Shown piece after piece: positions 1 through 64,000 of a stretch of 64,000 bases of DNA. The notes under the pieces were generated by a model that was not told the origin of the DNA, searched no databases, and was given only the letters and a program-made list of their open reading frames with translations. The position numbers and the translations under genes were made by a program. The stretch is taken from the IMG/VR virus record IMGVR_UViG_2786546882_000003, positions 1-64,000 of that record; one strand, written 5' to 3'. How positions within the stretch are numbered: position 1 is the stretch's first letter; every line of letters starts with the position of its first letter. Origin of the DNA: a virus. Lineage: Duplodnaviria; Caudoviricetes.

Positions 1-114
1 AAACTACGACTGGCCAACAACCTTTTACACGCGATTTTCCACAGTGACGACTGAAGAGACGGGTCGAGAATTTTAACGGAACAAGACAAACGCATATCGA
101 AGGAAGAGGGCAAA

Positions 115-363
115 ATGCCAACTGACTCAAATCAAATGGCTAGAACAAGGGAAATGCTTGCCGCTTCTAGGGCAGCCCGTCAGCGAGCTGTCGCGGAATT
201 TCCATTGCGTGTCGCAAGTATCGCAGCGGATCTAAAAAAGATTTGTGACCTGCGTGATAGCGGGGCTGTCGTAAGCGATTCGATGCATGAAACCATGCGA
301 TACATGGAAGATCGAATCCGCGAGTGCTATCGGGAAACATTCGGAACCGAGCTTGGTCAGTAG
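115..363 (+). CDS. hypothetical protein
   Basis: 82-aa ORF, GAGG upstream of ATG. Confidence 0.6.
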   Translation: MPTDSNQMARTREMLAASRAARQRAVAEFPLRVASIAADLKKICDLRDSGAVVSDSMHETMRYMEDRIRECYRETFGTELGQ

Positions 364-585
364 GTTATCTGAAAACGGCGTGTAACGAGTCTCGGTAGAG
401 GAGAAGCGAATTGACCACGAAACGAGAACGCGCGTTGCTCAGGCTCGCCAGGAGACGACGATCAGAGGCACGTGAGCTTCGGCGCGAGAACGCGGCTCTG
501 AGAATGCGTCTTGAGTCGTATCCCCTACTACTGCAGGCACTGGCCGTAGTGCTTCGAAACCTCCCACTCAGCGGCATCAGATAAA

Positions 586-831
586 ATGCACACGACCGAG
601 ACAACGAACGGCCGCGTAAGCTTCAACGGAGATTTTTCCGGAGATGCCGTGTTTACGTTCACGACTGAACTCGGGGGATTGAAGCGAATGGAAGTCCCAG
701 TCCAAGACGTTCTGGACCTGGCCGCCGAGTTCGTACGCAGAGAGCAGATCTCACACGTATCCAATCGCGGCACCTACGAAACGCTAGTTGACAAACAACC
801 TCACGATCTCAAGTCGTGGGCCGGCAGCTAA
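586..831 (+). CDS. hypothetical protein
   Basis: 81-aa ORF in the + strand gene run. Confidence 0.6.
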   Translation: MHTTETTNGRVSFNGDFSGDAVFTFTTELGGLKRMEVPVQDVLDLAAEFVRREQISHVSNRGTYETLVDKQPHDLKSWAGS

Positions 832-887
832 GACTCCCATAACCCACGACATCACACCAATAATCCAGCAACTCAAGCACGGAGGGT

Positions 888-1244
888 GTGATGAACCTGA
901 TTTTGTTTTGCCTATTGCTCGGGCTTCCTTCCACAAACGCCCGCAGAATACATCGTGTTGACCTCATCGAAATCAATCACGTCTGCCGCCGGGATCAAAG
1001 CCAGTTCACTCAGATCATTATCTGGGACTGGTCACCGACGCTGAACCAGTACGTCGTTGTGGCGTGGCAGAACTCGCCGCCAGAGCCGATCATTAGCCGC
1101 GCTGGTGGAAGCTACCAGTTCCGCTGGAGGCTCACGGATCAAATCGTTCGGGCTGACAGCTACCGTGAGACCTGGACGCTAAACGACCCGGAACTGGACA
1201 ATCGCAAGGTCTGGCCAGTAGAACGACGGAGGCAACTGTGGTGA
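888..1244 (+). CDS. secreted hypothetical protein (VDLIEINH motif)
   Basis: GGAGG RBS, N-terminal signal peptide; VDLIEINH...W.W...ETWT..DPE pattern recalled from Planctomycete hypotheticals. Confidence 0.7.
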   Translation: MMNLILFCLLLGLPSTNARRIHRVDLIEINHVCRRDQSQFTQIIIWDWSPTLNQYVVVAWQNSPPEPIISRAGGSYQFRWRLTDQIVRADSYRETWTLNDPELDNRKVWPVERRRQLW

Positions 1245-1429
1245 AAATTGCTCGCATACTTCTAATCGGCTACTTGGTGGCCGCAGTCACCACGACGGTG
1301 TTTCTTCTGGTCGTCTCGTACCGAGCTGACGCAGATATGGGCTTCTTCGAGGCCGTCACCTACGGCATGAGCTGGCCAGTCACCTGGCTGCTCGGCCTCA
1401 TCTTCTGGCTCGCCGCCGAGAACCGCTAA
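1238..1429 (+). CDS. small membrane protein
   Basis: Two hydrophobic segments; overlaps upstream stop. Confidence 0.65.
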   Translation: MVKIARILLIGYLVAAVTTTVFLLVVSYRADADMGFFEAVTYGMSWPVTWLLGLIFWLAAENR

Positions 1430-1454
1430 CTGACTTTTACACGGGAGATCCGTA

Positions 1455-1802
1455 ATGCGTACGATCATCGCCGGAGGCCGAAACTACCACCTCTCACAAG
1501 CCGACTACGCGTTCCTTGACGAACTTGTCGACTCGATCACCGAAGTCGTCTGCGGCGGCGCCCAGGGGGCTGACGAGTGTGGCCGGAACTGGGCCATCCT
1601 AAACTCCATCCCCGTGAAGATGTTCCCGGCCAACTGGACAGACCACGGTAGAGCGGCCGGGCCCATCAGGAATCGCGAAATGGCCGCATATGGCGATCGA
1701 CTGATTGCATTCTGGGACGGCCAGTCGCGCGGCACAAAAAACATGATCGAGGAGGCCAAGAAGCAAGGCCTCGAGGTTATCGTAAGGAAACCCGGCGAAT
1801 AG
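1455..1802 (+). CDS. SLOG-family (DUF2493/YspA-like) protein
   Basis: IIAGGRNY, GGAQGAD, AGPIRNREM, AFWDGQSRGT motifs. Confidence 0.9.
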   Translation: MRTIIAGGRNYHLSQADYAFLDELVDSITEVVCGGAQGADECGRNWAILNSIPVKMFPANWTDHGRAAGPIRNREMAAYGDRLIAFWDGQSRGTKNMIEEAKKQGLEVIVRKPGE

Positions 1803-1851
1803 CGGCCGATCCTGGCCAAGGAAACTTTTTTGAGAATCTGCTCTGAAGGTG

Positions 1852-1879
1852 TTGACTTGCTGTTGCCGTTTTGAATAAT
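1852..1879 (+). promoter_or_regulatory. sigma70-like promoter (phage early class)
   Basis: TTGACT-16nt (containing TTGCCG)-AATAAT, followed by degenerate leader ATGCCGCAAG...GTTTCCTTCC. Confidence 0.6.
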
Positions 1880-1928
1880 GGCAAATGCCGCAAGTAAAGT
1901 TTCCTTCCTTCAGCCAAAGGGCAAAGCC

Positions 1929-2543
1929 GTGCAGCTGAGACAGATCAAGTGTCTTCGTCGGCACAAGCCGCCAACACTCAATGCCATCAAGCATTACCTC
2001 TACTGCAATCCAGACGGCCGCGATGTCGTAAACGGTCGCCGCTGCGTCAAATACGTGAAGACGCGGTTGTTGTACGCGACGATCACGCAGGGGTGGCTGA
2101 CTGACGCACACTTCTTGATGCGGATCCCGGAGACCGGATCACTTCAGGCCAAACTCGACGCGATCGTCGCCGAGATCTGCAGCGGCAAGAACAAGCTGAA
2201 AGAGACTTTGCCGGATCCGGCTGAGTGCCCATCGGTTCCGCTGAATGGAATCATGCCAAAGTTTCGTCCAAACAGCGATTTCGAGCTTGTGCCGAGCGAA
2301 ACCGGTGTCACGGATCTACCCGAACCGGACGTGAGCACACGATACGGTCGGACTGGGCACTTGCGGACGATCCTTCCGCATTCGAGCGAACCGCACAAGC
2401 ACTACCGTTTCGACGCCAATCTCTGGCGGTTCATGCAGATGCACTGGCCACAGGCCGAGTTGTCGGTGTGGGATAACGGCGCGGGTCATTACCTCACCGC
2501 GTGGGTAAATGATGACCTAGTCGGTTTGACAATGGGTGTGTAG
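1929..2543 (+). CDS. hypothetical protein
   Basis: ORF 1878..2543; GTG start at 1929 chosen because it lies downstream of the promoter/leader. Confidence 0.7.
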   Translation: MQLRQIKCLRRHKPPTLNAIKHYLYCNPDGRDVVNGRRCVKYVKTRLLYATITQGWLTDAHFLMRIPETGSLQAKLDAIVAEICSGKNKLKETLPDPAECPSVPLNGIMPKFRPNSDFELVPSETGVTDLPEPDVSTRYGRTGHLRTILPHSSEPHKHYRFDANLWRFMQMHWPQAELSVWDNGAGHYLTAWVNDDLVGLTMGV

Positions 2544-2586
2544 CAGAGAGTTTAGTTTTTCACCACTTGCAATGGGTAACGGAGCA

Positions 2587-4626
2587 ATGCAAACAAAAGT
2601 CCGAGTCAGTACGTTTCAGCCGTTTGCGAAAGCAATCAACCGTCAATTTGAGTCGATGTCCGCGAATGGCGATCCGCTGTTTGTCGTTGACATCAGCCGA
2701 GACGATCTCTGGGCACACTACCTCAATTCATTTCCACCAGGATCGAATCCGATCTTCCGCACAAATACGGAGCATGACTGCAGTTGCTGCCGGCACTTCG
2801 TGAAGAATGTCGCCGGCGTCGTCCGCATAGTAGACGGAAAGCTTGTCTCAGTCTGGGATGTCGAAGGTTTGGCGTCGCCGTACAAAGAGGTGGCGGAAGC
2901 GATGTCGCAAGTCGTCAGACGGGCGCAGATTGCCGGCGTATTCCGCACAAGCTTCAGTCAATTCGGTGCCGAACGGACGACCGAATGCTCAGATGGTGCC
3001 GAGATCGACTGGCATCACTTCTACTGCTACGTTCCGAAAGCGTATCAGACGCTGAATGTCGACGCCGAAATCGGCAACGTCAATTCGATCGCTGGCGTGT
3101 TCCGTCGTGGTCTGGAAGAACTGACGTCTGAGTCTCTTGAAGACATCCTCTCACTAATCGAAGACAAGCAGCTGTACCGTGGCGAAGAGCACGAACGGAG
3201 CGTAAGGGGATTCCGAGACCTTCATCGGAAGTACCAGGAACTTGCCGGCTTGCCGTCACGGGCGTTATGCGAACGTTACCGACATCTTTTTGTCTGGGAT
3301 AACGTGTTCTCGCCGGCTGCTCGGTTCCGAAACAGTGTGATCGGTACGCTTGCCCAAGACCTGTCGGAAGGTGTTGAACTGGAAACAGCGGTCAAGTCGT
3401 TCGAGAGCAAGGTTGCACCGCAGAACTACAAGCGGCCGAAGTCGCTGATCACGCCGCGTATGATCGCGGCGGCTATGGAAACGATCGAAGGCCTTGGGTT
3501 GGAAGACGCGTTGCACCGTAGGCATGCGACATTCTCTGACGTCAGCGTGAACAACGTACTATTCGTTGATAACGAGATCCGTGGGCGAATGCGTGATGGA
3601 GGCGTGGCCGACTTGCTTATGCAAGAGGCCAGAGTGCCAACGCCGTCGTTCGATTCCGCGACGGAAATCAGTATCGACGAGTTTCTGAGCAATGTGGTCC
3701 CGACGGCCGATTCTATTGACATGCTGCTGGAAAACCGCATGACCGGAAACTTCGCCAGCATCACGGCACCAGCAATCCCAGAGGCAAAGCGGATCCTGAA
3801 ATGGAGTAACAACTTTGCTTGGACGTACGACGGCAACGTGGCCGACAGCATCAAGGAACGGGTCAAGCGGGCTGGCGGCAAGATTGACGCGTACTTCCGA
3901 GCCAGCCTCAGCTGGTACAACTACGATGACCTCGATATCCACATGCGTACTCCGCGTGGAGATCACATCTACTTTGGCCGAAAGGCCGGCATTCTCGACG
4001 TTGACATGAATGCCGGTAGCGGACGAAGCCGCGAGCCTGTTGAAAACATGGTTCTCGACAAGTTACACGACGGGGTGTACAGCATTTGGGTCAACCAATA
4101 CTTCCAGCGCGAGACCTCAAACGTCGGCTTTGAGGTAGAGCTTGAGTGCGACGGGATTCTGGAGCACTTCTCATACGACAGACCAATGCGATCTGACGAG
4201 AACGTAGACGTATTCAAGGTCCGCGTTGAGCGAGGCCAGATCAAAGAGGTAGTTCCCTCTAGCAAAGTGAAGTCGACCGCCAAGTCAATTGAGAAGTGGG
4301 GCCTGACGACGAACAACCTCGTCCGCGTGAACACGCTGCTGCTGAGCCCGAACCACTGGGATGACAACAGCGTCGGTAACCGGCACTGGTTCTTCATCCT
4401 CGATGGATGTCACAACCCTGATCCGATCCGAGGGTTGTACAACGAGTTCCTACAGCCGTCGCTGGAGCAGCACCGCAAAGTGTTCGAGGTGCTCGGTGAC
4501 AAGCTAAAGTGCCAGCCGTCTGACGACCAACTCAGCGGGGTTGGTTTCTCCTCAACTCGAAAAGACACGGCGGTGGTCGTCGTGCAATCGGGCACAAAGA
4601 AGCGCCCGTACAAGATCGTCTTCTAA
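2587..4626 (+). CDS. large conserved phage protein (HDCSCC N-terminus; DLDIH/LDVDMN YfaP-like region)
   Basis: ~680-aa ORF, GGAG RBS; motifs EHDCSCCRHF, LSWYNYDDLDIH, LDVDMNAG, QLSGVGFSST. Confidence 0.85.
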   Translation: MQTKVRVSTFQPFAKAINRQFESMSANGDPLFVVDISRDDLWAHYLNSFPPGSNPIFRTNTEHDCSCCRHFVKNVAGVVRIVDGKLVSVWDVEGLASPYKEVAEAMSQVVRRAQIAGVFRTSFSQFGAERTTECSDGAEIDWHHFYCYVPKAYQTLNVDAEIGNVNSIAGVFRRGLEELTSESLEDILSLIEDKQLYRGEEHERSVRGFRDLHRKYQELAGLPSRALCERYRHLFVWDNVFSPAARFRNSVIGTLAQDLSEGVELETAVKSFESKVAPQNYKRPKSLITPRMIAAAMETIEGLGLEDALHRRHATFSDVSVNNVLFVDNEIRGRMRDGGVADLLMQEARVPTPSFDSATEISIDEFLSNVVPTADSIDMLLENRMTGNFASITAPAIPEAKRILKWSNNFAWTYDGNVADSIKERVKRAGGKIDAYFRASLSWYNYDDLDIHMRTPRGDHIYFGRKAGILDVDMNAGSGRSREPVENMVLDKLHDGVYSIWVNQYFQRETSNVGFEVELECDGILEHFSYDRPMRSDENVDVFKVRVERGQIKEVVPSSKVKSTAKSIEKWGLTTNNLVRVNTLLLSPNHWDDNSVGNRHWFFILDGCHNPDPIRGLYNEFLQPSLEQHRKVFEVLGDKLKCQPSDDQLSGVGFSSTRKDTAVVVVQSGTKKRPYKIVF

Positions 4627-4668
4627 CTTTCGTTTCGGTTTTCTGACCACCAAGAAGGAAATAGTGCA

Positions 4669-5070
4669 GTGGATATTTTTGCCAAAGCTACCAAGATCAA
4701 GTTGCGTTTTGATTCCAGCGTTGGCGCGCTGGCCGTTGAACAGCTGTGGGATCTGCCCCTGACCAGCGAGCGGAAAGTCAACCTCGACGGCCTGGCCCGA
4801 GCGGTCAACCGTGAACTGAAAGAGACCGCTGAAGAAAGTTTCGTGCAGACCAAACCGGACCCACGCCGGGAGCAACTTTCGCTTCAACTGGAAATCCTCA
4901 AATTCATCATTAACTTCCGGCTCGATGAGAACCGGAAGAAGACGCAGGCCGCTCAACTCGAAACTGAACGCGAGCGGCTGAAGAGCATCCTCGAGACCAA
5001 GAAAGCACAGGCTCTCGAGAACCTCAGCGTCGAGGAAATTGAACAGCGACTCGCGTCGCTTGGCGCCTAG
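4669..5070 (+). CDS. conserved phage coiled-coil protein, probable partner of upstream gene
   Basis: KLRFDSSVG.L.VEQLWDLPL motif, C-terminal coiled coil. Confidence 0.85.
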   Translation: MDIFAKATKIKLRFDSSVGALAVEQLWDLPLTSERKVNLDGLARAVNRELKETAEESFVQTKPDPRREQLSLQLEILKFIINFRLDENRKKTQAAQLETERERLKSILETKKAQALENLSVEEIEQRLASLGA

Positions 5071-5417
5071 TCTCTTCCAGCAAGCGACCAAGGCATACGA
5101 TTGATCTGACACTTGGACCACCGGAGCGACGAGTAGATCGGCAGACGAGGGTGAGTCGACAGCGAACCCGCCGGTGAAGTTTGAGACGTGAGGCAGGCTA
5201 CCGATCGGCCAGAACCACAGGGGATGTCCAATGAAGCGCTAATTGATGCCGGAGGGCGAAACACTCCAACATGAAATAAGGGCACGCCACTGTTGCCGTG
5301 GTGGCCACCTGGGGCCAGGGAATCGACCAGGACTTGAAAGGCTACTGGCTTTAGCGAACAGCGAGCCGGCATTGATCCGACGCCAGCGGGGAGCCGATCG
5401 CTTTTTATTTTGGACCT

Positions 5418-5858
5418 GTGATGACGAAGCTCACGAGACAGCAGCTGCCGACACTTGTGGAAGTCTCCACTGTGATCCGAACCGTAAACGGCCGGACTGT
5501 TGAGCGACGCGCCCGTGAGCACCTCAACGTCAGAATTGTGCGAAGTGATCTATCACTCTACGAAGACGACCAAGTTGACATTGAGGAAATGTCCATCGAG
5601 GTCGGAAACGGGGTGGATCACGCGGGGAAGAAGCGATGGTTCATAAACGCTATTCGGCTCCGCGTTTGGGATAAGCATATTGGCTATCGGGCCAGTCGCG
5701 ACAACTCGGCACAGGGCATTCGAATCGATTTGAGCATTCAGCTGTCTGGCCGCGATCAAGAGGTCTTCGGCCAGCGGTTCAAACTGCACGACTCATTCGA
5801 AGAGGGCCATCGTGACGGCAAGCAGAAGTCAACGACGCTTTTCTTTGTGGGCATCTAA
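5418..5858 (+). CDS. hypothetical protein
   Basis: 146-aa ORF in gene run. Confidence 0.6.
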   Translation: MMTKLTRQQLPTLVEVSTVIRTVNGRTVERRAREHLNVRIVRSDLSLYEDDQVDIEEMSIEVGNGVDHAGKKRWFINAIRLRVWDKHIGYRASRDNSAQGIRIDLSIQLSGRDQEVFGQRFKLHDSFEEGHRDGKQKSTTLFFVGI

Positions 5859-5878
5859 CAATACAAACGGAGCGAGAA

Positions 5879-6439
5879 ATGATCGTCTGCCCTGAATGCC
5901 GTGGTGAACGGAAAATAAGAACCTTTGGGGTCGTCTGTATTCCTGGTTTTGGTGCAAGTGACCCGTCTGGCCATATTTGGTGCCCTTTATGCGATGCGAC
6001 TGGATCCATATCAGAATCGCGAATGCGGCTTTTTAAACTTGGCCAGAACATACGAGAATACCGAGAACGTACTCTCAGTCTTGGGTTGCGGGAAGCCGCA
6101 GAGAAATGGGGGACAACACCGTCGAAACTTACTGCAATTGAGAGTGGCCTTGCGGAAAGTGAATGGAGACCACCTGGGTTTCCGAAACATCTTGAAATTC
6201 AGCCGCCAGTAAAAGAGGGATGGGTTGTTAACGGCTGCGATGATCGCCGCCTTCTGCATGACGACGAGCAGTTTCGGAAGCGCGCTCTGGAAGCACTCTA
6301 TATTGCTATAGACCCAGGTGGAGGGCGAATGATGTCGCAACTGGAGCGTAACGAGATGTTTAGGCTCATAGGTCTTGTTGACGAACTGTCTTTCTCACTT
6401 GTTGGCGGGGTTCCGACAGCTCACGAGCGGTTTACATGA
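5879..6439 (+). CDS. DnaJ-type Zn-finger plus XRE-like HTH protein
   Basis: CPECRG...CPLCDATG then IREYRER...LREAAEKWG.TPSKLTAIESG. Confidence 0.75.
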   Translation: MIVCPECRGERKIRTFGVVCIPGFGASDPSGHIWCPLCDATGSISESRMRLFKLGQNIREYRERTLSLGLREAAEKWGTTPSKLTAIESGLAESEWRPPGFPKHLEIQPPVKEGWVVNGCDDRRLLHDDEQFRKRALEALYIAIDPGGGRMMSQLERNEMFRLIGLVDELSFSLVGGVPTAHERFT

Positions 6440-6684
6440 TGCCGCAAAAAATTAAGAGCGCCGTGCGATTCGCGTTCAAGTGCCTGCGCGGCATGACAAC
6501 GGCTGCGATATTCTGCATAGCAGCACCCATGTATGTAATGTGCAGTCCGATCTGGATTGTCGGAGCTGCGTACAACTGGGCCAATGACCAGCACGACCGA
6601 CCCTTCAAATCACACTTCTACTGGCTTGCGTTCAAATCTGAGCACGAGCGGGAACGTTGGTTAGAGTCTGGCAAAGAGTGGTAA
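6436..6684 (+). CDS. hypothetical membrane protein
   Basis: ATGA overlap, hydrophobic stretch. Confidence 0.6.
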   Translation: MMPQKIKSAVRFAFKCLRGMTTAAIFCIAAPMYVMCSPIWIVGAAYNWANDQHDRPFKSHFYWLAFKSEHERERWLESGKEW

Positions 6685-6712
6685 CTAGCTTCACATCCCA
6701 AACGGAATTGAT

Positions 6713-6922
6713 ATGACCTACATCGACAAACGCATGGCGATGATATTCAACGAGTGGGCCCGGCGGTACAGCGAGTCGCCGGAGAGTTTCACGGAGGTGC
6801 TCGACGCAGACGGCAAGCCAATTGAAGACTACGGCGAATGCTGCGTGGAGACATTCAAGTCCATCGCCGATGAAATGGACGCGAAAGGTCTTCTGCCGAC
6901 GGGCCCCGACAATGCACGGTAG
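6713..6922 (+). CDS. hypothetical protein
   Basis: 69-aa ORF. Confidence 0.6.
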   Translation: MTYIDKRMAMIFNEWARRYSESPESFTEVLDADGKPIEDYGECCVETFKSIADEMDAKGLLPTGPDNAR

Positions 6923-7112
6923 CCTTCGAAGCATTGTCGGCCGGGTTGAGCGACTGGTTGACATCGAGCTCGCCGCGCGAGAGTTGCTTGAGCAAATCGC
7001 CGTGTCTGATGCGGCCGAGGGCGTTGGCGATCGGACTCCAGAGGAAAATGCCGCGATTGCGAATCTTGAGAAAGCCGTCATCGGCGTCTCTACCAGAAAG
7101 GTCTCGCAGTGA
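6912..7112 (+). CDS. hypothetical protein
   Basis: ATG at 6912 overlaps upstream gene; GTGA overlap downstream. Confidence 0.5.
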   Translation: MHGSLRSIVGRVERLVDIELAARELLEQIAVSDAAEGVGDRTPEENAAIANLEKAVIGVSTRKVSQ

Positions 7113-7468
7113 ACGACCAAGCCAAAAAGTTTCTCTACGTGATTCCGGAAAAGAAACCGACCGGCTGGTTCATTCTTCCAGACGGCCGAAAGGTCAACAG
7201 ACACGGGTGGATCACACACGACACCAGAGTTCGTCTGACATACCACTACACCAGAGTCGTGCTGAAGACCCGCTGGGTAACGTACGGCCCGGAAGACATC
7301 GACTACCTCGTCTACGCCGGCCTCATCAAGGAAGAATTTGCCGCTCCGCGTGACCAAGGCTCGAATCTAACCCCCGCCATGAGCCTTAGGTTCATGTCAC
7401 TCGACCCAGGCCCCATCGGTTCCTGCTGGGGATACGCCAGCGTAAAGCCGCCGAGAGATGGCGACTAG
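7109..7468 (+). CDS. hypothetical protein
   Basis: 119-aa ORF. Confidence 0.6.
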   Translation: MNDQAKKFLYVIPEKKPTGWFILPDGRKVNRHGWITHDTRVRLTYHYTRVVLKTRWVTYGPEDIDYLVYAGLIKEEFAAPRDQGSNLTPAMSLRFMSLDPGPIGSCWGYASVKPPRDGD

Positions 7469-7497
7469 ACTATTTTTGCCATTTTCTTTTGTCGCCA

Positions 7498-7545
7498 TTG
7501 ACCGCCATTTGCCGATCAGTATAATACTTGACGTCGCAAGCAAGT
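7498..7545 (+). promoter_or_regulatory. sigma70-like promoter plus GTCGCAAG hairpin
   Basis: TTGACC-16nt-TATAAT (7498-7525), then ACTTG-acgtcgcaag-CAAGT. Confidence 0.8.
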
Positions 7546-7566
7546 CTACTGAGCCGTGAGGGCAAA

Positions 7567-7872
7567 ATGACCATTCAATACCAGCTGGCCAATGGCGCGA
7601 TCGTAAAGCCGGCCAAGGACTGCAACTGCGTGACCCATGAGGGCCCGCACTGGTTGCACATGGACCGACTGGACGCCGACAGCGAGCGGGCTGAGTACGA
7701 CTTGATCGAGGCCGAACTCGCTCGTGTCGAAGCCGACGGCGGATTCAAGTGCCTGCAGCACAAGTCCAACATCAACCATCGCATGGTACATCTCGCCAAG
7801 CGGGCGATGCGTCGACTCCAAGAGAAGAAACGAATCATGCAATCCCTGCAGATCGTTCGTATCATCACATAA
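7567..7872 (+). CDS. hypothetical protein (C.C..H.GPHW)
   Basis: GAGG RBS, follows promoter. Confidence 0.7.
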   Translation: MTIQYQLANGAIVKPAKDCNCVTHEGPHWLHMDRLDADSERAEYDLIEAELARVEADGGFKCLQHKSNINHRMVHLAKRAMRRLQEKKRIMQSLQIVRIIT

Positions 7873-7890
7873 CCACGAAGGGGCACGGTC

Positions 7891-8106
7891 GTGCAGTTCA
7901 GTGACATTTGGAATCGGTTGTGCCAGAAACAGGAACGTCTCAATGACGGAGACGCCGAGGTTACCTTCAAGTCCGAAAACCTGAAGAAACTTCTGCGTCA
8001 GGTCTATGACCAAGGCGAGAGTGCCGGCCGCAAAGCTGGCGAGGCGAAAGCCGCATCCAACTCACAGCAATACAGCGACTTCTTTTCGTCGATGTTTGGC
8101 CAGTAG
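7891..8106 (+). CDS. hypothetical protein
   Basis: 71-aa ORF. Confidence 0.65.
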   Translation: MQFSDIWNRLCQKQERLNDGDAEVTFKSENLKKLLRQVYDQGESAGRKAGEAKAASNSQQYSDFFSSMFGQ

Positions 8107-8117
8107 ACCTGGCCATA

Positions 8118-8169
8118 AGCCGTTGTCGCAAGCGGCTGTTTCCTTTCACGATCACGAGGGGGTTTTTTT
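8118..8169 (+). promoter_or_regulatory. GTCGCAAG hairpin leader followed by weak terminator-like hairpin and U tract
   Basis: AGCCG-ttgtcgcaag-CGGCT-GTTTCCTTTCAC...GAGGGGG-TTTTTTT. Confidence 0.7.
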
Positions 8170-8201
8170 AATACCTCACACCAAAACAATAAGGTGCCGA
8201 C

Positions 8202-8801
8202 ATGAATAATGCGAAAACGCATACGCTTCTAACCGCAGATACGTGTAATTGCGGAGGTAAGTCAGGCCGTTGTCCGGTATGCGACTACGGTCTAGGTGTT
8301 TGTTCTGTTTGCGGTGGTGCTGAATGCCAACTTGACGACTACTCATGCGCTGATCTACTCGCTGATAGGCGAATTAAGAAATGCCCTCATTGTAACTTTC
8401 CTAGGCCAGCGGACGTTGAGCCGTGGCAAAGATGCTCAAAATGTGGACGTGATACTTCAGCTAAACACTCGGTACATGAAGTTTCTGATCCTGTACGAGA
8501 CGAGGCGGTATCACTACGGGCTAACATCCTCGACGAGATCACCGAAGAACGAGAGCGACAAATTGCCTTAGCCCATGGTGGTGACACCCAGTCGTTCGAC
8601 AAAGCAAACGGAATGAATGACTGGGTGGCGTACATCACTGCATATGCTGGCCGCGCGGCCGAAAAAGTGTACCGCAACCAGCGTGAGTCTGAACTCAACG
8701 GGAAAGATTCATGCGACAAGAAACGGTTTCGGGAAAACATGGTAAAAGTCGCCGCTTTGGCATTGGCTGCGATTGAAGCTCATGAGAACGGTTATTGTTA
8801 A
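8202..8801 (+). CDS. Cys-rich Zn-finger protein with C-terminal helical (MazG-like) domain
   Basis: Multiple CxxC; EERERQ...NDWVAYI...VKVAALALAAIE. Confidence 0.65.
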   Translation: MNNAKTHTLLTADTCNCGGKSGRCPVCDYGLGVCSVCGGAECQLDDYSCADLLADRRIKKCPHCNFPRPADVEPWQRCSKCGRDTSAKHSVHEVSDPVRDEAVSLRANILDEITEERERQIALAHGGDTQSFDKANGMNDWVAYITAYAGRAAEKVYRNQRESELNGKDSCDKKRFRENMVKVAALALAAIEAHENGYC

Positions 8802-8860
8802 TTAACAGAAGACAAATCCAAACTGATGAAGTCAATCGGCTTCTCTTCTGGAGACGCGAA

Positions 8861-9148
8861 ATGCGACTGACCAATACTCAGCGCGAGATTGTCCGCAAGC
8901 TGCACGCGGGTGCCTGGATCGACGCGACAGTGCTCTCCGAGCCGCTGAAGCTGGTCACATGGGATAAGCACGAGGTAATCCGCCGCGATACCTTCGAGAA
9001 GCTGATGCCGCTGCTGTACTGCCGGCGTGTCGAAAATGGCTACAAGCTGCCGGACGGCAGTACGCTTGTCTCTTCGCGACACGCCGTACAGTTGATGCTA
9101 CTGAAGCACGAGATCCCCGAGTCGGTGAAGAAACAATGCAAGATCTGA
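8861..9148 (+). CDS. hypothetical protein
   Basis: GGAG RBS before ATG 8861. Confidence 0.6.
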   Translation: MRLTNTQREIVRKLHAGAWIDATVLSEPLKLVTWDKHEVIRRDTFEKLMPLLYCRRVENGYKLPDGSTLVSSRHAVQLMLLKHEIPESVKKQCKI

Positions 9149-9615
9149 AGAAACGGCCGGCAATGATCAACCCCGTGAAAGCGCCTGTGCTCAGACGGAG
9201 CTACACGAATCCCAATTCGCAGGGCACTTTGATCACGCAGACAAAGAACTGGCCAGGAGCCGGATCACGAATTGGATCCTGCGTCGACTCCTATGGTAAC
9301 TGTGTCACGCGGGTTGTCGGCAAGCCTGAATCGGTTCCGGAAGGGCTTAAACTTGGGTCCGATTACGTCGACCGGATGTGGGAACGTGACAAATCCGGGT
9401 GGGACAAATTCACCGAGACGATGGGCGGACTGACTGGCCAGCATATGGGCTTGTCAGAACTGGCGATATCGGCAACGGACGAGATGCTGACTAAAGCAAT
9501 GAGCGAGTATGCCGGGCGTGAAGTTGTGGCGGTTCGCTGGGTCTATTTCTACAACGTCTCGACCGGCTACGACTCCCAGCGAATTGACTTTTTGTACCGG
9601 CCACTGGAGGAGTGA
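9136..9615 (+). CDS. hypothetical protein
   Basis: 159-aa ORF. Confidence 0.65.
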   Translation: MQDLKKRPAMINPVKAPVLRRSYTNPNSQGTLITQTKNWPGAGSRIGSCVDSYGNCVTRVVGKPESVPEGLKLGSDYVDRMWERDKSGWDKFTETMGGLTGQHMGLSELAISATDEMLTKAMSEYAGREVVAVRWVYFYNVSTGYDSQRIDFLYRPLEE

Positions 9616-9618
9616 GAA

Positions 9619-10083
9619 GTGGAAGTTAAATCGAGCAAGAAGAACGAGAATAAAATGCTGAGATTAGAACGACAACCGCGTTATACGATTCGAGAAGTCG
9701 CTGGCGGGCCGTCTGAAGTCCAACAAGACGCCTGGGACGCAATCTGCTCTTCCGTGGCGCGGGCAATGGACGCTTTGGACCTACGTGGGCATTTATTCGT
9801 CACGGTAATCGGCGCTGACATTATCCGCACTGGATACGGTGACGACGAGTGTGGTTTTGGCCTGTACCACAGCGGAATGCAGCACGTCGCTGTCTGCGGC
9901 GGAGATGGACCACCAGACTTAAAAGACGATCGAGCGGAGTGGATACGGCAGATCAAATTATCAACCACCCACGAGATCATTCACTACTACCAAGAGCTGC
10001 AATGCACGCTTGGTGATTCAGAAGAGACTGAGCTAGAGGCCGAACGAATGGCCGAAGAGATAGTTGCAGAGTCGACCTCGTGA
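9619..10083 (+). CDS. putative HExxH metallopeptidase-like protein
   Basis: FGLY...THEIIHYYQE...E.EAE. Confidence 0.65.
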   Translation: MEVKSSKKNENKMLRLERQPRYTIREVAGGPSEVQQDAWDAICSSVARAMDALDLRGHLFVTVIGADIIRTGYGDDECGFGLYHSGMQHVAVCGGDGPPDLKDDRAEWIRQIKLSTTHEIIHYYQELQCTLGDSEETELEAERMAEEIVAESTS

Positions 10084-10334
10084 ACGGCAAGAGCAACTGT
10101 CGGACATGCGGCCGACTGAAGGTTCCCGATCTCGACACGATCGAGAAGTTTTTGTCAGACGGGATCAAGCCGCCGCCATCTCGGGCAACTAAAGACGAGC
10201 TCGAGGAGTGGATTGACACGCATGTCCGCGTGATGAACAGCGTGCGCGATCTGCTCGTGCAGACGATTGCCGGCGAAGTTCACAGCAGGATCACGATGAA
10301 CCAAATCGATTTTGATTCGATCAAAGGTGATTGA
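10080..10334 (+). CDS. hypothetical protein
   Basis: GTGA overlap, CxxC. Confidence 0.6.
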   Translation: MNGKSNCRTCGRLKVPDLDTIEKFLSDGIKPPPSRATKDELEEWIDTHVRVMNSVRDLLVQTIAGEVHSRITMNQIDFDSIKGD

Positions 10335-10497
10335 ATCCTGACCAAAGAACAAGGGGCGACCAGTGACGGTGATGGCCTGGATGCAACAACGCGCCAGGCT
10401 GTGCAAGACGCGCTGGTGGAGGCAAGGTCGCGAACTTGCTAGAGGTCGGTTCAACTCCGACCCGCCCCTCTCAAACACGAAAGGATGGGACACGAGG

Positions 10498-10776
10498 ATG
10501 CCGAGCCAAATGAAAATCGGAGAAAGCATTGAGTTCTCCGTGCATCGCAGCGAGGCAAACTTCGACCGTGCATGCGATGAAGCCTATCGTCTCGCCGTCA
10601 TGATGTTCGGAATCGATGAAAACGGGCGTTCCGGCCGTGTTGACGGTTGGGAATCGTCGACATGCTGGATTGACCTGGAGTTTGTCCGCTACATACGGAG
10701 TGGAGGCGTTCATGACTATGCCTTCACTGCCCGTACGGACTGTGAGAAAGACGACCTAAACGAAAAGGATAGATGA
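10498..10776 (+). CDS. hypothetical protein
   Basis: ORF 10363..10776; internal ATG chosen as start. Confidence 0.55.
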   Translation: MPSQMKIGESIEFSVHRSEANFDRACDEAYRLAVMMFGIDENGRSGRVDGWESSTCWIDLEFVRYIRSGGVHDYAFTARTDCEKDDLNEKDR

Positions 10777-10779
10777 AAT

Positions 10780-11031
10780 ATGTTTTGGACTGCATTTACT
10801 TGGGGTCTTGGCGTCACGCTTGGCGGATCAGTGGGCCTGATGGCGTTTGTCGCGCTCAAGGCATTATTTGACTGGGCAACAAATTCGAAGCCAGCCAAAC
10901 GCATCGAGGAGTTCAACCAAGCGAGTCTTTTCGCCTTGGAGCGACGGAACGATCTGACTGAGATACAGATCGCGAAGCTCGGAAAGATCGCCAGCGCACT
11001 TGAATCGCACGACCGCGAACACGGGGGATAA
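10780..11031 (+). CDS. membrane protein
   Basis: N-terminal TM helix. Confidence 0.65.
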   Translation: MFWTAFTWGLGVTLGGSVGLMAFVALKALFDWATNSKPAKRIEEFNQASLFALERRNDLTEIQIAKLGKIASALESHDREHGG

Positions 11032-11034
11032 GAC

Positions 11035-11283
11035 TTGGATCGCTTAGCACAACATCGCGCCCGCATAATCGAGATGTGCGACAAGTATGACGAGATCGGC
11101 CCACTCGACGATGGCTACCAGCATTTCTGGATCAAAGACAGAGGAGCGATGTCTGCGGCTGACCTACGCGTCATAGCCGATGAGCTGGACCGTAGGAACA
11201 AAGCCTGGGATGATCAAATCACGGCATTTCACAAGGAGCGAAACGATGACCACACACGTTCGAATCACGCAGGACTGGATTGA
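11035..11283 (+). CDS. hypothetical protein
   Basis: DGYQHFW...LRVIADELDRRNKAW, phage-like. Confidence 0.65.
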   Translation: MDRLAQHRARIIEMCDKYDEIGPLDDGYQHFWIKDRGAMSAADLRVIADELDRRNKAWDDQITAFHKERNDDHTRSNHAGLD

Positions 11284-11602
11284 AGCCCGTTGTGCAGCAG
11301 CAACCCATCAAGTGCTTGCTGACGAGTCAGACATCATCTCGTTTGGAATCGCCAGGGGTAGAACAATCGGCGAGCTGTTTGACGTGGCCGAGAAGGCTAG
11401 GCCGTACCACACAAAATACCGGCAGGAAAAGCGATACCTCGAACAGCTCATTCAGAAGAACTGCATCGCGTTCTCGACTCCAAAGCTATGGAACCGGTTC
11501 GTTGAACTTCAGCGAACGTATGAGCGGTATCCGACCGAAGACGGCGTGGATTACAGCGACGATTTGGTTGAAGAGTACATGGGATTCGGGGACTTTTGCT
11601 AG
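11246..11602 (+). CDS. hypothetical protein
   Basis: AAGGAG RBS before ATG 11246. Confidence 0.65.
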   Translation: MTTHVRITQDWIEARCAAATHQVLADESDIISFGIARGRTIGELFDVAEKARPYHTKYRQEKRYLEQLIQKNCIAFSTPKLWNRFVELQRTYERYPTEDGVDYSDDLVEEYMGFGDFC

Positions 11603-11806
11603 TTGGAGCATTTAAAGATGGTTTCAGACCAACGTATTTCTGACGACGACAACACGCGTCTTATGAAGTCGCTCTTAGTTCAACTCGTTGAAATTGACTG
11701 GTGCATCGGATACGAGTTGACCGAACAACAGATGGTCGTTTTGGACGACATCCGAACCAAGGCGGCAATGCTTCTAACTACCGAAGAGCCCGAAGGCCAG
11801 GCATAA
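11603..11806 (+). CDS. hypothetical protein
   Basis: Last ORF of the + strand run. Confidence 0.5.
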   Translation: MEHLKMVSDQRISDDDNTRLMKSLLVQLVEIDWCIGYELTEQQMVVLDDIRTKAAMLLTTEEPEGQA

Positions 11807-12782
11807 ACCGCTCAATCACGGCGTCTTCATCCAGAACCGCTCGGCACCGAATCCTGGCCTCTTCGACCATAGCGGCATGCCGTGCTGGATCCGCCTTTAC
11901 CTGATCGATCACGTCGTCCAGGTCCGACCAATGCGGACTGCACACACGGTACGTGTCCTCCGGCGCAAAGATCGCCGGGAACGTTTCCACGGGGGTGAAG
12001 GGCTTGATCAGTACGCAGCCGGCCGCTGCCGCCTCGAAGTCCCGCCAGCATAACTCGCCGTATCCCCAGGGCGACACGCAGCAGAGCGAATCGAGCAGCT
12101 CGAGGTCATGAACATGCCGGTTTGTCTTGCGGCCGACGAGTCGCGTGTGCTGTGACTTCTCGACGGCCTTGTAACAGGATCGTCGATGCTCGCCGATGGC
12201 ATCATATCTGTAATCCAGTTTGCCCCGGAAAACGATGTCGTATTGGCGACGGTGCGACTTTGAGCCCGGCGACTTTGACCCTGGTGTGCCATTTCCGGGT
12301 GCGTCCATGAACAGTTTATGGAGCCACCGAGACATGGCGGGATAGTGCAGATAACCCGGCATGACTTGGATCTTGTCGAAGACCTCACGGCCGATCGGCT
12401 CAAGCTCATCGGCCACGCATCCGCCGAGCATGAAGACGTGAACCCGCTTGGCTCCGATGTTCTGGTTCGCAAAGTCCGACTTCGCGATCTTCCAGACGGC
12501 TTTGACGCAATCCCAGCTGGCGACTTTGCGCGACCAAAGGATGCTGCAGTCGAGCCGCTCGGCCAGGATCACGGGTACGTCCGCGTGCTCCAGCTCCGGA
12601 ACCACAAAAGCCTGGTGCGTGATCACGCCGTCGGGCTTACCGGCCGGCCACCTGACGTCCACGGCGGTGTCGGGATAGAAGCGGAGCCGGTAGCCGCGCT
12701 GAAGCAGCCGGTCCTTCAGGCCGCGCATCACGCCAATGAACTGCTCGCGGGCACTCTCGTAGTGGACGTCGATGTTCAGCAT
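11778..12782 (-). CDS. GT-B fold glycosyltransferase (Glyco_trans_1_2-like C-terminus)
   Basis: DIVFRG...CVSPWGYGELCWRDFEAAAAGCVLIKP...WSDL. Confidence 0.8.
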   Translation of the reverse strand: MLNIDVHYESAREQFIGVMRGLKDRLLQRGYRLRFYPDTAVDVRWPAGKPDGVITHQAFVVPELEHADVPVILAERLDCSILWSRKVASWDCVKAVWKIAKSDFANQNIGAKRVHVFMLGGCVADELEPIGREVFDKIQVMPGYLHYPAMSRWLHKLFMDAPGNGTPGSKSPGSKSHRRQYDIVFRGKLDYRYDAIGEHRRSCYKAVEKSQHTRLVGRKTNRHVHDLELLDSLCCVSPWGYGELCWRDFEAAAAGCVLIKPFTPVETFPAIFAPEDTYRVCSPHWSDLDDVIDQVKADPARHAAMVEEARIRCRAVLDEDAVIERFMPGLRALR

Positions 12783-12976
12783 TACTTGCGGCCTTTTGTC
12801 GCTTTCAGTTTGTCGCCAACACGCCGAAGCCGAATGGCTTTGAGTGCGTACTTCTTGTCGCCGGCTGTCACGGTCACTGGCTGCATGCCGTCTGGCAGCC
12901 TCGGAAGCTTGCGAACCAACTGCCGAATGACGTCTGTATTTGCCATCAAGTCTCGGAACCGATCAGTCGACGTCAT
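12782..12976 (-). CDS. small basic hypothetical protein
   Basis: Coupled to both neighbours. Confidence 0.55.
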   Translation of the reverse strand: MTSTDRFRDLMANTDVIRQLVRKLPRLPDGMQPVTVTAGDKKYALKAIRLRRVGDKLKATKGRK

Positions 12977-13484
12977 CGGCCGTGGTTTCCCCCTCTTCCT
13001 CGATCGTCTCGATCTCGAGCCGCCGATGGACTCGGTCGAGGAGTGCCAGCGGCGTAGCGTGGCGGTCGTCAGGCCAGTCTTCCTTAAAGCCCTCCTCGAT
13101 CACGACGCAGATCGCCTGGACCACGGAGGTCGACTTCGAGTAGGCCTTGGCGTACGCATCGGATAAGTCTTCAGCCGTATGAAGCCGCTGCTCGGTGTCG
13201 TAGAGCTTCGACTCGCACTTCTCGAGTTTGACCAGGCAGTCGTGCAGCTGCTCTTCGCACTCCGACGCGCGAGCGTACGCGTCATCTTGATTCTGGACGG
13301 CTTTCCTCAAGCTTTGCTTCATGTCCTCGCAAAACTGAGCGCCAGCCAGATAAGCCAGGTCGGCCTCTCTGTATTTTTCTTTCCACTGGGCCTCGGAACG
13401 CCGGCTAACCATCGCCGCACGTGCATAAAAGAAAGCGACGATTGCCGTTGCACCCCAACCCCACAGCATTAGTTCATGGCTCAT
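12963..13484 (-). CDS. membrane-anchored coiled-coil protein
   Basis: N-terminal TM, heptad-rich. Confidence 0.7.
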   Translation of the reverse strand: MSHELMLWGWGATAIVAFFYARAAMVSRRSEAQWKEKYREADLAYLAGAQFCEDMKQSLRKAVQNQDDAYARASECEEQLHDCLVKLEKCESKLYDTEQRLHTAEDLSDAYAKAYSKSTSVVQAICVVIEEGFKEDWPDDRHATPLALLDRVHRRLEIETIEEEGETTADDVD

Positions 13485-14239
13485 GCCGACACCTCCGTAC
13501 CACTCGCGTCACCCGCCATCTCTTTCAGGATCCTGAGCAGTTCCTCTGGACTCTCGCCGCCAGATAGTTCGTGCCGGCATTCAGAACCGCCAACACGGAT
13601 GGTGATCGATGCCGTGGCCTGGCCGCTCTTGTAGCCGACCAGTTCGTCAGGCTTGTCTTCGCTCTTCAGCCGCTGGGCGACCGCCCGATGAAGGACTTCT
13701 GTCACACGGTCGTCGTCAACTCCGGTCCATGACCCGTTTTGATCAAAGGCTTCGTCGACAAGAAGCGAGATCGCCGTGGACAGCATCTCCGCCCGCTCTA
13801 TGCGCATCCTGTTAGAATTCGCCATCCGCTTGTCGTGCTCGATCTTCAGGGCGTCGTAATCCGCGCGCAGAGTGGTGCAGTGCAGCTTCAGATGATCGTG
13901 CTCGAGACTGACAGCGGCGAGCTCTGTTTGTTTTTTGTGGAGCTGATCGCTTAGCCGCCGGTTCTCGTCCCCAGCTTCCTGCAGCCTTTTCTTAAGCCCA
14001 TCCGACTCTGCTGCTAGTTTTTTAGCTCTATCGCTGACCGTATCAAACGCTGTTTCCCAGCATCTAGCTTGATCTTTGTGGTAAGCATCGCTCGTCTGGA
14101 GTTTTTTATACTCCGCTTCAGCCTTTTCAGCTCTTTGCAGCCTGTGGCTAGAAATACCGCAGAGACACGCCAGCAAAACAACCGCAAGCACAACAACAAA
14201 ACTCGTTATGAATGGCCCCATCCCATCGCTCCTTTTCAA
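13481..14239 (-). CDS. membrane-anchored coiled-coil protein
   Basis: N-terminal TM, long coiled coil. Confidence 0.7.
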   Translation of the reverse strand: MKRSDGMGPFITSFVVVLAVVLLACLCGISSHRLQRAEKAEAEYKKLQTSDAYHKDQARCWETAFDTVSDRAKKLAAESDGLKKRLQEAGDENRRLSDQLHKKQTELAAVSLEHDHLKLHCTTLRADYDALKIEHDKRMANSNRMRIERAEMLSTAISLLVDEAFDQNGSWTGVDDDRVTEVLHRAVAQRLKSEDKPDELVGYKSGQATASITIRVGGSECRHELSGGESPEELLRILKEMAGDASGTEVSA

Positions 14240-14308
14240 CTGTGACTCCGAACCCAGCCGTCAAGTTACTCCTGGCGCCTGTGGTCACGAGAGTCTGGGC
14301 CTGCGCCG

Positions 14309-15127
14309 TTATGTCTGGGCGTCGTTGCCGCCGGGATCCTGATCGTCATGGCCGCCCAGATCTTTTAGCGTGTCATCCGCTCCGGTGTCGCCGGGCACGC
14401 GGGGATGTCGCGGAGACGGCTCGTCGGGGGCTGATGGAGGCACTGGCACCCACTCCTCGCTCTTGCGGCCATCCCAGTTGATCCGCTTGCGGCCGAGATG
14501 CTCGACAAAGCCGCTGAGCTGGTACATGTGCTTGAACTTGTTCCGAAAAACAATGTCCGCTTTGGACGCGTTCTGACTCCACGAAGCGTAAAACCGGGTT
14601 GCCTCCGAGTATAATTGAAAGTACCCCACGCCGAGCTTGTTGTACTTGTCATCAGGCCGCTTGTCGGCGTATGCCTGAGGGGTCCAGTAGTCATATCTCG
14701 GCATGGTGTAGAGGGCGTTGGACACGAGGGCCTCCTCCATGACCAGCTCCCGCAGGTTCTCCGGGACGACGATGTCGGCGTCCACCAGCGCGTACCAGGC
14801 GTCAGGATGCCGCCTGTGGGCCTCCTGCTGGCCGATCAAGACGGCTTCCGCTTTATTGAAGGTGGCACGACGGGCGTGGAAGTTACGGCAGATCAGCACT
14901 TCCGCACCAGCGTCTCGGGCCATCTGCTGCGTGCGTACGTCCTCCGGAGACGTGACCACGTACACGCAGTCACACACGCTGACGAGCCGAGGAAGTGAGA
15001 CGTTCATTTCCCCGTGATAGTTGACCGAGACCATCACGGCGACCAACTGCAAGTCCCACGGGGATGACGGGCCGGAGGCTGGCGCGGGTAGCGTCTGTGC
15101 GGCTGTCGCACTCATATCTGACTCCAA
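14309..15127 (-). CDS. GT-A fold glycosyltransferase
   Basis: VSVNY...VVTSPED...FNKA...LVDADIV (DxD)...GYFQLY...HLG....W.GR. Confidence 0.85.
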   Translation of the reverse strand: MESDMSATAAQTLPAPASGPSSPWDLQLVAVMVSVNYHGEMNVSLPRLVSVCDCVYVVTSPEDVRTQQMARDAGAEVLICRNFHARRATFNKAEAVLIGQQEAHRRHPDAWYALVDADIVVPENLRELVMEEALVSNALYTMPRYDYWTPQAYADKRPDDKYNKLGVGYFQLYSEATRFYASWSQNASKADIVFRNKFKHMYQLSGFVEHLGRKRINWDGRKSEEWVPVPPSAPDEPSPRHPRVPGDTGADDTLKDLGGHDDQDPGGNDAQT

Positions 15128-15214
15128 TTCGCTGTGAACAAGGCAAAATGGTGTTAGACACGAGTGGTGCCAGCCGGGGGAGATCTGCCGCGTGAGGCGA
15201 CTGGGAAGGAGTGG

Positions 15215-15883
15215 TTACTCGATGGGCACGAGAGCCCAGATCGAGCCGCCAGGGAGCACGGCGGTGTACCGGTGGCCGGCGATCGTCGCGGCCAACTGGG
15301 GCCCCCTGCCGCGATTGTGCGTGGCCGAGCGGGCGATGTCCTCGAAGCCCGGGAAGGCCGCCTCTACCGCCTTGGCCACGCCGGGCCAATCCTTCTCGCC
15401 ATAGTCATGGCCGGCGAGTACGCCGCCTGGGCGGAGGACACGAAGGGCTGTCTCGATATCTCGGGTAACCCCTTGCCGCGTGTGGTCTGCGTCGATGAAC
15501 ACGAGGTCACCCTTGCCGCCGTAATCCCTTGCCAGTGTATCTCGAAAATCCTTGTGGGCTAAGTCCATGACATACGGGATCAACACGCCATCGACTATCG
15601 GCTGTCGATGCGTCTCGAAGAACCTGTTAAACGGCAACCCTGGTTTCACGTGGTGGTCATCCCACTTCAGACCGAGTTCCGTAGACCAGGAGTCACACGA
15701 GACCACTTTCTTGGCTCCCAGGAGGACGGTAGTGGCCTTCCCGACCCAAGCACCGAACTCGATGACCAAGTCCTTGCCGTCGGCCTGCTGGGCCAGCCAG
15801 CGGAGCTCTGAGGTCCGCATCCAGCCGTCGACCGCTTCAGCTGCAGCCACTCGTTCCGCCTGCTGCTCTGTCAAATCTGCCAT
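15215..15883 (-). CDS. class I SAM-dependent methyltransferase (Methyltransf_24-like)
   Basis: EFGAWVGKAT, DLVFIDADH, LRPGGVLAGHDY. Confidence 0.9.
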   Translation of the reverse strand: MADLTEQQAERVAAAEAVDGWMRTSELRWLAQQADGKDLVIEFGAWVGKATTVLLGAKKVVSCDSWSTELGLKWDDHHVKPGLPFNRFFETHRQPIVDGVLIPYVMDLAHKDFRDTLARDYGGKGDLVFIDADHTRQGVTRDIETALRVLRPGGVLAGHDYGEKDWPGVAKAVEAAFPGFEDIARSATHNRGRGPQLAATIAGHRYTAVLPGGSIWALVPIE

Positions 15884-16112
15884 CTCATCTGTGCCTCACG
15901 GGGGTGATTTCTGTAAGGCTTGCAGGTTAGATCCAAGGCGTCGATGAGGAGAGAAACAACCGGTTTTGAGGTCGATTTCGTGGACTTGTACAGTAGTGTA
16001 CGGTGTACACTATGAGTATTGGTTAAAAAGAAACTTATTGCAAATAACGCAGAAATGGAAATCGATTTCGTGGCACGAAAAACGGCTCAAATCCCGGAAT
16101 TTACGAGTGCTG

Positions 16113-16542
16113 CCCGGGTAAACCCGGGTAACTTTTTTTTACCCGGGCAGCAAAAAATTCTCAAAATTTTTTTCGTGCAATAACTTGCAGGCCATGCAAA
16201 AAGTTGCAGAATTTAGTATAAATGAGGGGCGTGTTCTGACCGGGTAAAACCCGGGTAATGGCCAGGTAAATTGCCTTTACGTTTTTTCCCTTTTTTCCAA
16301 TTCCATTCTTTGTATCGTCCCGGGTAACCAAGTAAACTAACAAACTAAATATAATTTGAAAAAGTGAATTTAGTGGATATTTGTACACTAATGATTTACC
16401 ACTATAGAGGGGGAAATATTTTTAGTATAAGCTACAATTGGAAGTTACCCGGGCTTACCCGGGACGATTTCTCGATTTAGCCCGTGATTTACGGGAAAAA
16501 CGTAGAGGTGAGTTACCTGGACTTACCCGGGCATTACCCGGG
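16113..16542. repeat. ~12 copies of CCCGGGTAA/TTACCCGGG inverted around an AT-rich core; candidate replication origin
   Basis: CCCGGGTAA at 16113, 16123, 16250, 16319 (variants 16240, 16262); TTACCCGGG at 16139, 16445, 16455, 16523, 16534 (variant 16513); AT-rich 16330-16440. Confidence 0.8.
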
Positions 16543-16731
16543 CACGTACCCCTTTTGGTAGTGCAAGGGGGGTGTTTGGCACGGATCTTGCATGATTCCG
16601 TTGTACACTAGCCGCCTCTTGGCTTGCTCTTCCCGGCCCTCTGGCCTTGGCTCCCGTGTTCTCGCCGGCTGAGTGAAAATCCCCCGTGTTGGTTTTGCGG
16701 ATTCTGACCAGGACGAGAGCGAGGGCCCACG

Positions 16732-17145
16732 GTGGCTAATATTTCGATCACGGCTACGGACGTCGTGCGGGTGAGCGGGAGCTACAGTCAGGGGCTGCTG
16801 GGGGCCACGGTCGACGCTGGCGAGATGGTGGCCTACGACGCCACGAACCAGTACTGGGTCTTGGCCACGGAGATCTCCGGCGGGTCGAACCCGGTGAAGA
16901 TGGCCATCTCCAGCGGCGTGGCTGGCCAGGTCATCGGGCTTGCTGAGCCTGGGGCCGAGATCACGCTGGGTTCGGCCGTCATGACTGCCGGCGACGTGCT
17001 CGTCGCCTCAGCCACGACCGCCGGCAAGATCGCTCCTCACAGCGACTTGGTAGCCGGTGATACTTTGTACATCGTCGGTTACGCGAAGACCACGGATGAG
17101 ATCGTGCTGATTCTGAAGTACACGGGCGTGGAGTTGCCTACCTGA
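16732..17145 (+). CDS. probable virion protein (capsid cement/decoration-like)
   Basis: Small G/A/T/V-rich beta-type sequence: GATVDAGEMVAYD...AISSGVAGQ...AGKIAP. Confidence 0.55.
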   Translation: MANISITATDVVRVSGSYSQGLLGATVDAGEMVAYDATNQYWVLATEISGGSNPVKMAISSGVAGQVIGLAEPGAEITLGSAVMTAGDVLVASATTAGKIAPHSDLVAGDTLYIVGYAKTTDEIVLILKYTGVELPT

Positions 17146-17780
17146 TGTTTTGTCTAGTCTACGACACGGAGACGACCGGGCGGCCGGCCGATTACAAGCT
17201 TAGCGGTCGGGAGGTGGCGAACTGGCCCCACGTGGTCCAGCTGGGCTGGGCACTCGTGGATCTCGAGGCTGGCCGCGTGGTCAAGCAGCAGTGCGGGTTG
17301 CTGGCTCTTGACGGCGATGCGGTGATGGAGCCCAAGGCGGAGGAGATTCACGGCATTTCGGCCGACTACGCGCGGCGTACGGGCCAGGACCGCGATACGG
17401 TGCTTGCGGCCTTCGAGCGGGACATGACGGTATCCCGCCTTGCGGTTTGCCACAACGTCGGCTTTGACCGGCCTGTGATGGTCGCTGCCGCCTTGCGGGA
17501 CAACTGCGAGGGGCTTGCTGACCTACTGGAGGGGGTGCCGCACTACTGCACGATGCTGGCCGGCGTGAACATCTGCCGGATACCCAGTGCTCGTGGCTTC
17601 AAGTGGCCGAAGCTGCAGGAGCTTCACGAGGAGCTACTGGGCGAAGGCTTCTCCGGGGCTCACGACGCGCTGGCGGACGTGATGGCCTGCAGCCGGTGCC
17701 TCCTGCGGCTCCACGAGGCCTGTGCGGGTGAGTTACCGCCGGAAGGGCATGTTGGCTCGCTGCTGCTTCCGGGCGGCTGA
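17145..17780 (+). CDS. DEDDh 3'-5' exonuclease (DnaQ-like)
   Basis: YDTETTG, CHNVGFD, AHDALADV. Confidence 0.93.
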   Translation: MFCLVYDTETTGRPADYKLSGREVANWPHVVQLGWALVDLEAGRVVKQQCGLLALDGDAVMEPKAEEIHGISADYARRTGQDRDTVLAAFERDMTVSRLAVCHNVGFDRPVMVAAALRDNCEGLADLLEGVPHYCTMLAGVNICRIPSARGFKWPKLQELHEELLGEGFSGAHDALADVMACSRCLLRLHEACAGELPPEGHVGSLLLPGG

Positions 17781-17814
17781 GAACGGGCGTAGGGGGCCTC
17801 AACGGTCCGCTCTC

Positions 17815-18482
17815 GAACTGGACCAGCCTGTTTCAGCTTCGGGGCCTGGAATTGGCGACATGCCGCTGAAGGCCACTGAGAGGCTGGACAACGCGTTTTG
17901 GGCGTACGGGGTATGGAGCGTCGCCTAAGTGGCTTTGCGGCCGTCTCCGGGCCGCACAGGAGCTCTCAGCGGCATTCTGCCATAGCGGCCATCGCGTCAT
18001 GGTGGCTGGCTTAGCTCGGAGGCCTGTGCGATTTTGCACGCGCGGCTGCAGGAAACCCGGCTGTCCTGGTCGACATGGGTAGGGGCCTAGGAGGCTCACA
18101 GACGCATCGTGGCTCTTGGCGGTGTGGTTACTCGGTGGTTGGGCTTTGAGGCCGGGAGACGAAGCCTCTGGAACTGGACCAGCCTGTTTCGGCTTGGAGG
18201 CCTTGCGTCGGCGAGCACTGGGTTTTGTCGCTGAGCGGCCGGGACTCTCTGGATTCGCCCCTCGTGACGCCTGGAGGCCAGGCCGCCGAACTGGACCAGC
18301 CTGTTTCGCTGTCGGGTGGTCTCACTGGCGAGCGTCTGAGCGACTGAAAGCGAAGCGTCCTGCTCGGCTACTGGCCGGGACAGTCGCGATTGGCTGCGGC
18401 TGATTCTAAGCCGCCGGGACGATGGTGTTTCCCGCCGCACGGAGGTCAGGTCGCACTGCGTCGAACTGGACCAGCCTTTTTC
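17815..18482 (+). repeat. four dispersed 20-bp direct repeats GAACTGGACCAGCCT(G/T)TTTC
   Basis: Copies at 17815, 18171, 18288, 18463 in a region without a credible ORF. Confidence 0.85.
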
Positions 18483-18742
18483 GTCGCCAGATGGGGGATT
18501 TGGCGAGCGCAGGACCGCCGCGAATCCGCCGTGTCCCGGCCAAAACCGAGCGTCCGGCACAGCGATCCTGAGCCGTCTCAAAACGAGACGTCCCGCTTGG
18601 GCTGAGACGCCGGGACATCTCACTTTGAGACGAGCTGAAACGTTGCCGTCGCGCATAGTTGACGGCGGGCAAGAGCGAAACGGGCCGGTCCGTACACGTA
18701 CGCGGGCGAGCGGTCAATCGCCACCGTCCGTGTCAGCGCACG

Positions 18743-18774
18743 AAAAAAGCAGACCACCCTATCGGGTAGTCCGC
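18743..18774 (-). terminator. intrinsic terminator
   Basis: GCGGACTACCC-gata-GGGTGGTCTGC-TTTTTT on minus strand after 18785..19087. Confidence 0.75.
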
Positions 18775-18784
18775 CCATGGTCTG

Positions 18785-19087
18785 CTAGCTTGACCATTTT
18801 GTGAGACGCAAGACAGCTTTCAAGACGTCTTGACGATCGACGTCGGCCGTCTTCGCGGCTATGTCGATCGAGCGCCCAAGCCGATCGAGTGGCGGGTTAA
18901 CCGCGACCACTCGCATGGCCATATGCCGCACTAGTCGAGCGTAGTCGGCCTTGGGATCGACCACGGGGGTGGCTGGCTTCTCAGGCGGCCGCGATAGGTC
19001 ACCGAACGAAGCGCCGACAGTCAACGCACCCTCGCAAGCGCGGACGGCTTCACAGGGATCCGTGAGGCCTTGGTAGTCATAATTCAC
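18785..19087 (-). CDS. hypothetical early protein
   Basis: Flanked by leader with GGAG, promoter and terminator. Confidence 0.7.
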   Translation of the reverse strand: MNYDYQGLTDPCEAVRACEGALTVGASFGDLSRPPEKPATPVVDPKADYARLVRHMAMRVVAVNPPLDRLGRSIDIAAKTADVDRQDVLKAVLRLTKWSS

Positions 19088-19095
19088 GGGAATGG

Positions 19096-19137
19096 CTCCA
19101 GTGGAAGGAATCTTAGCGGGCCTTGCGACAGCCCCGC
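19096..19137 (-). promoter_or_regulatory. GTCGCAAG hairpin / TTCCTTCCACTGGAG leader (minus strand)
   Basis: Reverse complement GCGGGGCTGTCGCAAGGCCCGCTAAGATTCCTTCCACTGGAG. Confidence 0.85.
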
Positions 19138-19200
19138 GTGAACACTTAGCAGAATCGACCAGATTGACAAAGAGCAGCGACGCGTTTTGCGTCCCAATGC

Positions 19201-19228
19201 ATTATGCATATCGGCAACGACCAGTCAA
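19201..19228 (-). promoter_or_regulatory. sigma70-like promoter
   Basis: Reverse complement TTGACT-ggtcgTTGCCGATatg-CATAAT (16-nt spacer). Confidence 0.75.
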
Positions 19229-19285
19229 CCGCTATAGTCACAATTAGAGCAAAAAACTTTTTCCTTCTTGCCTATTGAATTATAC

Positions 19286-19314
19286 TTGACGGCAACCTAT
19301 GCCGATGCAATAAT
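19286..19314 (+). promoter_or_regulatory. sigma70-like promoter, divergent from 19201-19228
   Basis: TTGACG-17nt (with ATGCCGAT)-AATAAT. Confidence 0.65.
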
Positions 19315-19441
19315 CGCGGGTGTCGTGAGGCAATCGCGACGCCAACCGCTCTTTCTCAATTCGGCTTTCGCTCCTCGGCAGTGACCTGAGACGTCCGAGG
19401 GTTATGTCGCAAGTTTTTCCTTCCACTGGAGTATTGAGACA

Positions 19442-20208
19442 ATGGGTTTTCACCTTCTTGGCGATGACACGTCCAACGTTAAGCTTTCCTTGCGCCCAGA
19501 GATGGCCGACCGGCTAGCCGATAACTTCCAAGTGTTCGGCTTGACGTTATAGCCGCTTCTGACACGAGCGGCTATAACGTCTGCGCACAATCGACGCCGG
19601 CATGCCGGCGTGATTGCGTGCTCCTCACACGCGGCAAGGCTAAGTTACCTAGCGTCCAGCAAGCGCGGCAGCGGAAAACACGGCTTCTATTTGAAAATCC
19701 GACCGAATTCCACAGGCTGCTACGCTTAGACTTTGAACGCGTCGCGCATATAGCCGATCGCTACGGCTTCACGCCGCTAATGCGGATGGACGTCGGCAGC
19801 GACCTAGGCTGGTTTCGATACGCTCGAGACTTTCCAGAATTCCGGTTTTACGGTTACACGAAAGTCTACAGCCGCTTCTCTAAGCCGATCCCGTCAAATA
19901 TGCATTTGACGTACAGCTGGAACGAGCTAAGCGTAGCGCGGGGCGTCGATCCCGGCCGCGTGTTCGATGCCGGCCAGAATATCGCCGTAGTCGTGTCGAC
20001 GTTGAACAAACACGGCACGCGGCTCGCCGGCCAGCTCCCCGCGATTGTCGACCTATGCGGCTATCGCAAGCGCCCGGTCGATGGCGACGCGCACGACTGG
20101 AGAATTCCAGAGCTCGACGGGCGCGGCCGCCTAGTCGCACTACGCTTTAAGGGTGGCGCGGCCGCCAGACAGAAGGCTATTCGCGATGGTTTCGTGCTAT
20201 CGGTTTAG
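19442..20208 (+). pseudogene. GP88-like phage protein, frameshifted at ~19550
   Basis: ATG 19442 after leader reads to TAG 19550-52; the -1 frame continues AASDTSGYNVCAQSTPACRRDC...FYGYTK...LTYS...DGDAHDWR...LRFKG. Confidence 0.7.
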
Positions 20209-20216
20209 CCGATCCC

Positions 20217-20245
20217 CCTCCCCGATATCGGGGAGGTTTTTTTTT
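20217..20245 (+). terminator. intrinsic terminator
   Basis: CCTCCCCGATATCGGGGAGG plus T9. Confidence 0.9.
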
Positions 20246-20591
20246 ATGCGCCGACCAGGAAACAAAGCCGTCCCGCTCTGGCCAGACAGCGCGGTGAAAG
20301 CTAAGCGTCCTGCTCACTGACGCCAGGCACGAAACGCAGCTGTCCCGCACCGACAGCGAGCCGCGACGAACCCCGCGTGCCCCTCTCGCCATGCCGCCTG
20401 GACGCCAGCGAATCAGCGTCGTCCCGTCATCGCCACCGAGCGACCGCGACGCCCAGCCTGGACAGCCACGAATCCGCTCTGTCCGTGCCCACGCGTGAGG
20501 TCAGCGGCAAAGGCCTTCGTCCTGGTCGGCGCGTGCCTGGCGTCGCGGTCTCCCGCCGGCGGAAACTTCTCGAAAAAATAGAATCCAGCGG

Positions 20592-20672
20592 TTGACGACA
20601 CGTTGCCGATACGTATAATACAGAAGTCACGCGGGCACGTCGCAAGGCCCGCCAAGATTCCTTCCACTGGAG
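20592..20672 (+). promoter_or_regulatory. promoter plus GTCGCAAG hairpin / TTCCTTCCACTGGAG leader
   Basis: TTGACG-16-TATAAT; GCGGGC-acgtcgcaag-GCCCGC; GATTCCTTCCACTGGAG. Confidence 0.9.
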
Positions 20673-20680
20673 ATGATGAG

Positions 20681-21058
20681 ATGCAAGCCGTCGATATCGA
20701 CGTTGACGACGTTCTGGATGCCTACATTACTGCCGCGTTGTGGTCCACGACTGACGACAATGACGAGCCGTTGGATGAGAATTACGCGGCAAGTGACCTT
20801 GCCCCCGAAACGCTCGAGCGGATGCGCGCCGACGTCGTTTCCTTTGTCGAGAAGCACGCCAGCGAGATTGCCGCATGGGAAGGTGACGACGCGGCCAAGC
20901 AAGCCGGCCACGACTTGTGGTTTACGCGTTGCGGCCACGGTGTCGGCTTCTGGGAGTCCGAGTGGGGCCGGCCGGGCGAGATTCTCGACAGCTACGCAAA
21001 ATCGATCGGCGAAGTCTGGCTGTACGTCGGCAATGATGAAAAAATCTACATTGCCTAG
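20681..21058 (+). CDS. acidic phage protein (GHD.W.TR.GHG.GFW family)
   Basis: YITAALWS...AGHDLWFTRCGHGVGFWE. Confidence 0.85.
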   Translation: MQAVDIDVDDVLDAYITAALWSTTDDNDEPLDENYAASDLAPETLERMRADVVSFVEKHASEIAAWEGDDAAKQAGHDLWFTRCGHGVGFWESEWGRPGEILDSYAKSIGEVWLYVGNDEKIYIA

Positions 21059-21070
21059 GGGCCACAAACG

Positions 21071-21256
21071 ATGATAGACGCCGCAAACATGACGCTAAAC
21101 GAAGTGCTCGCCAAGCTAGGCTACCGAACCGAACCCGCCGGGCACTACAACAAAGACATCGTGACAAAATCGGGTTGGGTTGCCTTTCGCGGTGACGCCA
21201 ATTCAGTCTGGCAATGGCTCCAAGAAACCGAACAAATTCTACCGACAATACCTTGA
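21071..21256 (+). CDS. hypothetical protein
   Basis: 61-aa ORF. Confidence 0.6.
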   Translation: MIDAANMTLNEVLAKLGYRTEPAGHYNKDIVTKSGWVAFRGDANSVWQWLQETEQILPTIP

Positions 21257-21335
21257 CTCAAGATTGCCGTTGCGTATAATCGATAAGACACGGCGGGCAC
21301 GTCGCAAGGCCCGCCAAAACTTCCTTCCACTGGAG
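21253..21335 (+). promoter_or_regulatory. promoter plus GTCGCAAG hairpin leader
   Basis: TTGACT-16-TATAAT; GGCGGGC-acgtcgcaag-GCCCGCC; CTTCCTTCCACTGGAG. Confidence 0.9.
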
Positions 21336-21344
21336 ACCAAGACT

Positions 21345-21914
21345 ATGTCCACACGTGCAACCTATCAATTCGTCTCGGACCATGACCGCCCCCGCGCTCG
21401 CTACACGTTCTACGGTCACTATGACGGTTACGAGGCTGGAGCCGCTTTCCGGCTGTGGCGGATGCATCACAGCAACCGTAAAGGTGGGTTTGCCGATCGT
21501 TTCCACGGCGGAAACGATGACGTCGAATTGACGCCCGGCCACGACGCCCACGGAGACACGGAATATCAATACACGTTGACTTCTGACGGCCAGTTGACTG
21601 TCAAGGCCCGCGTGTGGGGAGATAACGTCAACAGGTGGCGTACCAAGTACGTCGGCCACTATGCCGAATTTGTCAATCAACACTTGCCGGCCGACTGGTG
21701 CGGCGACGGCTCGCCAGCTGCAGAGCGATTACAAGAAGTTTCGCTGGGGTACGGCCGTCGCGGCTGGCGGACTCGCAGCCAGCTGGAGGCGGAAGCGGCA
21801 GAACTGAAAGAGAAAATCGACGTCAAGGGCTGGAAACAATACACCGGCCAACTGTTGACGATTAAAGCCGCCATCCGCGAATACGACGCGTCAAAAAGTT
21901 TTGAGCTCGCCTAG
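21345..21914 (+). CDS. phage early protein (M.TRA...Y.H.DGY family)
   Basis: MSTRATY...FYGHYDGY...HGDTEYQY. Confidence 0.8.
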   Translation: MSTRATYQFVSDHDRPRARYTFYGHYDGYEAGAAFRLWRMHHSNRKGGFADRFHGGNDDVELTPGHDAHGDTEYQYTLTSDGQLTVKARVWGDNVNRWRTKYVGHYAEFVNQHLPADWCGDGSPAAERLQEVSLGYGRRGWRTRSQLEAEAAELKEKIDVKGWKQYTGQLLTIKAAIREYDASKSFELA

Positions 21915-21931
21915 TCACCAACCACCACACG

Positions 21932-21960
21932 CCGCCGGCTGAACTCCAGCCGGCGGTTTT
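21932..21960 (+). terminator. intrinsic terminator-like hairpin
   Basis: CCGCCGGCTG-aactc-CAGCCGGCGG-TTTT. Confidence 0.7.
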
Positions 21961-21962
21961 CC

Positions 21963-22003
21963 CGGGCACGTCGCAAGGCCCGCCAAGATTCCTTCCACTG
22001 GAG
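21963..22003 (+). promoter_or_regulatory. GTCGCAAG hairpin leader without its own promoter
   Basis: CGGGC-acgtcgcaag-GCCCG; GATTCCTTCCACTGGAG directly after terminator. Confidence 0.85.
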
Positions 22004-22012
22004 CAAACGAAC

Positions 22013-22576
22013 ATGGGAACCACCTACCAAAACGTCGACAAGTCAACCAACCTTCGTGATTACGTCCAAGCCGAATACGGCGGCCAGCCGGGCGTCTACG
22101 ACTACAGCGTCGTCGGCGGCAATGCCTACCTGCTATGCGGCCACCCCGGCCGCTTGGGAATTGTCGTCGTGAAGCTGTCCAAGCATACCGACGAATATGG
22201 TTTGCACATCGGCACCAAGCCGATCGACGAATCGAGTCACCCGTATTACTACGACTGCCCGCTACGGCTTCTTGATAAAGCCGATCCCCCCGTGAACGAT
22301 GACGCCGCACGATGGCGCGAAGAGGTCCGCCGCCGGGCCAGCGCCCGCAACCGGGTACGGCGGATTAAGGACGGCGAGCGGATTAAGCTTGCCGCGCCGC
22401 TCAATTATGGTTTCGGTAGCTTCGACACTTTCGAAGCCGCCACCATGTTCTACCGTGGCCATAGCACCCGGGTCTATCGAATCGTCGCCCCCGGGAAAAT
22501 TGGCGACCGTCGCCTAGTCCGAATCTCCCGGCTTCATACGCGTGAGTTCGAAGTGCTCGAGCCCCCCAAGTCATAA
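22013..22576 (+). CDS. DUF6927-like protein
   Basis: K.IDESSHPYYYDCP..LL...AARWR motif. Confidence 0.75.
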   Translation: MGTTYQNVDKSTNLRDYVQAEYGGQPGVYDYSVVGGNAYLLCGHPGRLGIVVVKLSKHTDEYGLHIGTKPIDESSHPYYYDCPLRLLDKADPPVNDDAARWREEVRRRASARNRVRRIKDGERIKLAAPLNYGFGSFDTFEAATMFYRGHSTRVYRIVAPGKIGDRRLVRISRLHTREFEVLEPPKS

Positions 22577-22596
22577 CCTGTGGAAGGGTTGCGACG

Positions 22597-22638
22597 GCGG
22601 CCGACTGGGAATAATCCCGGCCGGCCGCTTTTTTTTTT
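22597..22638 (+). terminator. intrinsic terminator
   Basis: GCGGCCGACTGGGA...TCCCGGCCGGCCGC plus T10. Confidence 0.85.
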
Positions 22639-22649
22639 GCGCTAATGAC

Positions 22650-22728
22650 TTGACGCTAGATTGCCGATACGTATAATATGGCATAACGGGCACGTCGCAA
22701 GGCCCGCAAAAACTTCCTTCCACTGGAG
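22650..22728 (+). promoter_or_regulatory. promoter plus GTCGCAAG hairpin leader
   Basis: TTGACG-16-TATAAT; CGGGC-acgtcgcaag-GCCCG; CTTCCTTCCACTGGAG. Confidence 0.9.
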
Positions 22729-22737
22729 ACCGAAACT

Positions 22738-23205
22738 ATGGCCAGCAGCTACACTCCCGTCGTTCGTGTTCAACTCGTCAAAGAGTCCAGCATTCGCGGC
22801 CGCAAGGCGCTCAGCAGCAGCAACGACGCAAAGGATATCGCCCGGCGATACTTCACAGAACGCGGCAGCGATCGGGAGTGCTTCGTAGTCGCGCACTTAG
22901 ACACGAAGCTTCGCCCCCTCAGCATCGAGCTCGTCACTCAGGGCACGCTAGACGCGTCGCTGGTACACGCCCGCGAAGTGTTCAAAGCTGCAATCGTCGC
23001 TGGCGCGCGGTCGATTCTGGTGATGCATAACCACCCTAGCGGTGACCCTACCCCAAGCAGCGCAGACTTTGACGTAACGCGAAAGCTGATAAAAGCCGGC
23101 GAAGTCATCGGAATCGACGTGCTCGATCATATCGTGGTGGGGGATGATCCAGACGCCGAATGCGTCAGCATGCGGGAGGATCATCGGCACGAAGCCGGCT
23201 TCTGA
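22738..23205 (+). CDS. radC: RadC-like JAB domain protein
   Basis: RECF...GTLDASLVHAREVFK...HNHPSGDPTPS.AD...VLDHIVVG. Confidence 0.93.
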   Translation: MASSYTPVVRVQLVKESSIRGRKALSSSNDAKDIARRYFTERGSDRECFVVAHLDTKLRPLSIELVTQGTLDASLVHAREVFKAAIVAGARSILVMHNHPSGDPTPSSADFDVTRKLIKAGEVIGIDVLDHIVVGDDPDAECVSMREDHRHEAGF

Positions 23206-23310
23206 GTAGGCATCGGCTGACGGCTACCAGCGCCGCGGCCGTCAGCTAAGCCCGGCCGAAAATAGCCACGGCGGCCGACTGGCCGCGACGCCAGCCACCA
23301 ACAACCACAC

Positions 23311-23342
23311 ACCCCCGGGAATCAAACTCCCGGGGGTTTTTT
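23311..23342 (+). terminator. intrinsic terminator
   Basis: ACCCCCGGGA-atcaaac-TCCCGGGGGT plus T tract. Confidence 0.85.
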
Positions 23343-23570
23343 CGTGCGCGGATCCCGCCGCAAATGACGGAGCTACTGCCACACCCCCTGCCAGAAGATG
23401 CAAAAAAGTTCATGCGGAAAACCGCAGAATTCTCCTCTCTCCAGTGCGAAAAATATCGAGCGAGGATTTCAGAAATGGCAAATTTGGCAAAACACAACCG
23501 CCGCCATTGATCGTCATTTGCCTTTTCCGTAAGATAGCGGAAGTTTCCTTCTACAAATAGCGAGTCCGTA

Positions 23571-24701
23571 ATGAGTCAAAACACGACGCTCGAGTTGAGC
23601 GCGGATCAGCAACGCGCGTTCGACCATATCGACCACTGGTTCTTCAAAAAGAGCTCTCCGTTCCTGACCCTCGGAGGCCTGGCCGGAACCGGCAAGAGCA
23701 CGATCGCCGCCGAGCTGGCTCGCAGGCTTGAAGACGTAGGTCAACGCACCGTGTTCTCAGCTCCCACAGGCAAAGCCTCCGCCGTTCTCCGTGCAAAAGG
23801 GGCCAAGCAGGCCTACACACTGCACTCGCTGCTCTATCGCATGGCCGGCACGACTGAAGACGACGAAGGTAATAAGCAACCCGTGTTCGTCGACAAGCAC
23901 TGGGAGAAGTATTGCGATCTGCTGGTCGTAGACGAGGCGAGCATGGTCACCACACGTCTATTCCGAGACATACTCGAACGGCGCGTTCGCGTCCTATTCA
24001 TTGGTGACCACGGTCAACTCCCTCCCGTGGGCGGCAATCCACGAATCATGGAGAAGGCAGCCGTCAAGCTGGAAAAGATCCATAGGCAAGCAGCCGGCAG
24101 CGGCATCCTTCGAATCGCTCACGCGGTACGAAACGGCCATCCCGTGACCCGGGACTTCATGTCAGACGACGTGAACGTCGGGCGTGTTCTCAGCCTCGAG
24201 TCCGCCGCGCGCAAGGCCAAAGAGCTAAATGTCGATCAGGTTATCGTGGCCACGAACAACGAGCGCGAACGCTTCAACCGCTTTTGGCGCGGGCCCGAGC
24301 TGGAAAACCGCCCACCCACCGTGGGCGAAAGGATCATGTGCCTACTCAACAACAAGTCAGACAACGTCTGGAACGGCCAAACGTACAAGGTCAAACGGGT
24401 CCACAAGATCGTCGAGTCAACCGGGATCTTCGACCTGGAGAGCGAAGACGACGGATCCACACGCCGTCGCCACCACGTGTTCCTCCCCGCTTTCCATGAC
24501 AGGAAGCTTGAAGACCGCGACCTGCTCAAGAATGGCGTGAACCTGTTCACGTTCGCGTATGCCGCCACGTGCCACAAGCTGCAGGGTTCGCAATACGGTC
24601 ACGTGTTTGTCATTGACAACCCGGTCATGGAGCCACAGCGATGGCGGTACACCGCCTTCACGCGCGCTGAGCACAAGCTGACAGTCGCCCGCTACGCGTG
24701 A
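23571..24701 (+). CDS. SF1B helicase (Dda/RecD-like)
   Basis: GLAGTGKS, APTGKA, VDEASM, GDHGQLPPV, HRQ, TCHKLQGSQY, YTAFTRA. Confidence 0.95.
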   Translation: MSQNTTLELSADQQRAFDHIDHWFFKKSSPFLTLGGLAGTGKSTIAAELARRLEDVGQRTVFSAPTGKASAVLRAKGAKQAYTLHSLLYRMAGTTEDDEGNKQPVFVDKHWEKYCDLLVVDEASMVTTRLFRDILERRVRVLFIGDHGQLPPVGGNPRIMEKAAVKLEKIHRQAAGSGILRIAHAVRNGHPVTRDFMSDDVNVGRVLSLESAARKAKELNVDQVIVATNNERERFNRFWRGPELENRPPTVGERIMCLLNNKSDNVWNGQTYKVKRVHKIVESTGIFDLESEDDGSTRRRHHVFLPAFHDRKLEDRDLLKNGVNLFTFAYAATCHKLQGSQYGHVFVIDNPVMEPQRWRYTAFTRAEHKLTVARYA

Positions 24702-24777
24702 GCGCAAACACGCCAACGCAAAAAATTTTCTACGCACGTAAGGCAAATCGCAAATTTGGAAAAATTGGTTATACGCG

Positions 24778-24840
24778 TTGACAACCTATTGCCGATGCGT
24801 ATAATGGCTGATGTCGCAAGCAGCCGTTTCCTTTTACCAC
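24778..24840 (+). promoter_or_regulatory. promoter plus GTCGCAAG hairpin leader
   Basis: TTGACA-16-TATAAT; GGCTG-atgtcgcaag-CAGCC; GTTTCCTTTTACCAC. Confidence 0.88.
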
Positions 24841-24856
24841 TAGTCGGAGCCTTTCT

Positions 24857-25030
24857 ATGTCTCAGGACCAAGATCCGCAGCAGTTCGACGATCCGTTCGG
24901 CCAGTTTATGTACGACGTCGCCGTGTTTCTTCGTGACGAAGAGCAAGCCGCGTCACAGGACAACAAGCACGATGGCGACAGTCCCAACGCCAGCAACGAT
25001 CAAGACGAAGACGTCGACTACCCGTTCTAA
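24857..25030 (+). CDS. small highly acidic protein (57 aa, below ORF-track cut-off)
   Basis: GGAG RBS; MSQDQDPQQFDDPFGQFMYDVAVFLRDEEQ...DQDEDVDYPF. Confidence 0.65.
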   Translation: MSQDQDPQQFDDPFGQFMYDVAVFLRDEEQAASQDNKHDGDSPNASNDQDEDVDYPF

Positions 25031-25036
25031 TATCAA

Positions 25037-25204
25037 GCCAGAAGGCCGACCAGCGACGTGAGCGCTGACGGTAAGCGACTCTCGCGCGGCAACCCCGCGT
25101 GAGGCCTGTGCGAAGCCGCTCGCGACGGCTGAGCAGACTCCGGACTGATCACTCGGGGCAGGAGCGCTGGTTCGACTCCAGCCGTCGCTGGCCGGCCTTC
25201 TGGC
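25037..25204 (+). ncRNA. tRNA-like structured RNA within a 22-bp terminal stem
   Basis: Acceptor-like AGCGACG/CGTCGCT, D-like arm CGCT-gacggta-AGCG, canonical T arm GCTGG-TTCGACT-CCAGC, 88-nt multi-hairpin centre. Confidence 0.7.
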
Positions 25205-25334
25205 ATTCGCGCAGATGTCATGCGGCAACCCCTCGTGTATCCTAGTGTCCACAGAAATCCGATCCCATAAATCCAATGGCGGCAGTGATTTTCGCGTTAA
25301 TTTACTACCACAAACGGCAAATTAGGCAAAAGAT

Positions 25335-25685
25335 ATGACCGGAAAGAACAAAGAGTTTACCGAGTTTGAGCTTGTTCGATTCCTCGTGGACGATTACCTA
25401 CGAGAGAAACGAGCACTCCCCGTTTGGGAGATCGAGAAGCGGTCTGACTTTGATCAGACCCGCGTGCTCGAGCTGTTCGACGGTCCGCGACTACAGAGGG
25501 ATATGGTCGATGATCTTGGTGATGAAACATTTGAGCCGAAGCCTGCCCTGCTGGCAGAGATTATTGTCGGCATGCGAGAAGGACTCCAGTACCAAGAATC
25601 ACTCCTCCGTGTGCTCCTAAAAAAGTTCGAGCGACTCGACCGCATCGACGAAGATGAAAGTGATCGGGCTCCCTGGCGCACATAG
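25335..25685 (+). CDS. hypothetical protein
   Basis: 116-aa ORF. Confidence 0.65.
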   Translation: MTGKNKEFTEFELVRFLVDDYLREKRALPVWEIEKRSDFDQTRVLELFDGPRLQRDMVDDLGDETFEPKPALLAEIIVGMREGLQYQESLLRVLLKKFERLDRIDEDESDRAPWRT

Positions 25686-25749
25686 AGACGTCAATAATCG
25701 GGAACCTTCGATTGCCAATTTCTATTTTCATTGGGATTCGGCACTCCGG

Positions 25750-25783
25750 CCCCTTGGTGTTTTCCGACGCCAAGGGGTTTTTT
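25750..25783 (+). terminator. intrinsic terminator
   Basis: CCCCTTGGTG...CGCCAAGGGG-TTTTTT. Confidence 0.8.
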
Positions 25784-25805
25784 CATATTCCGCCATTTAC
25801 ATCCA

Positions 25806-25833
25806 TTGACCGCCATTTGTCATTCGGTAGAAT
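25806..25833 (+). promoter_or_regulatory. sigma70-like promoter
   Basis: TTGACC-16-TAGAAT. Confidence 0.65.
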
Positions 25834-25925
25834 CTTCGAGTCACACCCCTCTAAAGAAACTCGTGGGCCGCGAGAGACGGAGCTAAGTCTGGGTGTGAAA
25901 GTCGAAGGCGGCCTTGGAGAGTGTC

Positions 25926-26546
25926 ATGACGCGTACGGTAGTGAGCGTTCAAGAGAGGCCAGGCAGAGTGCTGGAGGTAATAACCCAAGGCACTCATTTG
26001 GGCCGGGTTGATCAAACTACGCATCACATTCAATTAGGCGTCGACGAGCAACGCGTCAAAGAGCTCATCGACGAAGGCTACGAAAAGTTGGCGCGAGCGA
26101 TCGGCTTGATCCCACCTGACGACGAGGAAGCCCCTGCGTGTTGCGAGTCCCCAAACGGATGCTGCAACAGCGAATTCGACAGTGTCGAAAAAGCAATGGG
26201 CCCGCTTCACGAGTCTGTCGTCAATCTACTCGAGTCGCTCGGCTTTGACGTCAGCGGCGTCGAGATCGCCGTCATCGACCCAGAAAGCCGAGAGGTCATC
26301 TACGTCATCGAGCAAAACAGTGACGAAGACTCTGTCACGTGGGCCACACCAACACTCGAAGACGCGTACAACCATGCCGATGTCGAGGTCAGCCGCGACG
26401 GCGAGCGGTGGTATTCCGCCGTGCTCTATTTCATCGAAGACGTCCACCCCATCGAGATTCCGCAAGGCCGCCGTCGCTTTTACGCGGTTGTCGACGGAGA
26501 TTGCACGATGAAGGTTTGGGATTATGCGAGGATCCTCAGCCGATGA
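25926..26546 (+). CDS. acidic hypothetical protein
   Basis: GGAG RBS, ATG 25926. Confidence 0.7.
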   Translation: MTRTVVSVQERPGRVLEVITQGTHLGRVDQTTHHIQLGVDEQRVKELIDEGYEKLARAIGLIPPDDEEAPACCESPNGCCNSEFDSVEKAMGPLHESVVNLLESLGFDVSGVEIAVIDPESREVIYVIEQNSDEDSVTWATPTLEDAYNHADVEVSRDGERWYSAVLYFIEDVHPIEIPQGRRRFYAVVDGDCTMKVWDYARILSR

Positions 26547-26848
26547 GTTACTCCAACGCCAAGCTTACCGCCGACGACCTGCACCGCGTGATGGTTGCCG
26601 AGTCGCCTCGACTAGATGGTCCTGGCCGCAAGGCTGGTCGCCCACTTGTCACACCAAAGAACACCGCTCGCAAATGCTACGAGCGAGACGAGCATCCAGA
26701 CGGCACCGTCTCCGTGCTCAAGAGTCAATACGGCATTTTCTTCCCGAACCCCATGGGCTGTCGGGGATTGAAGCCGGCCAACTCGCGTAGGAGCAACAGG
26801 CTCTACTACCAGGCACGAGAGAAAGCCAGGATGGCCTCTGTCGGGTAA
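26543..26848 (+). CDS. basic hypothetical protein
   Basis: ATGA overlap with upstream gene. Confidence 0.55.
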   Translation: MSYSNAKLTADDLHRVMVAESPRLDGPGRKAGRPLVTPKNTARKCYERDEHPDGTVSVLKSQYGIFFPNPMGCRGLKPANSRRSNRLYYQAREKARMASVG

Positions 26849-26943
26849 ACGCACCGAGGCGAGGCTGACCGCGCGGTAACCCCGCGTGGTTGGCCGCCGT
26901 CTCGACACCAAGTTCCTTCCGCTACCTTCCACTGGAGAGCCGC

Positions 26944-27840
26944 GTGTCTCTTATCAAGCCGATCAAGTGGCACGGAGGCAAGCACTATCTGGCAAGTCGC
27001 ATTGTCAGCCTGATGCCACCGCACACACGATATCTTGAGGCCTACGCCGGCGGCCTCAGCGTGCTGCTGCAGAAACCATTCGAGAACTGCAGTGAGTACG
27101 TCAACGACCTTGACGGTGAGCTGACGACGTTTTGGCAAGTTCTGGCGAGGCCGGATCTGTTCGATTCATTTCGACGTCAGGTCGAGGCGATCCCGCTATC
27201 ACAACCCGTGTTCGAGGTTTATAGGACACTTAAGGGGATGTGCGACAGCGACGATCTTGATCGCGCGGCCGTCCAAAAAGCCGTCTCTTTCTTTGTGCGA
27301 AACCGCCAGTCGAGGCAGGGTCTAGGGAAAGACTACTGCACACCGACAAAGCGGCTTCGTCGCGGAATGAACGAGAACGTCTCGAGTTGGTTGACGGCGG
27401 TCGACGGATTACCGGAGATTCACGCCCGTCTCCGCCGTGTCGAAGTTCTTTGCCGCCCGGCGACTCATGTCATCGCCCGACTCGACGACGAAGACCTGCT
27501 GGTCTATGCCGATCCGCCGTACATGCACGACACCCGGTCGACGACCAAAGAGTACGGCGATCTGGAGATGAGCTACGCCGACCACGTGGAGCTGCTCAAC
27601 ACGCTGTCAGGAATGAAAGGCAAGTTCATTCTCAGCGGATATCAAAACGACTTGTACCGTCATTTTGCGGATTTAGGCGGCTGGCGACGAGTAGATTTCG
27701 ATCTCCCGAATAATGCCGCTTCCGGCAAGACTAAAAAGCGGATGACTGAATCGATCTGGATGAACTTTGAGCCTGCGGATGTCGACGAACCGACTAAAGA
27801 GTTTAGAGGCGAACAAGCGAAAACTTCGGTTCAAAGCTGA
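26944..27840 (+). CDS. DNA N6-adenine methyltransferase (Dam/D12 class)
   Basis: KWHGGK, EAYAGG, VND, VYADPPY; GTG after CCTTCCACTGGAG. Confidence 0.93.
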   Translation: MSLIKPIKWHGGKHYLASRIVSLMPPHTRYLEAYAGGLSVLLQKPFENCSEYVNDLDGELTTFWQVLARPDLFDSFRRQVEAIPLSQPVFEVYRTLKGMCDSDDLDRAAVQKAVSFFVRNRQSRQGLGKDYCTPTKRLRRGMNENVSSWLTAVDGLPEIHARLRRVEVLCRPATHVIARLDDEDLLVYADPPYMHDTRSTTKEYGDLEMSYADHVELLNTLSGMKGKFILSGYQNDLYRHFADLGGWRRVDFDLPNNAASGKTKKRMTESIWMNFEPADVDEPTKEFRGEQAKTSVQS

Positions 27841-28045
27841 CGTTCGCGCGCACGCGGCTTACGCCGAGGGGAGCGAAGCTTTCGGCATTCTCGTGGAGAT
27901 GGGTCTTCCTCCGGAGAAGTTTGAAGAGCAGTGCCCATACAAACGAAGTGACGGCCGCCGGTATGCCTGGTATGCCGGCTGGTACGACGCCAGGATCTGG
28001 TCGCGACTCGGCCACGTGTTCGAGAAGTACGGGCTCAAATACTAA
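27779..28045 (+). CDS. Rmf/CrpP-like small protein
   Basis: AYAEG...G...CPY.....R.AWYAGW pattern. Confidence 0.6.
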   Translation: MSTNRLKSLEANKRKLRFKADVRAHAAYAEGSEAFGILVEMGLPPEKFEEQCPYKRSDGRRYAWYAGWYDARIWSRLGHVFEKYGLKY

Positions 28046-28174
28046 AAGGGGCAAAGTGGCATGCTGACGGTTTTGGTGTTGATCTGCGCGAGACTCGCAG
28101 CCTTCTTACTTTTTGCTCTGTTGATCGTCCTCTGTATTCGCAAGGTCATTCGCGGCATTTCGGAGGGTGTGTAG

Positions 28175-28405
28175 ATGCCCAGGCCGATGGAGCTTGCAGA
28201 GTTCGCTGAGCAGCTCGATCAGCGGATTGCCAAGAACAAGGCTGCGGTCGACTCCATCACCGCTGAGATCGCTCTCCGTGAACTCACCTGGGCAAAGAAG
28301 TGTGTCTGCCGGCTACTCGCCGCCGAGCAGCAGCGGCTTGAAAACGAGCGGGTAGAGCGCCAGCTGCGAAAAGACGCGATCCGGGCACTACGAAGACTCA
28401 ATTAG
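28175..28405 (+). CDS. coiled-coil hypothetical protein
   Basis: GGAGG RBS. Confidence 0.65.
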   Translation: MPRPMELAEFAEQLDQRIAKNKAAVDSITAEIALRELTWAKKCVCRLLAAEQQRLENERVERQLRKDAIRALRRLN

Positions 28406-28414
28406 GTAACCCTC

Positions 28415-28945
28415 GTGTCGACAAGTTTCAAACCCTCACTGCGTCTTGTCGGCCTGCACGGATTTTTGATCGGCCGCCTTGGTCGTTATTTCTCAGCCGG
28501 CTGGTTTCCGTACAAAGGGAACTGGGGCCGACGGCACCAATATTGGCTGGTCTCTGAGTACACAAAGCGGTTTGGGGATGACCCGTACATCGTTGTCGGA
28601 TTCTCAGACGGGGCTACCCTGGCCCATGAAGTGGGTGCCATCGACGAGAGGTGTCAGGGGGTCATCGCCCACAGCGGGATGTTCCGCGAGCCAACGCAGT
28701 GTCGTCACATCCCCGTGTTGTTGTTGCGGACATGCGGCGACCTAACACCGACATTTGAGGCGACAGCCAAAGCGGCCGAGTGGTACGGCCGCCACGGCGT
28801 GGCGACCAGGCCAGTTACGTTATCGCGGCATACGGCCATTGGCCACGAATTCGCAAACGGCCTGCTGACTATGAATCAGTGGTCGGTCGATCATTTCGGC
28901 CTACAGTTGCCGATCCGAGACAAACACCTGACGGTCAGCGCATAA
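28415..28945 (+). CDS. alpha/beta hydrolase
   Basis: VVGFSDGA nucleophile elbow, GD, GHEF. Confidence 0.8.
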   Translation: MSTSFKPSLRLVGLHGFLIGRLGRYFSAGWFPYKGNWGRRHQYWLVSEYTKRFGDDPYIVVGFSDGATLAHEVGAIDERCQGVIAHSGMFREPTQCRHIPVLLLRTCGDLTPTFEATAKAAEWYGRHGVATRPVTLSRHTAIGHEFANGLLTMNQWSVDHFGLQLPIRDKHLTVSA

Positions 28946-28949
28946 AAGA

Positions 28950-29006
28950 GCCCCACGGGTGTTTTTATGTCGCAAGCACCCGTGGGGCAGTTTCCTTCCA
29001 CTAGAG
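28950..29006 (+). promoter_or_regulatory. GTCGCAAG hairpin leader (12-bp stem) with no substantial downstream gene
   Basis: GCCCCACGGGTG-tttttatgtcgcaag-CACCCGTGGGGC-AGTTTCCTTCCACTAGAG. Confidence 0.85.
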
Positions 29007-29041
29007 AGCCGTGAGGTCTCGAGTAGAGCTTGAATTGTAGG

Positions 29042-29641
29042 TCACTCTCCGGGATCCGTCAACTCTTCATCGTCATGATCCCGGACGTGAACGGCCGCCG
29101 TATACCACTGCGTGTCCCCATCGTCTTTCATGTGGTGAATCACGCGCCCGGTGCAAATAAGCCGATCCAGAGCGTGTGAAAACGATTCGGAGTGATCCTT
29201 CACGATGATGGAAAGCCTCGTGAGGGTCAGGCCGCCGACGCCAGCGTCACGGAGTGCCGCCATCAGCTCGTCCGCCAGCCCATCCCTCGGCGTTTTGCTG
29301 GAAGATATCGCTCGGTATCCGACGTGGCATGCACCGTCGTTGCTGTGGTAATGCACTGGAGCGATGTAGAAATCTTCCTGAAGCCTCGCCACGATTGTGT
29401 TCAGGCGTGTTTCCTCCATGCTCTTGAACTGCAAGTGCAGTTGAGGCAAGAACATCAGCGATTTGCGGCCGATCGCCGGAGGTCGCTCCTTAATAGCGTT
29501 GTAGACCACCGTCGCCGCGTCGCCAACCTGAAGTTTCGGTCGCCGCCGGTTCGTGTCGCGGTACACGGCCCGGCTCATCGCCAATTCGACGATTGAGTCC
29601 ACCCAGGCAATGCGGTTCGGGTCATCAAAGTCACTGGGCAT
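29042..29641 (-). CDS. hypothetical protein (possible winged-helix C-terminus)
   Basis: Coupled to upstream gene. Confidence 0.7.
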   Translation of the reverse strand: MPSDFDDPNRIAWVDSIVELAMSRAVYRDTNRRRPKLQVGDAATVVYNAIKERPPAIGRKSLMFLPQLHLQFKSMEETRLNTIVARLQEDFYIAPVHYHSNDGACHVGYRAISSSKTPRDGLADELMAALRDAGVGGLTLTRLSIIVKDHSESFSHALDRLICTGRVIHHMKDDGDTQWYTAAVHVRDHDDEELTDPGE

Positions 29642-30594
29642 TATTTGGTCGCAAAATCGGAGAACACTTTACTGACGATCCTTCTGCGTAGATCTGACTC
29701 CGTGTTGTCATTGACCAGTACGGAATCACATTCAATCTCATGGTGCTCGCTACTGTGGGCGTTGACTGCTCCGTGGCCAGGGCGATCAATGCGGTATATT
29801 TTACCGCCGAGTTCACGAACCAGTGCGGCTTCATTCGGAAACCGGACGTTGGTGATCACGTATTTTCCGCCGGGCTTTAGGCGTTTTCGCATCGCGTTGA
29901 CCCAGACATCTTCGCCGAGCACGTCGCGACCAGCCTCCGTGCCCAGGGTCTGCAAATACTTCCGCACTCCGGGGATCCGTTTGGCTTTGGTCCATCCGAG
30001 CCAATTGACGAGGAACCGCATCGTGAACGGAATGCAGTACCAGAAGATGATCGGGTTCAGGATCAAAGCCATCTTGTACATGTAGTCCGAGAAGCCGAGG
30101 ACTTCCCAGCCGCACAGACGCAAACCCTCCGCTGCCGTGTCCTTGCCGGCACCGCCATACCCATTGAGTCCTACAACGATCGGATAGTCTTCGGTGGCAG
30201 GTTGTGTGAGCTCCTCGGTCAACGGATCCCACGGCTGCATGGTCGGCCAGAGAAAGAAGTCGAAGTCGCCACGCCACATGGCAACACTGACCTCAGCGGT
30301 TGCACCGAAACTGTTTTCCCAGCCCGGAAGTAACACAACTGCGTCGCAACTGAACATCGCTTCGATGTCGTCCACGATCAGGGCGTCAAAATCGAAAAAC
30401 TCTCGTGCAGAGTCTTTCTCGGGGTCGAAACCTTTCTTGGCATCTTCCTCGGCCGGATTGAAGACGTTGTAGCCGGCCGCGCGAAGTGCAGCTGCAGCTT
30501 CAGTGAATGCCGGAAAGTTATGGGCCGGCATTCCGGTCATGGGCCCGGCGAGATAGACCCAGTAGTCTGATCGGGGTGGCGATGTTACTGCCAT
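29641..30594 (-). CDS. fusion of DUF4406 (deoxyribosyltransferase-like) and deoxynucleoside monophosphate kinase
   Basis: YLAGPMTG.P.HNFPAF...LPGWENS.GA..E; then GLNGYGGAGKDT, LQTLGTEAGR, NVRFPNE. Confidence 0.88.
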   Translation of the reverse strand: MAVTSPPRSDYWVYLAGPMTGMPAHNFPAFTEAAAALRAAGYNVFNPAEEDAKKGFDPEKDSAREFFDFDALIVDDIEAMFSCDAVVLLPGWENSFGATAEVSVAMWRGDFDFFLWPTMQPWDPLTEELTQPATEDYPIVVGLNGYGGAGKDTAAEGLRLCGWEVLGFSDYMYKMALILNPIIFWYCIPFTMRFLVNWLGWTKAKRIPGVRKYLQTLGTEAGRDVLGEDVWVNAMRKRLKPGGKYVITNVRFPNEAALVRELGGKIYRIDRPGHGAVNAHSSEHHEIECDSVLVNDNTESDLRRRIVSKVFSDFATK

Positions 30595-30974
30595 GCGTCG
30601 TCTCCTTCGTCTTCCAGCTCATCCATAATGTCGCTGAGCGGGTAAATGGTGTTCGGTGAGTCGTTGGGAAAGTACCGTGGGTCATTCGGGTGCCAGAGCT
30701 CTTGGCCATTGGCGACCCGGCTTCGAAGAACCTCGATCTTTTCTGGAGACCCAGGTACTGTGTTGGTCGGCTCGCAAGGTGCGCGGTAGAGATGCACGGC
30801 ATCGATCGACGCTGGGATCGGATGCCGCTTAAGCCCCAGGTTGCGTGATCGCTGTTCGACAGCGCGCTTCGTTCGTCCGAGCATCGTGGCTATCTCCGCA
30901 GACGTCATGTCGTCCCACACCTCGCGTAAGAAGTCGTCCTCTTCTTCGGCCCAAAACCGATATCCGTCGCCCAT
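30585..30974 (-). CDS. Myb/HTH-like domain plus PGSPEK..VL..R....LWHP.D domain
   Basis: W.EEEDDFL...IATMLGRT; C-terminal motif recalled from Planctomycete proteins. Confidence 0.75.
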   Translation of the reverse strand: MGDGYRFWAEEEDDFLREVWDDMTSAEIATMLGRTKRAVEQRSRNLGLKRHPIPASIDAVHLYRAPCEPTNTVPGSPEKIEVLRSRVANGQELWHPNDPRYFPNDSPNTIYPLSDIMDELEDEGDDAWQ

Positions 30975-31699
30975 TACTTGAATCGCCGGGAAGAGTGCGG
31001 CACCACGTGCCAGATGCGATTGCGGCAAGCGACGTCGATGGAGTTACCGAGCTCTTTTGCTTCCGCGCCAGAGACGCGCTTGAAATACCCAGGCCGATTT
31101 TCCACTGTGACCACATACTTGTAGCCGGCCACAGGCTTCGCGATTGGCAGGGTCGCTAACCGCTCGGTGAAGTCAAATGACCGGACATCCAGAGGGTCAA
31201 CCGGTGGGTGGATCTTGCCGTGCCCCTGCGGACAGACCAAACCACTGGCATATTGCTGCCGCCGCGATCCACAGTCGCTACAGATGAGGCGACTGCGGAT
31301 TCGATCCATTGCAGCAGCGTCAAGGCACTGTGGGCTTGGAGGCCTGCCTACCGCCATCTTCTGTTTCATCGCCGGAGTATCGCGAAGCGTGAACTGAGGT
31401 TCCCGCAGTTTTGGTTTGGGCCGGAACGACCGGTCTGCGGTGCCGTCAATCTCGCACGCGAGGCAGGGCAAAGAGAGAACAGTGTGTCCGCAGTAGGGGC
31501 ATCGTCGCTTTGGGCAAGCGGTTCGGTCAGATGTCGGAAACGCTAACCGACGACCGTTCAGCGCGTCGTAGACGACCTTGTGAGGTATACCCATCGTCTT
31601 CGCGATTTCGGTTGGCGGGATATCCCGATCGCGAAGCCGCCATATCTCCCGTGCGATAGATTCCGCATCGACAGTGGCGGCGGTTTTTGTGATCACCAT
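30974..31699 (-). CDS. HTH plus Zn-ribbon protein
   Basis: EIAKTMG; RCPYCG...PCLAC; CSDCG...VCPQGH. Confidence 0.7.
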   Translation of the reverse strand: MVITKTAATVDAESIAREIWRLRDRDIPPTEIAKTMGIPHKVVYDALNGRRLAFPTSDRTACPKRRCPYCGHTVLSLPCLACEIDGTADRSFRPKPKLREPQFTLRDTPAMKQKMAVGRPPSPQCLDAAAMDRIRSRLICSDCGSRRQQYASGLVCPQGHGKIHPPVDPLDVRSFDFTERLATLPIAKPVAGYKYVVTVENRPGYFKRVSGAEAKELGNSIDVACRNRIWHVVPHSSRRFK

Positions 31700-31728
31700 G
31701 CGTGAACCTCCATGCAAGTGTCACGCAA

Positions 31729-31757
31729 ATACTACCTTACGGCCATTTGGCGGTCAA
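31729..31757 (-). promoter_or_regulatory. sigma70-like promoter
   Basis: Reverse complement TTGACC-17-TAGTAT. Confidence 0.55.
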
Positions 31758-32020
31758 TGCTTTTCGTTGACGTCCGTAGGAGGCGGCAACTCCCCTAGTT
31801 CTTCCAGCACGGAGGTAATACTGAAGGCCGCATCTTGCAGACGGCGGATCCGATTGACAAATCGGTCGATTTCGGCCTGCCTTTTCATGTTTTTCGGCGG
31901 CATTTTGCGGGCTTCCCGCTCTGCCAGCACAACTTCGGCCAGAGCCACTTTCAAACGTGCCGAAATGGCATTGCGAGTACCACCAACGACCAAATTTGTG
32001 CCAGAATTCATGATAAACAC
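31754..32020 (-). CDS. hypothetical protein
   Basis: 88-aa helical ORF. Confidence 0.5.
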   Translation of the reverse strand: MFIMNSGTNLVVGGTRNAISARLKVALAEVVLAEREARKMPPKNMKRQAEIDRFVNRIRRLQDAAFSITSVLEELGELPPPTDVNEKH

Positions 32021-32127
32021 CTAGTAGAAGGAAACCGTTTGCGACAAAATGCGTTTATACGTATCGGTTAGTTCACAGGCAAGACCAAAAACAAACGGTG
32101 AGGATGTCGAAAAATCGATTGAAGCAG

Positions 32128-32189
32128 TTGACCGGCAAGTTTCCGTTGCGTATACTGACAGCGTCACAAGCATCAGTTTCCTTCCCCAC
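32128..32189 (+). promoter_or_regulatory. promoter plus variant leader (GTCACAAG)
   Basis: TTGACC-17-TATACT; ACTGA..gcgtcacaag..TCAGT-TTCCTTCCCCAC. Confidence 0.75.
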
Positions 32190-32203
32190 GTGAGGTTTCT
32201 CCA

Positions 32204-32791
32204 ATGAAAGTCACGCGTCGTGATTTGGCGCAAAATCGCGCTAAATTCAGCGTCATTAATCCGTCTGGCCAGCGGTTTACGTATCAGATTGACGTAAAAC
32301 GCGATGATCTCGGCGGCGAGATGCGATTTGTCAATTACTTCAACGGACCCAAGAGCATCTACTTGGGCATCTTTGACCTGCATCACAACAGCCCTGATCG
32401 CGAAGGCCTGCTGCAGTTGACCAAAGCGTCGCCGCGAGACCCAATTTCACGGAAGGCCGCTGCTGTGTTCTCGTGGGTCGTCCACAGAATCTTGTGGACT
32501 GGCGACGCTGATCTCCCCAGTGGCTATGAGGTGCGTAACCATCGGCAGAGTCTTCCGGATCTGATCCATAAACCCGCTGCGGTTGTCGTCTGGGAGCATG
32601 TCCTTGGTCGTCAAGTTGCGGATTTCGGAGAGGGCATTTCGCTTGAGCCAACCGGCGTGCAAATGCTGGCGCAGGCCCAATCATCCAACGATGAGATTCT
32701 GCAAAAGGCTTTGCCAACTGTGGATGGCGGACTGCTGATCACGACGCCGGAGCCAATCGACGGCCTCAGTTTTGTAATTGAGGTGCGGTAA
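32204..32791 (+). CDS. phage protein resembling the N-terminal part of DUF6011-associated proteins
   Basis: GQRFTYQI...RFV...GP...YLG...LTKAS...F.W...LP.GYEV. Confidence 0.65.
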   Translation: MKVTRRDLAQNRAKFSVINPSGQRFTYQIDVKRDDLGGEMRFVNYFNGPKSIYLGIFDLHHNSPDREGLLQLTKASPRDPISRKAAAVFSWVVHRILWTGDADLPSGYEVRNHRQSLPDLIHKPAAVVVWEHVLGRQVADFGEGISLEPTGVQMLAQAQSSNDEILQKALPTVDGGLLITTPEPIDGLSFVIEVR

Positions 32792-33426
32792 TGCAGATTG
32801 AGACGAGTGTTAGCGTGCGGGAACCGTACGCGCACCTTTTGGTGTCAGGGCTCAAGAAGGTTGAAAACCGATCGATCCCGTTTCCATCCAGGTATAAGCT
32901 TCCGACTTGGGTCGCCGTTCATGCTTCGCAGTCGCTGGAGGAATTCAGCGACGTGGAGCACCTGGCGATGATCGCCGGTGATAATCCTCCTATCGCGGAT
33001 GCGTGGGGGTTCGATAAACCGTTTCCTTGGGAGGAGTATGAAGGCGTTCCAGACCATCTTCTTCCTCGTATCTTCGGTCGTTCCGAAATCATCGGAGCGA
33101 TTGAAGTGGTGGCGACGGTCCCGTTTCGGATGGATAGTACGGTTTCCGAGACGTTTGCAGGCTTTCCCGACATGGAGAACTACGAGAAGTTCGCCGTCGG
33201 CGAGCACTGTTGGATTATCGGCGGCTCGATCCGGTTTAAGCACCCCATCGTGACCCTCGGTCACCTCGGCGTCCGCAACATGAAATCGGATGTGGCGGCA
33301 TTTGTTCGAGAGACGGCCAAGACGCTTCTGACGAGCCCGGCTGAGCCTTATGGCCGGCCAGTGGTTCACAGGCTGCCGTCGCTGCCGAAGCGAGAACTAC
33401 TGATGTACCAGGCGGATGTCGAGTGA
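32791..33426 (+). CDS. ASCH domain protein
   Basis: SVREPYA.LLVSG.KKVENRS...VAVHAS. Confidence 0.85.
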   Translation: MQIETSVSVREPYAHLLVSGLKKVENRSIPFPSRYKLPTWVAVHASQSLEEFSDVEHLAMIAGDNPPIADAWGFDKPFPWEEYEGVPDHLLPRIFGRSEIIGAIEVVATVPFRMDSTVSETFAGFPDMENYEKFAVGEHCWIIGGSIRFKHPIVTLGHLGVRNMKSDVAAFVRETAKTLLTSPAEPYGRPVVHRLPSLPKRELLMYQADVE

Positions 33427-33742
33427 AAAGCCGGGGGAACGGAGAGCAGCGCGTCGACTCAGACGAAAGGAGGCTGAGTCATATCAGGGGGTGATCAGCG
33501 CTGTTCCGTACCCCGTGATTTGGAGCGAACACGCGAAGGAACGCCTGTTCGAGCGGTTTGGGTTGTTCCCAAGCGATGCGAAAATGCCAGAGAAGACGAT
33601 ACAACGGGTTGGACTCTCGAAAGGACTTTTTCAGGAGTACTATGTCCGCCGTAAACAAATCGTCTACGTCTGCAAGCAAGTTGACAACGCTGTAGTAATC
33701 AAAACTGTGTTGTTTGCGGACTCGCGTCGTTTCGGGGTTTGA
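33416..33742 (+). CDS. hypothetical protein
   Basis: SEHAKERLFERF...VIKTV. Confidence 0.65.
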   Translation: MSSEKPGERRAARRLRRKEAESYQGVISAVPYPVIWSEHAKERLFERFGLFPSDAKMPEKTIQRVGLSKGLFQEYYVRRKQIVYVCKQVDNAVVIKTVLFADSRRFGV

Positions 33743-34404
33743 CTTTGAACCGAAAAAAGAGCAAACCGCAGTCGGACAATCGGCCGGCTGTGGTTAAGAC
33801 CCGCGTGGAATTGCGGACGGACGCACAGCGGCACGTATATTCAATGTTCCCGCACGTTGACGTGCTTTTCTTACTTGGCCCCGCCGGCGTCGGGAAGTCG
33901 TTCTTAGCGACAGCCCTAGCGATTCGGCAAATCGAGCGTGAGCAGGCCGAGCGGATCATCATTACTCGGCCGATTGTCGAATCGGAAGAGTCGCTTGGGT
34001 ATCTACCAGGCGATCTGCGGGAAAAGACGGATCCGTATATGGCTCCGTTGTACGACCAGATCGAGCGGCTCAAGCACGACGAGGCCAGGGAGTTCACGCG
34101 TAAATACGTCACGGTCTCTCCGCTGGCATACATGCGCGGCCGCACGTTTAACGACGCCGTGTGCATCTTTGACGAAGCCCAGAACGCGAATATCAAACAG
34201 CTCAAGCTGCATCTGACGCGTCTTGGTGAGGGCGGCAAGATTATCATCACTGGGGACACGACGCAGTCCGACATACGTGACTCCGGTTTGGCGGAAGTTG
34301 TCGATAGGCTCAACAACGTTCCGGGTGTCGGCATCGTGAGGTTCGAAGGAGCCGACATCGTACGGCATCCGGTGGTTGAACGAATTCTTGAGCGATTGCC
34401 GTAG
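33739..34404 (+). CDS. phoH: PhoH-family ATPase
   Basis: GPAGVGKS, LGYLPG, YMRGRTF, DEAQN, TRLGE, GD..QSD, DIVRHP. Confidence 0.96.
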   Translation: MTLNRKKSKPQSDNRPAVVKTRVELRTDAQRHVYSMFPHVDVLFLLGPAGVGKSFLATALAIRQIEREQAERIIITRPIVESEESLGYLPGDLREKTDPYMAPLYDQIERLKHDEAREFTRKYVTVSPLAYMRGRTFNDAVCIFDEAQNANIKQLKLHLTRLGEGGKIIITGDTTQSDIRDSGLAEVVDRLNNVPGVGIVRFEGADIVRHPVVERILERLP

Positions 34405-34412
34405 GGGCTACG

Positions 34413-35216
34413 ATGTTTTCTGCAAAGGTTCTGGCCGATAGTTTTTACGAGGATAGCCGACTTACAACACTTGAGTTGACTTATCCAAGGTTCGTGCATT
34501 CAGAGGTGCTCACGCACCGAATGCTCTCCAGAAACGCGGCCAGTTCCAGGGCCATTCCTGTGAGCCGGATGCTGCAGGATGTGCGTGACAACCCTGTCAT
34601 CCCGATTCACTGGGGGAAGAACCAGAAAGGCATGCAGGCTTGGCAGGAGGTCGACCCTGATGGGGCCGCGATGTCCGAGGCCCTTTGGCTTGCAGCCCGT
34701 GACGAAGCGGTCAGCGTCGTAGAGCAGATGCAGAAGATCGGCGTTCACAAACAGATCGCGAATCGATTGCTTGAGCCCTGGATGTGGATTACGGTCATCG
34801 CCTCGGCGACGAATTGGTCCAACTTCTTCGCGCTTCGGTGTCACCCGGATGCTGAACCGCACATCAGAAAAATCGCGAATCTAGCCAAAGTCGCAATCAT
34901 CAAGAGTAGCCCGCAGATATTGGAGGCCGGCCAATGGCACTTGCCGCTGATCGGCTTCGACGGGGACGAGAAACTCACGACAATTGAGCGGGTGCCAGTT
35001 TCGACTGGGCGATGTGCCCGCGTGAGCTATTTGACACATGACGGCAAGCGAGATGTGCGTGCCGACATAGACCTCCACGATCGACTGGTGCAGGCCGGGC
35101 ACTGGAGCCCGTTCGAACACCAAGCGATGGCGGCGCCGACACGGAGCTCCGCCGGAGGAAATTTCGGGAGCCGGTGGATCCAGTACCGAAAGACATTTGA
35201 GGGCGAATGTCGGTAA
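34413..35216 (+). CDS. thyX: FAD-dependent thymidylate synthase-like protein
   Basis: HSEVLTHRMLSRNAASSRAIP, ANRLLEP, NFFALR, CARVSY, HWSPFEH. Confidence 0.9.
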   Translation: MFSAKVLADSFYEDSRLTTLELTYPRFVHSEVLTHRMLSRNAASSRAIPVSRMLQDVRDNPVIPIHWGKNQKGMQAWQEVDPDGAAMSEALWLAARDEAVSVVEQMQKIGVHKQIANRLLEPWMWITVIASATNWSNFFALRCHPDAEPHIRKIANLAKVAIIKSSPQILEAGQWHLPLIGFDGDEKLTTIERVPVSTGRCARVSYLTHDGKRDVRADIDLHDRLVQAGHWSPFEHQAMAAPTRSSAGGNFGSRWIQYRKTFEGECR

Positions 35217-35234
35217 CCCTTACGAGAGAGTGTT

Positions 35235-36242
35235 ATGGTCAATGTTGATCGTCGGGATATCGTTATTGATACCCTGAAGGCGTACCCGAAAACCGATAAC
35301 CGAACTCTCGCGCGACTGCTGCACGATCAGTATCCGCACGAGTTTGGAACGGTCGAAAGTGCGAGAAGTTCGGTCAGGTACTATCGAGGGGTCCAGGGAA
35401 GCAAGAAGTCAGTCAAGGCTTCGCTTCGGCACAAAACGGCTCAGCCAAAACGAACCCCTCGAACGATTACGATCCCAAAGGGAATTCGGCACGCGCCGCC
35501 AGCCCGTCGCTTCCGTGATCGCGGAAAATGGCTGCTGATCGGCGACTTACACTGCCCATTTCATGACGAGTCGGCGATCGAGGCGGCCATCCGGCACAGC
35601 GTTGATAACGGAGTCGAGCACCTCTGCCTGAACGGAGATGTCTACGACTTCTACAAACTGTCCAGATGGACGAAGAACCCAAAGGAACGCGATCCAGAAC
35701 ACGAGCTGGATGTCGGCGGCCAGGTTCTCGACGAGTTTGCGTCTCACTTCGGCGGCCGAAAAGTCTTCAAGGCCGGCAACCATGAGGAACGGTACGAAAC
35801 GTACCTCTACGCGCAAGCCCCAGCCCTCGTGGGGATCGCCGACTTCGAATTGCACAAGGTTTTGAAGCTCCGCGATCGCGGATACGACTTCGTCAAGAGT
35901 CGGCAGTTCTATTCCCTTGGTAGACTCTCCGTGTTCCATGGGCATGAACTACCGCGCGGACTGACGGACCCCGTAAACGTCGCCCGGGGTGTCTGGAATC
36001 GGGTGCGCGAATCGGCGATTGTCAACCACTGGCACCGAACATCGACTCACGTCGATACCAGCGGTTTGAAAACGCGCACCGATGCCTGCTATAGCATAGG
36101 CTGCATGTGCGATATGCAGCCGAACTATGCCCCCGTGAACGCTTGGAACCTCGGCTACGCGGAAGTTGAGATCGGCGAGAAGGGCACTTGGAACGTACAG
36201 CTGAAGATTGTCGACCGTGGGCAAGTCTATTCGGTGTGTTGA
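35235..36242 (+). CDS. calcineurin-like metallophosphoesterase with N-terminal HTH-like region
   Basis: GDLH, NGD..D, GNHE, HGHE, HWH. Confidence 0.9.
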   Translation: MVNVDRRDIVIDTLKAYPKTDNRTLARLLHDQYPHEFGTVESARSSVRYYRGVQGSKKSVKASLRHKTAQPKRTPRTITIPKGIRHAPPARRFRDRGKWLLIGDLHCPFHDESAIEAAIRHSVDNGVEHLCLNGDVYDFYKLSRWTKNPKERDPEHELDVGGQVLDEFASHFGGRKVFKAGNHEERYETYLYAQAPALVGIADFELHKVLKLRDRGYDFVKSRQFYSLGRLSVFHGHELPRGLTDPVNVARGVWNRVRESAIVNHWHRTSTHVDTSGLKTRTDACYSIGCMCDMQPNYAPVNAWNLGYAEVEIGEKGTWNVQLKIVDRGQVYSVC

Positions 36243-36544
36243 TGTTCCTGCTAATCAACGGAAAGCGGTATCAACTCAAGTTAGTACGACGCATTGTCAA
36301 CAATGACAACGAGGCGGACGGAGAGTGTGACGCCCCACACGTCAAAGGTAAACAGATTCGAATTCGGTCGGATCTAACCGGTCGGCGTCTTCTTGATGTG
36401 CTGATTCACGAGTTCTTGCACGGCGCGTTTTGGCACCTCAGCGAAGAGTCTGTCGAGCAAACTGCTTCAGAAATGGCGGCCTTTCTGTGGCGGCTTGGGT
36501 ATCGCCTTCCACCGGACTGGAAGCAACGCAACAAGCTAGGTTAG
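36242..36544 (+). CDS. small HExxH metallopeptidase-like protein
   Basis: GEC...IRI...LIHEFLHG...EE.V. Confidence 0.75.
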   Translation: MFLLINGKRYQLKLVRRIVNNDNEADGECDAPHVKGKQIRIRSDLTGRRLLDVLIHEFLHGAFWHLSEESVEQTASEMAAFLWRLGYRLPPDWKQRNKLG

Positions 36545-36558
36545 CTTGCCTTTGCGTA

Positions 36559-36612
36559 TTGACCGCTGCTTGTCGTCCGGTATACTGAGATAGTCGCAAG
36601 TAAGTTTTCTTT
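36559..36612 (+). promoter_or_regulatory. promoter plus degenerate GTCGCAAG leader
   Basis: TTGACC-16-TATACT; tagtcgcaag..GTTTTCTTTC. Confidence 0.7.
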
Positions 36613-36629
36613 CGCTATCAGAGTAGATA

Positions 36630-37076
36630 ATGGCCATTGGAATCATGCCGGAAGGCAACATCGCGTACTGCGCGGAACACAACCTGCAGACAACACAGAA
36701 GCTTTGGTGTTTTTGCGTCGAAGACGGAGAAGAGCCAAACCCAGAGTGCAGCGAATGTGGCGGTGCTGGCTACACACCGATCGTTAAGCGACCCTACGAG
36801 GTCTACATCAACGAGGACAATTTCAGACTGATTTGGAATGACCTCGGTGTTGAACTCGGCGACGGCATGTTCGGGTTGATCCATCCCGTGATGCTCCGGA
36901 GGCGACTGAACAACCCCGAGCTATCCGTAAGGCAACAAGCCGTAAATACGCAACCCGGGGATGCACCTACGATCTTCGGCGGTATTACCCTGAGTCAAGC
37001 CGTCGGGTATTATACGAGGCTTCGGGACATCTGCGACGAGGCAGAGAAACGCGAAGTACATGTTGTCTGGGGTTAG
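36630..37076 (+). CDS. Zn-finger hypothetical protein
   Basis: CFC...CSECGGAG. Confidence 0.7.
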   Translation: MAIGIMPEGNIAYCAEHNLQTTQKLWCFCVEDGEEPNPECSECGGAGYTPIVKRPYEVYINEDNFRLIWNDLGVELGDGMFGLIHPVMLRRRLNNPELSVRQQAVNTQPGDAPTIFGGITLSQAVGYYTRLRDICDEAEKREVHVVWG

Positions 37077-37081
37077 GCAAT

Positions 37082-37570
37082 ATGGACGATTCACAAACAG
37101 TTACGAGGGAACTTGTGGGTAAACAAGAATCGGCCGCTCAGGAGGTCAGAGCCAAGCCGTTTTCTGACATATTCAGAGAATCGCTCGAAGAGCAGTTCGC
37201 TTCTCTCTCCGAGGCCTCGGAGAAAACCGGCGTGTCTCTTTCCGTACTTACCCGCTACAAGAATGGGACTCGGTCGTTGCGGCTTGATACGGTCGAGAAA
37301 GTTTGGCCACACCTTGGCATTCGGCTCGAACCACCGTCATTCGCAGAGACGGTGCGTACGCAAGGTCTACAGAAAGCGGTGATCGAAATGGTGCAGTCTC
37401 TTGCACTCCCGGACTTGGAGCTAGCGCGTCGATGCGGCCTTAATCAACCGACCTTATGGCGATTCCTGCATGGCAAGAACGTCATTAAGCTCGAGGCAAT
37501 GAGCAAGTTGTGGGCGGTGCTTCCGATCCGCGCGTATCGCGGCAAACGTCGCATCGATCTTATTCAATAG
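37082..37570 (+). CDS. tandem XRE-family HTH regulator
   Basis: SEKTGVSLSVLTRYKNG.RSLRLDT and LARRCGLNQPTLWRFLHG. Confidence 0.85.
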   Translation: MDDSQTVTRELVGKQESAAQEVRAKPFSDIFRESLEEQFASLSEASEKTGVSLSVLTRYKNGTRSLRLDTVEKVWPHLGIRLEPPSFAETVRTQGLQKAVIEMVQSLALPDLELARRCGLNQPTLWRFLHGKNVIKLEAMSKLWAVLPIRAYRGKRRIDLIQ

Positions 37571-37661
37571 CGTCATTTGCCGCCATTTGTGCATTTTTGC
37601 TATGCTGGGCATCAGGGGTATTTCTACCTTGATGCCCTTTTTGTTTAGGAGAAACGCACAA

Positions 37662-37865
37662 ATGGCAAATACGTTGCGGAACGTTCAGTTTCCGAATCCA
37701 TCAGGAAGCACGCAGGGGCAGATGCAGGTGTTCGGTGTCGCCACCGGTGCATCACAGCGCGCTAACCGGACTTCCAGCACTCAGCGTGAGTCTGCCTACC
37801 GCGCCCGGAAGGCAAATGCCCGGACTGCGGCTGCAGCGTCTGGCACCATCGACGTCACGCGGTAA
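37662..37865 (+). CDS. small basic protein
   Basis: AGGAG RBS; R/A-rich 67 aa. Confidence 0.65.
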   Translation: MANTLRNVQFPNPSGSTQGQMQVFGVATGASQRANRTSSTQRESAYRARKANARTAAAASGTIDVTR

Positions 37866-37872
37866 TTGATAG

Positions 37873-38646
37873 ATGCCGCGTCGGCCAACACGCGCTAACA
37901 AGCTGCTTAAGCACAGCCCGCTCGAGGTGATCGAGCGGGCTAAATCGCATGGGGTCGAGGAAGTAATCGTCAGCTTTTCCGGCGGCAAAGATGCGATTGT
38001 TACGTTGGATCTCTGCGTTCAACACTTCAAGCGGGTCGAGGCATTCTTTCAATACGTCGTGCCAGGCTTGAGCTACGAAGAGGAGCCGCTGATCTGGGCA
38101 GAACGCACGTACGGCATCAAGATCTTCCGTACGCCTCACTGGGTGCTCAGCCGACTATTCCGCGAGTCGACTTTCAGGCACCCGACGCAAAGATCACGAG
38201 AGATGCCACTCGTGAAGGCTAGGCACGTTGAGAACAACGTACGTAGGCATTTCGGAATCCGATGGATCGCAAGCGGGGAGAAAACTTGCGACAGCCCGCA
38301 ACGAAATGGCTACATCAGGCACAGCAAAGGGGTCGAAGAGAACCGACTTCGGTTCTATCCGGTCGGATACTGGTCCGACACAGCCGTGCTCAGTTACATG
38401 AGTCTTAACAGACTCCCGACCCCCGTGCAGTATCGGATACTCTCTGGAGACAAGCAATTCGGTGGCTTTGGTATGGATTCGATGGCGGCCGTTTACGAGA
38501 AGTTCCCTGAAGACTTTGCGAAGATCCGTAAAGTCTTTCCATTGATCGAGGCTCAAGTTGTCAGACACCGTCTCAAGCAAAAAGCGAAGTCAGTTTCAGA
38601 AGTACCAGACGCAGACCATTCATCGGTCGCAGTTGAAAGAGGCTGA
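37873..38646 (+). CDS. PAPS-reductase-family (PP-loop) protein
   Basis: VSFSGGKDA, G.K..DS..R, FYPVGYW. Confidence 0.88.
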   Translation: MPRRPTRANKLLKHSPLEVIERAKSHGVEEVIVSFSGGKDAIVTLDLCVQHFKRVEAFFQYVVPGLSYEEEPLIWAERTYGIKIFRTPHWVLSRLFRESTFRHPTQRSREMPLVKARHVENNVRRHFGIRWIASGEKTCDSPQRNGYIRHSKGVEENRLRFYPVGYWSDTAVLSYMSLNRLPTPVQYRILSGDKQFGGFGMDSMAAVYEKFPEDFAKIRKVFPLIEAQVVRHRLKQKAKSVSEVPDADHSSVAVERG

Positions 38647-39412
38647 TTACAACCCGCGAAAGATCAACAAGGTCCAGGCCAAACGGCTCAGAGACGGGAT
38701 CAAGATGCACGGGTTGGTTGGCGGGATTATCTGGAACAAGCGGACTGGAAACATCGTTTCCGGCCATCAACGGCTTTCACAGCTCGACGAGCTAGAAGGG
38801 ACGCAGGACTACTCGCTCGATGTCGACGTGATCGACGTGAACGAGAAGCGAGAGCGGGCAATCAACGTTCTGCTCAACAACCACACGGCTCAAGGTGAGT
38901 TTGACGGCGACAAGCTGGCGGAGGTCATTGAGTATTTGCGCGAAGAGCAAATCAGCGTTGAGCAGACTGGCTTCAATATGGCCGATTTGCAGGTCATGCT
39001 CGGGGATGATTTCCTGACCGGCGAGATGGGCGAGCAACGAGATGTCGAGGCTGATGCGATCGCCGCGTTGACAAAGGTGCGCGGCGACAGCAAGGAGAAC
39101 GAGAGCGAGTTCTTCGGCAACGAAAAAGAGTCGATCAGCACTACGGTCCCAACGCCGCCGGTAGAGAAGGACGAGACCGGAGCGCCAATAGGCGAACCAA
39201 AGTCCAACTACAAGGACGAGCTGAAGCAACGCAAGGGTGATCTGCTGGCGGAGAACGCCGAAGAGGAAGACGCAGATTTTGCGGTCACCCTCGTGTTCGA
39301 CAACAACAAGATGTTAGTCAAGTTCTTGTCGCACATCGGTCTGGACGTTGAGAAACGGTATTTCGACCGGTTTGAAGTCGAGACGGCTCTCGGTATTGAT
39401 CTCACCGACTAG
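38558..39412 (+). CDS. ParB/Srx-like N-terminal domain protein
   Basis: YNPRKI, GLVGGIIWN, VSGHQRL. Confidence 0.88.
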   Translation: MSDTVSSKKRSQFQKYQTQTIHRSQLKEADYNPRKINKVQAKRLRDGIKMHGLVGGIIWNKRTGNIVSGHQRLSQLDELEGTQDYSLDVDVIDVNEKRERAINVLLNNHTAQGEFDGDKLAEVIEYLREEQISVEQTGFNMADLQVMLGDDFLTGEMGEQRDVEADAIAALTKVRGDSKENESEFFGNEKESISTTVPTPPVEKDETGAPIGEPKSNYKDELKQRKGDLLAENAEEEDADFAVTLVFDNNKMLVKFLSHIGLDVEKRYFDRFEVETALGIDLTD

Positions 39413-39420
39413 GTGGTGTT

Positions 39421-40218
39421 TTGGAAACGCAACTTCTAGACAAGATGGGGAACGAGATAAAGGTTCCCCCGCGATTCAGCGGAGACGCCAAGAGGTTTGC
39501 CGCTCTTGTCTCTTCGCTGGAGCCACATCACTGCGCTTTCCCTACCGGATATCCGCTTCACCCCGACTCTGGCGAGCCGTGCCGATGCAAGAAGACGTCG
39601 GAAGGTGTCTGCAGGCTTCATAGCGAGAACCTTTTACCGCGCGTCATTAACGACGCACCGAGCGGACGGATTCGTGATGGCCTGATCTCCGCGTTCAAGG
39701 ACTCGCGGCTGACAGATACTCGTCCGAACATCGCGATCGAAGAGTTTCTGCTCAGCGAGCGGATGAAAATGATCGAGAACGGCGAGTCGCGCCGTTTCAT
39801 CGAATATGTCGAATCAGCCACATCTCGGCTTCGAGATTTGTTTGATGCCATGAAGGCGGCAATCAGCGCGGGTGATCAAGAAGAGTTTGCGAATCTGATG
39901 AAGAAGCTCGATCGAGCGATCACCAGCATCAACAAAGTCGTCGACAACCGACACAAGCATCACTCAGCACTTCGGGAGTTGAGCGATGCCAACGGGTCAT
40001 CGATCCGGATGAAAGAGACGGCCAGTCGCATCGCGATTAACGAGCGGCAGGTAATCTCATTCGACACCGCCGTGATCACGATGCGGGAAATGGTCGATCT
40101 GTTTCACTTGGCCGTAAACTCCGTCGTGACCAGCAAACAGGAGCGAAACGAGGTCTATCAGAAACTGTCACACAGCATGTATTCGATCGCCGGTCGCCTA
40201 AAGCCGGAGACTCAATAG
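39421..40218 (+). CDS. probable terminase small subunit
   Basis: Directly upstream of TerL; C...C...CRLH followed by helical region. Confidence 0.55.
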   Translation: METQLLDKMGNEIKVPPRFSGDAKRFAALVSSLEPHHCAFPTGYPLHPDSGEPCRCKKTSEGVCRLHSENLLPRVINDAPSGRIRDGLISAFKDSRLTDTRPNIAIEEFLLSERMKMIENGESRRFIEYVESATSRLRDLFDAMKAAISAGDQEEFANLMKKLDRAITSINKVVDNRHKHHSALRELSDANGSSIRMKETASRIAINERQVISFDTAVITMREMVDLFHLAVNSVVTSKQERNEVYQKLSHSMYSIAGRLKPETQ

Positions 40219-42254
40219 TGTTTCAGAATTTGATTGACGAGGCTCGTCAGGAAACGTCGCAGAACTTCCTGACCAAGAGCCTCGACAGTTTCTACAACAT
40301 CGGCGAAGACGCGCGAGTCGAGCACGCTAGAAAACTGGCCGCAACGGGAAACCCATTTCCGTTGATTGCTCTGCAGTGGCCCGACGACTTGGTCATCAAA
40401 GACAAAAAGCTCGAGCAGTATTTCGAAGGAGAGGTCGGCAACCCAGACAATCCTTGCCTGCGGATCGACCCGTGGCAGCGGTTGGTGATTCGCGCGGCAT
40501 TTGACGTTACTGTCGGTGAGATTGCGATGAAGGGCTGTACGGGGGCCGGAAAAGGCTTCACGTCGGCGATCGTCGCTAATCTCCTGTTTGACGTCTTCAA
40601 TCCATGCCGGATCAATGTGACGTCCGAGACGTTCCGTCACGCCAGTGAGAACCTGTTCGGTGAAATCTCGGTGTGGCGCGACAAGATGTCCAACCCTGGG
40701 CCCGGCAATCTGGTCAGCTGCCAGCTCGGCGACACAAAACGTCACTACATCACCGTCCTAAACCCGAGTCCGCACGGGAAAGGGGAGGCGTTTTCGGGTA
40801 TGCACTCGGAAATGACCGTCTATTTCTTTGACGAGGCATCTGGCGTACCTGAGATCCACTACACGAACGCGTTGAAGAACGCGCGGAAGATCTTCGCGTT
40901 GTCAAACCCGCGTATTACCGAGGGTTGGTTCCGAGACTTGTACCGACCCTTGCGTGGGGAAGGCACAAAGGAGGAGAAGAACGATCGTGAAAACGCGACG
41001 AACTATTGTACTGGTCGGATCGGCCGCCGACTTTGCGTGACCATTCCCGGCGACGCGTGTGCCAATGTTCGATTCGGCCGGATCAAGAACCCGGTAGCTC
41101 CCCGCCGTGGAGTCGTGATCGAAGGGAAAGAGTACGGACCGGCAGAGCGGATCCCAGACGAAGACTTCGAGAAAGTCAAAGCCCTCGTGCCTCGGCAGAT
41201 CGACTTGGAGCAATACCAGTCGATCATCGACACGTCAAAAGAGCCTTGGGAAGTCGAATGCTACGCGCACGCAAGGTTCCCGACGGAAGACCCAGTGCGT
41301 CAGGTCATTCTCGGGTCCAATCTGGAGCGACACGTCGAAGAATACCGAAGACGGGCTGGACGCATTGCCGTAACATGCTTTGGCCTTGACGTGGCCCGGT
41401 CAAAGAGCGGTGACGAAACGATTCTGATGGCAGGCAGTGTTGATGGCGTGGCAAGAAAGCATGCCTGGAAAGATGACGACAACATGCGTCATGTCAAGAA
41501 GATCTTGCGACTTTGTGAATCGGAGTACGGCATCGATCTTCGTGACGGAACCAACCCGATTTGCATCGACTACGCGGGGGGATACGGTGCGGGCGTAGGC
41601 GACCGGCTACAGGAACTTGGCTGTTGGGTGATCAAGTTCCAGCCGGCTGGTCGAGCGGTTGTCGAGACCGGCGGCATTTACGTCAACGCCCGCGCTGAGT
41701 GGTACATGTTGCTAGGCCGTCGTTTTGACCCAAATGACATCTGGCAAGAAAAACCCTGGCCTTTTCCGCCGGACGATGAACTGATCGAAGAGTTGACCAG
41801 TCCCGTCAAATTTCCGGCTCGAGGCGGAACCGCCTGGCAGATCGAGCCAAAGGATGACATCAAGAAACGCCTCGGTCGGTCTCCCGACTCGGCTGACGCT
41901 ATGGTCTGTTTGTACCGAGCCGTGTTCGAGCTCTATGAGCTTGAGAACGTCATGCGACAACACAATGAGTATGAAGTCATTGCGGAGGCAGCCACTTCCG
42001 ATCCAATCGTGTTGGGGCAACATCTTGATAACCCTCGCATCCGCAGAGCAAACGATCCTGTGAAGACGCCGGAAGAGCAAGAGTATGAACGTGTCGACCC
42101 ACCGGTCCGGATGACAGAGGGGATTGAGTCACGTCCGATTGAAGAGATCATCGACGATTTCGCTGACTTTGTCAGCGGATACGAAAGGGGATCGAATCAG
42201 CGGGTAAAGCCTCCGACGTTGGACTTCTTTGATAACGATGGGGACGACTGGTGA
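40218..42254 (+). CDS. terL: terminase large subunit
   Basis: Walker A KGCTGAGKG, Walker B FFDEASG, LSNP, RNase H GLDVAR, SPDSADA. Confidence 0.93.
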   Translation: MFQNLIDEARQETSQNFLTKSLDSFYNIGEDARVEHARKLAATGNPFPLIALQWPDDLVIKDKKLEQYFEGEVGNPDNPCLRIDPWQRLVIRAAFDVTVGEIAMKGCTGAGKGFTSAIVANLLFDVFNPCRINVTSETFRHASENLFGEISVWRDKMSNPGPGNLVSCQLGDTKRHYITVLNPSPHGKGEAFSGMHSEMTVYFFDEASGVPEIHYTNALKNARKIFALSNPRITEGWFRDLYRPLRGEGTKEEKNDRENATNYCTGRIGRRLCVTIPGDACANVRFGRIKNPVAPRRGVVIEGKEYGPAERIPDEDFEKVKALVPRQIDLEQYQSIIDTSKEPWEVECYAHARFPTEDPVRQVILGSNLERHVEEYRRRAGRIAVTCFGLDVARSKSGDETILMAGSVDGVARKHAWKDDDNMRHVKKILRLCESEYGIDLRDGTNPICIDYAGGYGAGVGDRLQELGCWVIKFQPAGRAVVETGGIYVNARAEWYMLLGRRFDPNDIWQEKPWPFPPDDELIEELTSPVKFPARGGTAWQIEPKDDIKKRLGRSPDSADAMVCLYRAVFELYELENVMRQHNEYEVIAEAATSDPIVLGQHLDNPRIRRANDPVKTPEEQEYERVDPPVRMTEGIESRPIEEIIDDFADFVSGYERGSNQRVKPPTLDFFDNDGDDW

Positions 42255-42619
42255 TATTTCGGCGGATTTTAGAACGAATTCGACAGCGGCGCAGGCAGCG
42301 ACAAATCGCCAGAATGAAAAGGTGGAGGGATCAAGACTTCCAGTTCCTCCGGGGCGAATACGTCAAACTCAAATCGCAGTTCAAAGAGTCAGACAGGGTT
42401 CACGAGAGCGAGAAGGCTGTTCTGCGTGATCGTCTGGAGGCGACCGAGCAGCAGTCAGAGAAGACTTCCAGGGAGCTTGAGCTCGCGAAGATGGAGAATC
42501 AACTTCTCGTGAACGTCATCGAACGTGACCGCCGGAGAGTTGAAGCGGAAACTGCTGCAGCGACCAGGAAAATCAGCGACGCGATGACGGGCCTTCTGCG
42601 TGACGACGGTGGTGATTAG
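42251..42619 (+). CDS. coiled-coil hypothetical protein
   Basis: Between TerL and portal, GTGA overlap. Confidence 0.65.
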   Translation: MIFRRILERIRQRRRQRQIARMKRWRDQDFQFLRGEYVKLKSQFKESDRVHESEKAVLRDRLEATEQQSEKTSRELELAKMENQLLVNVIERDRRRVEAETAAATRKISDAMTGLLRDDGGD

Positions 42620-42685
42620 CGCTTTTAGGAGCGGGTGGGCTTAAGCAGTATTCTGTAAAGTTGGCCCCAATCACACGGATAGAAA

Positions 42686-44137
42686 ATGTCGAGTATCACC
42701 CAACACTCTTTGTCGCGCGCTCGCCAACTAAGCGATGGGTATCTAGAAACCATCCATCGTAAACGTGCTGATCGCTCGGGGTCTTCTGGCGGTGCTTACG
42801 AGCAAGTCAGCGGGATCGGTCTGTTTGGCCAGCGGTCGAATTTCTCCAATTCGCGGCAGTTCTATGACGCCTTTCGCGACACAGCGTTTACCGCGATCAG
42901 ACCGGTCGCTACCCGCTTCGCCCAGCAGCCACTCCGTGTTGCCGTAACGCCACGCCGCTCGCAACGGACGAGTTTCAGCTCGATGGTGAAGTCGCTTCGC
43001 GGCGAAGGTTTCATCGGCAGCGGATTCGAGGGCCGGCAGAAGAGCTACCGGCGCGCCATGCCGGAGGCCATCAAGCAAATGCTGCCGCCTGACAGCATCG
43101 TTCTGGATGAGCACATCGTGACGGAGGCCTTCCGGCGCCCGAACATCTGGCACAGCGACTACAGCACTTTGTACAGCGTCGCCGCATCGATGCTGTGTTG
43201 TGGTTCGGCTTTGATTACCTGGGACGAGGAAAACCTCTCGGCCGGCGAGAGCGGAGAAGAGTCCCCCTCCGTGTATTACATTCCAATGCACTGGGTGGAG
43301 CCCAAGGAGAACGTTCTCCAAGGCTGGACGATTACTCCGCCGCACACAGGCGAATCGTTTGATGTCGAGCCTGGCGAATACGTTTACTTCCAGATGCCTG
43401 ACCCCGGGGATCCATTCAACACCGTTTCGCCGATGCGAGCAGCTGCCCGCGCAATTAACACAGCGGACAAGATCCACGACGCCAACTACAACGGCCTCCA
43501 GAACCTAATCAATCCGAGCTACGCGATCGTCGCCGGCAAGATCGAGCAGCCTACCGGTGGCCAGGCCAGGCGGCCGGAACTTCGCGGCGAACAGCGCCGG
43601 AAGCTGACCGAGTTGATTAAACGGTATGCCGCCGGTGTCTTGCGGAACGGTGATCCGATCATCCTCGATGGAATCATCGAAGACGTCAAACCACTCGGTA
43701 CGGTGCAGCGCGACGTCGACTATTCCGGCGGCAATGCGATGACCGAGCGGAAGATCATGCAGGCCTTCGGTGTCAGCCCCGTGGTCGCCGGCTACGCAGA
43801 GAACGCGAACCGGGCGGGATCAAATGTTGCGCACGAAGTGTTCTACGACGTCGTTCTAAACCCACTGCTATTGCAAGCAGGCCGATCTCTCACGCATACG
43901 CTTGGTCCGAAATACTCTACGGATCAGTATCGTGTGACCGTCTACATGGAGTCAGCACAGGTTAACGACCCTGACTCAAAGCTTCGTCGCGTGGCGTTGT
44001 TCAAAGACCGATTGAGTGACCAGGAGGCTCGCCGCTTCATGCGGACAGGTGAGCTCGACATCGAGGATGAGGATAAGACATTTGAGCAAGAAAGGCAGCA
44101 ACGCCAGCGCGAACAGAACAATCCAGTGGGAAGGTAA
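42686..44137 (+). CDS. portal protein (HK97 family)
   Basis: Position; F.RPN, SPMRAA, IMQAFGVSP..G, LNPLL. Confidence 0.9.
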   Translation: MSSITQHSLSRARQLSDGYLETIHRKRADRSGSSGGAYEQVSGIGLFGQRSNFSNSRQFYDAFRDTAFTAIRPVATRFAQQPLRVAVTPRRSQRTSFSSMVKSLRGEGFIGSGFEGRQKSYRRAMPEAIKQMLPPDSIVLDEHIVTEAFRRPNIWHSDYSTLYSVAASMLCCGSALITWDEENLSAGESGEESPSVYYIPMHWVEPKENVLQGWTITPPHTGESFDVEPGEYVYFQMPDPGDPFNTVSPMRAAARAINTADKIHDANYNGLQNLINPSYAIVAGKIEQPTGGQARRPELRGEQRRKLTELIKRYAAGVLRNGDPIILDGIIEDVKPLGTVQRDVDYSGGNAMTERKIMQAFGVSPVVAGYAENANRAGSNVAHEVFYDVVLNPLLLQAGRSLTHTLGPKYSTDQYRVTVYMESAQVNDPDSKLRRVALFKDRLSDQEARRFMRTGELDIEDEDKTFEQERQQRQREQNNPVGR

Positions 44138-44369
44138 TCCCGGCGATCAGTTCTATGAATCCGGTGTGTTTGTCGGCACGCCTGAAGGCGACCTGAACGA
44201 GAGGCGGCAATTGGCTCAGGCCTTACATGGTTTGTATGCCGCGATCACAGAAAACCTTGGCAAAACCGGCAAATACGCGGAGATCGGATTTGCCGTCCAG
44301 ATCGTTGACGGCAAGCTCAAGATCTGCGAGGCGTCAACAAAAAGGACATTCAAGCCAGCAAAAGAATAG
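44082..44369 (+). CDS. hypothetical protein
   Basis: ORF between portal and protease; start uncertain. Confidence 0.5.
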   Translation: MSKKGSNASANRTIQWEGNPGDQFYESGVFVGTPEGDLNERRQLAQALHGLYAAITENLGKTGKYAEIGFAVQIVDGKLKICEASTKRTFKPAKE

Positions 44370-44487
44370 CGCTTTTTGACTTAAGCGTATGACTTTTGCA
44401 AATATCAGATTTGATGCGAATCGCATTTGATCCGAGGTTAGCACAAGCAACCCGGTAGCTGCACCAAGCGGCTGCCGGGTTTTTTCG
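44367..44487 (+). promoter_or_regulatory. late leader A: putative promoter, GCACAAG hairpin and overlapping terminator
   Basis: TAGCGCTTTTTGAC...TGCAAATAT...CGAGGTTAGCACAAGCAACCCG(terminator)CGGGTTTTTT. Confidence 0.85.
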
Positions 44488-44499
44488 TTGGGACATGCT

Positions 44500-46005
44500 A
44501 TGGCACTCATTGACTTGATTAAACACGCACGCAGTGGCAATGGACTCATTGCTACCGCTGCCCCGTATCTCAAGGAAATGCAAGCCTGTTTGAAAGGCGA
44601 AGGTGCCTGCCCAGCGAAACTGTTCGGTCTCGATAGCGCTGATGCCTGGAAGAAGGCTCTGGAAGAGGCCGACGAGAAGCTCACATACTGCGATCCAAAC
44701 GGCGGGATCAAGAGCGTCAAGTCAGAGAAGGCCGAGCTGAGTGAAGGTTCGATCCTCGACTACGACGCGATCCTGTCGACAAGTCAAAAAGACCGAGACG
44801 GTGACATTCTTCGCACAGAGGGCATGCAGCTTGAGCCTGGCATGCCGCTGCTTTGGCAGCACATGTGGAACCAGCCGATCGGCAAGATGCTCAGCATCGT
44901 GGAGCAGAACGACCGCCATGTCGTTTGCAAATACGCCGTTGCTGATACGGAAATGGGACGCGATGCCGCGAAGCTAATCCGCATGGGCGCCCTTCGAAAA
45001 AGTCATGGGTTCATGCCAATCCCCGGCTATTTCGAAATGATCGACGTCGAAAAGTCGGCTGATGGATCAATGACGCCTGCCGGCTATGACATCAAACGCT
45101 GCTCGGTGTACGAGTCCAGTGTCGTGAGCATTCCGGCCAACGCCGGCACACGCATCTTGCGGACCTACGAGAAAGAAGCTTCCGCAATCTTCACGGCGGT
45201 TGAGCAAAAGCAGCTTGAGAGTGAAGTGTTCAGCCGATGGGCCAAGGGCCTGTACGACAACCGTCAGCGGTTCTTCCCTGGAGCCGATTTTGGGCGACTC
45301 GAAAAGATGATGACCGAGATGAAAAAGACGGTCGAGGATATGGTGACTGCCAAGACTCCTGGGCAGAAGGACATGCAGTCCGACAGCCGTCCGAAGTGCA
45401 GCGAGTGTGAAGACGGCTATTGCGATGAAAGCGGCACGTGCGACCACTGCGGTCATGTCATGCCGAAGTCTGGAAAGTCGGCAGGTCAACCCGCGTTCAT
45501 CAAGTCATTTGACGAATCGGTTGCGATGACCAAGTCCTACGGGATGCCAGATTCGCTGCCTGGTTCATTCGAATCCGTTCAACGCGCCCTCAGTCGAAAG
45601 GCTGAAGACTACCTCGAGGATAACGGGGTCGATGTCGGCGACTACGAGTACGTAACCCTGATCGCCACTTTCAGCGACAGTGCGATCGTCTGCAAGCGGA
45701 ACTACCGCAAAGACTCTGAGTACTGTTACCGCCTCATGTGGGAAATGACCGAAGGCAAGCCGGCATTTACCGGCCAGCCCGAGAAGGTCGAGATCGAAGC
45801 CACCGTGGTCAGCAAGGCACTCGACGCCAGCGGCGCCCGCATCAAAGAGATGGGTGCTGACGCCTACGCCAAGAAGCTTGTCAGTTCGGCTTTCGCCGAC
45901 GGCGAGCTGAGCGATGAGACCAAGAAATCAATCAACACGCTCGCGGCGCTGATCAACCAGCCAGAAGAGCAAACCAACCCATTGACCGCTTTGTTTGGCG
46001 GTTAA
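44500..46005 (+). CDS. HK97-type prohead protease with long C-terminal extension
   Basis: DRDGDI, LLWQH..QPIGK, S.GF.P, ESSVVSIPAN. Confidence 0.9.
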   Translation: MALIDLIKHARSGNGLIATAAPYLKEMQACLKGEGACPAKLFGLDSADAWKKALEEADEKLTYCDPNGGIKSVKSEKAELSEGSILDYDAILSTSQKDRDGDILRTEGMQLEPGMPLLWQHMWNQPIGKMLSIVEQNDRHVVCKYAVADTEMGRDAAKLIRMGALRKSHGFMPIPGYFEMIDVEKSADGSMTPAGYDIKRCSVYESSVVSIPANAGTRILRTYEKEASAIFTAVEQKQLESEVFSRWAKGLYDNRQRFFPGADFGRLEKMMTEMKKTVEDMVTAKTPGQKDMQSDSRPKCSECEDGYCDESGTCDHCGHVMPKSGKSAGQPAFIKSFDESVAMTKSYGMPDSLPGSFESVQRALSRKAEDYLEDNGVDVGDYEYVTLIATFSDSAIVCKRNYRKDSEYCYRLMWEMTEGKPAFTGQPEKVEIEATVVSKALDASGARIKEMGADAYAKKLVSSAFADGELSDETKKSINTLAALINQPEEQTNPLTALFGG

Positions 46006-46057
46006 TCACTACCCGTCGCCGACCGCATCATGTTCGGCCGCAAATTAGGAGATCTAC

Positions 46058-47695
46058 GTGATCAAAGTGACGAAGGCGCTTGCTGCGCACGCGGCCGAAC
46101 ATCTCGGCCTCGATTCTGATCTTGCCAAGGACTACAAGGCAAACGAAGACGCAATCCGCAAGTGCGTTTCGGAAGCCTTGACCGAAGGTAAGTTGGAAAT
46201 CGGACAACTGCAAAAGTTGATGGAAACGCCTGCCGAAGACGAGGCCAGCACGAAGGCCAAGCAGATGATCGGCGAGGCTGTCGGTGAAGCAATGGCTCCG
46301 TTTGCGAAGGGCCTGAGCGATTTGACCGATACCCTCAGCAAAGCGTTTGGCTCCGGCCAAGCGGCCACGGGTGAGACCAAGGAAACCAAGGGCGAAGGCG
46401 CTGGCGCCAAGGCCTATGGTGCGGCCGGTTCGAACCAAGGCGGAGAATCGACCCCTCCCCGCGTGAAGTGTGTCTCCGAACTGTACGACCGCACGACCAA
46501 GTCGGCGACTCGTCCCAACGGTATGCCGTACGCGATCAAGGGCGACGACGACGGAACTCCCGGTCGTGACCTGATGCACCCCAGTCAGTTTGACAAGGCT
46601 GTGTCGGGTGCGTGGTTGAAGTTCATGATCAACCGCCAGGCCAAAGTGGACAACCACAGCGTGCCGAACGGTCTGAAAATGACCGATCACGACTGGGCGT
46701 TGGTCAAGTATGCGGCCAACGAGATGCCGTTCCTCGGCCCTGTCGGCATGAAGAGCGAAGACGACGACGCCAGCTCCGGTTGGGCCAAGGGAACGCGGCT
46801 CAACGACATGCAGGTCAAGACGTTGCTTGACGACGCGACCTCCGGCGGTTTGGAAGCAGTTCCAATCGTGTTCGACGACATCGCCATTCTGACCCCGTTG
46901 CTCAACGGCGAGTTGTTCCCCTACGTCGATGTCCGCACCACGACCCGTCGTCGTGTGGAAGGCTTCGCGATGGGCAACCCTTCGGTCTACTGGACGGCTG
47001 AAGGGTCCACCCCGACCGTGTTCAGCACCGACGACTTCATCTCGGCCTTCGACACCAACGTCCACCCCTGTACGGGAACGATGGAAGTCGGCCTGGACTT
47101 CGAGGCGGATTCGCCCGTCGGCATCGCCGATCTGTTGATCAGCCGCTACGGCCAGCAAATGGCTACCGAGTTGGACAACGTCATCGCGACTGGCTCCGGC
47201 ACCGGCCGACCGCTTGGTATTTTCAACACGGTTGGGTTGACCTCGCTCAGCACCGCGAACGGAACCGGTGGTCCCTGGACGATCGGCGACATCGACAAGC
47301 TGTATTACGGCGTCGATGCGGCCTTCCGCCAGGAAGCCGGCAACCGATTGGTCTTCGTCGGCAACGACGTGACCTACCAGCGTCTGCGTTCGATCCAAGT
47401 CGGAACCTCCGACCAGCGCCGGGTGCTCGGAATGAGCTACCTCGGAACCGGTCGTCCGATGATCAACGACGTCATGTATGCCCGCAACACGGGGATCGGA
47501 AACGGTTCGTTGGCAGCCTGCTGCTTGAACCGCTACGTCATCTACCGCCGGGCAGGTTTCTCGGTTCGCCGCGAAACCGGTGGTACGACCTTGGCGGCCA
47601 AGAACTTGAGCCAGTACATCTTCCGCATGCGGGTAGGTGGCCAGCTCAACCACAGTTCGGCCGCAGTCATCTACGACGGTGACGGCCAAACCTAA
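46058..47695 (+). CDS. major capsid protein (HK97 fold)
   Basis: SGGLEAVP..F, W.AEG, G.GTG.PLGI; strong codon bias; terminator after gene. Confidence 0.92.
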   Translation: MIKVTKALAAHAAEHLGLDSDLAKDYKANEDAIRKCVSEALTEGKLEIGQLQKLMETPAEDEASTKAKQMIGEAVGEAMAPFAKGLSDLTDTLSKAFGSGQAATGETKETKGEGAGAKAYGAAGSNQGGESTPPRVKCVSELYDRTTKSATRPNGMPYAIKGDDDGTPGRDLMHPSQFDKAVSGAWLKFMINRQAKVDNHSVPNGLKMTDHDWALVKYAANEMPFLGPVGMKSEDDDASSGWAKGTRLNDMQVKTLLDDATSGGLEAVPIVFDDIAILTPLLNGELFPYVDVRTTTRRRVEGFAMGNPSVYWTAEGSTPTVFSTDDFISAFDTNVHPCTGTMEVGLDFEADSPVGIADLLISRYGQQMATELDNVIATGSGTGRPLGIFNTVGLTSLSTANGTGGPWTIGDIDKLYYGVDAAFRQEAGNRLVFVGNDVTYQRLRSIQVGTSDQRRVLGMSYLGTGRPMINDVMYARNTGIGNGSLAACCLNRYVIYRRAGFSVRRETGGTTLAAKNLSQYIFRMRVGGQLNHSSAAVIYDGDGQT

Positions 47696-47730
47696 TCGGT
47701 AACGGCGGACTGAGCCCATCCGCCGTGTTC

Positions 47731-47769
47731 ACAGCCCCCGGGGTTTGCTCCACCCTGGGGGCTGTTTTT
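47731..47769 (+). terminator. intrinsic terminator after MCP
   Basis: ACAGCCCCCGGGG...CCCTGGGGGCTGT-TTTT. Confidence 0.88.
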
Positions 47770-47797
47770 CTGTCAGGAGCATCGAGGGGGATCTCGA

Positions 47798-48388
47798 GTG
47801 GTTAATGACTTGATTCGGCTCGTCGCTTTGACAGCCAAAGACGAAACGCTGTACCCGGTTCGGGTGAAGCTGCGCGATAAACTCGCCGAGCTCGAACTGC
47901 AACCATCAACTCCGTTTGAGCCGCTCAAACCTGGCGAACCGACGTCAGTGACTTTCGCGGTCAACCATATCCTGGCGTTCATCGAAAAGACCGTCCTTCC
48001 GGGTTGGCTCCCAAAGGACACGAACGAGACGGCCAAAGCGAAGATGGCGGAACGTTGCGATCTGCTGCAGAAGCTGGCCGCATCCATCAACCTCGACGTG
48101 TTGGACAAAGACAAAGAATCGGTGATGGTTTTTGAACCGACCGTGAAGTCTTCGCCGCTAGGCGTTGAGCCAGCAGTTGAGCCGGAGGCGGAACCAGCGG
48201 CGAACATCGTCGACACGTTTGCTCTTCAGGCACGTGTCGCCAATCGGCTGAAAGAAATACTCGACGAAAACGACGTTGACGCTACGTCGGTCGATGAAGT
48301 CAGAAAGTTCATTGAGTCAGCGAACGTAGACGACATGAAGGGGATCGGAAAAGCAAGTTTGGAGAAAGTCAGGGCCGCAGTGAAGTAG
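47798..48388 (+). CDS. hypothetical protein with C-terminal HhH motif
   Basis: MKGIGKASLEKV. Confidence 0.7.
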   Translation: MVNDLIRLVALTAKDETLYPVRVKLRDKLAELELQPSTPFEPLKPGEPTSVTFAVNHILAFIEKTVLPGWLPKDTNETAKAKMAERCDLLQKLAASINLDVLDKDKESVMVFEPTVKSSPLGVEPAVEPEAEPAANIVDTFALQARVANRLKEILDENDVDATSVDEVRKFIESANVDDMKGIGKASLEKVRAAVK

Positions 48389-48468
48389 CGTTAGTCTCTC
48401 ACGACCGCGAATCCTGAATAAAACTGAGCTTTTCGCGACTGGCGAAACCGATCACTTCGAGGGGAAAT

Positions 48469-49086
48469 ATGGCAAACCAAAACAGCACCGGCAGCAGCAA
48501 CTCCAACAACCAACAAAGCAATCGGCCAGCATCCGTGACAAAGCAACGGTATGCGATTGAGGTTGCCCACAAGCGGAACAACGGCTTGATGTTCGGGCCG
48601 CTCAGCCAACGACTTCGCGGACGCTGGGAGGCGAACAAGATTGTTCGGTTTCCGATCAGTGAAAACTCAGGCCTGGCCGGATTGATGGATGCTGCTCCGG
48701 AAATCCCTGGGATGTACATCTGGATTGACTTGGAAAAACGGTCGGCCGGTGCAAAAGACCCGCTGGAATGCACTGAGTCCGGCAAACGGATCATGGCCAA
48801 GATTCAGTCACACTACAAGCAGGTCGAGAGCGCCGTAGTCAGTCCGGCCGAACCGATCGAAATCACCGGCATGACCGACGATCAGATCAAAGACTTCCTT
48901 TACTGGATGCGGCGATCGGTTGATGACGGCCATGCGGTGGCAGTGGCAAACAGCCCTGAGCTTCCTCCGATGGAGAAGATCAAGCAAATGCCAGGTCGGC
49001 GGACGCTCAACCACGCGTTTCCGACGACGAACCCCGAAACACGCCAGTTCGAAGAGCCTTACGAGTTCTTCGTTCCGGCGAAATAG
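48469..49086 (+). CDS. hypothetical protein
   Basis: GAGG RBS, 205 aa. Confidence 0.75.
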   Translation: MANQNSTGSSNSNNQQSNRPASVTKQRYAIEVAHKRNNGLMFGPLSQRLRGRWEANKIVRFPISENSGLAGLMDAAPEIPGMYIWIDLEKRSAGAKDPLECTESGKRIMAKIQSHYKQVESAVVSPAEPIEITGMTDDQIKDFLYWMRRSVDDGHAVAVANSPELPPMEKIKQMPGRRTLNHAFPTTNPETRQFEEPYEFFVPAK

Positions 49087-49167
49087 CATCCCACCGGTGT
49101 CCCCCTCGCCACGGGATACCCACCTCGTGCTTCGGCGCGGGGTGGGATCAAACAACGGGAGCAAACG

Positions 49168-49296
49168 ATGAAGAAGATGGCTGACATGGTGTGCCCAAAT
49201 TGCAAGGGCGCCAAACAAAAAGACGGGAAGGTTTGTGGGAAGTGCGGAGGAACCGGACTTCGAAACAAGAACCCGGTACGCGGGGTTGAGAAATGA
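49168..49296 (+). CDS. 42-aa DnaJ-type Zn-finger peptide
   Basis: GGGAG RBS; CPNCKG...CGKCGGTG; ATGA overlap with next gene. Confidence 0.6.
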   Translation: MKKMADMVCPNCKGAKQKDGKVCGKCGGTGLRNKNPVRGVEK

Positions 49297-50057
49297 CGTT
49301 TGTTACCCAGGATGAAGTCGCTCAGGCGGTACTTGGCGTTGCTGGCTGGTCATCCATGTCAGCAGTCGACCAATACTTGCTCGAGCCGATCATCACTGGG
49401 GTCGAGGCTGCCATCGCGGTACACCTCGGTTTGAACACGTCACGAACAACGCGTGAAGAGATCCTCGCCCTGCACCATACGTTTCCGAAGCACTCGCTCG
49501 AGGTGGACGAGACGCGATGGGGCACGGATCTGATTTACCTGAAGCATACCCCTGTCACCGTGAGTGGTTTGACGGTCTATGCTCACGAGTCCGAGGAGCC
49601 CTCATCGTGGACTTCGAACGAAGAGCTGACTGCTGGCACTGACTTCCAGCTGGAAGACGTTGTCTCGATCAGCCTGGATGGCACACCGACTGACATGTCG
49701 ATGACCGGAGCGCTGCGGCGACTCGGTGGTTCGACTTGGCCCGTTCGGCCAGGTTGCGTGCGGGTGACATACACCGGTGGGTTTGATTCGACCATGCTCA
49801 CCAACAACTGGGAACTCGTCAAGATGGCGACGTTCACCTGCATCCGGGACCATTACGCGACGGCCAAAAAGGCGTATGGAATTCAAGGTGCTGGAGCGAC
49901 AGGACCACTTAAAAGCGAATCGATCGGCAAGTATTCATACACGATTGACTCAGACGGCAGCCGAACACTGAGTCTGAACGGAACGTCGCTTGGCGGCCTG
50001 ACCACTTCAGCGCGTGCGATTTTGAGCCCACTGGTTGACTACGGGATCTACTTCTAG
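49293..50057 (+). CDS. head-tail adaptor
   Basis: VRVTYTGGF, KSESIGKYSY, A.AILSP. Confidence 0.85.
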   Translation: MTFVTQDEVAQAVLGVAGWSSMSAVDQYLLEPIITGVEAAIAVHLGLNTSRTTREEILALHHTFPKHSLEVDETRWGTDLIYLKHTPVTVSGLTVYAHESEEPSSWTSNEELTAGTDFQLEDVVSISLDGTPTDMSMTGALRRLGGSTWPVRPGCVRVTYTGGFDSTMLTNNWELVKMATFTCIRDHYATAKKAYGIQGAGATGPLKSESIGKYSYTIDSDGSRTLSLNGTSLGGLTTSARAILSPLVDYGIYF

Positions 50058-50428
50058 TGAGCGTCAGCACGATAGCTACCGGAGATACGGTCCAGATCTA
50101 CGCGGAAGCGTCAGATGATTGGACTGACAACCAGCGTGTGACTTTGCAGACGGCCGATGTTGACTGCAAAGTTCAGATGCTATCAGCGGACGAAAGCGAC
50201 GGGTTCCTTTCAGACGCTGAAGCTAAAGGGGTCCAAGTGTTGTTCGCGAGCGATCCGAGTTTGAACTCGCGTTGCTACTTGAAACATACCGCCAGGGCAG
50301 ATGGCTCCATCTCTGCGAGATGGTTCAAAGTTATGGGGACGTTTGAGGAAGGGCGGCCTGGGCAAACATTGCTATGGGTCGCCATGTGCGAAGAGCTTAC
50401 CGGCGCGGGAGCACCGACAGTTGTCTGA
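50057..50428 (+). CDS. probable head closure protein
   Basis: Position and size. Confidence 0.65.
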   Translation: MSVSTIATGDTVQIYAEASDDWTDNQRVTLQTADVDCKVQMLSADESDGFLSDAEAKGVQVLFASDPSLNSRCYLKHTARADGSISARWFKVMGTFEEGRPGQTLLWVAMCEELTGAGAPTVV

Positions 50429-50783
50429 CATCCAGTACACGAACCGAAACGCGGCTTTTATCCGGCGGCTCAAGCGGGACATCGGTCGCAATATGGACGC
50501 TACTGGCGACTGGATGGTCAGAGAGATGGCCAAGAAGATGAGCATTCCGGCTCCTCCAGCCAGTCAGCCTGGAGAGTATCCACGGAAGCGTACTGGCCGC
50601 TTGGTAGACAGCATCAAGAAAACACGACGTGGCATGACCATGCGAGTTGGCCCCCGCGTGAGGTACGCAAAAGACTTGGCGGCCATGCGGCGAAAGCTTG
50701 CCCCTGAGTTCTTGCTCGAGAATCGCCGGGCGATCTTCCAACGGATTATTGGAGGGCGTAGTGGCTATCGACGCGGTTCTTAG
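50421..50783 (+). CDS. HK97 gp10-like neck protein
   Basis: SQPGEYP..RTGRL..SI...YA..L. Confidence 0.8.
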   Translation: MSDIQYTNRNAAFIRRLKRDIGRNMDATGDWMVREMAKKMSIPAPPASQPGEYPRKRTGRLVDSIKKTRRGMTMRVGPRVRYAKDLAAMRRKLAPEFLLENRRAIFQRIIGGRSGYRRGS

Positions 50784-51198
50784 CGGGCTAGAGGCACTGA
50801 TCACTGAAAAGAACGGCAGCGGCCAGGATCTGGAGTTTCTGCAAGGCCTTGGCGTCGAAGTCGTTCCGCCGTCGTCATCTGCGCAGTTTCCATACGTCGT
50901 CATCCGCGATGTCGACGAGACGGAGGAGTTTGCGACCGACGCCAGCAAGTTCCATAGCGTAGGGCTCACGATATCGCTACTCGTCAAACAGAAGGACGAT
51001 GCTGAAACAAGATTTGCGTCACTGAAAAGTGCGTTAGCCACCAAACTCGAAGACCCCCAAGCGTTTTCCCAATACATCACGAGTGATCAAGTGTGTGTCT
51101 GGGATATCAGTTTCGGTGACACCAATCTTGTGCCGCGCGACTCTCATATCTGGGAATACGCGTGGATATTAGAGTTTAAGACCAAAACCCTGCGATGA
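50761..51198 (+). CDS. probable tail terminator
   Basis: FPYVVI motif; position before tube. Confidence 0.7.
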   Translation: MAIDAVLSGLEALITEKNGSGQDLEFLQGLGVEVVPPSSSAQFPYVVIRDVDETEEFATDASKFHSVGLTISLLVKQKDDAETRFASLKSALATKLEDPQAFSQYITSDQVCVWDISFGDTNLVPRDSHIWEYAWILEFKTKTLR

Positions 51199-51210
51199 GG
51201 AAATTAAGAG

Positions 51211-51657
51211 ATGCCTGCAAATACGGATGTAGCATCTGGACGGTACGCCTGTGCGAAGCTTTCCGACGACTCGACATTGTACGAGATCACCGGTTGGACG
51301 ATGCAGGACTCCGAGGATGACGTCAACTACGTCAGTTGTGAAACCGACGGCGCACGAAAGCGCGTTGACGGTAACACGGATACCCAAGGCACGCTATCCG
51401 GCGTGTTCAACACCGAAAACCCAATCACGGATCAGATCGACAAGGGAGACCTTGTTGTTCTGCACCTGTTCGTCCGCAAGCCGACGGCCAGCTACACGGG
51501 GCTGTACCACAAAGTCCCAGCCAAGATCCTCAGCGTCGATGAGACAGCCGACGTCGAAGGCGCCGCGCCGCACCGGTGGACTGCCAACTGGGTGTTGCAC
51601 ACGACGACAGCGGATCCGGCGCTGCTGAAGAACCAAACGGTTCCGGCGTTGACTTAA
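51211..51657 (+). CDS. tail tube protein (short type)
   Basis: EITGWT...G..KRVDG..D..GT.SG; position. Confidence 0.75.
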   Translation: MPANTDVASGRYACAKLSDDSTLYEITGWTMQDSEDDVNYVSCETDGARKRVDGNTDTQGTLSGVFNTENPITDQIDKGDLVVLHLFVRKPTASYTGLYHKVPAKILSVDETADVEGAAPHRWTANWVLHTTTADPALLKNQTVPALT

Positions 51658-51697
51658 TAGTCACAGATCCGGCAGGGTTTACTTTTAGGGGGAAAGT

Positions 51698-52183
51698 ATG
51701 AGTGTTGCAGTAGCGTTTGGGACGGATTTGGACATCGAGATCGGCGGAGAGAAAATCTCTCTCCCGCCGCTCACGATGTACGATCTGGCTCGGCTAGAGA
51801 ATGCCTACATCGAGCACCTGTTTGAGAAGGTGAAGATCGACACGCAGTTGTCTACGCCTGAGGAAAAGAAAGAGGCCGTGGCAAAGGTCCGCGAAACTCG
51901 CTTGATGCTCAGCGAAGATGCGATGCCGTTGCTCCAGTGGATTGTCAAGAACGGTGAGGGGCAAGTGGCTGCGTTGCGACAGTGTCTGGAGCCCAAATAC
52001 CCAGGCAAGTTCACAAAGCAAGACATCGCCAAATGGATGTTCTATGACGCCGTGGACAAGCAGCACTTTCAACGGTGGATGGTCGTCTCTGGGATCTTGG
52101 CGGACCCTACGAGTCCGTCGATGACGACGGAACCGGAAACGGAAGAAAAGACGGTCCAGCCGGATTCAGCATCAACGACCTGA
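51698..52183 (+). CDS. tail assembly chaperone
   Basis: Between tube and TMP; IEIGGEKI.LPPLT. Confidence 0.7.
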   Translation: MSVAVAFGTDLDIEIGGEKISLPPLTMYDLARLENAYIEHLFEKVKIDTQLSTPEEKKEAVAKVRETRLMLSEDAMPLLQWIVKNGEGQVAALRQCLEPKYPGKFTKQDIAKWMFYDAVDKQHFQRWMVVSGILADPTSPSMTTEPETEEKTVQPDSASTT

Positions 52184-52440
52184 TTTGGTGTTTGTGCCGG
52201 CCAGCAGGCATCGCAGGGGTGTCGGGTTACGGCATGCTCCCTTCAGAGGCTTCGCAGCTGACATTGGCGCAAGTCATGAATCTGCTGCGGCCAGCTGACG
52301 AGCACCGAAAAGGAAAGCCAAAACGCGTTGGAAAACGTGAGAGGTTGGCCTATCAACAGGAGCTTGAGGATTTGAAGTCTGCGGCGGACGATCTCCGCCT
52401 TGCGATGGAAGCAATAGAGAGAAAGAACAATGCCCAGTGA
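52075..52440 (+). CDS. tail assembly chaperone, second part (G-T-like)
   Basis: Overlaps upstream gene in -1 frame; YGMLPSEASQLTLAQ. Confidence 0.6.
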   Translation: MDGRLWDLGGPYESVDDDGTGNGRKDGPAGFSINDLIWCLCRPAGIAGVSGYGMLPSEASQLTLAQVMNLLRPADEHRKGKPKRVGKRERLAYQQELEDLKSAADDLRLAMEAIERKNNAQ

Positions 52441-54628
52441 AGGCGAAATCGGAACTGGGATTGTCAAGATCAAGGTGGACTTCACCTACCTTGACAACCA
52501 ACTCCGTCGCGTCAACCGCAAAATCCAGTCGTTCAAGTTCGCGCCGATCCAGCTGAAGCTGGATAACAGCCGAATGATCAAGGACTTGGAGCGGTTTGGC
52601 AAAGTCCTCTATCGCTTTAAGGGTGCAGCAGAACGTCCGATCCACGTCCGCGTGGACACCTACAAAGCCAAGCAGGATCTGCGGCAACTGCGTGAGTCTT
52701 ATCGCCGGGCGGCGCAAGGCCCGACTTTTCCGACACGCGTTCCTGGCGCAAATCCAGGCATGGCTCCAGGCAATCGCGGCGGCATTGGTCGTATTGCAGC
52801 CGGCGTGTTTGGCGGAAACATTGCATCGAATCTCGGCATGCGTGCCGCTGGAATGGCCAGGAACGCGGCCGTGTCGTTTGTTGGTGGCGGCCTTCAGCTC
52901 AACGCTGAAGTCGAAGCCTACAACAACTCTCTCGGCATTCTGCTGAAGGACCAAGAAAAGGCCAACAAACTCTTCCGTGAATTGCAGAAGATGGACCTTG
53001 AGCTGCCGGTTGATATCGGCATGCTAGCCCAAAACGCACAGAAGCTTGCTGGTGCGGGGTTTGATCCGAACAAGATCGAAGGCATGATGCGAACGATCAC
53101 GGATGCCGCATCGATCAGCCCGATGGGGACCAACGAAGGGACGTCTCGTCTCGTCCGCGCTCTCACGCAGATGCGTGGTAAAGGCAACATCCAGTTGGAA
53201 GACCTCAACCAGATCGCGGAACTCGGTATCCCGATCCGTCAATTGATCCAACAGCAGTTCGGCATGTCTGCACAGGATCTTGGCGAGCGGACTCGTGACG
53301 GTTCGATGACGGTTGACCAAGCCATTGAGGGGATTCTCGACGGTTTCGACAGTAGCTTCGGAGGAGCACTCGAAGCGAGGGCCGGAACATTTAGCGGCAT
53401 GATCGATCAGGTCAACGATCGTTTCAAGGCTCTGCGCCGCGAGATGATGGAGCCGTTCTTCGAGGCATTGCGATCTCAGCTTGAGGATCTGACTGGCTGG
53501 ATGGCATCGGCCGAATTCGACAACCTCACTAAAAGTCTCGAAAACCTCGGTCGTGTTGTCAGCGAAGTTGTCCGAAGAAACACCGGTGGTGGCGGACCGA
53601 ACAGTGAGGAGGGCTGGTTGAACTGGGGTGCTAGGAACCTCACGGCTGGTTTTCAGTTGATGACGATGGATGAAGGTCTAGGCTACGCGCCTGGCGATCC
53701 GCGACAAGCACGCACCGAAGACATCGACAAATACCTGCGGCAATTCATCCGTGGCGAGGAGATTTCTAAAGCCCAGAGCAAGATGCTGCAGATCGCCTTC
53801 GAACAGCAGCAACAATTCCAGAATGCCTGGCACGTAGCCAAACGGCGTGGCGACAAAGAGGACATGGCCCGCCTTGAGGCGATTGATACTGAAGTAGGCA
53901 CGTACGCCAAAGAGGAAAGGGCGGCCGAGGCAAGGCAAAAACGGGAAGAGCAGGAATCCAAACGTGCCCAGATGACTTCTCAGGCCATCGAGCGTTTTGC
54001 TGGTTCATTCGGGGCGTTAGGGATTCGAGCCGAAGGTCGAACCGGCATTTACAACGCATTGGCCTCTGCTGTGCAAGGGTTCGGCGGCGGAGAGGCTCCA
54101 ACTCCGATGCAACAGGGCCTCAACGGCGGGATCACGACGGCAATCAACGGGCTCAACAGCGCCGTCGGAAAAGCGGTCGACTTCGGCAAGAACTGGGGCA
54201 AAGGGGCCTCTGAAGCCTACAAAGAACGCCTGATCAACGAAGGCAAGAGCGAGAACCAGTTTGCTCGAAGCGAGTTTCAGAATCGCCTGGACAAGATGAT
54301 CGCGGAAAATCCCGCGATCGCAGAGCGGTTGAAGAACACTGAGTTCTTCTCTGAGATGGTTCAGAACAAGGACGGCACGTTCGATACCAAGTTCAGCGTC
54401 GGAAAGCTTGGAAAAGGCGGTCCAGGAATGGCGCAGTTCACCGGTTTCGAGAGCCTCAACAAGATGCTGCAAGGTCAGGTCGACCAGGCCAACATGACGA
54501 AGTACGCGGAGGAGACGGCCAAAGCTGCTAAAGATCTGGTCGATGGAATGAACAAGAACAATGACAAGCAGGACAAAGTGATTGAACTGCTCGGGAAAAA
54601 ACCTGTTGGCATGGTGGGGGAAGGATGA
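52430..54628 (+). CDS. tape measure protein
   Basis: AL.QMRGKG.IQLEDLNQIAE.GIP, TFSG....D tape_meas motifs. Confidence 0.92.
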   Translation: MPSEGEIGTGIVKIKVDFTYLDNQLRRVNRKIQSFKFAPIQLKLDNSRMIKDLERFGKVLYRFKGAAERPIHVRVDTYKAKQDLRQLRESYRRAAQGPTFPTRVPGANPGMAPGNRGGIGRIAAGVFGGNIASNLGMRAAGMARNAAVSFVGGGLQLNAEVEAYNNSLGILLKDQEKANKLFRELQKMDLELPVDIGMLAQNAQKLAGAGFDPNKIEGMMRTITDAASISPMGTNEGTSRLVRALTQMRGKGNIQLEDLNQIAELGIPIRQLIQQQFGMSAQDLGERTRDGSMTVDQAIEGILDGFDSSFGGALEARAGTFSGMIDQVNDRFKALRREMMEPFFEALRSQLEDLTGWMASAEFDNLTKSLENLGRVVSEVVRRNTGGGGPNSEEGWLNWGARNLTAGFQLMTMDEGLGYAPGDPRQARTEDIDKYLRQFIRGEEISKAQSKMLQIAFEQQQQFQNAWHVAKRRGDKEDMARLEAIDTEVGTYAKEERAAEARQKREEQESKRAQMTSQAIERFAGSFGALGIRAEGRTGIYNALASAVQGFGGGEAPTPMQQGLNGGITTAINGLNSAVGKAVDFGKNWGKGASEAYKERLINEGKSENQFARSEFQNRLDKMIAENPAIAERLKNTEFFSEMVQNKDGTFDTKFSVGKLGKGGPGMAQFTGFESLNKMLQGQVDQANMTKYAEETAKAAKDLVDGMNKNNDKQDKVIELLGKKPVGMVGEG

Positions 54629-55350
54629 TAGAGGTCCACACAGTTTACTTTGACGGCACGGGGCGGACTCGCACGGACTTCAAGCGACTACGCGACGTGT
54701 TCATCCATAGCTTCCGGGCTCATATGCCGGATGCGAGGTTGCACGTCCACAACATCCCCCCGTGCGCACTTGGCCGGCAGTACAAACTCGCTAGCAACAC
54801 GTACAAGCTGACAAAGTGGGCTGAGATCGCCGAGAAGGCGACCGGTCCGACAGTCATTTGCGACTGCGACCTCATGTTTGACGGTCGCATCGACGACGCG
54901 TTTGACTACGACTTCGACTTGGCCTACGCGCAACGGTACGGGCGATTCCCCTTCAACTGCGGCGTGATCTTCCTGCGGCCGACGGAGACAGCGCGCGAAG
55001 TCATGCGGCAATGGAAGGCGATTAACGACAAGATGTTCGCAGACGCCACGTTTCATCTCCGCTACACCGACAAGTATGCGGGGATGAACCAGGCGGCATG
55101 GGGATACATGCGCGAGACTGGCAAACTACCTGAGACGGTCATTCAGGTGCCGCACAAGTACAACGCTTGTGAGGATGAATGGCTCCGCGTTGAAGACATC
55201 CGCGTGTACCACCTGAAGACTACGTTGCGGCAGGCCTGCCTAATACCTCCAGATCAACTACGTCGAAAAGACCTCCGGCCGATTGTCGAGAAGTTCCACG
55301 CATGGGAAGCACAAGGTGAAATTAATTTCCGAGGAGTACCGACAGCTTAA
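54625..55350 (+). CDS. GT-A glycosyltransferase (nucleotide-diphospho-sugar transferase-like)
   Basis: CDCDL (DxD), FNCGVIF, NQAA, YN, HLK. Confidence 0.82.
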   Translation: MIEVHTVYFDGTGRTRTDFKRLRDVFIHSFRAHMPDARLHVHNIPPCALGRQYKLASNTYKLTKWAEIAEKATGPTVICDCDLMFDGRIDDAFDYDFDLAYAQRYGRFPFNCGVIFLRPTETAREVMRQWKAINDKMFADATFHLRYTDKYAGMNQAAWGYMRETGKLPETVIQVPHKYNACEDEWLRVEDIRVYHLKTTLRQACLIPPDQLRRKDLRPIVEKFHAWEAQGEINFRGVPTA

Positions 55351-55834
55351 CGCCGAGCTCCACCAGAGGTCGGATGTCGGGTACGGGGGAAAAGGATACC
55401 GGCACGCCTCGGATGTGAGGAAGTTCGCCGACCGCCTGTCCGCGCGAACCGTGCTCGACTACGGGTGCGGCAAGGCAACGTTATCCGAGCACTTGGCGAT
55501 GAAGGTCATCAACTACGATCCAGCGATAGAAGAGTTCGCGTCTCCCCCAGATCAACAAGACATCGTAGTTTGCACCGACGTGCTCGAGCACATTGAGCCT
55601 GACCTCCTCCAGAACGTGCTTCGACACATTGATGGGTTAGCGATCTCCGGAATCTTTGCCGTGATAGCAACCCGGCCAGATGGCAGCAAACTTCTGGCTG
55701 ATGGGTCAAACCCACACAAAATCATCAAACCAGCGCGGTGGTGGGGAGAAACGTTGGCCAGTGTTTGGGGGAGGTTGAGTTTGATCGAGAGGAAAGGCGA
55801 AGTGCAGGTCACAGTCGATAAGGTCTTGGGTTAA
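55316..55834 (+). CDS. class I SAM-dependent methyltransferase
   Basis: VLDYGCGK, YDP, CTDVLEHI, H.....WW. Confidence 0.88.
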   Translation: MKLISEEYRQLNAELHQRSDVGYGGKGYRHASDVRKFADRLSARTVLDYGCGKATLSEHLAMKVINYDPAIEEFASPPDQQDIVVCTDVLEHIEPDLLQNVLRHIDGLAISGIFAVIATRPDGSKLLADGSNPHKIIKPARWWGETLASVWGRLSLIERKGEVQVTVDKVLG

Positions 55835-56742
55835 TGGCACAGGTCGTAGAAGGCGGATCAAACGGTTGGGTTGAGGTTGGCGGTCACCCCGACCTCAGCA
55901 TGAAGCTGGTCATGAGCCGCACTACGCGCAGCATCACCCGCGTGTTCATGATCGAGTCGCCGACCGGCGTGTACGATGAGGTTAATGCCTTCTTGGCGGA
56001 ATGCCGACCGGCTTTTTCCCCGCCGGGAAAATACCCGATCCTCGGCGTGCAGCTGTACGTGGACACCGTCAACATTGAACCATACGGAGCGGTCGGCAAA
56101 GATGACTTAGGAAAGCCTGTCCAAATCAACGGGTTTCCGTCGTACGAGTCGTTCAAAGCGACTGTCACCTACACGCCGTTGCCGTACCAGCCGAAAAACC
56201 CAAACCAACCTTCTCCCGATCCACTTCTGGACAACCTCGAGATCGTCGCGAATGTCGGCGCCGAGGCGATGTCCCTCCCTGGCTCTCAGTTGTACTGGGC
56301 CGGCGGAACAAAGGTCACGAACGATCCAACGGTTGCCGCGTCGATCCGGATCGACACGATCGACTACCAGATCACGAAGCATCACCTCAGGCGAACTGAC
56401 ATCCCGTGGGATGCGATCCGTACGATCAACAGTCGAGTCAACGAAGCCGCGTTCAGTGACTCACACCCCATCTTCCCTGGAGTCAAGCAGGAATCGCTGC
56501 TGTTTCGTGGCGCGCAGATCTCAATTCGGTTTTCTGGTGACGGGACGATCGAGAACTCGTTGACGTACAACTTCTCGGAGCGTACAGCGACGCACGACGG
56601 GGTGGACGTGAGCTGGAACCACCTGTACGACTCGCAAGCGGGTCAGCAGAAATTCCGGAAGGTCTACAAGGACTCGGCGAACAACAAGCCGCTCTACTCT
56701 ACGTCCACTCAATCGGAAATTGAGGCGATCTTCGACACATGA
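55834..56742 (+). CDS. probable tail tip/baseplate protein
   Basis: Follows TMP; beta-rich; VN...F...LLF.G...TYNF...WNH. Confidence 0.65.
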   Translation: MAQVVEGGSNGWVEVGGHPDLSMKLVMSRTTRSITRVFMIESPTGVYDEVNAFLAECRPAFSPPGKYPILGVQLYVDTVNIEPYGAVGKDDLGKPVQINGFPSYESFKATVTYTPLPYQPKNPNQPSPDPLLDNLEIVANVGAEAMSLPGSQLYWAGGTKVTNDPTVAASIRIDTIDYQITKHHLRRTDIPWDAIRTINSRVNEAAFSDSHPIFPGVKQESLLFRGAQISIRFSGDGTIENSLTYNFSERTATHDGVDVSWNHLYDSQAGQQKFRKVYKDSANNKPLYSTSTQSEIEAIFDT

Positions 56743-57386
56743 TGTTGAGCATGCGGCAATCTGGGGCCGGCCCTCTTAAGCGGTGGTCGGCCGGCGATGC
56801 TATCGTTCAGTCCAGGCTGAACGGTATGGTTGACGGTATTAACCGCGCCAACGCGTTGTCGGTAGGCAATACATCCGGCAGCGTGCTGCTCGCGCAGACT
56901 GTGGCCGAGAGCTCGAGCTACCCCGCCGCATCGACAAACCCCAATGTCTACCCGTTCCGATGGTGTGGTTTAACGGATCCGGCTGACACGCGATTTACGG
57001 CCGCCGGTCGTGTTTCGCTGTCGGCAGACACGGCAGTATTCGGCATCAGCGGCTATGTCCTGAACATCGCGGCGACAAGTTCTGACGACCCTAGCAATTA
57101 CATCCCAGAAAACTCACTGATCCTTCTTTCCCCGTGTAACCTCGGGTTCTGGGTCACCTTCTACAGCGTCTTTCGGCTGTATCGGTTCACTTTGACCTCA
57201 GTGTTCACGAGTAATACGGCGACGGCCAATATCAGCGAGATGTCCGGGACTTCTGCGTTCACGGGGGTTGATCTCAAAGACCCAGAGGCAGTGTTTGACA
57301 CTCTGGAGTCGGGAGATACCGGCCTCTGCGTGTATCAAGACGGCCAGTGGTTTGCGATTCAGGCCCCATGCCCCGTGACGACCTAA
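56739..57386 (+). CDS. probable tail protein
   Basis: W.AGD...LN.MVD.IN N-terminus; beta-rich. Confidence 0.6.
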   Translation: MMLSMRQSGAGPLKRWSAGDAIVQSRLNGMVDGINRANALSVGNTSGSVLLAQTVAESSSYPAASTNPNVYPFRWCGLTDPADTRFTAAGRVSLSADTAVFGISGYVLNIAATSSDDPSNYIPENSLILLSPCNLGFWVTFYSVFRLYRFTLTSVFTSNTATANISEMSGTSAFTGVDLKDPEAVFDTLESGDTGLCVYQDGQWFAIQAPCPVTT

Positions 57387-57392
57387 CCAGAT

Positions 57393-57510
57393 TAGCGCTT
57401 TTTGACCTATCTGGTTTATCTGCGAATATGACGTTTGATCCATAGAGATATTCGAGGTTAGCACAAGCAACCCGAAATTCTGCCAGTGCGCAGGGTTTCG
57501 GGTTTTTTCG
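57393..57510 (+). promoter_or_regulatory. late leader B: putative promoter, GCACAAG hairpin and overlapping terminator
   Basis: TAGCGCTTTTTGAC...TGCGAATAT...CGAGGTTAGCACAAGCAACCCG(terminator)CGGGTTTTTT. Confidence 0.85.
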
Positions 57511-57527
57511 TGCCTTGAGGGGTTCAG

Positions 57528-57728
57528 ATGAACAAAGCAAAGGTTTGGAAATTCGTAAAGGGTGCGTTGATCGCATCCGCTGGCGCCGCCCTGGCTTATT
57601 TGGGCGGACAAGTAATTCCAGCGTTGGAAGTAGCTGGTACGTCGGCCACGATCGTCGCGATCGCTTCGGCATTGGTGAACCTTGGAAAGGTGATCCTGCA
57701 GAAGATCGACGACGGGGCCGCACAGTAA
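57528..57728 (+). CDS. holin-like two-TM protein
   Basis: KGALIASAGAALAYL...IVAIASALVNL. Confidence 0.6.
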   Translation: MNKAKVWKFVKGALIASAGAALAYLGGQVIPALEVAGTSATIVAIASALVNLGKVILQKIDDGAAQ

Positions 57729-58018
57729 TGCTCTGGATAATTCGTCGATTCAACGCCCGCAGGAAACTGCGGGCTTTGCCGCCTGAGCAGCGCGAAGTCG
57801 CTTTGGCGATGGCGGCCGATTGCTGCCACAACGCGGCGACAGCCGAAGACTGCGAACTGCTCGCCAAGAACAAACTTGAGAGCGATCCGCCTGTCGGTTT
57901 CGGCGTCGTCGAGATTCTCGCAGTGATCCAAGTACTCATTGCGATCTGGAAGTTCATCGACTCGATGGGCTGGCTTGATCGTGCAAACCGACCAATGCTC
58001 GAGAAGGAATTGCTGTGA
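57728..58018 (+). CDS. membrane protein
   Basis: TAATG coupling; C-terminal TM. Confidence 0.65.
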   Translation: MLWIIRRFNARRKLRALPPEQREVALAMAADCCHNAATAEDCELLAKNKLESDPPVGFGVVEILAVIQVLIAIWKFIDSMGWLDRANRPMLEKELL

Positions 58019-58278
58019 CCTATTTCTTTGTCGCGCTCGTCGTCATGAGCCTCGTGTATTTCGCGTGGCAGGCGTTTGTCAAATTCCGTCCAAAACGTGA
58101 AGTCCAGCAATTGGATGTTGATCCTGCGGACGTCGATCGCAATCGGATGGAAGCGCACCGATGTTACGAATGGCTGCGGAAATACCTTGAGTTTGCTGGT
58201 GAGACGGAAGCACGGCAGCACCTCAACAAATCTGCGGCCAGCCTTTACACCAGCGAACCCAAAAGCACGCAGTCATGA
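58015..58278 (+). CDS. membrane protein
   Basis: N-terminal TM, GTGA overlap. Confidence 0.7.
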   Translation: MTYFFVALVVMSLVYFAWQAFVKFRPKREVQQLDVDPADVDRNRMEAHRCYEWLRKYLEFAGETEARQHLNKSAASLYTSEPKSTQS

Positions 58279-58709
58279 ACTTAAACAAAACCGTTGGGCT
58301 GGTTTTGGCATTGAGCTTAGCGTTCCTCGCCGGGCAGTTCTTCAGCGGCAGTGGCGGCTTCTCGATTCCGGACTTTGGCGGTGTCATTCCGATCGTCGAA
58401 CCGAAGGTCAACGGCGAAGGCTGGTTGGTCATGGTCGACGAGCTAAGTGATCCGCTGACGGTGACTGTCGATGCCGCCAGGAACATGGAGTGGCAAGAGA
58501 AGCTGACCAGCAAAGAGATCAAGTTCGCACGCTACGACGATGACGACGCCGTGGCGGAGAGCTACGTCAAAGCGCTCAGCGAAAAAGTACCAGGCGTGTT
58601 GCTTATGGAAGACGAAGCCGACGGCAGGAAGGTCGTGGCGACAAAGGCTTTGACCAAAGACGACACGCTCAGTTCGATCACCGCATTTGTGGACGCCCAT
58701 ACCAAATGA
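58275..58709 (+). CDS. secreted/membrane protein, possibly thioredoxin-like fold
   Basis: Signal/TM; RYDDD...VPGVLL. Confidence 0.65.
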   Translation: MNLNKTVGLVLALSLAFLAGQFFSGSGGFSIPDFGGVIPIVEPKVNGEGWLVMVDELSDPLTVTVDAARNMEWQEKLTSKEIKFARYDDDDAVAESYVKALSEKVPGVLLMEDEADGRKVVATKALTKDDTLSSITAFVDAHTK

Positions 58710-59587
58710 CGAAAGTCGGCGAAATCGTAAAGACGGCTCCTGGCCAGCTTGATGAAATCATCGGGCCAGAGGGTAACCGGATCAAACTCGGGCTGCGGAA
58801 GCCGCCAAAAGAGTTGCCGGTCACATACGCGCCGTTGGTCGGGGCTTTGCCTCGCCTGTTGACCTACGATGAGATTAAGGCAAGGTGCGAAAGCGTCGAC
58901 CGCCGCCCCTCCCGTGATCGATGGGGCCCAGACACGATCAAGGACCAAGATGGCCGAGGAGCCTGCCAAGGGTATGCGTCTGCCGGCATGGCCGAGCGTG
59001 TCCGAGAATCTAGCGGTCAGAAGCGAGTCGTCTTGTCTGGCGACTTCTCTTACTCGCTTGCCAATGGCGGCCGAGACCAGGGGTCTGCTTTGTCGCGCGG
59101 CTTCATGGCGGCTACCCAGGTCGGCTATGCCCCTGAAGACACGCCCGGCCTGAAGCGATGGGAATACCGCAAATCGCACATGCCGCAGGCTGCGTTCGCG
59201 GCTGCTAGCCGGTTCAAGGGTATCGACGGATTCTACTGCGAAACGCAGCAGGAATTCTTCACGGCTCTTGCCCTCGGCATGATCGGCGTGATCGCCGTAC
59301 ACGTTGCCGGCGCTTTTTCGCAACTCGACAACTACGGGATCAGTCAAGGCGGCAACGGCGATGGTAACCACGCCGTGTGTGCGGACGACTTGGTCTACGA
59401 CCGTCGGCTCGGCGGATTCAAGATCGACTCACCAAACAGTTGGAAGCGGACTTGGGGGGATAACGGACGTTGTTACTACACGTTCGAACGTCACCTTCGC
59501 CGCACTATCGAAGTTCACAAGTTCTACGTCTTCCCGATTCTTACGCAGGATCCACAAGGCGATAACCCACCTCAGGTGCTCGTATGA
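58706..59587 (+). CDS. papain-like (C1) cysteine peptidase
   Basis: KDQDGRGAC, NHAV, NSW..TWG.NG. Confidence 0.88.
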   Translation: MTKVGEIVKTAPGQLDEIIGPEGNRIKLGLRKPPKELPVTYAPLVGALPRLLTYDEIKARCESVDRRPSRDRWGPDTIKDQDGRGACQGYASAGMAERVRESSGQKRVVLSGDFSYSLANGGRDQGSALSRGFMAATQVGYAPEDTPGLKRWEYRKSHMPQAAFAAASRFKGIDGFYCETQQEFFTALALGMIGVIAVHVAGAFSQLDNYGISQGGNGDGNHAVCADDLVYDRRLGGFKIDSPNSWKRTWGDNGRCYYTFERHLRRTIEVHKFYVFPILTQDPQGDNPPQVLV

Positions 59588-60276
59588 AAACTCTAGCATG
59601 GATGTTCAGCTCGGCGACCGTCGCCGCGCTTGTCTCTTTGATCGGCGTCACGGACCAAGAACCACAGACCGCTGTCGACGTCCCTGTCGCAAGCGCGCCA
59701 GTTGAAGCCGAAGTAGCTCCGGCTACGACGGTGGAGAGTTCAGACTGCTGCAGCGGGAGCTGTAACTGCTGCACGTGCGACAAAGACGCGAAGGCGGAAG
59801 CGGAGCCGGCCGAAAAGGCTGAAGTCGAGACTGCAAGTCGCCCGGAACCGAAGTTCGCGGTCGGAGAGATCGTCAGTGCAAACGGCGAGAAGTTGCGAAT
59901 TAAAAGTGCCTTCTACGACGGCGATGAGTGGAAATATAAGGCTGAAGCCGTAGCGAGTACACCCGTGTACTCCTCGTCAACCGGTTCGATTGCTTCCGGG
60001 TTCTACGACGGTACGAGCAAGTGGGATTACCCAGGCGACATCGCCCAACACTTGCTGAATCATCCGAACCATCAGTTCAGCTACTCGCAAGTGGCCGGGA
60101 AGTCCAAGGACGAACTCGAGGCAATGCACGACGCTCACCATGATCAGATGTCCGGCGTCTCTGGCCAAAGTGTTGGGGCATACCGGGTCACGAGCCCTGG
60201 GCTGTTGTCGTATCCGATGTTCCAGAGCTCTGGTCGCAGTTCGTATTGCCCCAGCGGTCGCTGCCCGTTTCAGTAA
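59584..60276 (+). CDS. secreted Cys/His-rich protein
   Basis: Signal peptide; CC...C.CC.C; WDYPG...HL..H..H...H..HH; CPSGRCP. Confidence 0.75.
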   Translation: MKTLAWMFSSATVAALVSLIGVTDQEPQTAVDVPVASAPVEAEVAPATTVESSDCCSGSCNCCTCDKDAKAEAEPAEKAEVETASRPEPKFAVGEIVSANGEKLRIKSAFYDGDEWKYKAEAVASTPVYSSSTGSIASGFYDGTSKWDYPGDIAQHLLNHPNHQFSYSQVAGKSKDELEAMHDAHHDQMSGVSGQSVGAYRVTSPGLLSYPMFQSSGRSSYCPSGRCPFQ

Positions 60277-60288
60277 CACGGAATCAGC

Positions 60289-60492
60289 ATGCCGACAAAA
60301 GTAAGTCTCGACGAGGCCACGACCGAGATCTCACGGCGAGCCTCGCACAAACGCGACAAACTCTGCAAGGTTGACACCGAAGTCTGCCTTGCAGCGTTTT
60401 TTGATTACCTGAATGAACTTCCGGCAGACGAGGCCTTTGCTCTGGTGAGTAAAGGCATGGCTGCGTCAGTACGGCGTAAAGCCCGAGGGTAG
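60289..60492 (+). CDS. hypothetical protein
   Basis: 67-aa ORF in gene run. Confidence 0.6.
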   Translation: MPTKVSLDEATTEISRRASHKRDKLCKVDTEVCLAAFFDYLNELPADEAFALVSKGMAASVRRKARG

Positions 60493-60494
60493 AG

Positions 60495-60815
60495 ATGCCA
60501 AGTAAATCCATTTCAAGCACGACGTCTGGCCTCGGCCCGGATGGCATCTACTGTCCGTACGAGAAGACGCAGCTCTACATCACAGCCCCTGATTGGAGCG
60601 GCAGTAAGGCACTACAGCTTTGGACCGCGCCAACTGACGCGGACTCCAACGACTTTGTTCCAGAAATGGCATCCACCTCTGACGACACGGTCTTCGAGAC
60701 CAGTGCCGACGGCCGCGTGCAGATCCTGGGCCCCTGCTGGGTTCGACCTTATCTGACGAACCCTGGCACCGGCGTGACTCTCACCGTCTCCGATCCGACC
60801 ACTGGCATCAGCTAA
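60495..60815 (+). CDS. small beta-rich probable virion protein
   Basis: S/T-rich, GAGG RBS. Confidence 0.6.
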   Translation: MPSKSISSTTSGLGPDGIYCPYEKTQLYITAPDWSGSKALQLWTAPTDADSNDFVPEMASTSDDTVFETSADGRVQILGPCWVRPYLTNPGTGVTLTVSDPTTGIS

Positions 60816-60849
60816 GCCGGAACCAGCAGAGCACTAGGAGACACCAGCC

Positions 60850-61674
60850 GTGACGATCTCTAGAACACTCGAGCGATGCGTTCAGCGCCCTCTACGGCGC
60901 GGTGTTTCACGCGATGGTGTGTTATCCGGTTCTGGCTATACGTTTTCAGACTCGGACGCCGAAGCCTACGTCACATTGGTCGAAACCGCAGACGGAGAAA
61001 CGCTTGAAAATGGCGTTAAAGAGGCAATCGACAATTTTGTCGCCGGGTGCAAGACGGATGGGATTTGGGCGGATATCAACGCTGCGGTGATACTTGCAGG
61101 GGCAAGAACCCTAACAGGGGCACTGGTGCCGTTGAAGGGAACCGCACCGACGAACGTCAACTTTGTCAGTGGCGACTATAGCCGCACCAACGGATTGACT
61201 GGTAATGGGAGCACGAAATACCTGAACAGCAATCGAGCTGCCGATGCCGATGACTTCGAGGATATGCACCTGTCGGTATACGTCACAGGCAGCAGGGAAA
61301 CCGGAGTCGGCGGTTACATTGGCGGTTCTGCATCATCGCCGCACGCGGTGCTTGGTAACGCAACGGGGTTTAGAGCGCGAGTCAACTCGGCGACACTGAG
61401 AACACTTGGCACTGGAACAACAGTCCCTAGCTGTATCGCTGTTAGCCGTCCCAATGCTGCAGGCTATGACTGGTGTGGCCTTGGCCAATCGGGAAATCAA
61501 GTAGACGCGAGAGTCGGCGGGGAGACTGGAGACATCACAGTTTTTGCCCGTGGCGGAGCGTCGCTTTCCGCGTGTCGACTAGCGTTCTACTCAATTGGAT
61601 CGGCGACGACGCTGGCTGACTTAGACTCGCGGATTGCAACTCTCGTTTCAGCAATAGGGACGGCACTGGCATGA
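60850..61674 (+). CDS. probable tail fibre/adhesin-like virion protein
   Basis: DAEAY...AIDNFVAGCKTDGIW...GL.GNGSTKYL, phage-type; G/S/T-rich. Confidence 0.6.
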   Translation: MTISRTLERCVQRPLRRGVSRDGVLSGSGYTFSDSDAEAYVTLVETADGETLENGVKEAIDNFVAGCKTDGIWADINAAVILAGARTLTGALVPLKGTAPTNVNFVSGDYSRTNGLTGNGSTKYLNSNRAADADDFEDMHLSVYVTGSRETGVGGYIGGSASSPHAVLGNATGFRARVNSATLRTLGTGTTVPSCIAVSRPNAAGYDWCGLGQSGNQVDARVGGETGDITVFARGGASLSACRLAFYSIGSATTLADLDSRIATLVSAIGTALA

Positions 61675-62066
61675 GTGAGCAAGAACTGGCCATTATTGTT
61701 GCTATTGGTGATGCGTTGCGTGCGAGTCCTCTTTCATGGAACCAAATCCCAGAACAGCAAAAGGCAATGATCATCGAGATCATGCGCCCCAAGCCAACCT
61801 TCGACAACGAACAGAGGACATTTCTTGAGCGTTGGTGGATGGCCATTGATGATGCAGAACTTGCTTCGATTAACGCCAAACTTCCAGCAAACACGGTAGT
61901 TAGCCCCCGCATTGATGGCGACGGTGGCAAGTGGATTTGCGCGGACTTGTTCACCGACGCAGTTGAGGCCAGCGGACGACTACACGCGATTCTTGATGAC
62001 TTGCTTGGACTGACGCTGCACTATCTGACCGAGGACTACTGGACAGTTGATGATTCGCCGCCGTAA
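61671..62066 (+). CDS. hypothetical protein
   Basis: ATGA coupling to upstream gene. Confidence 0.65.
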   Translation: MSEQELAIIVAIGDALRASPLSWNQIPEQQKAMIIEIMRPKPTFDNEQRTFLERWWMAIDDAELASINAKLPANTVVSPRIDGDGGKWICADLFTDAVEASGRLHAILDDLLGLTLHYLTEDYWTVDDSPP

Positions 62067-62191
62067 CTCCCAGAAACCCGTAGTCAGAACAAGAGAACGA
62101 CACCACTAACGCTTAACGATCCATTATCTGAAGAACACAAGAAGTGACGCTTGCTAGTCAGTAAGCATTCTAAATAAGGAAGGAACCTGAA

Positions 62192-62539
62192 ATGCCAGCA
62201 GCTGGGCGAGCGAAAGTGGAGATCTCCGAAAACGGAGACACGTACGACGACAGTGAAGAGTATCTGGACTGTGAGTTCGAGGGCTGGTACGTCATCGAGA
62301 TTGACGGGACTGTCGACACGAGCACAGTCATCAAGCCGTGGATTTCATTTGGCGGAACGAGCACGCCGAACTGGAAAGAAATCCCAGATCCGGATGCAAG
62401 TTCTTACACGCCGTTCACATTCACGGCAACTGGCGTCAAGACATTGATGGTGCCTGGAAACTCGAAAGTCAAATTCGTAACTACTGACTACGATTCTTCT
62501 ACCGGAACTAATGCGCGAAGGACTCGCGCCGCAAAATAA
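62192..62539 (+). CDS. small beta-rich probable virion protein
   Basis: AGGAAGG RBS; pattern similar to 60495..60815. Confidence 0.6.
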   Translation: MPAAGRAKVEISENGDTYDDSEEYLDCEFEGWYVIEIDGTVDTSTVIKPWISFGGTSTPNWKEIPDPDASSYTPFTFTATGVKTLMVPGNSKVKFVTTDYDSSTGTNARRTRAAK

Positions 62540-62549
62540 AGGTGCCTAG

Positions 62550-62990
62550 TTGAGTACCACATCTCACTACGACATCTTGCAGCGTGTGATCACAAAGCTG
62601 AAAGCACTCAGCTTATCTCCGGTGTCGTCATCTCAAATATACGCCTGTGAATTTCCCTTCGACAGGCATGTGGTTCCTGGAATCGCATGCAGCGAAATAG
62701 AGGAACACGAAGGCGCTGGAACAAACGAGAAGGATGACTTCATGTACGGAGTCATGCTCACGAGGGTGTTTGGCGGATCCGGCCAGGGCGATTACCACCA
62801 GGATCAGTCTGCGTGGAGGCAGAAAGTTCGCAGCCACTTTCATCGCCAGCTTCTTGGAAATATCGACAACGAGATCATAACAAAGGTGAGCCCAGGAAGA
62901 ATCAATCTCACTAAACAGTGGAGAGACTGGGGCATCGACGGTAACACAATGGAAATCTGGACTTGGGTCAGGGAAGGCCGAGATAGCTAA
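62550..62990 (+). CDS. probable tail terminator-like protein (second copy)
   Basis: ILQRVITKLKAL N-terminal helix; size; immediately before tube-like gene. Confidence 0.5.
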   Translation: MSTTSHYDILQRVITKLKALSLSPVSSSQIYACEFPFDRHVVPGIACSEIEEHEGAGTNEKDDFMYGVMLTRVFGGSGQGDYHQDQSAWRQKVRSHFHRQLLGNIDNEIITKVSPGRINLTKQWRDWGIDGNTMEIWTWVREGRDS

Positions 62991-63940
62991 TGTCAACTTG
63001 CATGTCAATCGGATCGGCAGCAAAGCTTGCCGTACAGGGCGGCGGAACTGCACCAAGAACATTCAACTCCAGCAGCGAGCGGTACGACTTTCTGTATGAA
63101 ACGCTGACAAAGAAGCAGCGCCGCGTAGGCAATCGCACCATCAAAGGCGACTTGTCTGACTGGGAAGAGCGAAACGTCGAAGGCGCATCGCTATGCTCTG
63201 GGGTAATTGCTTTCAACGCAAGCCCACTGTGGTTTTCCAACTGGATGACCAGAATCATCGGAACCACAACGAACGGCAACAATGGTGACGGCGATGCGAT
63301 TTACGAGCCAGGCACATCGCTTCCTTCGTTCGATGTTCTGATCGACAAAGAGGCTGACACGTTCCACTTCTACGACTGCATGGTCAATCGTTGCATCATT
63401 CGCGGCCAGAATGTCCCAAGCGAAGAAGAGCCAGAAGTCATCAATGTTGTTGTTCAGTTGATCGCAAAGCAGCGAGTCCTGACCACCTCTTGGCCTGATC
63501 CAGAGCCTTCTCTCTCGACGAGTTCCAACGCGCTACCGGACGTAATGGGCAAATCTGTGCTCACGATGGACAGCACTGAATACGCATACGACAGTTTCGT
63601 GCTATCGATCGACCACGGTCTTATTCCGAAGTTCCGGAACAGCCTGAACATCAGCTGTATTCGTCCTGGGATGCGAAAGGTTCGCCTGCAGACGAACAAC
63701 CCATTCTTGTCGGCAAGCTTCTCTGCGCTGCACGACACTCTTGCCTCTCCGATCGGCGGAAGCCTGAAGTTCGAGAGGGGTGATGCTTACACCGAGTTTG
63801 CTTTCGGCACCTTGGACAACATGGGCGAAGACCCGAATGTTCGTGGCAAAACTGAAATTGTCCACGCACTTGACTTCCAGTGCCTGAAGGACGCTAGCGC
63901 CGGATCGCCTGAGATCACAGGGACCACCCACCTGGGATAA
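62990..63940 (+). CDS. tail tube-like protein (long, ~316-aa type; second copy)
   Basis: FLYETL...R..G...G.I....P; LPSF.V..DK...F.FYDC.VN; F.LSIDHGL; G.R.V. Confidence 0.65.
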   Translation: MSTCMSIGSAAKLAVQGGGTAPRTFNSSSERYDFLYETLTKKQRRVGNRTIKGDLSDWEERNVEGASLCSGVIAFNASPLWFSNWMTRIIGTTTNGNNGDGDAIYEPGTSLPSFDVLIDKEADTFHFYDCMVNRCIIRGQNVPSEEEPEVINVVVQLIAKQRVLTTSWPDPEPSLSTSSNALPDVMGKSVLTMDSTEYAYDSFVLSIDHGLIPKFRNSLNISCIRPGMRKVRLQTNNPFLSASFSALHDTLASPIGGSLKFERGDAYTEFAFGTLDNMGEDPNVRGKTEIVHALDFQCLKDASAGSPEITGTTHLG

Positions 63941-64000
63941 TATAAGCCTTGGAAGAATACATCGACGAAAGCCGACGCAGGAAGCTGCGCAATACCCCGA

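Follow-up and report, generated by a model that had tools for sequence, protein, structure and literature searches.

Phages can shut down or adjust groups of early messages with a protein of their own that acts on RNA elements where ribosomes bind early genes; examples are the T4 RegA sites, the GGAG sequences cleaved by T4 RegB, and the T4/RB69 gene 43 and gene 32 operators. Genes 43 and 32 each have a single-copy operator that serves autoregulation, and the RegA and RegB sites are short, without a covarying hairpin that holds a fixed loop. In Cluster K mycobacteriophages, an asymmetric repeat termed SAS occurs 11–19 times per genome, in the non-structural half only and in one direction, a few bases before start codons; it includes the SD core and is not found in the host (PMC3203893). 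About half of the SAS copies have an upstream inverted repeat (extended SAS, ESAS). A role in translation initiation was proposed, with no partner named, and the authors considered RNA pairing of the ESAS inverted repeats unsupported and favoured DNA binding (PMC3203893). T4-type phages also carry PeSLs (promoter-early stem-loops), dozens of conserved regulatory cassettes that join an early sigma-70-type promoter to a stem-loop and occur in plastic regions on either side of small genes whose function is unknown. Their stem-loop sequence differs among phage lineages, and the repeats have been implicated in modular shuffling (PMC2839356, PMC4122927).

A family of leaders at the heads of early operons

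In an uncultured marine phage, a common small RNA hairpin stands at the start of about sixteen early transcription units. The window, the whole 64,000-nt stretch analysed, contains its motif, GTCGCAAG, 16 times, against 3.8 ± 2.1 expected from shuffles (0 of 100 reached 16). Twelve of the 16 matches are the intergenic units described below and four are coding or chance matches; non-unit matches lie at 211, 2904 and 59686 and, on the minus strand, at 38285 and 41504. The intergenic family comprises 12 exact and three one-mismatch copies, all 15 of which are oriented like the next gene. The units stand at operon heads only and span only 1.9–36.6 kb, the early region of a 100-kb phage contig, whose structural/late part and 64–100 kb portion contain no unit; an extra copy is found on a second phage-like contig (C135:2659–2681, −). 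The sequence-only reading had listed about 12 copies, which we recovered with every listed stem in place, including the weak or absent stems at 1887, 19406 and 36593, and with the leaders co-oriented with their downstream genes as it had described; it missed the copies at 32045 (−) and on C135. When searched against the 3.56-Mb bin, a covariance model scored members at 29–32.5 bits and the next match, in a coding region, at 22.5 bits, setting the family cleanly apart from the rest of the bin. The earlier suggestion that the system is undescribed agrees with an Rfam search with the hairpin leader, in which no family matched. Viral, metagenome and 185,579-species genome collections yielded no copy of the element, so that the evidence consists of paralogues within one clonal phage. 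The leader is a real control element, uncatalogued and lineage-specific.

Promoter geometry of the units

Nine units are served by strong consensus sigma-70 promoters. In six units the motif starts 6–8 nt past the −10 box, likely placing it at the transcript start (positions are on the plus strand unless marked −). Unit u1887 (1852–1910) has a sigma-70-like promoter, TTGACT-16-AATAAT, with its −10 at 1874–1879, the stemless motif variant GCCGCAAG at 1887–1894, 7 nt past the −10, and the box TTCCTTCCTT at 1901–1910, and heads the operon from GTG 1929. Unit u7533 (7498–7545) combines the promoter TTGACC-16-TATAAT (7498–7525) with the hairpin ACTTG/CAAGT (7526–7545; motif 7533–7540, 7 nt past the −10), has no box, and precedes ATG 7567. 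Unit u24813 (24778–24850) has a perfect consensus promoter (24778–24805), the hairpin GGCTG/CAGCC (24806–24825) abutting the −10, its motif 7 nt past the −10, and the box TTCCTTTTAC (24828–24837) followed by GGAG and ATG 24857. On the opposite strand, u32045m (32019–32059, −) has the −10 TATAAA (32059–32054), the motif variant GTCGCAAA (32045–32038) 8 nt past it, no clear stem, and the box TTCCTTCTAC (32033–32024), AGGTG and ATG. Unit u32163 (32128–32195), which heads an operon with PhoH, ThyX and the small protein P0022, has a promoter at 32128–32156 (TATACT), the hairpin ACTGA/TCAGT with a 14-nt loop (32154–32177) overlapping the −10, the motif variant GTCACAAG 6 nt past the −10, and the box TTCCTTCCCC (32178–32187), GAGG and ATG 32204. 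Unit u36593 (36559–36615) has a promoter at 36559–36586 (TATACT), a stemless motif at 36593–36600, 6 nt past the −10, and the degenerate box TTTCTTTCGC (36606–36615) before ATG 36630. Stems are missing from three of the six units with the motif at the transcription start site versus one of the nine elsewhere.

In three further units the motif starts 16–20 nt past the −10 and the hairpin 3–6 nt past the predicted transcript start: u20639 (20592–20672; promoter 20592–20619, motif 19 nt past the −10, hairpin GCGGGC/GCCCGC 20631–20652, box 20658–20667, GGAG), u21301 (21253–21336; promoter 21253–21280, hairpin GGCGGGC/GCCCGCC 21292–21315, box 21321–21330, GGAG, ATG 21345) and u22694 (22650–22729; promoter 22650–22677, hairpin CGGGC/GCCCG 22687–22706, box 22714–22723, GGAG, ATG 22738 of a RadC-like JAB protein). 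Hairpins at the 5' end stabilise messages in the ompA and ermC leaders, and the geometry of these three units is that of such stabilisers. The leader might then act purely in cis with no dedicated factor, its hairpin blocking 5'-end-dependent decay and its box serving as an S1-type landing pad or translational enhancer; the box is rich in pyrimidines, immediately precedes the SD and also occurs where there is no hairpin. We regard this as distinctly unlikely: a stabiliser needs no exact 8-nt loop kept over fully replaced stems, the six units with the motif at the start site would have unstructured transcript starts, and the internal copies (8125, 21970 and C135) retain the hairpin although no 5' end is near.

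The other units in the window are placed differently. Unit u8125 (8118–8162) has the hairpin AGCCG/CGGCT (8118–8137), no adjacent promoter and its next ATG at 8202, and its box TTCCTTTCAC (8140–8149) is the 5' arm of a terminator-like hairpin (8141–8162) followed by T7; a 10-gene block without its own promoter comes after this terminator. Unit u21970 (21963–22004), likewise without a promoter, has the hairpin CGGGC/GCCCG (21963–21982) immediately 3' of a strong intrinsic terminator, followed by a box (21989–21998), GGAG and ATG 22013 of a DUF6927 protein. Unit u28969 (28950–29001), recovered at 16.1 bits by model R1, from which it had been held out, has a 12-bp hairpin (28950–28988) with a 15-nt loop ending in GTCGCAAG and a box (28992–29001); it lies between convergent genes, no gene follows, and it looks like a two-way terminator. 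Two units belong to divergent long leaders. The leftward u19129m (19099–19137, −) has the hairpin GCGGG/CCCGC (19137–19116), motif (19129–19122), box (19110–19101), GGAG and GTG 19087, and lies 72 nt downstream of a promoter −10 ending at 19201 (−). In the rightward u19406 (19406–19431), the motif (19406–19413) has no stem of its own and sits just 3' of a hairpin CCTCGG..CCGAGG; the box (19417–19426) and GGAG precede ATG 19442 of a 36-aa ORF, followed by a GP88-family gene at 19618.

Covariation of the stems around an invariant loop

We counted covariation over all 15 copies in one fixed register; these are paralogous copies from one clonal phage population, five of them near-identical, so that the independent stems number about six. 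As the sequence-only reading had claimed, the stem sequence changes and still pairs: 73.3% of the stem cells pair versus 46.9 ± 5.3% in shuffles (0 of 500), both sides have changed in five of five stem pairs, and the covariation score is 0.651 versus 0.243 ± 0.068. Slid registers gave only 31–47% pairing, and RNAalifold independently recovered the identical helix from the nine in-register copies. The loop GUCGCAA, of 7–10 nt, is invariant despite complete replacement of the stem. Its closing pair is U-G in seven copies and C-G in six (13 of 15 together) and U-A in one, the copy whose last loop base has changed to A. This Y-G pattern favours sense-strand RNA, and the comparison of copies supports a selected single-strand structure.

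The preserved pairing bears on the view that the units are mobile promoter-leader cassettes kept by recombination in the manner of PeSLs, the repeats being substrates of gene shuffling without an RNA function. At 19–23 kb, promoter, leader, small gene and terminator recur as an array of units whose ~40-bp leaders are nearly identical, u24813 and contig C135 share only a 37-bp leader stretch (94.6% identical) between differing flanking genes, and the assemblies of other samples break at leaders. However, neutral repeats would maintain neither pairing through stem replacement nor an invariant loop, and shuffling may result from the repeats rather than be their function. We consider this explanation very improbable.

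As had been observed earlier, three units (7526, 24806 and 32154) have a 5' arm that abuts or overlaps the −10 box; this arm lies between the −10 and the transcript start and so would be absent from the RNA of that promoter. This position had raised the idea of a single-stranded DNA or cruciform signal, such as an N4-like virion RNA polymerase hairpin promoter or a priming or recombination site. The seven U-G closing pairs would be T-G or A-C mismatches in DNA, and the stems are only 5–7 bp long around 10-nt loops; stems of 5 bp with such loops are not expected to extrude from duplex DNA. Searches with Pfam and PHROGs detected no phage RNA polymerase, the 1932-aa protein included, and strong sigma-70 promoters already serve nine units. 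A DNA signal is therefore scarcely credible, and the other earlier proposal, action in read-through RNA, is plausible for the copies abutting a −10 box.

A CU-rich box joined to the ribosome site

The box TTCCTTCCAC lies 3' of the hairpin and continues into the GGAG ribosome site, as previously noted, and its exact form occurs eight times against 0.10 expected; at two mismatches it is not enriched (60 vs 57.6). It is phage-specific: the phage contigs (116 kb) carry 12 copies and the remaining 3.45 Mb of the bin two. Three further ribosome sites carry the box without a hairpin. Among such leaders lacking GTCGCAAG are that of a helicase gene (23524–23554; TTTCCTTCTAC at 23544–23554 after a −10-like TAAGAT; ATG 23571) and that of a Dam-type methyltransferase gene (26913–26940; TTCCTTCCGC, then TACCTTCCACTGGAG). 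In five of six near-identical units the native box reduced the predicted accessibility of the SD, with an unpaired probability of 0.04–0.24 versus 0.38–0.65 with random 10-mers in its place, which puts the native box among the lowest 2–7% of these controls. Pairing between box and SD is predicted to be weak, at 4 bp, and is lacking from the prediction for four diverged units.

Thirteen of the 15 copies sit 29–44 nt 5' of the start codon, and the box is contiguous with GGAG. This arrangement implicates the ribosome-binding site rather than modification of RNA polymerase. Somewhat short of an even chance, our best explanation is that the early operons share this leader as a post-transcriptional operator, placed at their first ribosome site. 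The module consists of a short hairpin of any stem sequence displaying GUCGCAA closed by a Y-G pair, the CU-rich, anti-Shine-Dalgarno-like box UUCCUUCCAC, and the first gene's GGAG ribosome site. A putative sequence-specific factor, of phage or host origin, would read the loop together with the adjacent single-stranded box and thereby control how readily ribosomes reach the first cistron, and perhaps how long the mRNA survives, jointly across all early operons. In transcripts that a promoter starts at the motif, the motif would be single-stranded at the 5' end and need no hairpin; in RNAs that carry the motif internally, the hairpin would keep it exposed. We infer the action as RNA, the trans factor and the level of control from the sequence, which is compatible with either activation or shut-off. 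Against an operator, u28969 has hairpin and box but no gene, and u7533 has no box. For u8125 and u21970, which stand beside terminators, a role at the level of transcription fits equally well.

Antitermination and RNA processing as alternatives

The main rival to the operator is a lambda-type nut role, in which the hairpin, as a boxB equivalent, would load a phage N-like protein and Nus factors onto RNA polymerase for processive antitermination, letting early transcripts pass the many terminators between cassettes. The units are promoter-proximal at operon heads, the terminator directly after u8125 stands before the promoterless block, and u21970 directly follows a strong terminator with no promoter. 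Absent from the earlier reading were boxA-like sequences 5' of the motif in both divergent long leaders, in the lambda order of boxA then hairpin: GCTCTTTGTCAAT (19163–19175, −), after a small hairpin (19193–19179) and ~24 nt before the hairpin of u19129m, and GCTCTTTCTCAAT (19348–19360, +), after a hairpin (19320–19342) and 45 nt before the motif of u19406. Both match positions 1–7 and 11 of the published boxA consensus GYTCTTTAANA and favour a degree of Nus-type antitermination here (19.16–19.36 kb). In the other 13 of 15 units the GCTCTT core is absent in or beside the unit, so that the TTCCTTCCAC box is not boxA. Moreover, the 7–10-nt loop differs from the GNRA-like pentaloop of boxB, polymerase loading needs no ~16 copies at a fixed distance from ribosome sites, and most cassettes own a promoter and a terminator. 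P0022 (108 aa, 33416–33742, +), a small basic protein encoded nearby whose N-terminal helix is rich in arginine, has a RelE/BECR-like fold and not the disordered chain of N, the first gene of the leftward operon lacks an arginine-rich motif, and no N-like protein was recognised. We therefore consider a nut role unlikely. Of the earlier proposal of a trans-factor site for antitermination or translation, the structured family stands and the factor site is plausible, while the specific nut-like form is not supported; the role of the leader lies more probably in translation or mRNA fate than in antitermination of the lambda kind.

P0022 also enters a third possibility, that the loop is an RNA processing site. 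An endoribonuclease cutting in or at the loop would give read-through and polycistronic RNAs the 5' end GUCGCAAG..., the same end that six promoters would make directly. The motif begins at the expected +1 in those six units, the internal copies come after upstream genes or terminators, and the phage encodes this RelE/BECR-like protein with its arginine-rich helix. P0022 has the invariant residues H39, R43, R47 and T97, matches DUF4258 below threshold, and retrieves RelE/ParE/YoeB/BrnT in Foldseek at E about 0.01. It is a candidate partner of the leader only. Processing is an improbable and wholly inferential reading, in which the tie of P0022 to the hairpin is hypothetical; enzymes of the RelE type usually target the ribosome, not hairpin loops (PMC11980606).

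Comparison with known systems

The leader shares with the lambda nut and rrn signals a small hairpin with a free stem sequence and a fixed loop, which lies near the promoter and in the direction of transcription, beside a pyrimidine-rich single-stranded segment, and two units also have an upstream boxA-like GCTCTTT. It differs from them in its Y-G-closed GUCGCAA loop, in place of the pentaloop, in an adjacent box that is joined to the ribosome-binding site, and in its ~16 copies versus two. Like the T4 RegA, RegB, gene 43 and gene 32 sites, the units are RNA elements at early-gene ribosome sites, with unrelated sequences and structures. As with SAS/ESAS, the repeat is multicopy, one-way, placed before start codons with a ribosome site, and found in the non-structural region; unlike SAS (GGGATAGGAGCCC), to which it has no sequence similarity, it marks operon heads only, has promoters attached, and has covarying stems that support RNA (PMC3203893). 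The repeated promoter and stem-loop cassettes resemble PeSLs. However, the PeSL stem-loop is a terminator upstream of the promoter, whereas the hairpin described here lies downstream, inside the leader, is mostly not a terminator, and carries an invariant loop and a ribosome-site box (PMC2839356, PMC4122927).

A repeated leader at the first gene of early operons

The contig C155 (100,062 bp, of which the window is the first 64 kb) belongs to a marine metagenome bin of 3.56 Mb in 165 contigs and is a tailed phage. Small genes and DNA-metabolism genes occupy 1-40 kb, encoding among others a RadC-like JAB protein, DUF6927, a GP88-family protein, an SF1 helicase, a Dam-type methylase, PhoH, ThyX, a dNMP kinase and exonucleases, and the terminase, capsid and tail genes follow from ~40 kb. 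The best matches of the terminase reach only ~27% identity, indicating a phage without cultured kin; blastn against GenBank phages gave no match, and the proteins P0002 and P0003 have homologues of 52-55% identity. PHROGs and Pfam scans of the large proteins found no phage RNA polymerase, and the 1932-aa protein lacks a DxDxD motif. A non-coding field at 17810-18506, 3' of the leftward early operon, contains four ~49-nt repeat units (core GAACTGGACCAGCCTGTTTC) and several inverted repeats; the long ORFs called there, whose translations are low-complexity strings of Arg, Ser and Pro, are probably not genes.

The loop motif GTCGCAAG occurs 16 times in the window against 3.8 +/- 2.1 expected, and 12 of these exact copies are intergenic leader units, each named here by the start position of its motif. 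Three further units carry one mismatch, namely 1887 (GCCGCAAG), 32163 (GTCACAAG) and the newly found 32045 on the minus strand (GTCGCAAA), and one additional copy lies at 2659-2681 (-) of C135 (L294), a phage-like contig of 15.7 kb and 55% GC from the same bin. The sequence-only reading had listed about 12 such leaders; all of its stems are present, and the family is thus slightly extended by the 32045(-) and C135 copies. Every copy is oriented like the next gene, and all window copies fall within 1.9-36.6 kb; the late region and the 64-100 kb part of C155 have none. The two contigs were found together in at least two other runs, and their shared content is limited to one leader and a gene family that C155 carries at 88.7-89.1 kb; C135 may be another piece of the C155 genome or a related phage.

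The module is ~45 nt long and is present only at the first gene of each operon, with the start codon 29-44 nt downstream of the motif in 13 of the 15 units and the box TTCCTTCCAC running into the GGAG ribosome site. The exact box occurs eight times against 0.1 expected and, counted with its C/T variant, is found almost only in the phage (116 kb of phage sequence has 12 copies, the other 3.45 Mb of the bin two). Leaders without the GTCGCAAG hairpin, before the helicase gene (23544-23554), the Dam methylase gene (26913-26940) and a C135 gene (~2106, -), carry the box together with a CCACTGGAG-type ribosome site, so the CU-rich box can stand alone. The box is complementary to the Shine-Dalgarno (SD) sequence, and the native box lowers predicted SD accessibility in five of six near-identical units (0.04-0.24 versus 0.38-0.65 with random 10-mers) and in none of four diverged units. 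The idea that the box prolongs the SD pairing to the 3' tail of 16S rRNA was rejected, as the box does not fit the usual tail and the bin has no 16S gene. After unit 20639, two overlapping frames at 20673-21074 stay open for ~125-133 codons, starting at ATG 20673/20676 and ATG 20681, of which ATG 20681 is favoured by its distance from GGAG.

Covarying stems around an invariant loop

The stems around the fixed loop are replaced from copy to copy and still pair, as the sequence-only reading had claimed. Among these paralogues of one genome, from which all of the structural evidence comes, the 15 copies aligned in one fixed register pair in 73% of cells, compared with 47 +/- 5% after shuffling (0/500 shuffles) and 31-47% in slid registers, and each of the five stem pairs varies on both sides. 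About six stems are independent: ACTTG, AGCCG, GGCTG, the (G)GCGGGC group, the 12-bp stem and ACTGA. RNAalifold recovered the helix unaided from nine in-register copies and predicted no structure from all 15 in one register, owing to six copies whose stem is missing or shifted. A covariance model of nine copies scored members at 29-32.5 bits and recovered the held-out 12-bp copy at 16.1 bits; the best non-member in the whole bin, inside a gene, scored 22.5 bits. Four DNA runs mapped over 18.5-37 kb were clonal with zero variants in any leader, so the population offers no covariation of its own.

In 14 of 15 copies a pyrimidine stands immediately 5' of the motif, where it is able to pair with the terminal G; the loop is thus effectively GUCGCAA with a Y-G closing pair. 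The closing pairs are U-G in seven copies, C-G in six and U-A in one, the last being the copy whose final base is A. So many U-G pairs fit a structure formed by the sense-strand RNA, not by DNA or the opposite strand; a single-stranded DNA signal is hardly credible, and the cruciform reading was dropped. Hairpin energies range from -3 to -30 kcal/mol, and the motif is displayed in the loop in 11 of the 15 copies. With replaced yet pairing stems, an invariant loop and U-G closing, the indications at the level of sequence that the repeat would work as a folded RNA are unusually clean.

Our preferred reading, held at a little under even confidence, is that the leader is an RNA module that would act at the first ribosome site of early operons and be read by a sequence-specific factor, since a letter-perfect loop implies such a reader. 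That the leader is instead a purely cis-acting enhancer or stabiliser seems rather unlikely. Other structural explanations were rejected. A pseudoknot between loop and box would have only 3 bp and does not covary in the variant copies. Against loop pairing with an antisense RNA, the complement CTTGCGAC is confined, on the plus strand, to two coding genes, and mimicry of CRISPR repeats was dropped in view of the varying stems.

Promoters and predicted transcript starts

Nine units have a strong sigma-70-like promoter upstream. The early promoters are related to one another through a conserved spacer (TTGAC-N5-TTGCCGNTNCGTATAAT). The spacer sequence TTGCCGNTNCGTATAAT has nine copies against 0.2 expected, at 1863-1879, 7509-7525, 20603-20619, 21264-21280, 22661-22677, 24789-24805 and 32140-32156 and, on the minus strand, at 19201-19217 and 19279-19295. 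The conserved spacer suggests an operator for a DNA-binding regulator overlapping the promoters. Units 1887, 7533, 24813, 32045-, 32163 and 36593 have a motif starting 6-8 nt past the -10 box, which is where transcription is expected to begin, and the predicted +1 is the G of GUCGCAAG. In 20639, 21301 and 22694 this distance is 16-20 nt, which places the hairpin just inside the predicted 5' end of the RNA. Six copies lack an adjacent promoter: 21970 lies directly 3' of a terminator, 8125 after a short gene, 19129- and 19406 respectively 72 and 92 nt into long leaders, 28969 in a terminator-like hairpin between convergent genes, and the C135 copy after a terminator-like hairpin. The stem is absent from three of the six units with the motif at the transcript start versus one of the nine others, a trend only, which fits a hairpin that keeps the motif exposed where it is internal to the RNA. 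The source-sample metatranscriptome contained next to none of the words searched. If a factor cut at the loop, every early message might gain the 5' end that six promoters make directly; an RNA processing site as the whole explanation is quite improbable.

Neither of two known classes of hairpin accounts for the leaders. As intrinsic terminators (a GC-rich hairpin with a U tract), only 8118-8137 was weakly flagged. The box-based hairpin at 8141-8162, in which the box of unit 8125 is the 5' arm and seven T follow, and the 12-bp hairpin at 28950-28988 look like terminators; the near-identical units of 19-23 kb (19129-, 20639, 21301, 21970 and 22694) are followed by an A-rich spacer, e.g. CAAGA. 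For an N4-type hairpin promoter, with a 5-7 bp stem and a 3-nt loop, the virion RNA polymerase was not found in the PHROGs and Pfam scans of the large proteins, and the loops here have 10 nt. A sub-threshold Rfam match to ctRNA_pGA1 at 22570-22642 (+) (29.5 bits against a gathering score of 45, E 0.022), over the terminator region that separates the DUF6927 gene from the RadC promoter, is probably a chance match to a hairpin.

Late leaders at 44367-44487 and 57393-57510 have in common an upstream TAGCGCTTTTTGAC and a hairpin GGTT-AGCACAAGC-AACC, whose 3' arm doubles as a portion of a strong terminator's 5' arm; the two folds therefore compete. A link between these late leaders (44.4 and 57.4 kb) and the early loop was rejected: only CACAAG is common, with the 32163 variant, and the covariance model misses them.

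Comparison with nut sites

The sequence-only reading proposed a candidate nut-like regulatory system, and this is only partly supported. The box TTCCTTCCAC is unrelated to the boxA of nut sites, whose consensus is GYTCTTTAANA (RNA GYUCUUUAANA; bioRxiv 10.1101/091223). No nut-type boxA (CGCUCUUA / GYUCUUUAANA) lies beside the hairpin, and a GCTCTTTA-like sequence with at most one mismatch is absent from -100 to +60 around 12 window units out of 14. Nor does the loop resemble boxB, which has a 5-bp stem and a GNRA-like pentaloop: the stems here have 5-7 bp (12 in one) and the loops 10-15 nt, shortened to 7 nt when the Y-G pair is taken as closing; a C-GCAA-G core is present in the loop at the level of sequence. 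A nut site would be expected once per early operon, 5' of the terminators it overrides; here the units stand at operon heads, 8125 precedes a terminator, 21970 follows its terminator, 28969 is itself terminator-like, and most cassettes have their own promoters. A search for an N-like protein gave P0022, with an N-terminal arginine-rich helix and the remainder a folded RelE/BECR-like domain, and no arginine-rich motif is encoded by the gene that opens the leftward operon.

Partial support comes from two boxA-like sequences of the form GCTCTTT(G/C)TCAAT, found only in the two long leaders at 19.16-19.36 kb, which diverge from back-to-back promoters at 19.2-19.3 kb. They are GCTCTTTGTCAAT at 19175-19163 (-), preceded by a small hairpin at 19193-19179, and GCTCTTTCTCAAT at 19348-19360 (+), preceded by one at 19320-19342; they are the sole two matches to this pattern in the window. 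Each lies in the sense strand of its leader, after the small hairpin and before the GTCGCAAG motif, and matches GYTCTTTAANA at positions 1-7 and 11, including the critical C4. Their layout recalls lambda nutL/nutR or rrn leaders, and the matches suggest that Nus-dependent read-through may operate at the 19.2-kb divergent control region. Such read-through would also offer a way for copies with a 5' arm abutting the -10 box to be transcribed whole. For the family at large, nut-like antitermination is nevertheless unlikely, given the differing box and loop and the poor fit of the copy number and of the coupling to the ribosome site.

A candidate partner

If the leader is an RNA module read by a sequence-specific factor, P0022 is a candidate. 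This protein of 108 aa and pI 10.1 is encoded at 33416-33742 (+) in the operon headed by unit 32163. Its arginine-rich helix is ERRAARRLRRKEAE, and its closest homologues also have the arginine-rich extension. A DUF4258 match is below threshold, as in eight of 23 homologues (best E 9e-4), and H39, R43, R47 and T97 do not vary across the small family. The AlphaFold model (pLDDT 87.8) retrieved RelE2, ParE, YoeB, YafQ and BrnT toxins with Foldseek at E ~0.01-0.1. DUF4258 is counted among the BECR-fold toxin families without a known target (PMC11980606), and no obvious antitoxin partner for P0022 is present. The arginine-rich helix, the DUF4258 match and the modelled RelE/BECR-like fold together make it plausible that P0022 binds or cuts RNA.

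A further step, that the phage has its own dedicated RNA-binding regulator or nuclease, with P0022 the one concrete candidate, which recognises loop and box and switches a regulon of ~16 early operons on or off jointly, we consider improbable. If true, this type of circuit for controlling early genes would have no described counterpart in any phage. Should a factor read the element, ~16 operons would be coordinated post-transcriptionally through one small RNA sign, and the leader-headed operons include likely anti-defence and host-takeover genes (RadC-like, DUF6927 and GP88-family).

Distribution and comparison with other repeated motifs

In support of the earlier claim that the family is undescribed, Rfam 15 gave no match at gathering score over the whole window, and no unit was matched at E up to 5 within 18.5-37 kb. 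The pattern GTCGCAAG-N5-25-TTCCTTCC gave at least 118 single chance or coding matches in the viral contig collection, none with an in-register stem, and a longer box gave none in either the viral or the metagenome contig collection. A degenerate box gave 32 single matches in the genome contig collection, about the chance expectation, none with a hairpin. No copy was present in 100 relatives of the host bin, and the motif was absent from 160 loci with homologues of the gene at 21345-21914. Fifteen loci with homologues of the 696-aa PHROG 1735 protein had neither the motif nor an analogous hairpin leader family; what they did show was limited to tandem repeats in coding sequence, T-arms of tRNAs and a plain string associated with the RBS. 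A helicase query found no viral relative. Judged by these sequence collections, the family appears limited to one uncultured, clonal marine phage lineage.

Two systems of other phages resemble the leaders most closely in behaviour. The start-associated sequence (SAS) of Cluster K mycobacteriophages is a 13-bp GGGATAGGAGCCC that ends 3-7 bp short of the start codon; 5' of it stand imperfect inverted repeats of 17 bp, which do not support RNA pairing (PMC3203893). SAS and ESAS differ in sequence from the units here, which are therefore not members. SAS is nevertheless, alongside PeSLs, the nearest analogue, being repeated, asymmetric and placed at the start sites of non-structural genes, and it is likewise absent from the host and has no established partner (PMC3203893). 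PeSLs of T4-type phages are repeated promoter/stem-loop cassettes around small genes, tied to shuffling (PMC4122927). Their stem-loop is a terminator immediately upstream of an early promoter, whereas the order here is promoter, hairpin and ribosome site, which sets the units apart (PMC4122927); the whole array resembles a PeSL region in that separate terminators precede several promoters. Unit 24813 and contig C135 have in common a 37-bp leader stretch of 94.6% identity with unrelated flanks, which fits cassette exchange as a side effect; a PeSL-like recombination cassette devoid of RNA function is very improbable. Both SAS and PeSLs are repeated phage early-gene motifs, and neither has an established partner or mechanism. 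The element is lineage-specific and of the same sort as these repeated early-leader motifs known from other phages.

Follow-up and report, generated by a model that had tools for sequence, protein, structure and literature searches.

Late genes of phages that depend on the host RNA polymerase are controlled, in the textbook cases, by activators, sigma factors or processive antiterminators; we know of no class of site-specific, RAT-like late-gene switches described for phages. The closest described leaders fall into three groups. In RAT elements read by the CAT-PRD proteins BglG, SacY and LicT, a short imperfect leader hairpin overlaps the 5′ arm of a terminator, which forms by default unless the bound protein stabilises the hairpin. 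PyrR-, TRAP- and ANTAR-dependent (EutV-NasR-AmiR) attenuators likewise use mutually exclusive helices that share one strand, with the decision taken during transcription. Lambdoid late control (PR′/6S/tR′/Q, also Q21, AlpA, GafZ and BrrG) places a host-type promoter and, within ~80 nt, a strong terminator in front of the late genes, with more terminators inside the late region. In published cases, capsid clusters that lie downstream of a sigma70 promoter and leader terminator are gated by Q21-like or unrelated antiterminators, with precedents in GafZ of CcGTA (PMC11150451) and BrrG of BaGTA (bioRxiv 10.1101/2024.11.20.624540), while early termination at lambdoid PR′-tR′ provides a precedent for a small regulatory RNA (PMC7547250).

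The window (i.e. the whole 64,000-nt stretch of DNA analysed here) corresponds to the opening 64 kb of contig C155 (100,062 bp), the largest contig in a 3.56-Mb marine metagenome bin and, judged from its gene content, a tailed-phage genome. No relative among cultured phages was found at the DNA or capsid-protein level (blastn, tblastn). The late region is encoded entirely on the + strand in the order large terminase (40218–42254), a 122-aa gene, portal (42686–44137; both terminase and portal assigned by Pfam/PHROG scans), gene X (44082–44369), leader A, prohead protease/scaffold gene (44500–46005; Pfam Peptidase_S78, E=2.4e-10; PHROG head maturation protease), major capsid protein gene (46058–47695; Pfam Phage_capsid, E=1.5e-19) and a strong terminator (47731–47765). 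The closest relative compared at the DNA level, a 30.7-kb IMG/VR contig (G001), has a terminator at the same place. Head-completion and tail genes follow this terminator with no promoter-like site in between. Neither a phage-encoded RNA polymerase nor a sigma factor was detected, and the early genes carry near-consensus sigma70 promoters, so the host polymerase presumably transcribes this phage throughout. RNA run X1 contributed only two small contigs (44638–44913 and 48571–48775), neither of which lies over a leader, and run X2 contributed none.

Leader A, the 130-nt intergenic region in front of the protease gene, was folded and compared with its relatives. The strong terminator that a sequence-only reading of this DNA had placed shortly before the protease gene was confirmed: a 14-bp stem with nine G-C pairs (AACCCGGTAGCTGC / GCGGCTGCCGGGTT; 44449–44481), an ACCAA loop and a T6 tract (44480–44485) give a structure (44449–44485, + strand) of −26.7 kcal/mol (z=−6.84 against dinucleotide shuffles, 0/200 as stable), and this stem-loop with its U tract, co-directional with the genes, has the form of an intrinsic terminator. 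Its T run ends 14 nt upstream of the protease ATG (44500). The same reading had pointed to a small hairpin, GGTT-A-GC-ACAA-GC-AACC, whose AACC arm is also the base of the terminator stem. This hairpin indeed folds (44436–44452, −4.0 kcal/mol) and proved to be part of a larger one, in which a conserved 24-mer (CCGAGGTTAGCACAAGCAACCCGG; 44432–44455, + strand) extends it to CCGAGG...CCCGG with the fold (((.((((.((....))))))))). This antiterminator hairpin, defined by folding and by alignment of four leaders, has nine base pairs, bulged adenines at 44435 and 44440 and the loop ACAA; at −9.2 kcal/mol (z=−4.07) it was matched in stability by 0/200 shuffles. Its last 7 nt (AACCCGG) constitute the base of the 5′ arm of the terminator. 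Folding also predicts a 5′-proximal hairpin, GAUGCG-AAU-CGCAUU (44413–44427, + strand), the sequence of which differs among leaders.

The promoter proposed upstream of these structures fared less uniformly. A −35-like hexamer, TTGACT (44376–44381, + strand), and an extended −10-like element, TGC-AAATAT (44397–44405), are separated by a spacer of 18 nt, and the layout TTGAC(T/C/A), T-rich N16–18 ending in (T/C)GC and then AAnyAT is common to all four leaders, with TTGAC invariant; the leader A elements nevertheless score under the threshold of a consensus promoter scan. The extended −10 elements (TGCAAATAT, TGCGAATAT, CGCAATCAT and TGCAACCAT) contain weak −10 hexamers (3/6 matches). We infer from this layout a putative sigma70-like promoter with a good −35 and an extended but weak −10 element, in which case the terminator would end ~75 nt past the transcription start.

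Set beside the described systems, leader A shares with RAT elements the overlap between a short imperfect hairpin and the 5′ arm of a terminator that would be the default, as well as a hairpin that a bound protein would stabilise. The BglG/SacY logic that had been invoked for this locus therefore holds as far as the overlap and the terminator favoured at equilibrium are concerned, and an antiterminator stabilised by a factor is a reasonable extension of it, but membership of that family does not hold. No CAT RNA-binding domain (PF03123) was found in the whole assembly at E≤0.1, whereas control genomes were matched; there is no sugar-PTS context, the genes behind the leaders are virion and probable lysis genes, and the 24-nt hairpin with its two single-A bulges appears to depart from the RAT consensus. 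The lambdoid layout of host-type promoter, nearby strong terminator and late genes is equally recognisable, including the further terminator inside the late region. However, Q families (PF06530, PF03589; Phage_antitermQ, Antiterm) had no Pfam match on the phage contig, the stretch between −35 and −10 contains no conserved DNA element, and the leader has a cis hairpin that competes with the terminator, a feature absent from Q systems and not required by them. Exclusive helices sharing one strand, and a decision that would be taken during transcription, are also features of the PyrR, TRAP and ANTAR attenuators; in contrast to the dual hexaloop signal of ANTAR proteins, a single hairpin with a tetraloop is present here, the only ANTAR domain detected lies on another contig of the bin (C25) and not on the phage, and the leaders lack the triplet repeats of TRAP targets. 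By analogy, the device may work like a RAT-type or other protein-read attenuator that sits where lambdoid phages have PR′-tR′; it is assigned to neither the RAT nor the lambdoid Q family, since Pfam searches for the defining proteins found none on the phage.

The cassette is known four times, i.e. as leaders A and B in the window and as copies A and B in the related contig G001. Across the 3.56-Mb assembly, the 22-mer CGAGGTTAGCACAAGCAACCCG occurs at 44433 and at 57453 (57453–57474) and nowhere else; both copies are on the + strand, intergenic and in the late region. Leader B contains the promoter-like elements TTGACC (57402–57407) and TGC-GAATAT (57421–57429) with a spacer of 16 nt, an antiterminator hairpin, TCGAGG...CCCGA (57452–57475; −7.8 kcal/mol, z=−4.53), closed by U-A rather than the C-G of leader A, and a terminator (57469–57508; −22.6 kcal/mol, z=−5.24) with a 15-bp stem, an interior unlike that of leader A and a T6 tract, all on the + strand. 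The related contig is syntenic with window positions 37–57 kb, with 58–65% DNA identity in four large genes. In its copy A, which precedes the protease gene, the 24-mer is identical to that of leader A; across the 24 kb of synteny, only one exact match is longer, and no other long one falls in non-coding DNA. Copy B (GGTTAGTACCTACAACC) precedes a gene for an 84-aa protein with a hydrophobic segment, and its loop has changed from ACAA to ACCU.

Behind leader B, the first gene (57528–57728, + strand) has a Shine–Dalgarno sequence and an ATG at 57528 and encodes a 66-aa protein with two hydrophobic helices, which is holin-like by composition only and had no match in holin families. Two more small genes with hydrophobic N-termini follow, and behind these lies a peptidase-like gene (58706–59587). 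A lysis block is a plausible reading of this gene content. In leaders A and B and in those of the related contig, the gap between T tract and first gene is only ~14–20 nt long and contains a Shine–Dalgarno sequence, so that the genes behind the leaders would depend on read-through.

No further copies of the cassette were recovered. When IMG/VR and genome contigs were scanned with exact and degenerate patterns of the block, only the related contig was recovered; 4 other matches in genome contigs and 12 in IMG/VR had no terminator context and were discarded as chance matches. A covariance model of the four leaders (R2) detected no more copies in 94 loci or 150 related genomes, its weak matches (L121, L114 and L013) having only the terminator base in common with the leaders, and locus scans with single proteins added nothing further. 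Given its four-copy conservation and the lack of additional copies in these scans, the 24-mer element is real, under strong constraint and specific to this lineage.

Relatives of the protease were gathered from metagenomes and IMG/VR, the closest of which (P0002–P0006) show 50–62% identity. Among distinct protease relatives, 19 of 38 have a strong hairpin and T run within 70 nt of the protease start, compared with a background of 4%, and a consensus TTGACA-N16–18-TAnnnT upstream of such a terminator was identified in six relatives by script and in two more by eye. No competing hairpin was detected in the promoter–terminator leaders of these distant relatives, and among the relatives compared, pairing between the terminator base and upstream sequence was significant only in the two leaders of the window (ddG −5.2 for leader A and −6.0 for leader B, reached by 1.7% and 0.7% of shuffles, respectively). 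This distribution indicates that promoter–terminator gating of head genes, as predicted from these sequences, is old and widespread in the lineage, with the competing hairpin as a local solution.

The alignment of the four leaders (A5) draws on two phages, and each compensatory change in it represents a single event. The 24-mer has six variable columns, of which four make up two compensatory pairs and two belong to the loop (ACAA versus ACCU). The first of these pairs is the closing C-G, replaced by U-A in leader B (alignment columns 2 and 25), while the second is the loop-adjacent C-G, replaced by U-A in copy B of the related contig. None of the substitutions disrupts pairing, and all hairpin cells are paired in the four leaders, compared with 19–47% when the 3′ partners are slid. 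The base in column 25, which is A in leader B and G in the other leaders, has column 2 as its partner in the hairpin and column 48 in the terminator; all three columns have changed together in leader B, as predicted for two alternative, mutually exclusive helices. The lower terminator stem contains three compensatory pairs among the four leaders, and the upper stems, which cannot be aligned among leaders, pair in every one of them. The combined score (95.8% of cells paired, four pairs changed on both sides) was reached by 1/500 shuffles, and the covariation observed for the antiterminator alone by 35/500; the outer GGUU/AACC pairs do not vary across leaders and hence give no covariation signal.

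Spacing is consistent with this architecture. The invariant block starts and ends where the hairpin does, and the 7-nt overlap between hairpin and terminator is exact in 4/4 leaders. From the −10-like hexamer to the 24-mer the distance is 26, 22, 19 and 29 nt, whereas from the 24-mer to the T tract it is 48–51 nt; with a variable promoter distance and a fixed T-tract distance, the block is tied to the terminator and not to the promoter, a pattern that speaks for a role at the terminator rather than in the initiation complex.

Folding of both conformers showed that the hairpin forms in nascent RNA ending at the 24-mer in three of four leaders; in copy A of the related contig, an upstream hairpin takes three basal pairs of the 24-mer hairpin. 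Over the whole leader, the terminator is the preferred fold, and forcing the 24-mer hairpin costs +10.1 to +10.5 kcal/mol. The competition between the two structures that the sequence-only reading had proposed is thus upheld: as judged from the alignment and predicted folds, hairpin and terminator are mutually exclusive, and both are kept by compensatory changes. For so few sequences (four, from two phages), this structure is well supported. The double pairing constraint alone could account for the extreme conservation of the block, without a protein that reads its sequence.

These observations suggest the following model. The host RNA polymerase would start at the sigma70-type extended −10 promoter (TTGACT-N15-TGC-AAATAT in leader A), transcribe the 24-nt hairpin ~20 nt further on and then the strong terminator, the 5′ arm of which opens with the last 7 nt of the hairpin. 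Termination would be the default, and read-through would need help, given that the terminator fold is ~10 kcal/mol more stable and that the 24-mer hairpin can be invaded stepwise by the 3′ arm of the terminator. Unaided, the terminator would win by strand displacement, and transcripts would stop 14 nt short of the protease start codon. A trans-acting factor, most likely a phage RNA-binding protein recognising the invariant stem and the two bulged adenines, would clamp the 24-nt hairpin late in infection. Only the upper stem of the terminator (7–8 bp) would then be left, 7 nt from the U tract. Under the established requirements of intrinsic termination, a stem set apart from its U tract should not terminate; termination would fail, read-through would allow transcription of the protease–capsid operon, and at leader B the probable lysis block would be opened.

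We give an even chance to this reading of leader A as an attenuator that heads the late operon and is controlled by a factor holding the 24-nt hairpin closed, with leader B as a second copy. In more general terms, whatever holds the small hairpin closed is probably what turns the late genes on. The two structures, their overlap, conservation and covariation are observed, whereas the transcription start, termination as the default state, the timing of the switch and the presence and type of a factor are inferred. The polarity may also be the opposite, by analogy with PyrR or TRAP, in that a factor binding the 5′ half of the hairpin would promote termination. If the proposal is correct, separate cis-acting terminator/antiterminator RNA switches before head and lysis genes would represent a further strategy of late control, and a switch this compact (~110 bp) would be directly testable and reusable as a genetic part. 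The literature that was searched, although not with this question as its aim, contained no description of such a cassette.

Candidates for the factor reading the hairpin were sought among the phage proteins. PHROG and Pfam scans of 60 proteins identified no antiterminator, and the only NusG-like match in the bin lies on contig C98 and not on the phage. By position, gene X is a candidate: it encodes 95 aa from a TTG at 44082 to a TAG at 44367, and its 5′ part shares sequence, in the +1 frame, with the 3′ end of the portal gene. A homologue with 35% identity occupies the same place in the related contig, and among ~180 loci homologues were detected in just these two phages, both of which have the 24-mer. 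A profile search assigned it to a small family of proteins of ~75–106 aa. It had no match in Pfam, PHROG or PDB profiles and none with Foldseek at E≤0.001; AF2 predicted a helix and a beta-hairpin (core pLDDT 79–90) with no PDB fold match, and a likeness to DUF2292 was not supported. The last early-type operon upstream of the late region contains two further candidates by position, a Cys-rich orphan (36630–37076) and a tandem Cro/C1-type HTH regulator (37082–37570), the latter also kept in the related contig just before the late region. For the orphan P0046, the AF2 model had a pLDDT of 31.6, and ESM Atlas matches were to unnamed viral clusters only. A small RNA-binding protein of an undescribed family, either the product of gene X or the orphan at 36630–37076, might open the head and lysis operons by clamping the bulged-A hairpin, a specific assignment that we put forward tentatively and judge to be somewhat improbable. 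Other routes were considered and set aside. A leader peptide was rejected: leader A has a 14-codon ORF (44414–44458) that finishes within the terminator arm, but leader B has no such ORF, and in the copies of the related contig the block is read in another frame. The resemblance of CGGTAGC to the ops site of RfaH is confined to leader A and is regarded as a coincidence. A trans-acting RNA partner was dismissed, the block having no complement of at least 10 nt in the phage contig and none in the assembly with ≤5 mismatches.

Lambdoid-type processive antitermination (by a protein like Q, Q21, AlpA, GafZ or BrrG, or through an N/put-like RNA signal), in which polymerase would be modified on leaving the leader promoter so as to pass this terminator and those beyond it, with the 24-mer as a loading signal or merely tolerated, would make use of the same PR′-tR′-like order of promoter, terminator and late genes, for which the gated capsid clusters cited above are precedents. 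It would also suit the 19 of 38 relatives that have a terminator before the protease gene, and the six to eight of them with a promoter, none with a competing hairpin detected. In both phages, moreover, no promoter-like site occurs in the 9.6 kb of essential genes behind the post-capsid terminator, although terminators behind capsid genes are often just leaky. However, the phage contig encodes no Phage_antitermQ, Antiterm or NusG paralogue, and no conserved element was found between −35 and −10; a −10-like TTTGAT situated 4 nt past the −10 element in leaders A and B is absent in the related contig. Processive antitermination also leaves the fixed terminator register of the block, the 7-nt overlap and the co-variation unexplained, and we consider it unlikely as an account of the cassette.

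Alternatively, the cassette may be a constitutive insulator or attenuator without a switch, in which the terminator ends the terminase–portal transcript with a fixed level of read-through and the hairpin tunes the fraction. The terminator does lie directly 3′ of the portal and X genes, relatives often have a terminator at this junction whether or not a promoter is present, and a hairpin could set leakiness kinetically with no factor involved. A strong terminator ahead of the most-needed virion genes would nevertheless be costly unless conditional; the cassette also stands ahead of the probable lysis block, for which timing is important, and is strictly kept across diverged phages. A device without any switch is thus distinctly unlikely.

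It is less probable still, and in our view very unlikely, that the terminated leader (~70 nt) is itself a small regulatory RNA, like the 6S or StxS RNAs from PR′-tR′, with the block as its seed. A 5′ hairpin, a conserved segment and a Rho-independent terminator with a U tail would suit such an RNA, and the terminator part alone weakly resembles the RybB sRNA model (E about 1); bar such terminator-only noise, the leaders matched no Rfam family at the gathering threshold or at E≤5. The block is, however, a paired hairpin kept by compensatory changes and not a single-stranded seed, the complements that a seed would target are absent by the same searches that dismissed an RNA partner, and the need for read-through would remain.

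Least convincing is a block that acts as DNA, i.e. a late promoter or activator site from which transcripts would start inside the 5′ arm of the terminator and so escape it. In its favour, 22–24 invariant bases are typical of phage-specific promoters, and the tandem-HTH regulator gene is kept in both phages before the late region, but no phage RNA polymerase or sigma factor was found, the block contains no −10-like hexamer, a sigma70-like promoter is conserved upstream at a variable distance, and hairpin-compensating substitutions are not needed by a double-stranded protein site, which together render this explanation highly improbable.

The early leaders in the window contain a promoter, a co-varying stem with an invariant GUCGCAA loop and a CU-rich box. 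It had been suggested that GCACAAG in the late hairpin resembles the early GTC(G/A)CAAG and that the same factor might read both. Neither suggestion was substantiated: only CACAAG is common to the two, and a covariance model built from nine early hairpins (R1), which recovers 9/9 of them at 22–30 bits, gave no match at 44432–44455 or 57452–57475 at E≤10, even with its filters off. Behind the early hairpins lies a CU-rich box and not a terminator. The late loop is not conserved, being ACCU in one copy. Early and late leaders are alike in that a small hairpin follows soon after a sigma70-type promoter, and CACAA(G) is common to the late hairpin and the early variant at 32163, which is taken as a lead and no more, as the early model finds no late hairpin and the late loop varies.

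The early leaders form a family that spans 7527-36600 of the window, with examples at 20632-20651, 21293-21314, 24806-24825 and 32155-32176, and at 19116-19137 on the minus strand. Each opens with a sigma70 promoter (TTGAC-N7-TTGCCGWTRCG-TATAAT), followed by a hairpin that combines an invariant GUCGCAA loop with a co-varying stem, 3' of which lies TTCCTTCCACTGGAG, including the start codon. The DNA motif GTCRCAAG occurs 17 times, compared with an expected 5.8.

Ahead of the late region, the final early-type operon (36630-37570) encodes a Cys-rich orphan of 148 aa, for which a search of 5.8 billion proteins returned no homologue, and a tandem Cro/C1-type HTH protein, which is kept in the related contig G001. 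At the start of the packaging module (37575-37665), a cassette unlike the other leaders was identified, in which CCGCCATTTG is located inside a promoter-like stretch, directly followed by a 31-nt hairpin (37607-37637) with TTTTTGTTT; next come a Shine-Dalgarno sequence and a gene encoding 67 aa (37662-37865). No counterpart of this cassette was found in G001. The latter carries a segment of ~2.8 kb (5180-7993 of G001) that separates its large terminase gene from the next gene common to both phages and is absent from the window.

The repeat CCGCCATTKG is present in five copies (0.29 expected), at 7502, 25810 and 37580 on the plus strand and at 25273 and 59061 on the minus strand. As all three plus-strand copies are positioned within promoter regions, this repeat may represent the operator of a promoter subclass.

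With regard to the genes around the two late leaders, gene X, the small gene preceding leader A, overlaps the portal gene at its 3' end, in the +1 frame, in both the window (44082-44369; overlap of 56 nt) and G001 (9854-10111; overlap of 38 nt). For the middle part of the protease/scaffold gene downstream of leader A (44500-46005), the consensus of 18 relatives contains a KCxxCxxGxxDxxGxCxxCG motif that separates the protease domain from the C-terminal part and looks like a zinc ribbon. The likely first gene of leader B is predicted to encode a 66-aa two-helix membrane protein (57528-57728), being masked in the longest-ORF list by a 167-aa ORF in another frame (57515-58018).

The leader layout of the window was also observed in a distant relative (L121, 1900-2110), at a site that precedes its protease gene by ~1.4 kb, where TTGACA-N17-TAGAAC is followed by a 60-nt leader, a terminator with AACCCGG...CCGGGTTTTTTCGT at its base, and a gene start. 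Among the strong terminators of the phage contig, 5 of 15 display a T run followed by CGT, for example at 23312-23336, 44451-44479 and 57471-57502, and at 18749-18774 on the minus strand; in the other contigs of the bin, CGT falls outside the twelve commonest terminator tails (17-25 each; n=554). A TTTTCGT(T/G) tail is also recurrent 5' of the protease gene in distant relatives (L100, L102, L110, L114, L008, L010 and L013).

Finally, two contigs from a marine metatranscriptome run of 2016, the library of which possibly included DNA, matched the phage with zero differences (window 44638-44913 and 48571-48775), indicating that this phage, or a near-identical one, was present in that sample.

Follow-up and report, generated by a model that had tools for sequence, protein, structure and literature searches.

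The two late leaders of the phage analysed here look like an uncatalogued on/off gate for late genes, with one leader placed ahead of head genes and the other ahead of a probable lysis cassette. In the reading that we prefer, to which we give a probability of about one half, both leaders would work as a factor-dependent switch between an antiterminator hairpin and a terminator, similar to the BglG/LicT-RAT systems, and would thereby gate the head and the probable lysis genes. In particular, a local switch with a sequence-specific binder is suggested by the fixed overlap between hairpin and terminator, by a three-way covariation at the base of the two folds and by the conservation of the hairpin stem and bulges at the level of sequence.

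The window, i.e. the whole stretch of 64,000 nucleotides that was analysed, represents the first 64 kb of a 100,062-bp contig, which is the longest in a 165-contig, 3.56-Mb assembly and is phage-like along its whole span, with PhoH, ThyX, helicases, methylases and SSB being encoded. BLAST against GenBank phages gave no DNA match, and the capsid protein found there a best match of about 24% identity covering one quarter of its length; by these comparisons, the phage is without a close cultured relative. Its host group is likely Planctomycetaceae, as related protease genes are found in Planctomycetaceae assemblies. The virion block lies on the + strand and further holds the tail tube and tape measure genes. 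The features of this block and of the two leaders are as follows:

40218-42254, + strand: terminase (virion block)
42686-44137, + strand: portal (virion block)
44082-44369, + strand: small ORF P0046 (95 aa), directly 5' of leader A and ending in the TAG of the TAGCGC box
44367-44405, + strand: promoter-like site of leader A, with -35 TTGACT at 44376-44381 and an 18-nt spacer
44432-44455, + strand: predicted hairpin of leader A, CCG(A)GGUU(A)GC-ACAA-GCAACC-CGG, -9.9 kcal/mol alone
44449-44485, + strand: predicted intrinsic terminator of leader A, with a 14-bp stem at 44449-44481 and a U tract at 44480-44485
44500-47695, + strand: genes putatively gated by leader A (protease/scaffold fusion, major capsid protein)
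44500-46005, + strand: prohead protease/scaffold fusion (PF04586), behind leader A
46058-47695, + strand: major capsid protein, behind leader A
47731-47765, + strand: third strong terminator, directly 3' of the capsid gene, with no promoter behind it
57393-57429, + strand: promoter-like site of leader B, with -35 TTGACC at 57402-57407 and a 16-nt spacer
57451-57476, + strand: predicted antiterminator-type hairpin of leader B, UUCG(A)GGUU(A)GC-ACAA-GCAACC-CGAA, -9.5 kcal/mol alone
57469-57508, + strand: predicted intrinsic terminator of leader B, with a 15-bp stem at 57469-57504 and a U tract at 57503-57508, its first 8 nt being shared with the hairpin 3' arm

Leader A is placed 3' of the portal gene and the small ORF and 5' of the prohead protease gene. 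It does not open the late region but sits inside it, with portal and small ORF preceding it. Leader B is found 3' of a tail-region gene (56739-57386) and 20 nt 5' of the gene for a 66-aa protein with two transmembrane segments.

The repeat that links the leaders is the 22-mer CGAGGTTAGCACAAGCAACCCG, which is present letter for letter at 44433-44454 (leader A) and 57453-57474 (leader B). These were the two matches in the window with up to 3 mismatches, and none of 100 shuffles gave any; across the whole 3.56-Mb assembly there was no third copy, a single 3-mismatch match on another contig being due to chance. The blocks that had been described as common to both leaders, namely TAGCGCTTTTTGAC, TGC(A/G)AATAT, TTTGAT, the 22-mer and CGGGTTTTTTCGT, were all recovered in the leader alignment, and the search of the rest of the genome for the repeated element that had been proposed along with them returned only the two leader copies in the assembly. 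The two leaders align as islands of identity, separated by sequence that is unalike and of unequal length.

Through an exact search of IMG/VR a single contig was obtained, IMGVR_UViG_3300013800_000047 (30.7 kb); it shows synteny with window 36-61 kb, and its protease is 47% identical to that of the window. At the syntenic site on the protease side, this relative carries TTGACT, a 16-nt spacer and AATCAT, followed by the exact 23-mer CGAGGTTAGCACAAGCAACCCGG, so that the absence of the 22-mer from related phages, raised earlier as a result that would speak against the switch, was not what was found. The promoter spacer, the 5' leader and the terminator interior of this copy all differ from those of the window. 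Since neutral DNA is saturated at 47% protein identity, the identity of the 23-mer reflects selection rather than recent copying. A covariance model built from the three copies then recovered a fourth one in the same contig (69 bits, E about 1e-15). It follows TTGACA-N16-AACCAT and precedes a gene for an 84-aa transmembrane protein, genes for more membrane proteins, for a papain-like protein and for a Cys-rich secreted protein. Thus, both phages carry the element twice, ahead of the head genes and ahead of a membrane-protein/peptidase cassette. The exact conservation of the hairpin that had been claimed holds for three of the four copies; in the fourth the loop reads ACCU and is therefore not strictly invariant.

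All four copies begin with a promoter-like site, composed of TTGAC(T/C/T/A), 16-18 nt and then GC followed by (A/G)A(A/T/C)(T/C)AT. In leader A the shared box TAGCGCTTTTTGAC occupies 44367-44380, where the upstream ORF uses its TAG as stop codon, and TGC plus AAATAT follow at 44397-44405; in leader B the box is found at 57393-57406 and TGC plus the -10-like GAATAT at 57421-57429. The pattern TTGAC-N14-17-GCRANYAT occurs in the window only at the two leaders, against 0.18 matches expected. With a near-consensus -35 and a weak -10 (3-4/6), these sites are unlike the early promoters of the phage (TTGAC-N17-TATAAT). From these elements both late leaders appear to start with a host-sigma70-type promoter; the weak -10 might mean that the promoters need an activator or that the leaders are read mainly from upstream. 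The nearest canonical + strand promoter upstream of the leaders is at 36559, and transcripts coming from upstream would also cross the leaders. The conserved hairpin of the four copies lies at about 19, 21, 26 and 29 nt from the -10, yet always with the same terminator overlap, which ties it to the terminator and not to the promoter.

The conserved core folds into a hairpin of 9-10 bp with two single-A bulges in the 5' arm and a tetraloop, worth -9.5 to -10.8 kcal/mol alone, as compared to -24 to -28 kcal/mol for the terminators. In leader A it is preceded by a variable 5' stem-loop at about 44413-44427. The terminator stem of leader B is formed by AACCCGAAATTCTGC and GCAGGGTTTCGGGTT, which make 15 bp including two G-U and are followed by six U; in leader A six U follow a 14-bp stem. 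The earlier observation that the stem interiors differ between the leaders and still pair was thus borne out (14 bp in A, 15 bp in B). The terminators have -28 kcal/mol in leader A and -23.9 kcal/mol in leader B, and the segments of hairpin plus terminator fold far better than shuffles (z -4.8 in A, -4.9 in B). In all four copies the hairpin 3' arm, AACCCG(G/A), is also the first 7-8 nt of the terminator 5' arm, and the two folds are therefore mutually exclusive.

Comparison of the four copies agrees with this arrangement. All 9 hairpin pairs are kept (100% paired), with two compensatory changes from C-G to U-A and none broken, while slid-partner controls were 19-47% paired; the covariation observed was reached by 26 of 500 shuffles and, coming from four copies in two phages, rests on two events. 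At the basal position, where the hairpin 5' arm, the shared base and the terminator 3' arm meet, three copies have C/G/C and leader B has U/A/U, a three-way change to be expected only where the shared nucleotide is required to pair in each of the two folds. When growing transcripts were folded, the hairpin was retained in the minimum-energy fold of three copies until the whole terminator 3' arm up to the U tract had been made, with an ambiguous readout for the fourth copy; at full length the terminator forms in all four. The fourth copy has, besides the loop ACCU in place of ACAA, an inner pair changed from C-G to U-A. The loop can therefore not be the sole determinant of recognition; both bulged A and the stem segments GGUU/AACC and CG/CG are invariant in the four copies. 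The claim of sequence-specific recognition is accordingly retained for the stem and bulges, which are selectively conserved next to a diverged terminator interior. All in all, considering how few sequences there are, the support for two mutually exclusive folds is good.

Two further structures were considered and set aside. RNAalifold suggested an anti-antiterminator for upstream transcripts in which the -35 box UGACYU pairs with AGGUUA; this pairing involves invariant bases with no covariation and is broken in one copy. Leader A also contains a 14-codon ORF (ATG at 44414 to TAG at 44456-44458) that spans the hairpin; attenuation through a leader peptide was rejected, as leader B lacks the start codon and its corresponding frame is interrupted by a stop, and the ORF is probably fortuitous.

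The same symmetry could belong to DNA instead of RNA, with GGTTAGC / GCAACC serving as operator or roadblock for a dimeric DNA-binding protein such as the HTH_3 protein encoded at 37082-37570. The phage does encode HTH proteins, the HTH_3 gene has a homologue in the relative, and the symmetric changes (left C to T, right G to A) keep the imperfect palindrome as well as they keep the stem. However, one-base bulges on one arm only, which are ordinary in RNA, destroy the register of duplex half-sites, the distance to the promoter varies by 10 nt at a fixed terminator overlap, and the basal pair co-varies with the terminator 3' arm too, making a DNA-level site highly improbable.

As for the sequence of events, the preferred switch would run as follows. 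The host-sigma70-type promoter, with its good -35 and weak -10, would start a transcript of about 70-75 nt, in which the small hairpin (9-10 bp, two bulged A, tetraloop) would form within about 20 nt of the transcript start. RNA polymerase would then complete the strong intrinsic terminator, whose 5' arm opens with the 7-8-nt 3' arm of the hairpin. With no factor present, the longer perfect terminator helix would displace the hairpin and transcription would stop short of the protease/capsid genes or of the probable lysis cassette. The conserved stem and bulges would be recognized by a factor made by the phage, most likely a protein, which would hold the hairpin closed; the terminator could then not be completed beside the U tract, and polymerase would read into the genes. 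In this way one signal would release both modules. The activity of the promoters, the termination step, the factor itself with its nature, and the timing are all deduced here from sequence. Of the terminator arm, which is 14-15 nt long, the hairpin masks no more than 7-8 nt, and the leftover inner stem of 7-10 bp, placed 7-8 nt from the U tract, might still terminate in part. The co-regulation of head assembly and lysis by one late antiterminator, as previously proposed, gains from the recurrence of the pairing between head genes and cassette in the relative, the antiterminator itself being a putative one.

The main rival to the local switch is processive antitermination, in which the hairpin loads a factor that rides RNA polymerase past this and the downstream terminators, the overlap being incidental or an aid to timing. 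The succession of promoter, small conserved hairpin, terminator and long operon is the layout of nut and LoaP leaders (PMC12691694, PMC3526286), and a pair of identical sites per genome, with identity across relatives, resembles nutL/nutR. Moreover, about 10 kb of tail genes lie behind the capsid-gene terminator with no promoter and need some read-through, and the hairpin covers only about half of the terminator arm. On the other hand, the overlap is kept in 4/4 copies despite diverged terminator interiors, with a shared nucleotide that co-varies with both partners, the phage contig shows no NusG paralog, Q or recognizable N-like protein, and there would be no need for another loading site on the same strand 13 kb downstream. 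The terminator behind the capsid gene bears on the same point. It is kept in position and not in sequence in the relative (L006, about 13408-13450), would be pointless if polymerase were terminator-proof, and makes more sense if polymerase is not generally so, in line with the local reading; it probably sets the ratio of capsid to tail transcripts. A processive mechanism is thus, in our estimate, unlikely.

The short terminated transcripts of about 70-75 nt could themselves be the product, i.e. two paralogous small RNAs with the 22-mer as seed. Indeed, bacterial sRNA genes have this layout of a promoter, about 70 nt and a Rho-independent terminator, their families typically combine a conserved core with a freely varying terminator interior, and the weak Rfam matches are only to sRNA terminators. 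Against this, the phage contig contains no complementary site of at least 11 nt, 12-mers in the host assembly do not exceed chance, compensatory changes maintain the conserved core as a hairpin and not as an open seed, and the fourth copy alters four central positions and would break the seed. Furthermore, each copy precedes by about 15-20 nt the start codon of a large operon lacking any other promoter. Small RNAs are for these reasons considered very unlikely.

In IMG/VR and GTDB, the motif was absent from distant relatives (49 loci, protease at most 40% identical), both by mismatch search and by covariance model, and in several of them a plain terminator occupies the corresponding site ahead of the protease gene. 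Protein searches also listed closer protease homologues, P0002-P0006 (50-62% identical), and the small-protein homologues P0047-P0052; among close relatives, the motif survey covered one contig. In the 202 genomes of the host family, the pattern with up to 3 mismatches gave one match, within chance expectation. Two sets of candidates were discarded as chance: 24 matches to an exact 17-mer in JGI metagenome contigs, all of them without flanking bases or terminator, and seven matches in IMG/VR to the degenerate pattern CGAGGTTAG-N7-CAACCCG, all in coding sequence.

One of the distant loci carries a leader of its own. In a Planctomycetaceae MAG contig (CAYSUC010000398.1; L033, about 1-205), TTGACG-N17-CATAAT, some 100 nt of leader and then a strong terminator that ends in TTTTTTCGTT lie directly 5' of the protease gene. 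Nothing in this stretch resembles the 22-mer, and the arrangement may represent an analogous gate of different specificity.

In the version with no dedicated trans factor, promoter and attenuator would be constitutive and would insulate modules and set transcript ratios by partial termination, with the hairpin serving RNA stability or processing, or tuning the terminator kinetically through polymerase speed or NTP level. No regulator was found on the phage contig, the plain terminators of distant relatives and the unrelated leader of L033 suggest that a terminator at that place is a habit of the phage group, and the outcome could be kinetic since the hairpin lasts in the minimum-energy fold of three copies until the last terminator bases. 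Nevertheless, at about 47% protein identity, the exact conservation of 22-23 nt including stem bases and both bulged A exceeds what pairing or kinetics need, which argues for sequence-specific recognition by a macromolecule, and terminators of -24 to -28 kcal/mol with six U ahead of the most abundant virion proteins would be costly with no means of opening them. We therefore regard a factor-less attenuator as improbable.

Comparison of the preferred switch with known systems places it nearest to RAT. LicT and BglG bind a RAT hairpin that overlaps a terminator, where the terminator is thermodynamically favoured and a sequence-specific binder is needed (PMC5393181, PMC12591593). As in the BglG/SacY/LicT-RAT systems (E. 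coli bgl; B. subtilis sacB, licS and bglPH), the phage leader has a short bulged hairpin whose 3' part is the 5' part of the terminator. By analogy, the phage element most likely works like RAT. The phage hairpin is, in contrast, 24-26 nt long and apparently unrelated in sequence, it precedes late genes and not sugar operons, and a CAT_RBD/PRD protein is absent from the phage and the host assembly. RAT elements are palindrome-like and about 29-30 nt long. ANTAR targets consist of two tandem hairpins with hexaloops containing A1 and G4, whereas the phage has one conserved hairpin with the tetraloop ACAA/ACCU and a 5' stem-loop that is variable or absent.

The N-nut system of lambda and P22 (boxA plus boxB) shares with the phage leaders a small hairpin before the first terminator, two near-identical copies per genome and a sequence common to phages of like specificity. 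Lambda nut differs in having no terminator overlap and in serving early operons, with N acting processively together with Nus factors; no boxA is conserved among the four leader copies. Lambdoid Q (PR'-qut-tR', with the short terminated 6S transcript) is similar in that promoter and terminator stand directly before the lysis and head genes, and a small gene lies immediately upstream of one phage leader copy. Nevertheless, the DNA site of Q has a fixed position in the promoter and a sigma-dependent pause is required, while the spacing in the phage varies by 10 nt, the conserved part of its leader is tied to the terminator, and no Q-family domain is found.

LoaP is a NusG paralog for which a hairpin in the dfn leader is essential for read-through of an intrinsic terminator before a very long operon (PMC12691694). 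The dfn and mln leaders of Bacillus velezensis thus share with the phage a small leader RNA hairpin, a terminator and a long operon; unlike them, the phage hairpin is not of the UNCG type that the NusG-like protein binds, and the phage contig has no NusG paralog. Xp10 p7 and P23-45 gp39 need no RNA site (PMC6624301, PMC3351154). Together with HK022 put, they resemble the present case in that phage late genes lie behind intrinsic terminators to be overcome, and they differ from it in that the phage leader has a conserved 24-nt hairpin overlapping the terminator. HK022 put, an RNA of about 70 nt with two stems, acts with no protein and would give no timing.

In parallel, Rfam models run on the whole window at gathering thresholds gave 0 matches and, at E up to 10, only weak look-alikes of terminators. 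The element thus resembles RAT- and nut-type leaders yet appears to match no known family, having no cognate domain, no Rfam match and a different size and sequence. What is understood of late-gene control in phages comes mostly from Q and N of the lambda type, from alternative sigma factors and from activators that bind DNA, and a local gate of hairpin against terminator before head and lysis genes would add a different logic to it. To our knowledge, no local RAT-like hairpin-clamp mechanism has been described for phage late genes, and we know of almost nothing on transcription control in Planctomycetaceae phages or their hosts. Phages are not mentioned at all in a 2025 review of RNA-binding antiterminators. 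The element, being about 120 nt long, self-contained and repeated, is directly testable by reporters, and the phage leader offers a handle for finding the putative RNA-binding factor.

Pfam scans of the about 125 ORFs of the 100-kb phage contig showed no CAT_RBD, ANTAR, Q, NusG-like, sigma or antiterminator family. In six-frame searches, CAT_RBD (PF03123) had 0 matches in the whole assembly, with control genomes being matched, and the Q family (PF06530) had 0 matches. The NGN domain of NusG (PF02357) matched once in the assembly, on host contig C98 (the host NusG), and not on the phage contig. ANTAR (PF03861) likewise matched once in the assembly, on host contig C25 (30243-30398, - strand; a 224-aa frame, 77.7 bits), with none on the phage contig, and the 22-mer motif is absent from host contigs. 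No N-like protein was recognizable on the phage contig, these proteins having no reliable profile.

The small ORF P0046 can be considered a candidate for the trans-acting factor only by its position and by its co-occurrence with the hairpin in two genomes. Of all the loci fetched, just the window phage and the hairpin-bearing relative have it, in both cases at the equivalent site; proteins of its family, about 80-100 aa in size, are rare. Its structure model comprises a disordered N-terminus, one helix and a beta-hairpin, with a core pLDDT of 76-85. P0046 had no Pfam match even at E up to 5, which leaves a DUF2292-like assignment unsupported, and nothing below E 0.68 in a Foldseek search against the PDB; an atlas search was uninformative, and an IMG/VR search with the small-protein alignment found no relatives. 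That late timing is set by a phage RNA-binding protein of a new family, perhaps P0046, which would clamp the 24-nt hairpin and block the terminator locally, is put forward as a tentative idea that we consider rather doubtful.

The genes that leader B would gate form a cassette, for which the sequence-only reading had proposed a role in lysis:

57528-60276, + strand: putatively gated cassette (small membrane/secreted proteins, peptidase, Cys-rich protein)
57528-57728, + strand: 66-aa protein with two transmembrane segments, first gene behind leader B
58706-59587, + strand: papain-like Peptidase_C1 (293 aa), after four small membrane proteins
59584-60276, + strand: Cys-rich secreted protein, at the cassette end

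Three more small membrane or secreted proteins are encoded between the 66-aa protein and Peptidase_C1. The 293-aa protein is a phage-type Peptidase_C1 (atlas score 0.98, TM 0.83), and one related viral atlas cluster carries a peptidoglycan-binding domain. Peptidase_C1 occupies the position where an endolysin is expected, and it may be the enzyme with which a Planctomycetaceae phage hydrolyses the cell wall. In the relative, the second copy is followed by an analogous cassette. A lysis module is made plausible by the membrane proteins, the phage-type peptidase and the cluster with the peptidoglycan-binding domain, while the Pfam, PHROGs and PDB matches of the cassette proteins are only weak.

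The two copies of the relative (L006 10162-10227, L007 9983-10048) are near-identical in the terminator interior and differ at the hairpin tip, the reverse of the window phage, in which the hairpins are identical and the terminator interiors different. The reversed pattern suggests gene conversion or recent duplication in one lineage, and there are possibly two affinity classes of hairpin site.

Outside the late region, near-consensus promoters of the form TTGAC-N17-TATAAT are found on the + strand of the window at 7498, 20592, 21253, 22650, 24778, 25803 and 36556. They have a common TTGCCGAT-like spacer and often a GC hairpin plus a TTCCTTCCACTGGAG box ahead of the start codon, and this set is a separate early-leader system, distinct from the late leaders. 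Finally, an ORF-poor region at window 17810-18506 contains four direct repeats of about 49 nt (core GAACTGGACCAGCCTGTTTC), spaced by 117-356 nt, which could represent iterons or an origin, or else a repeated regulatory site.
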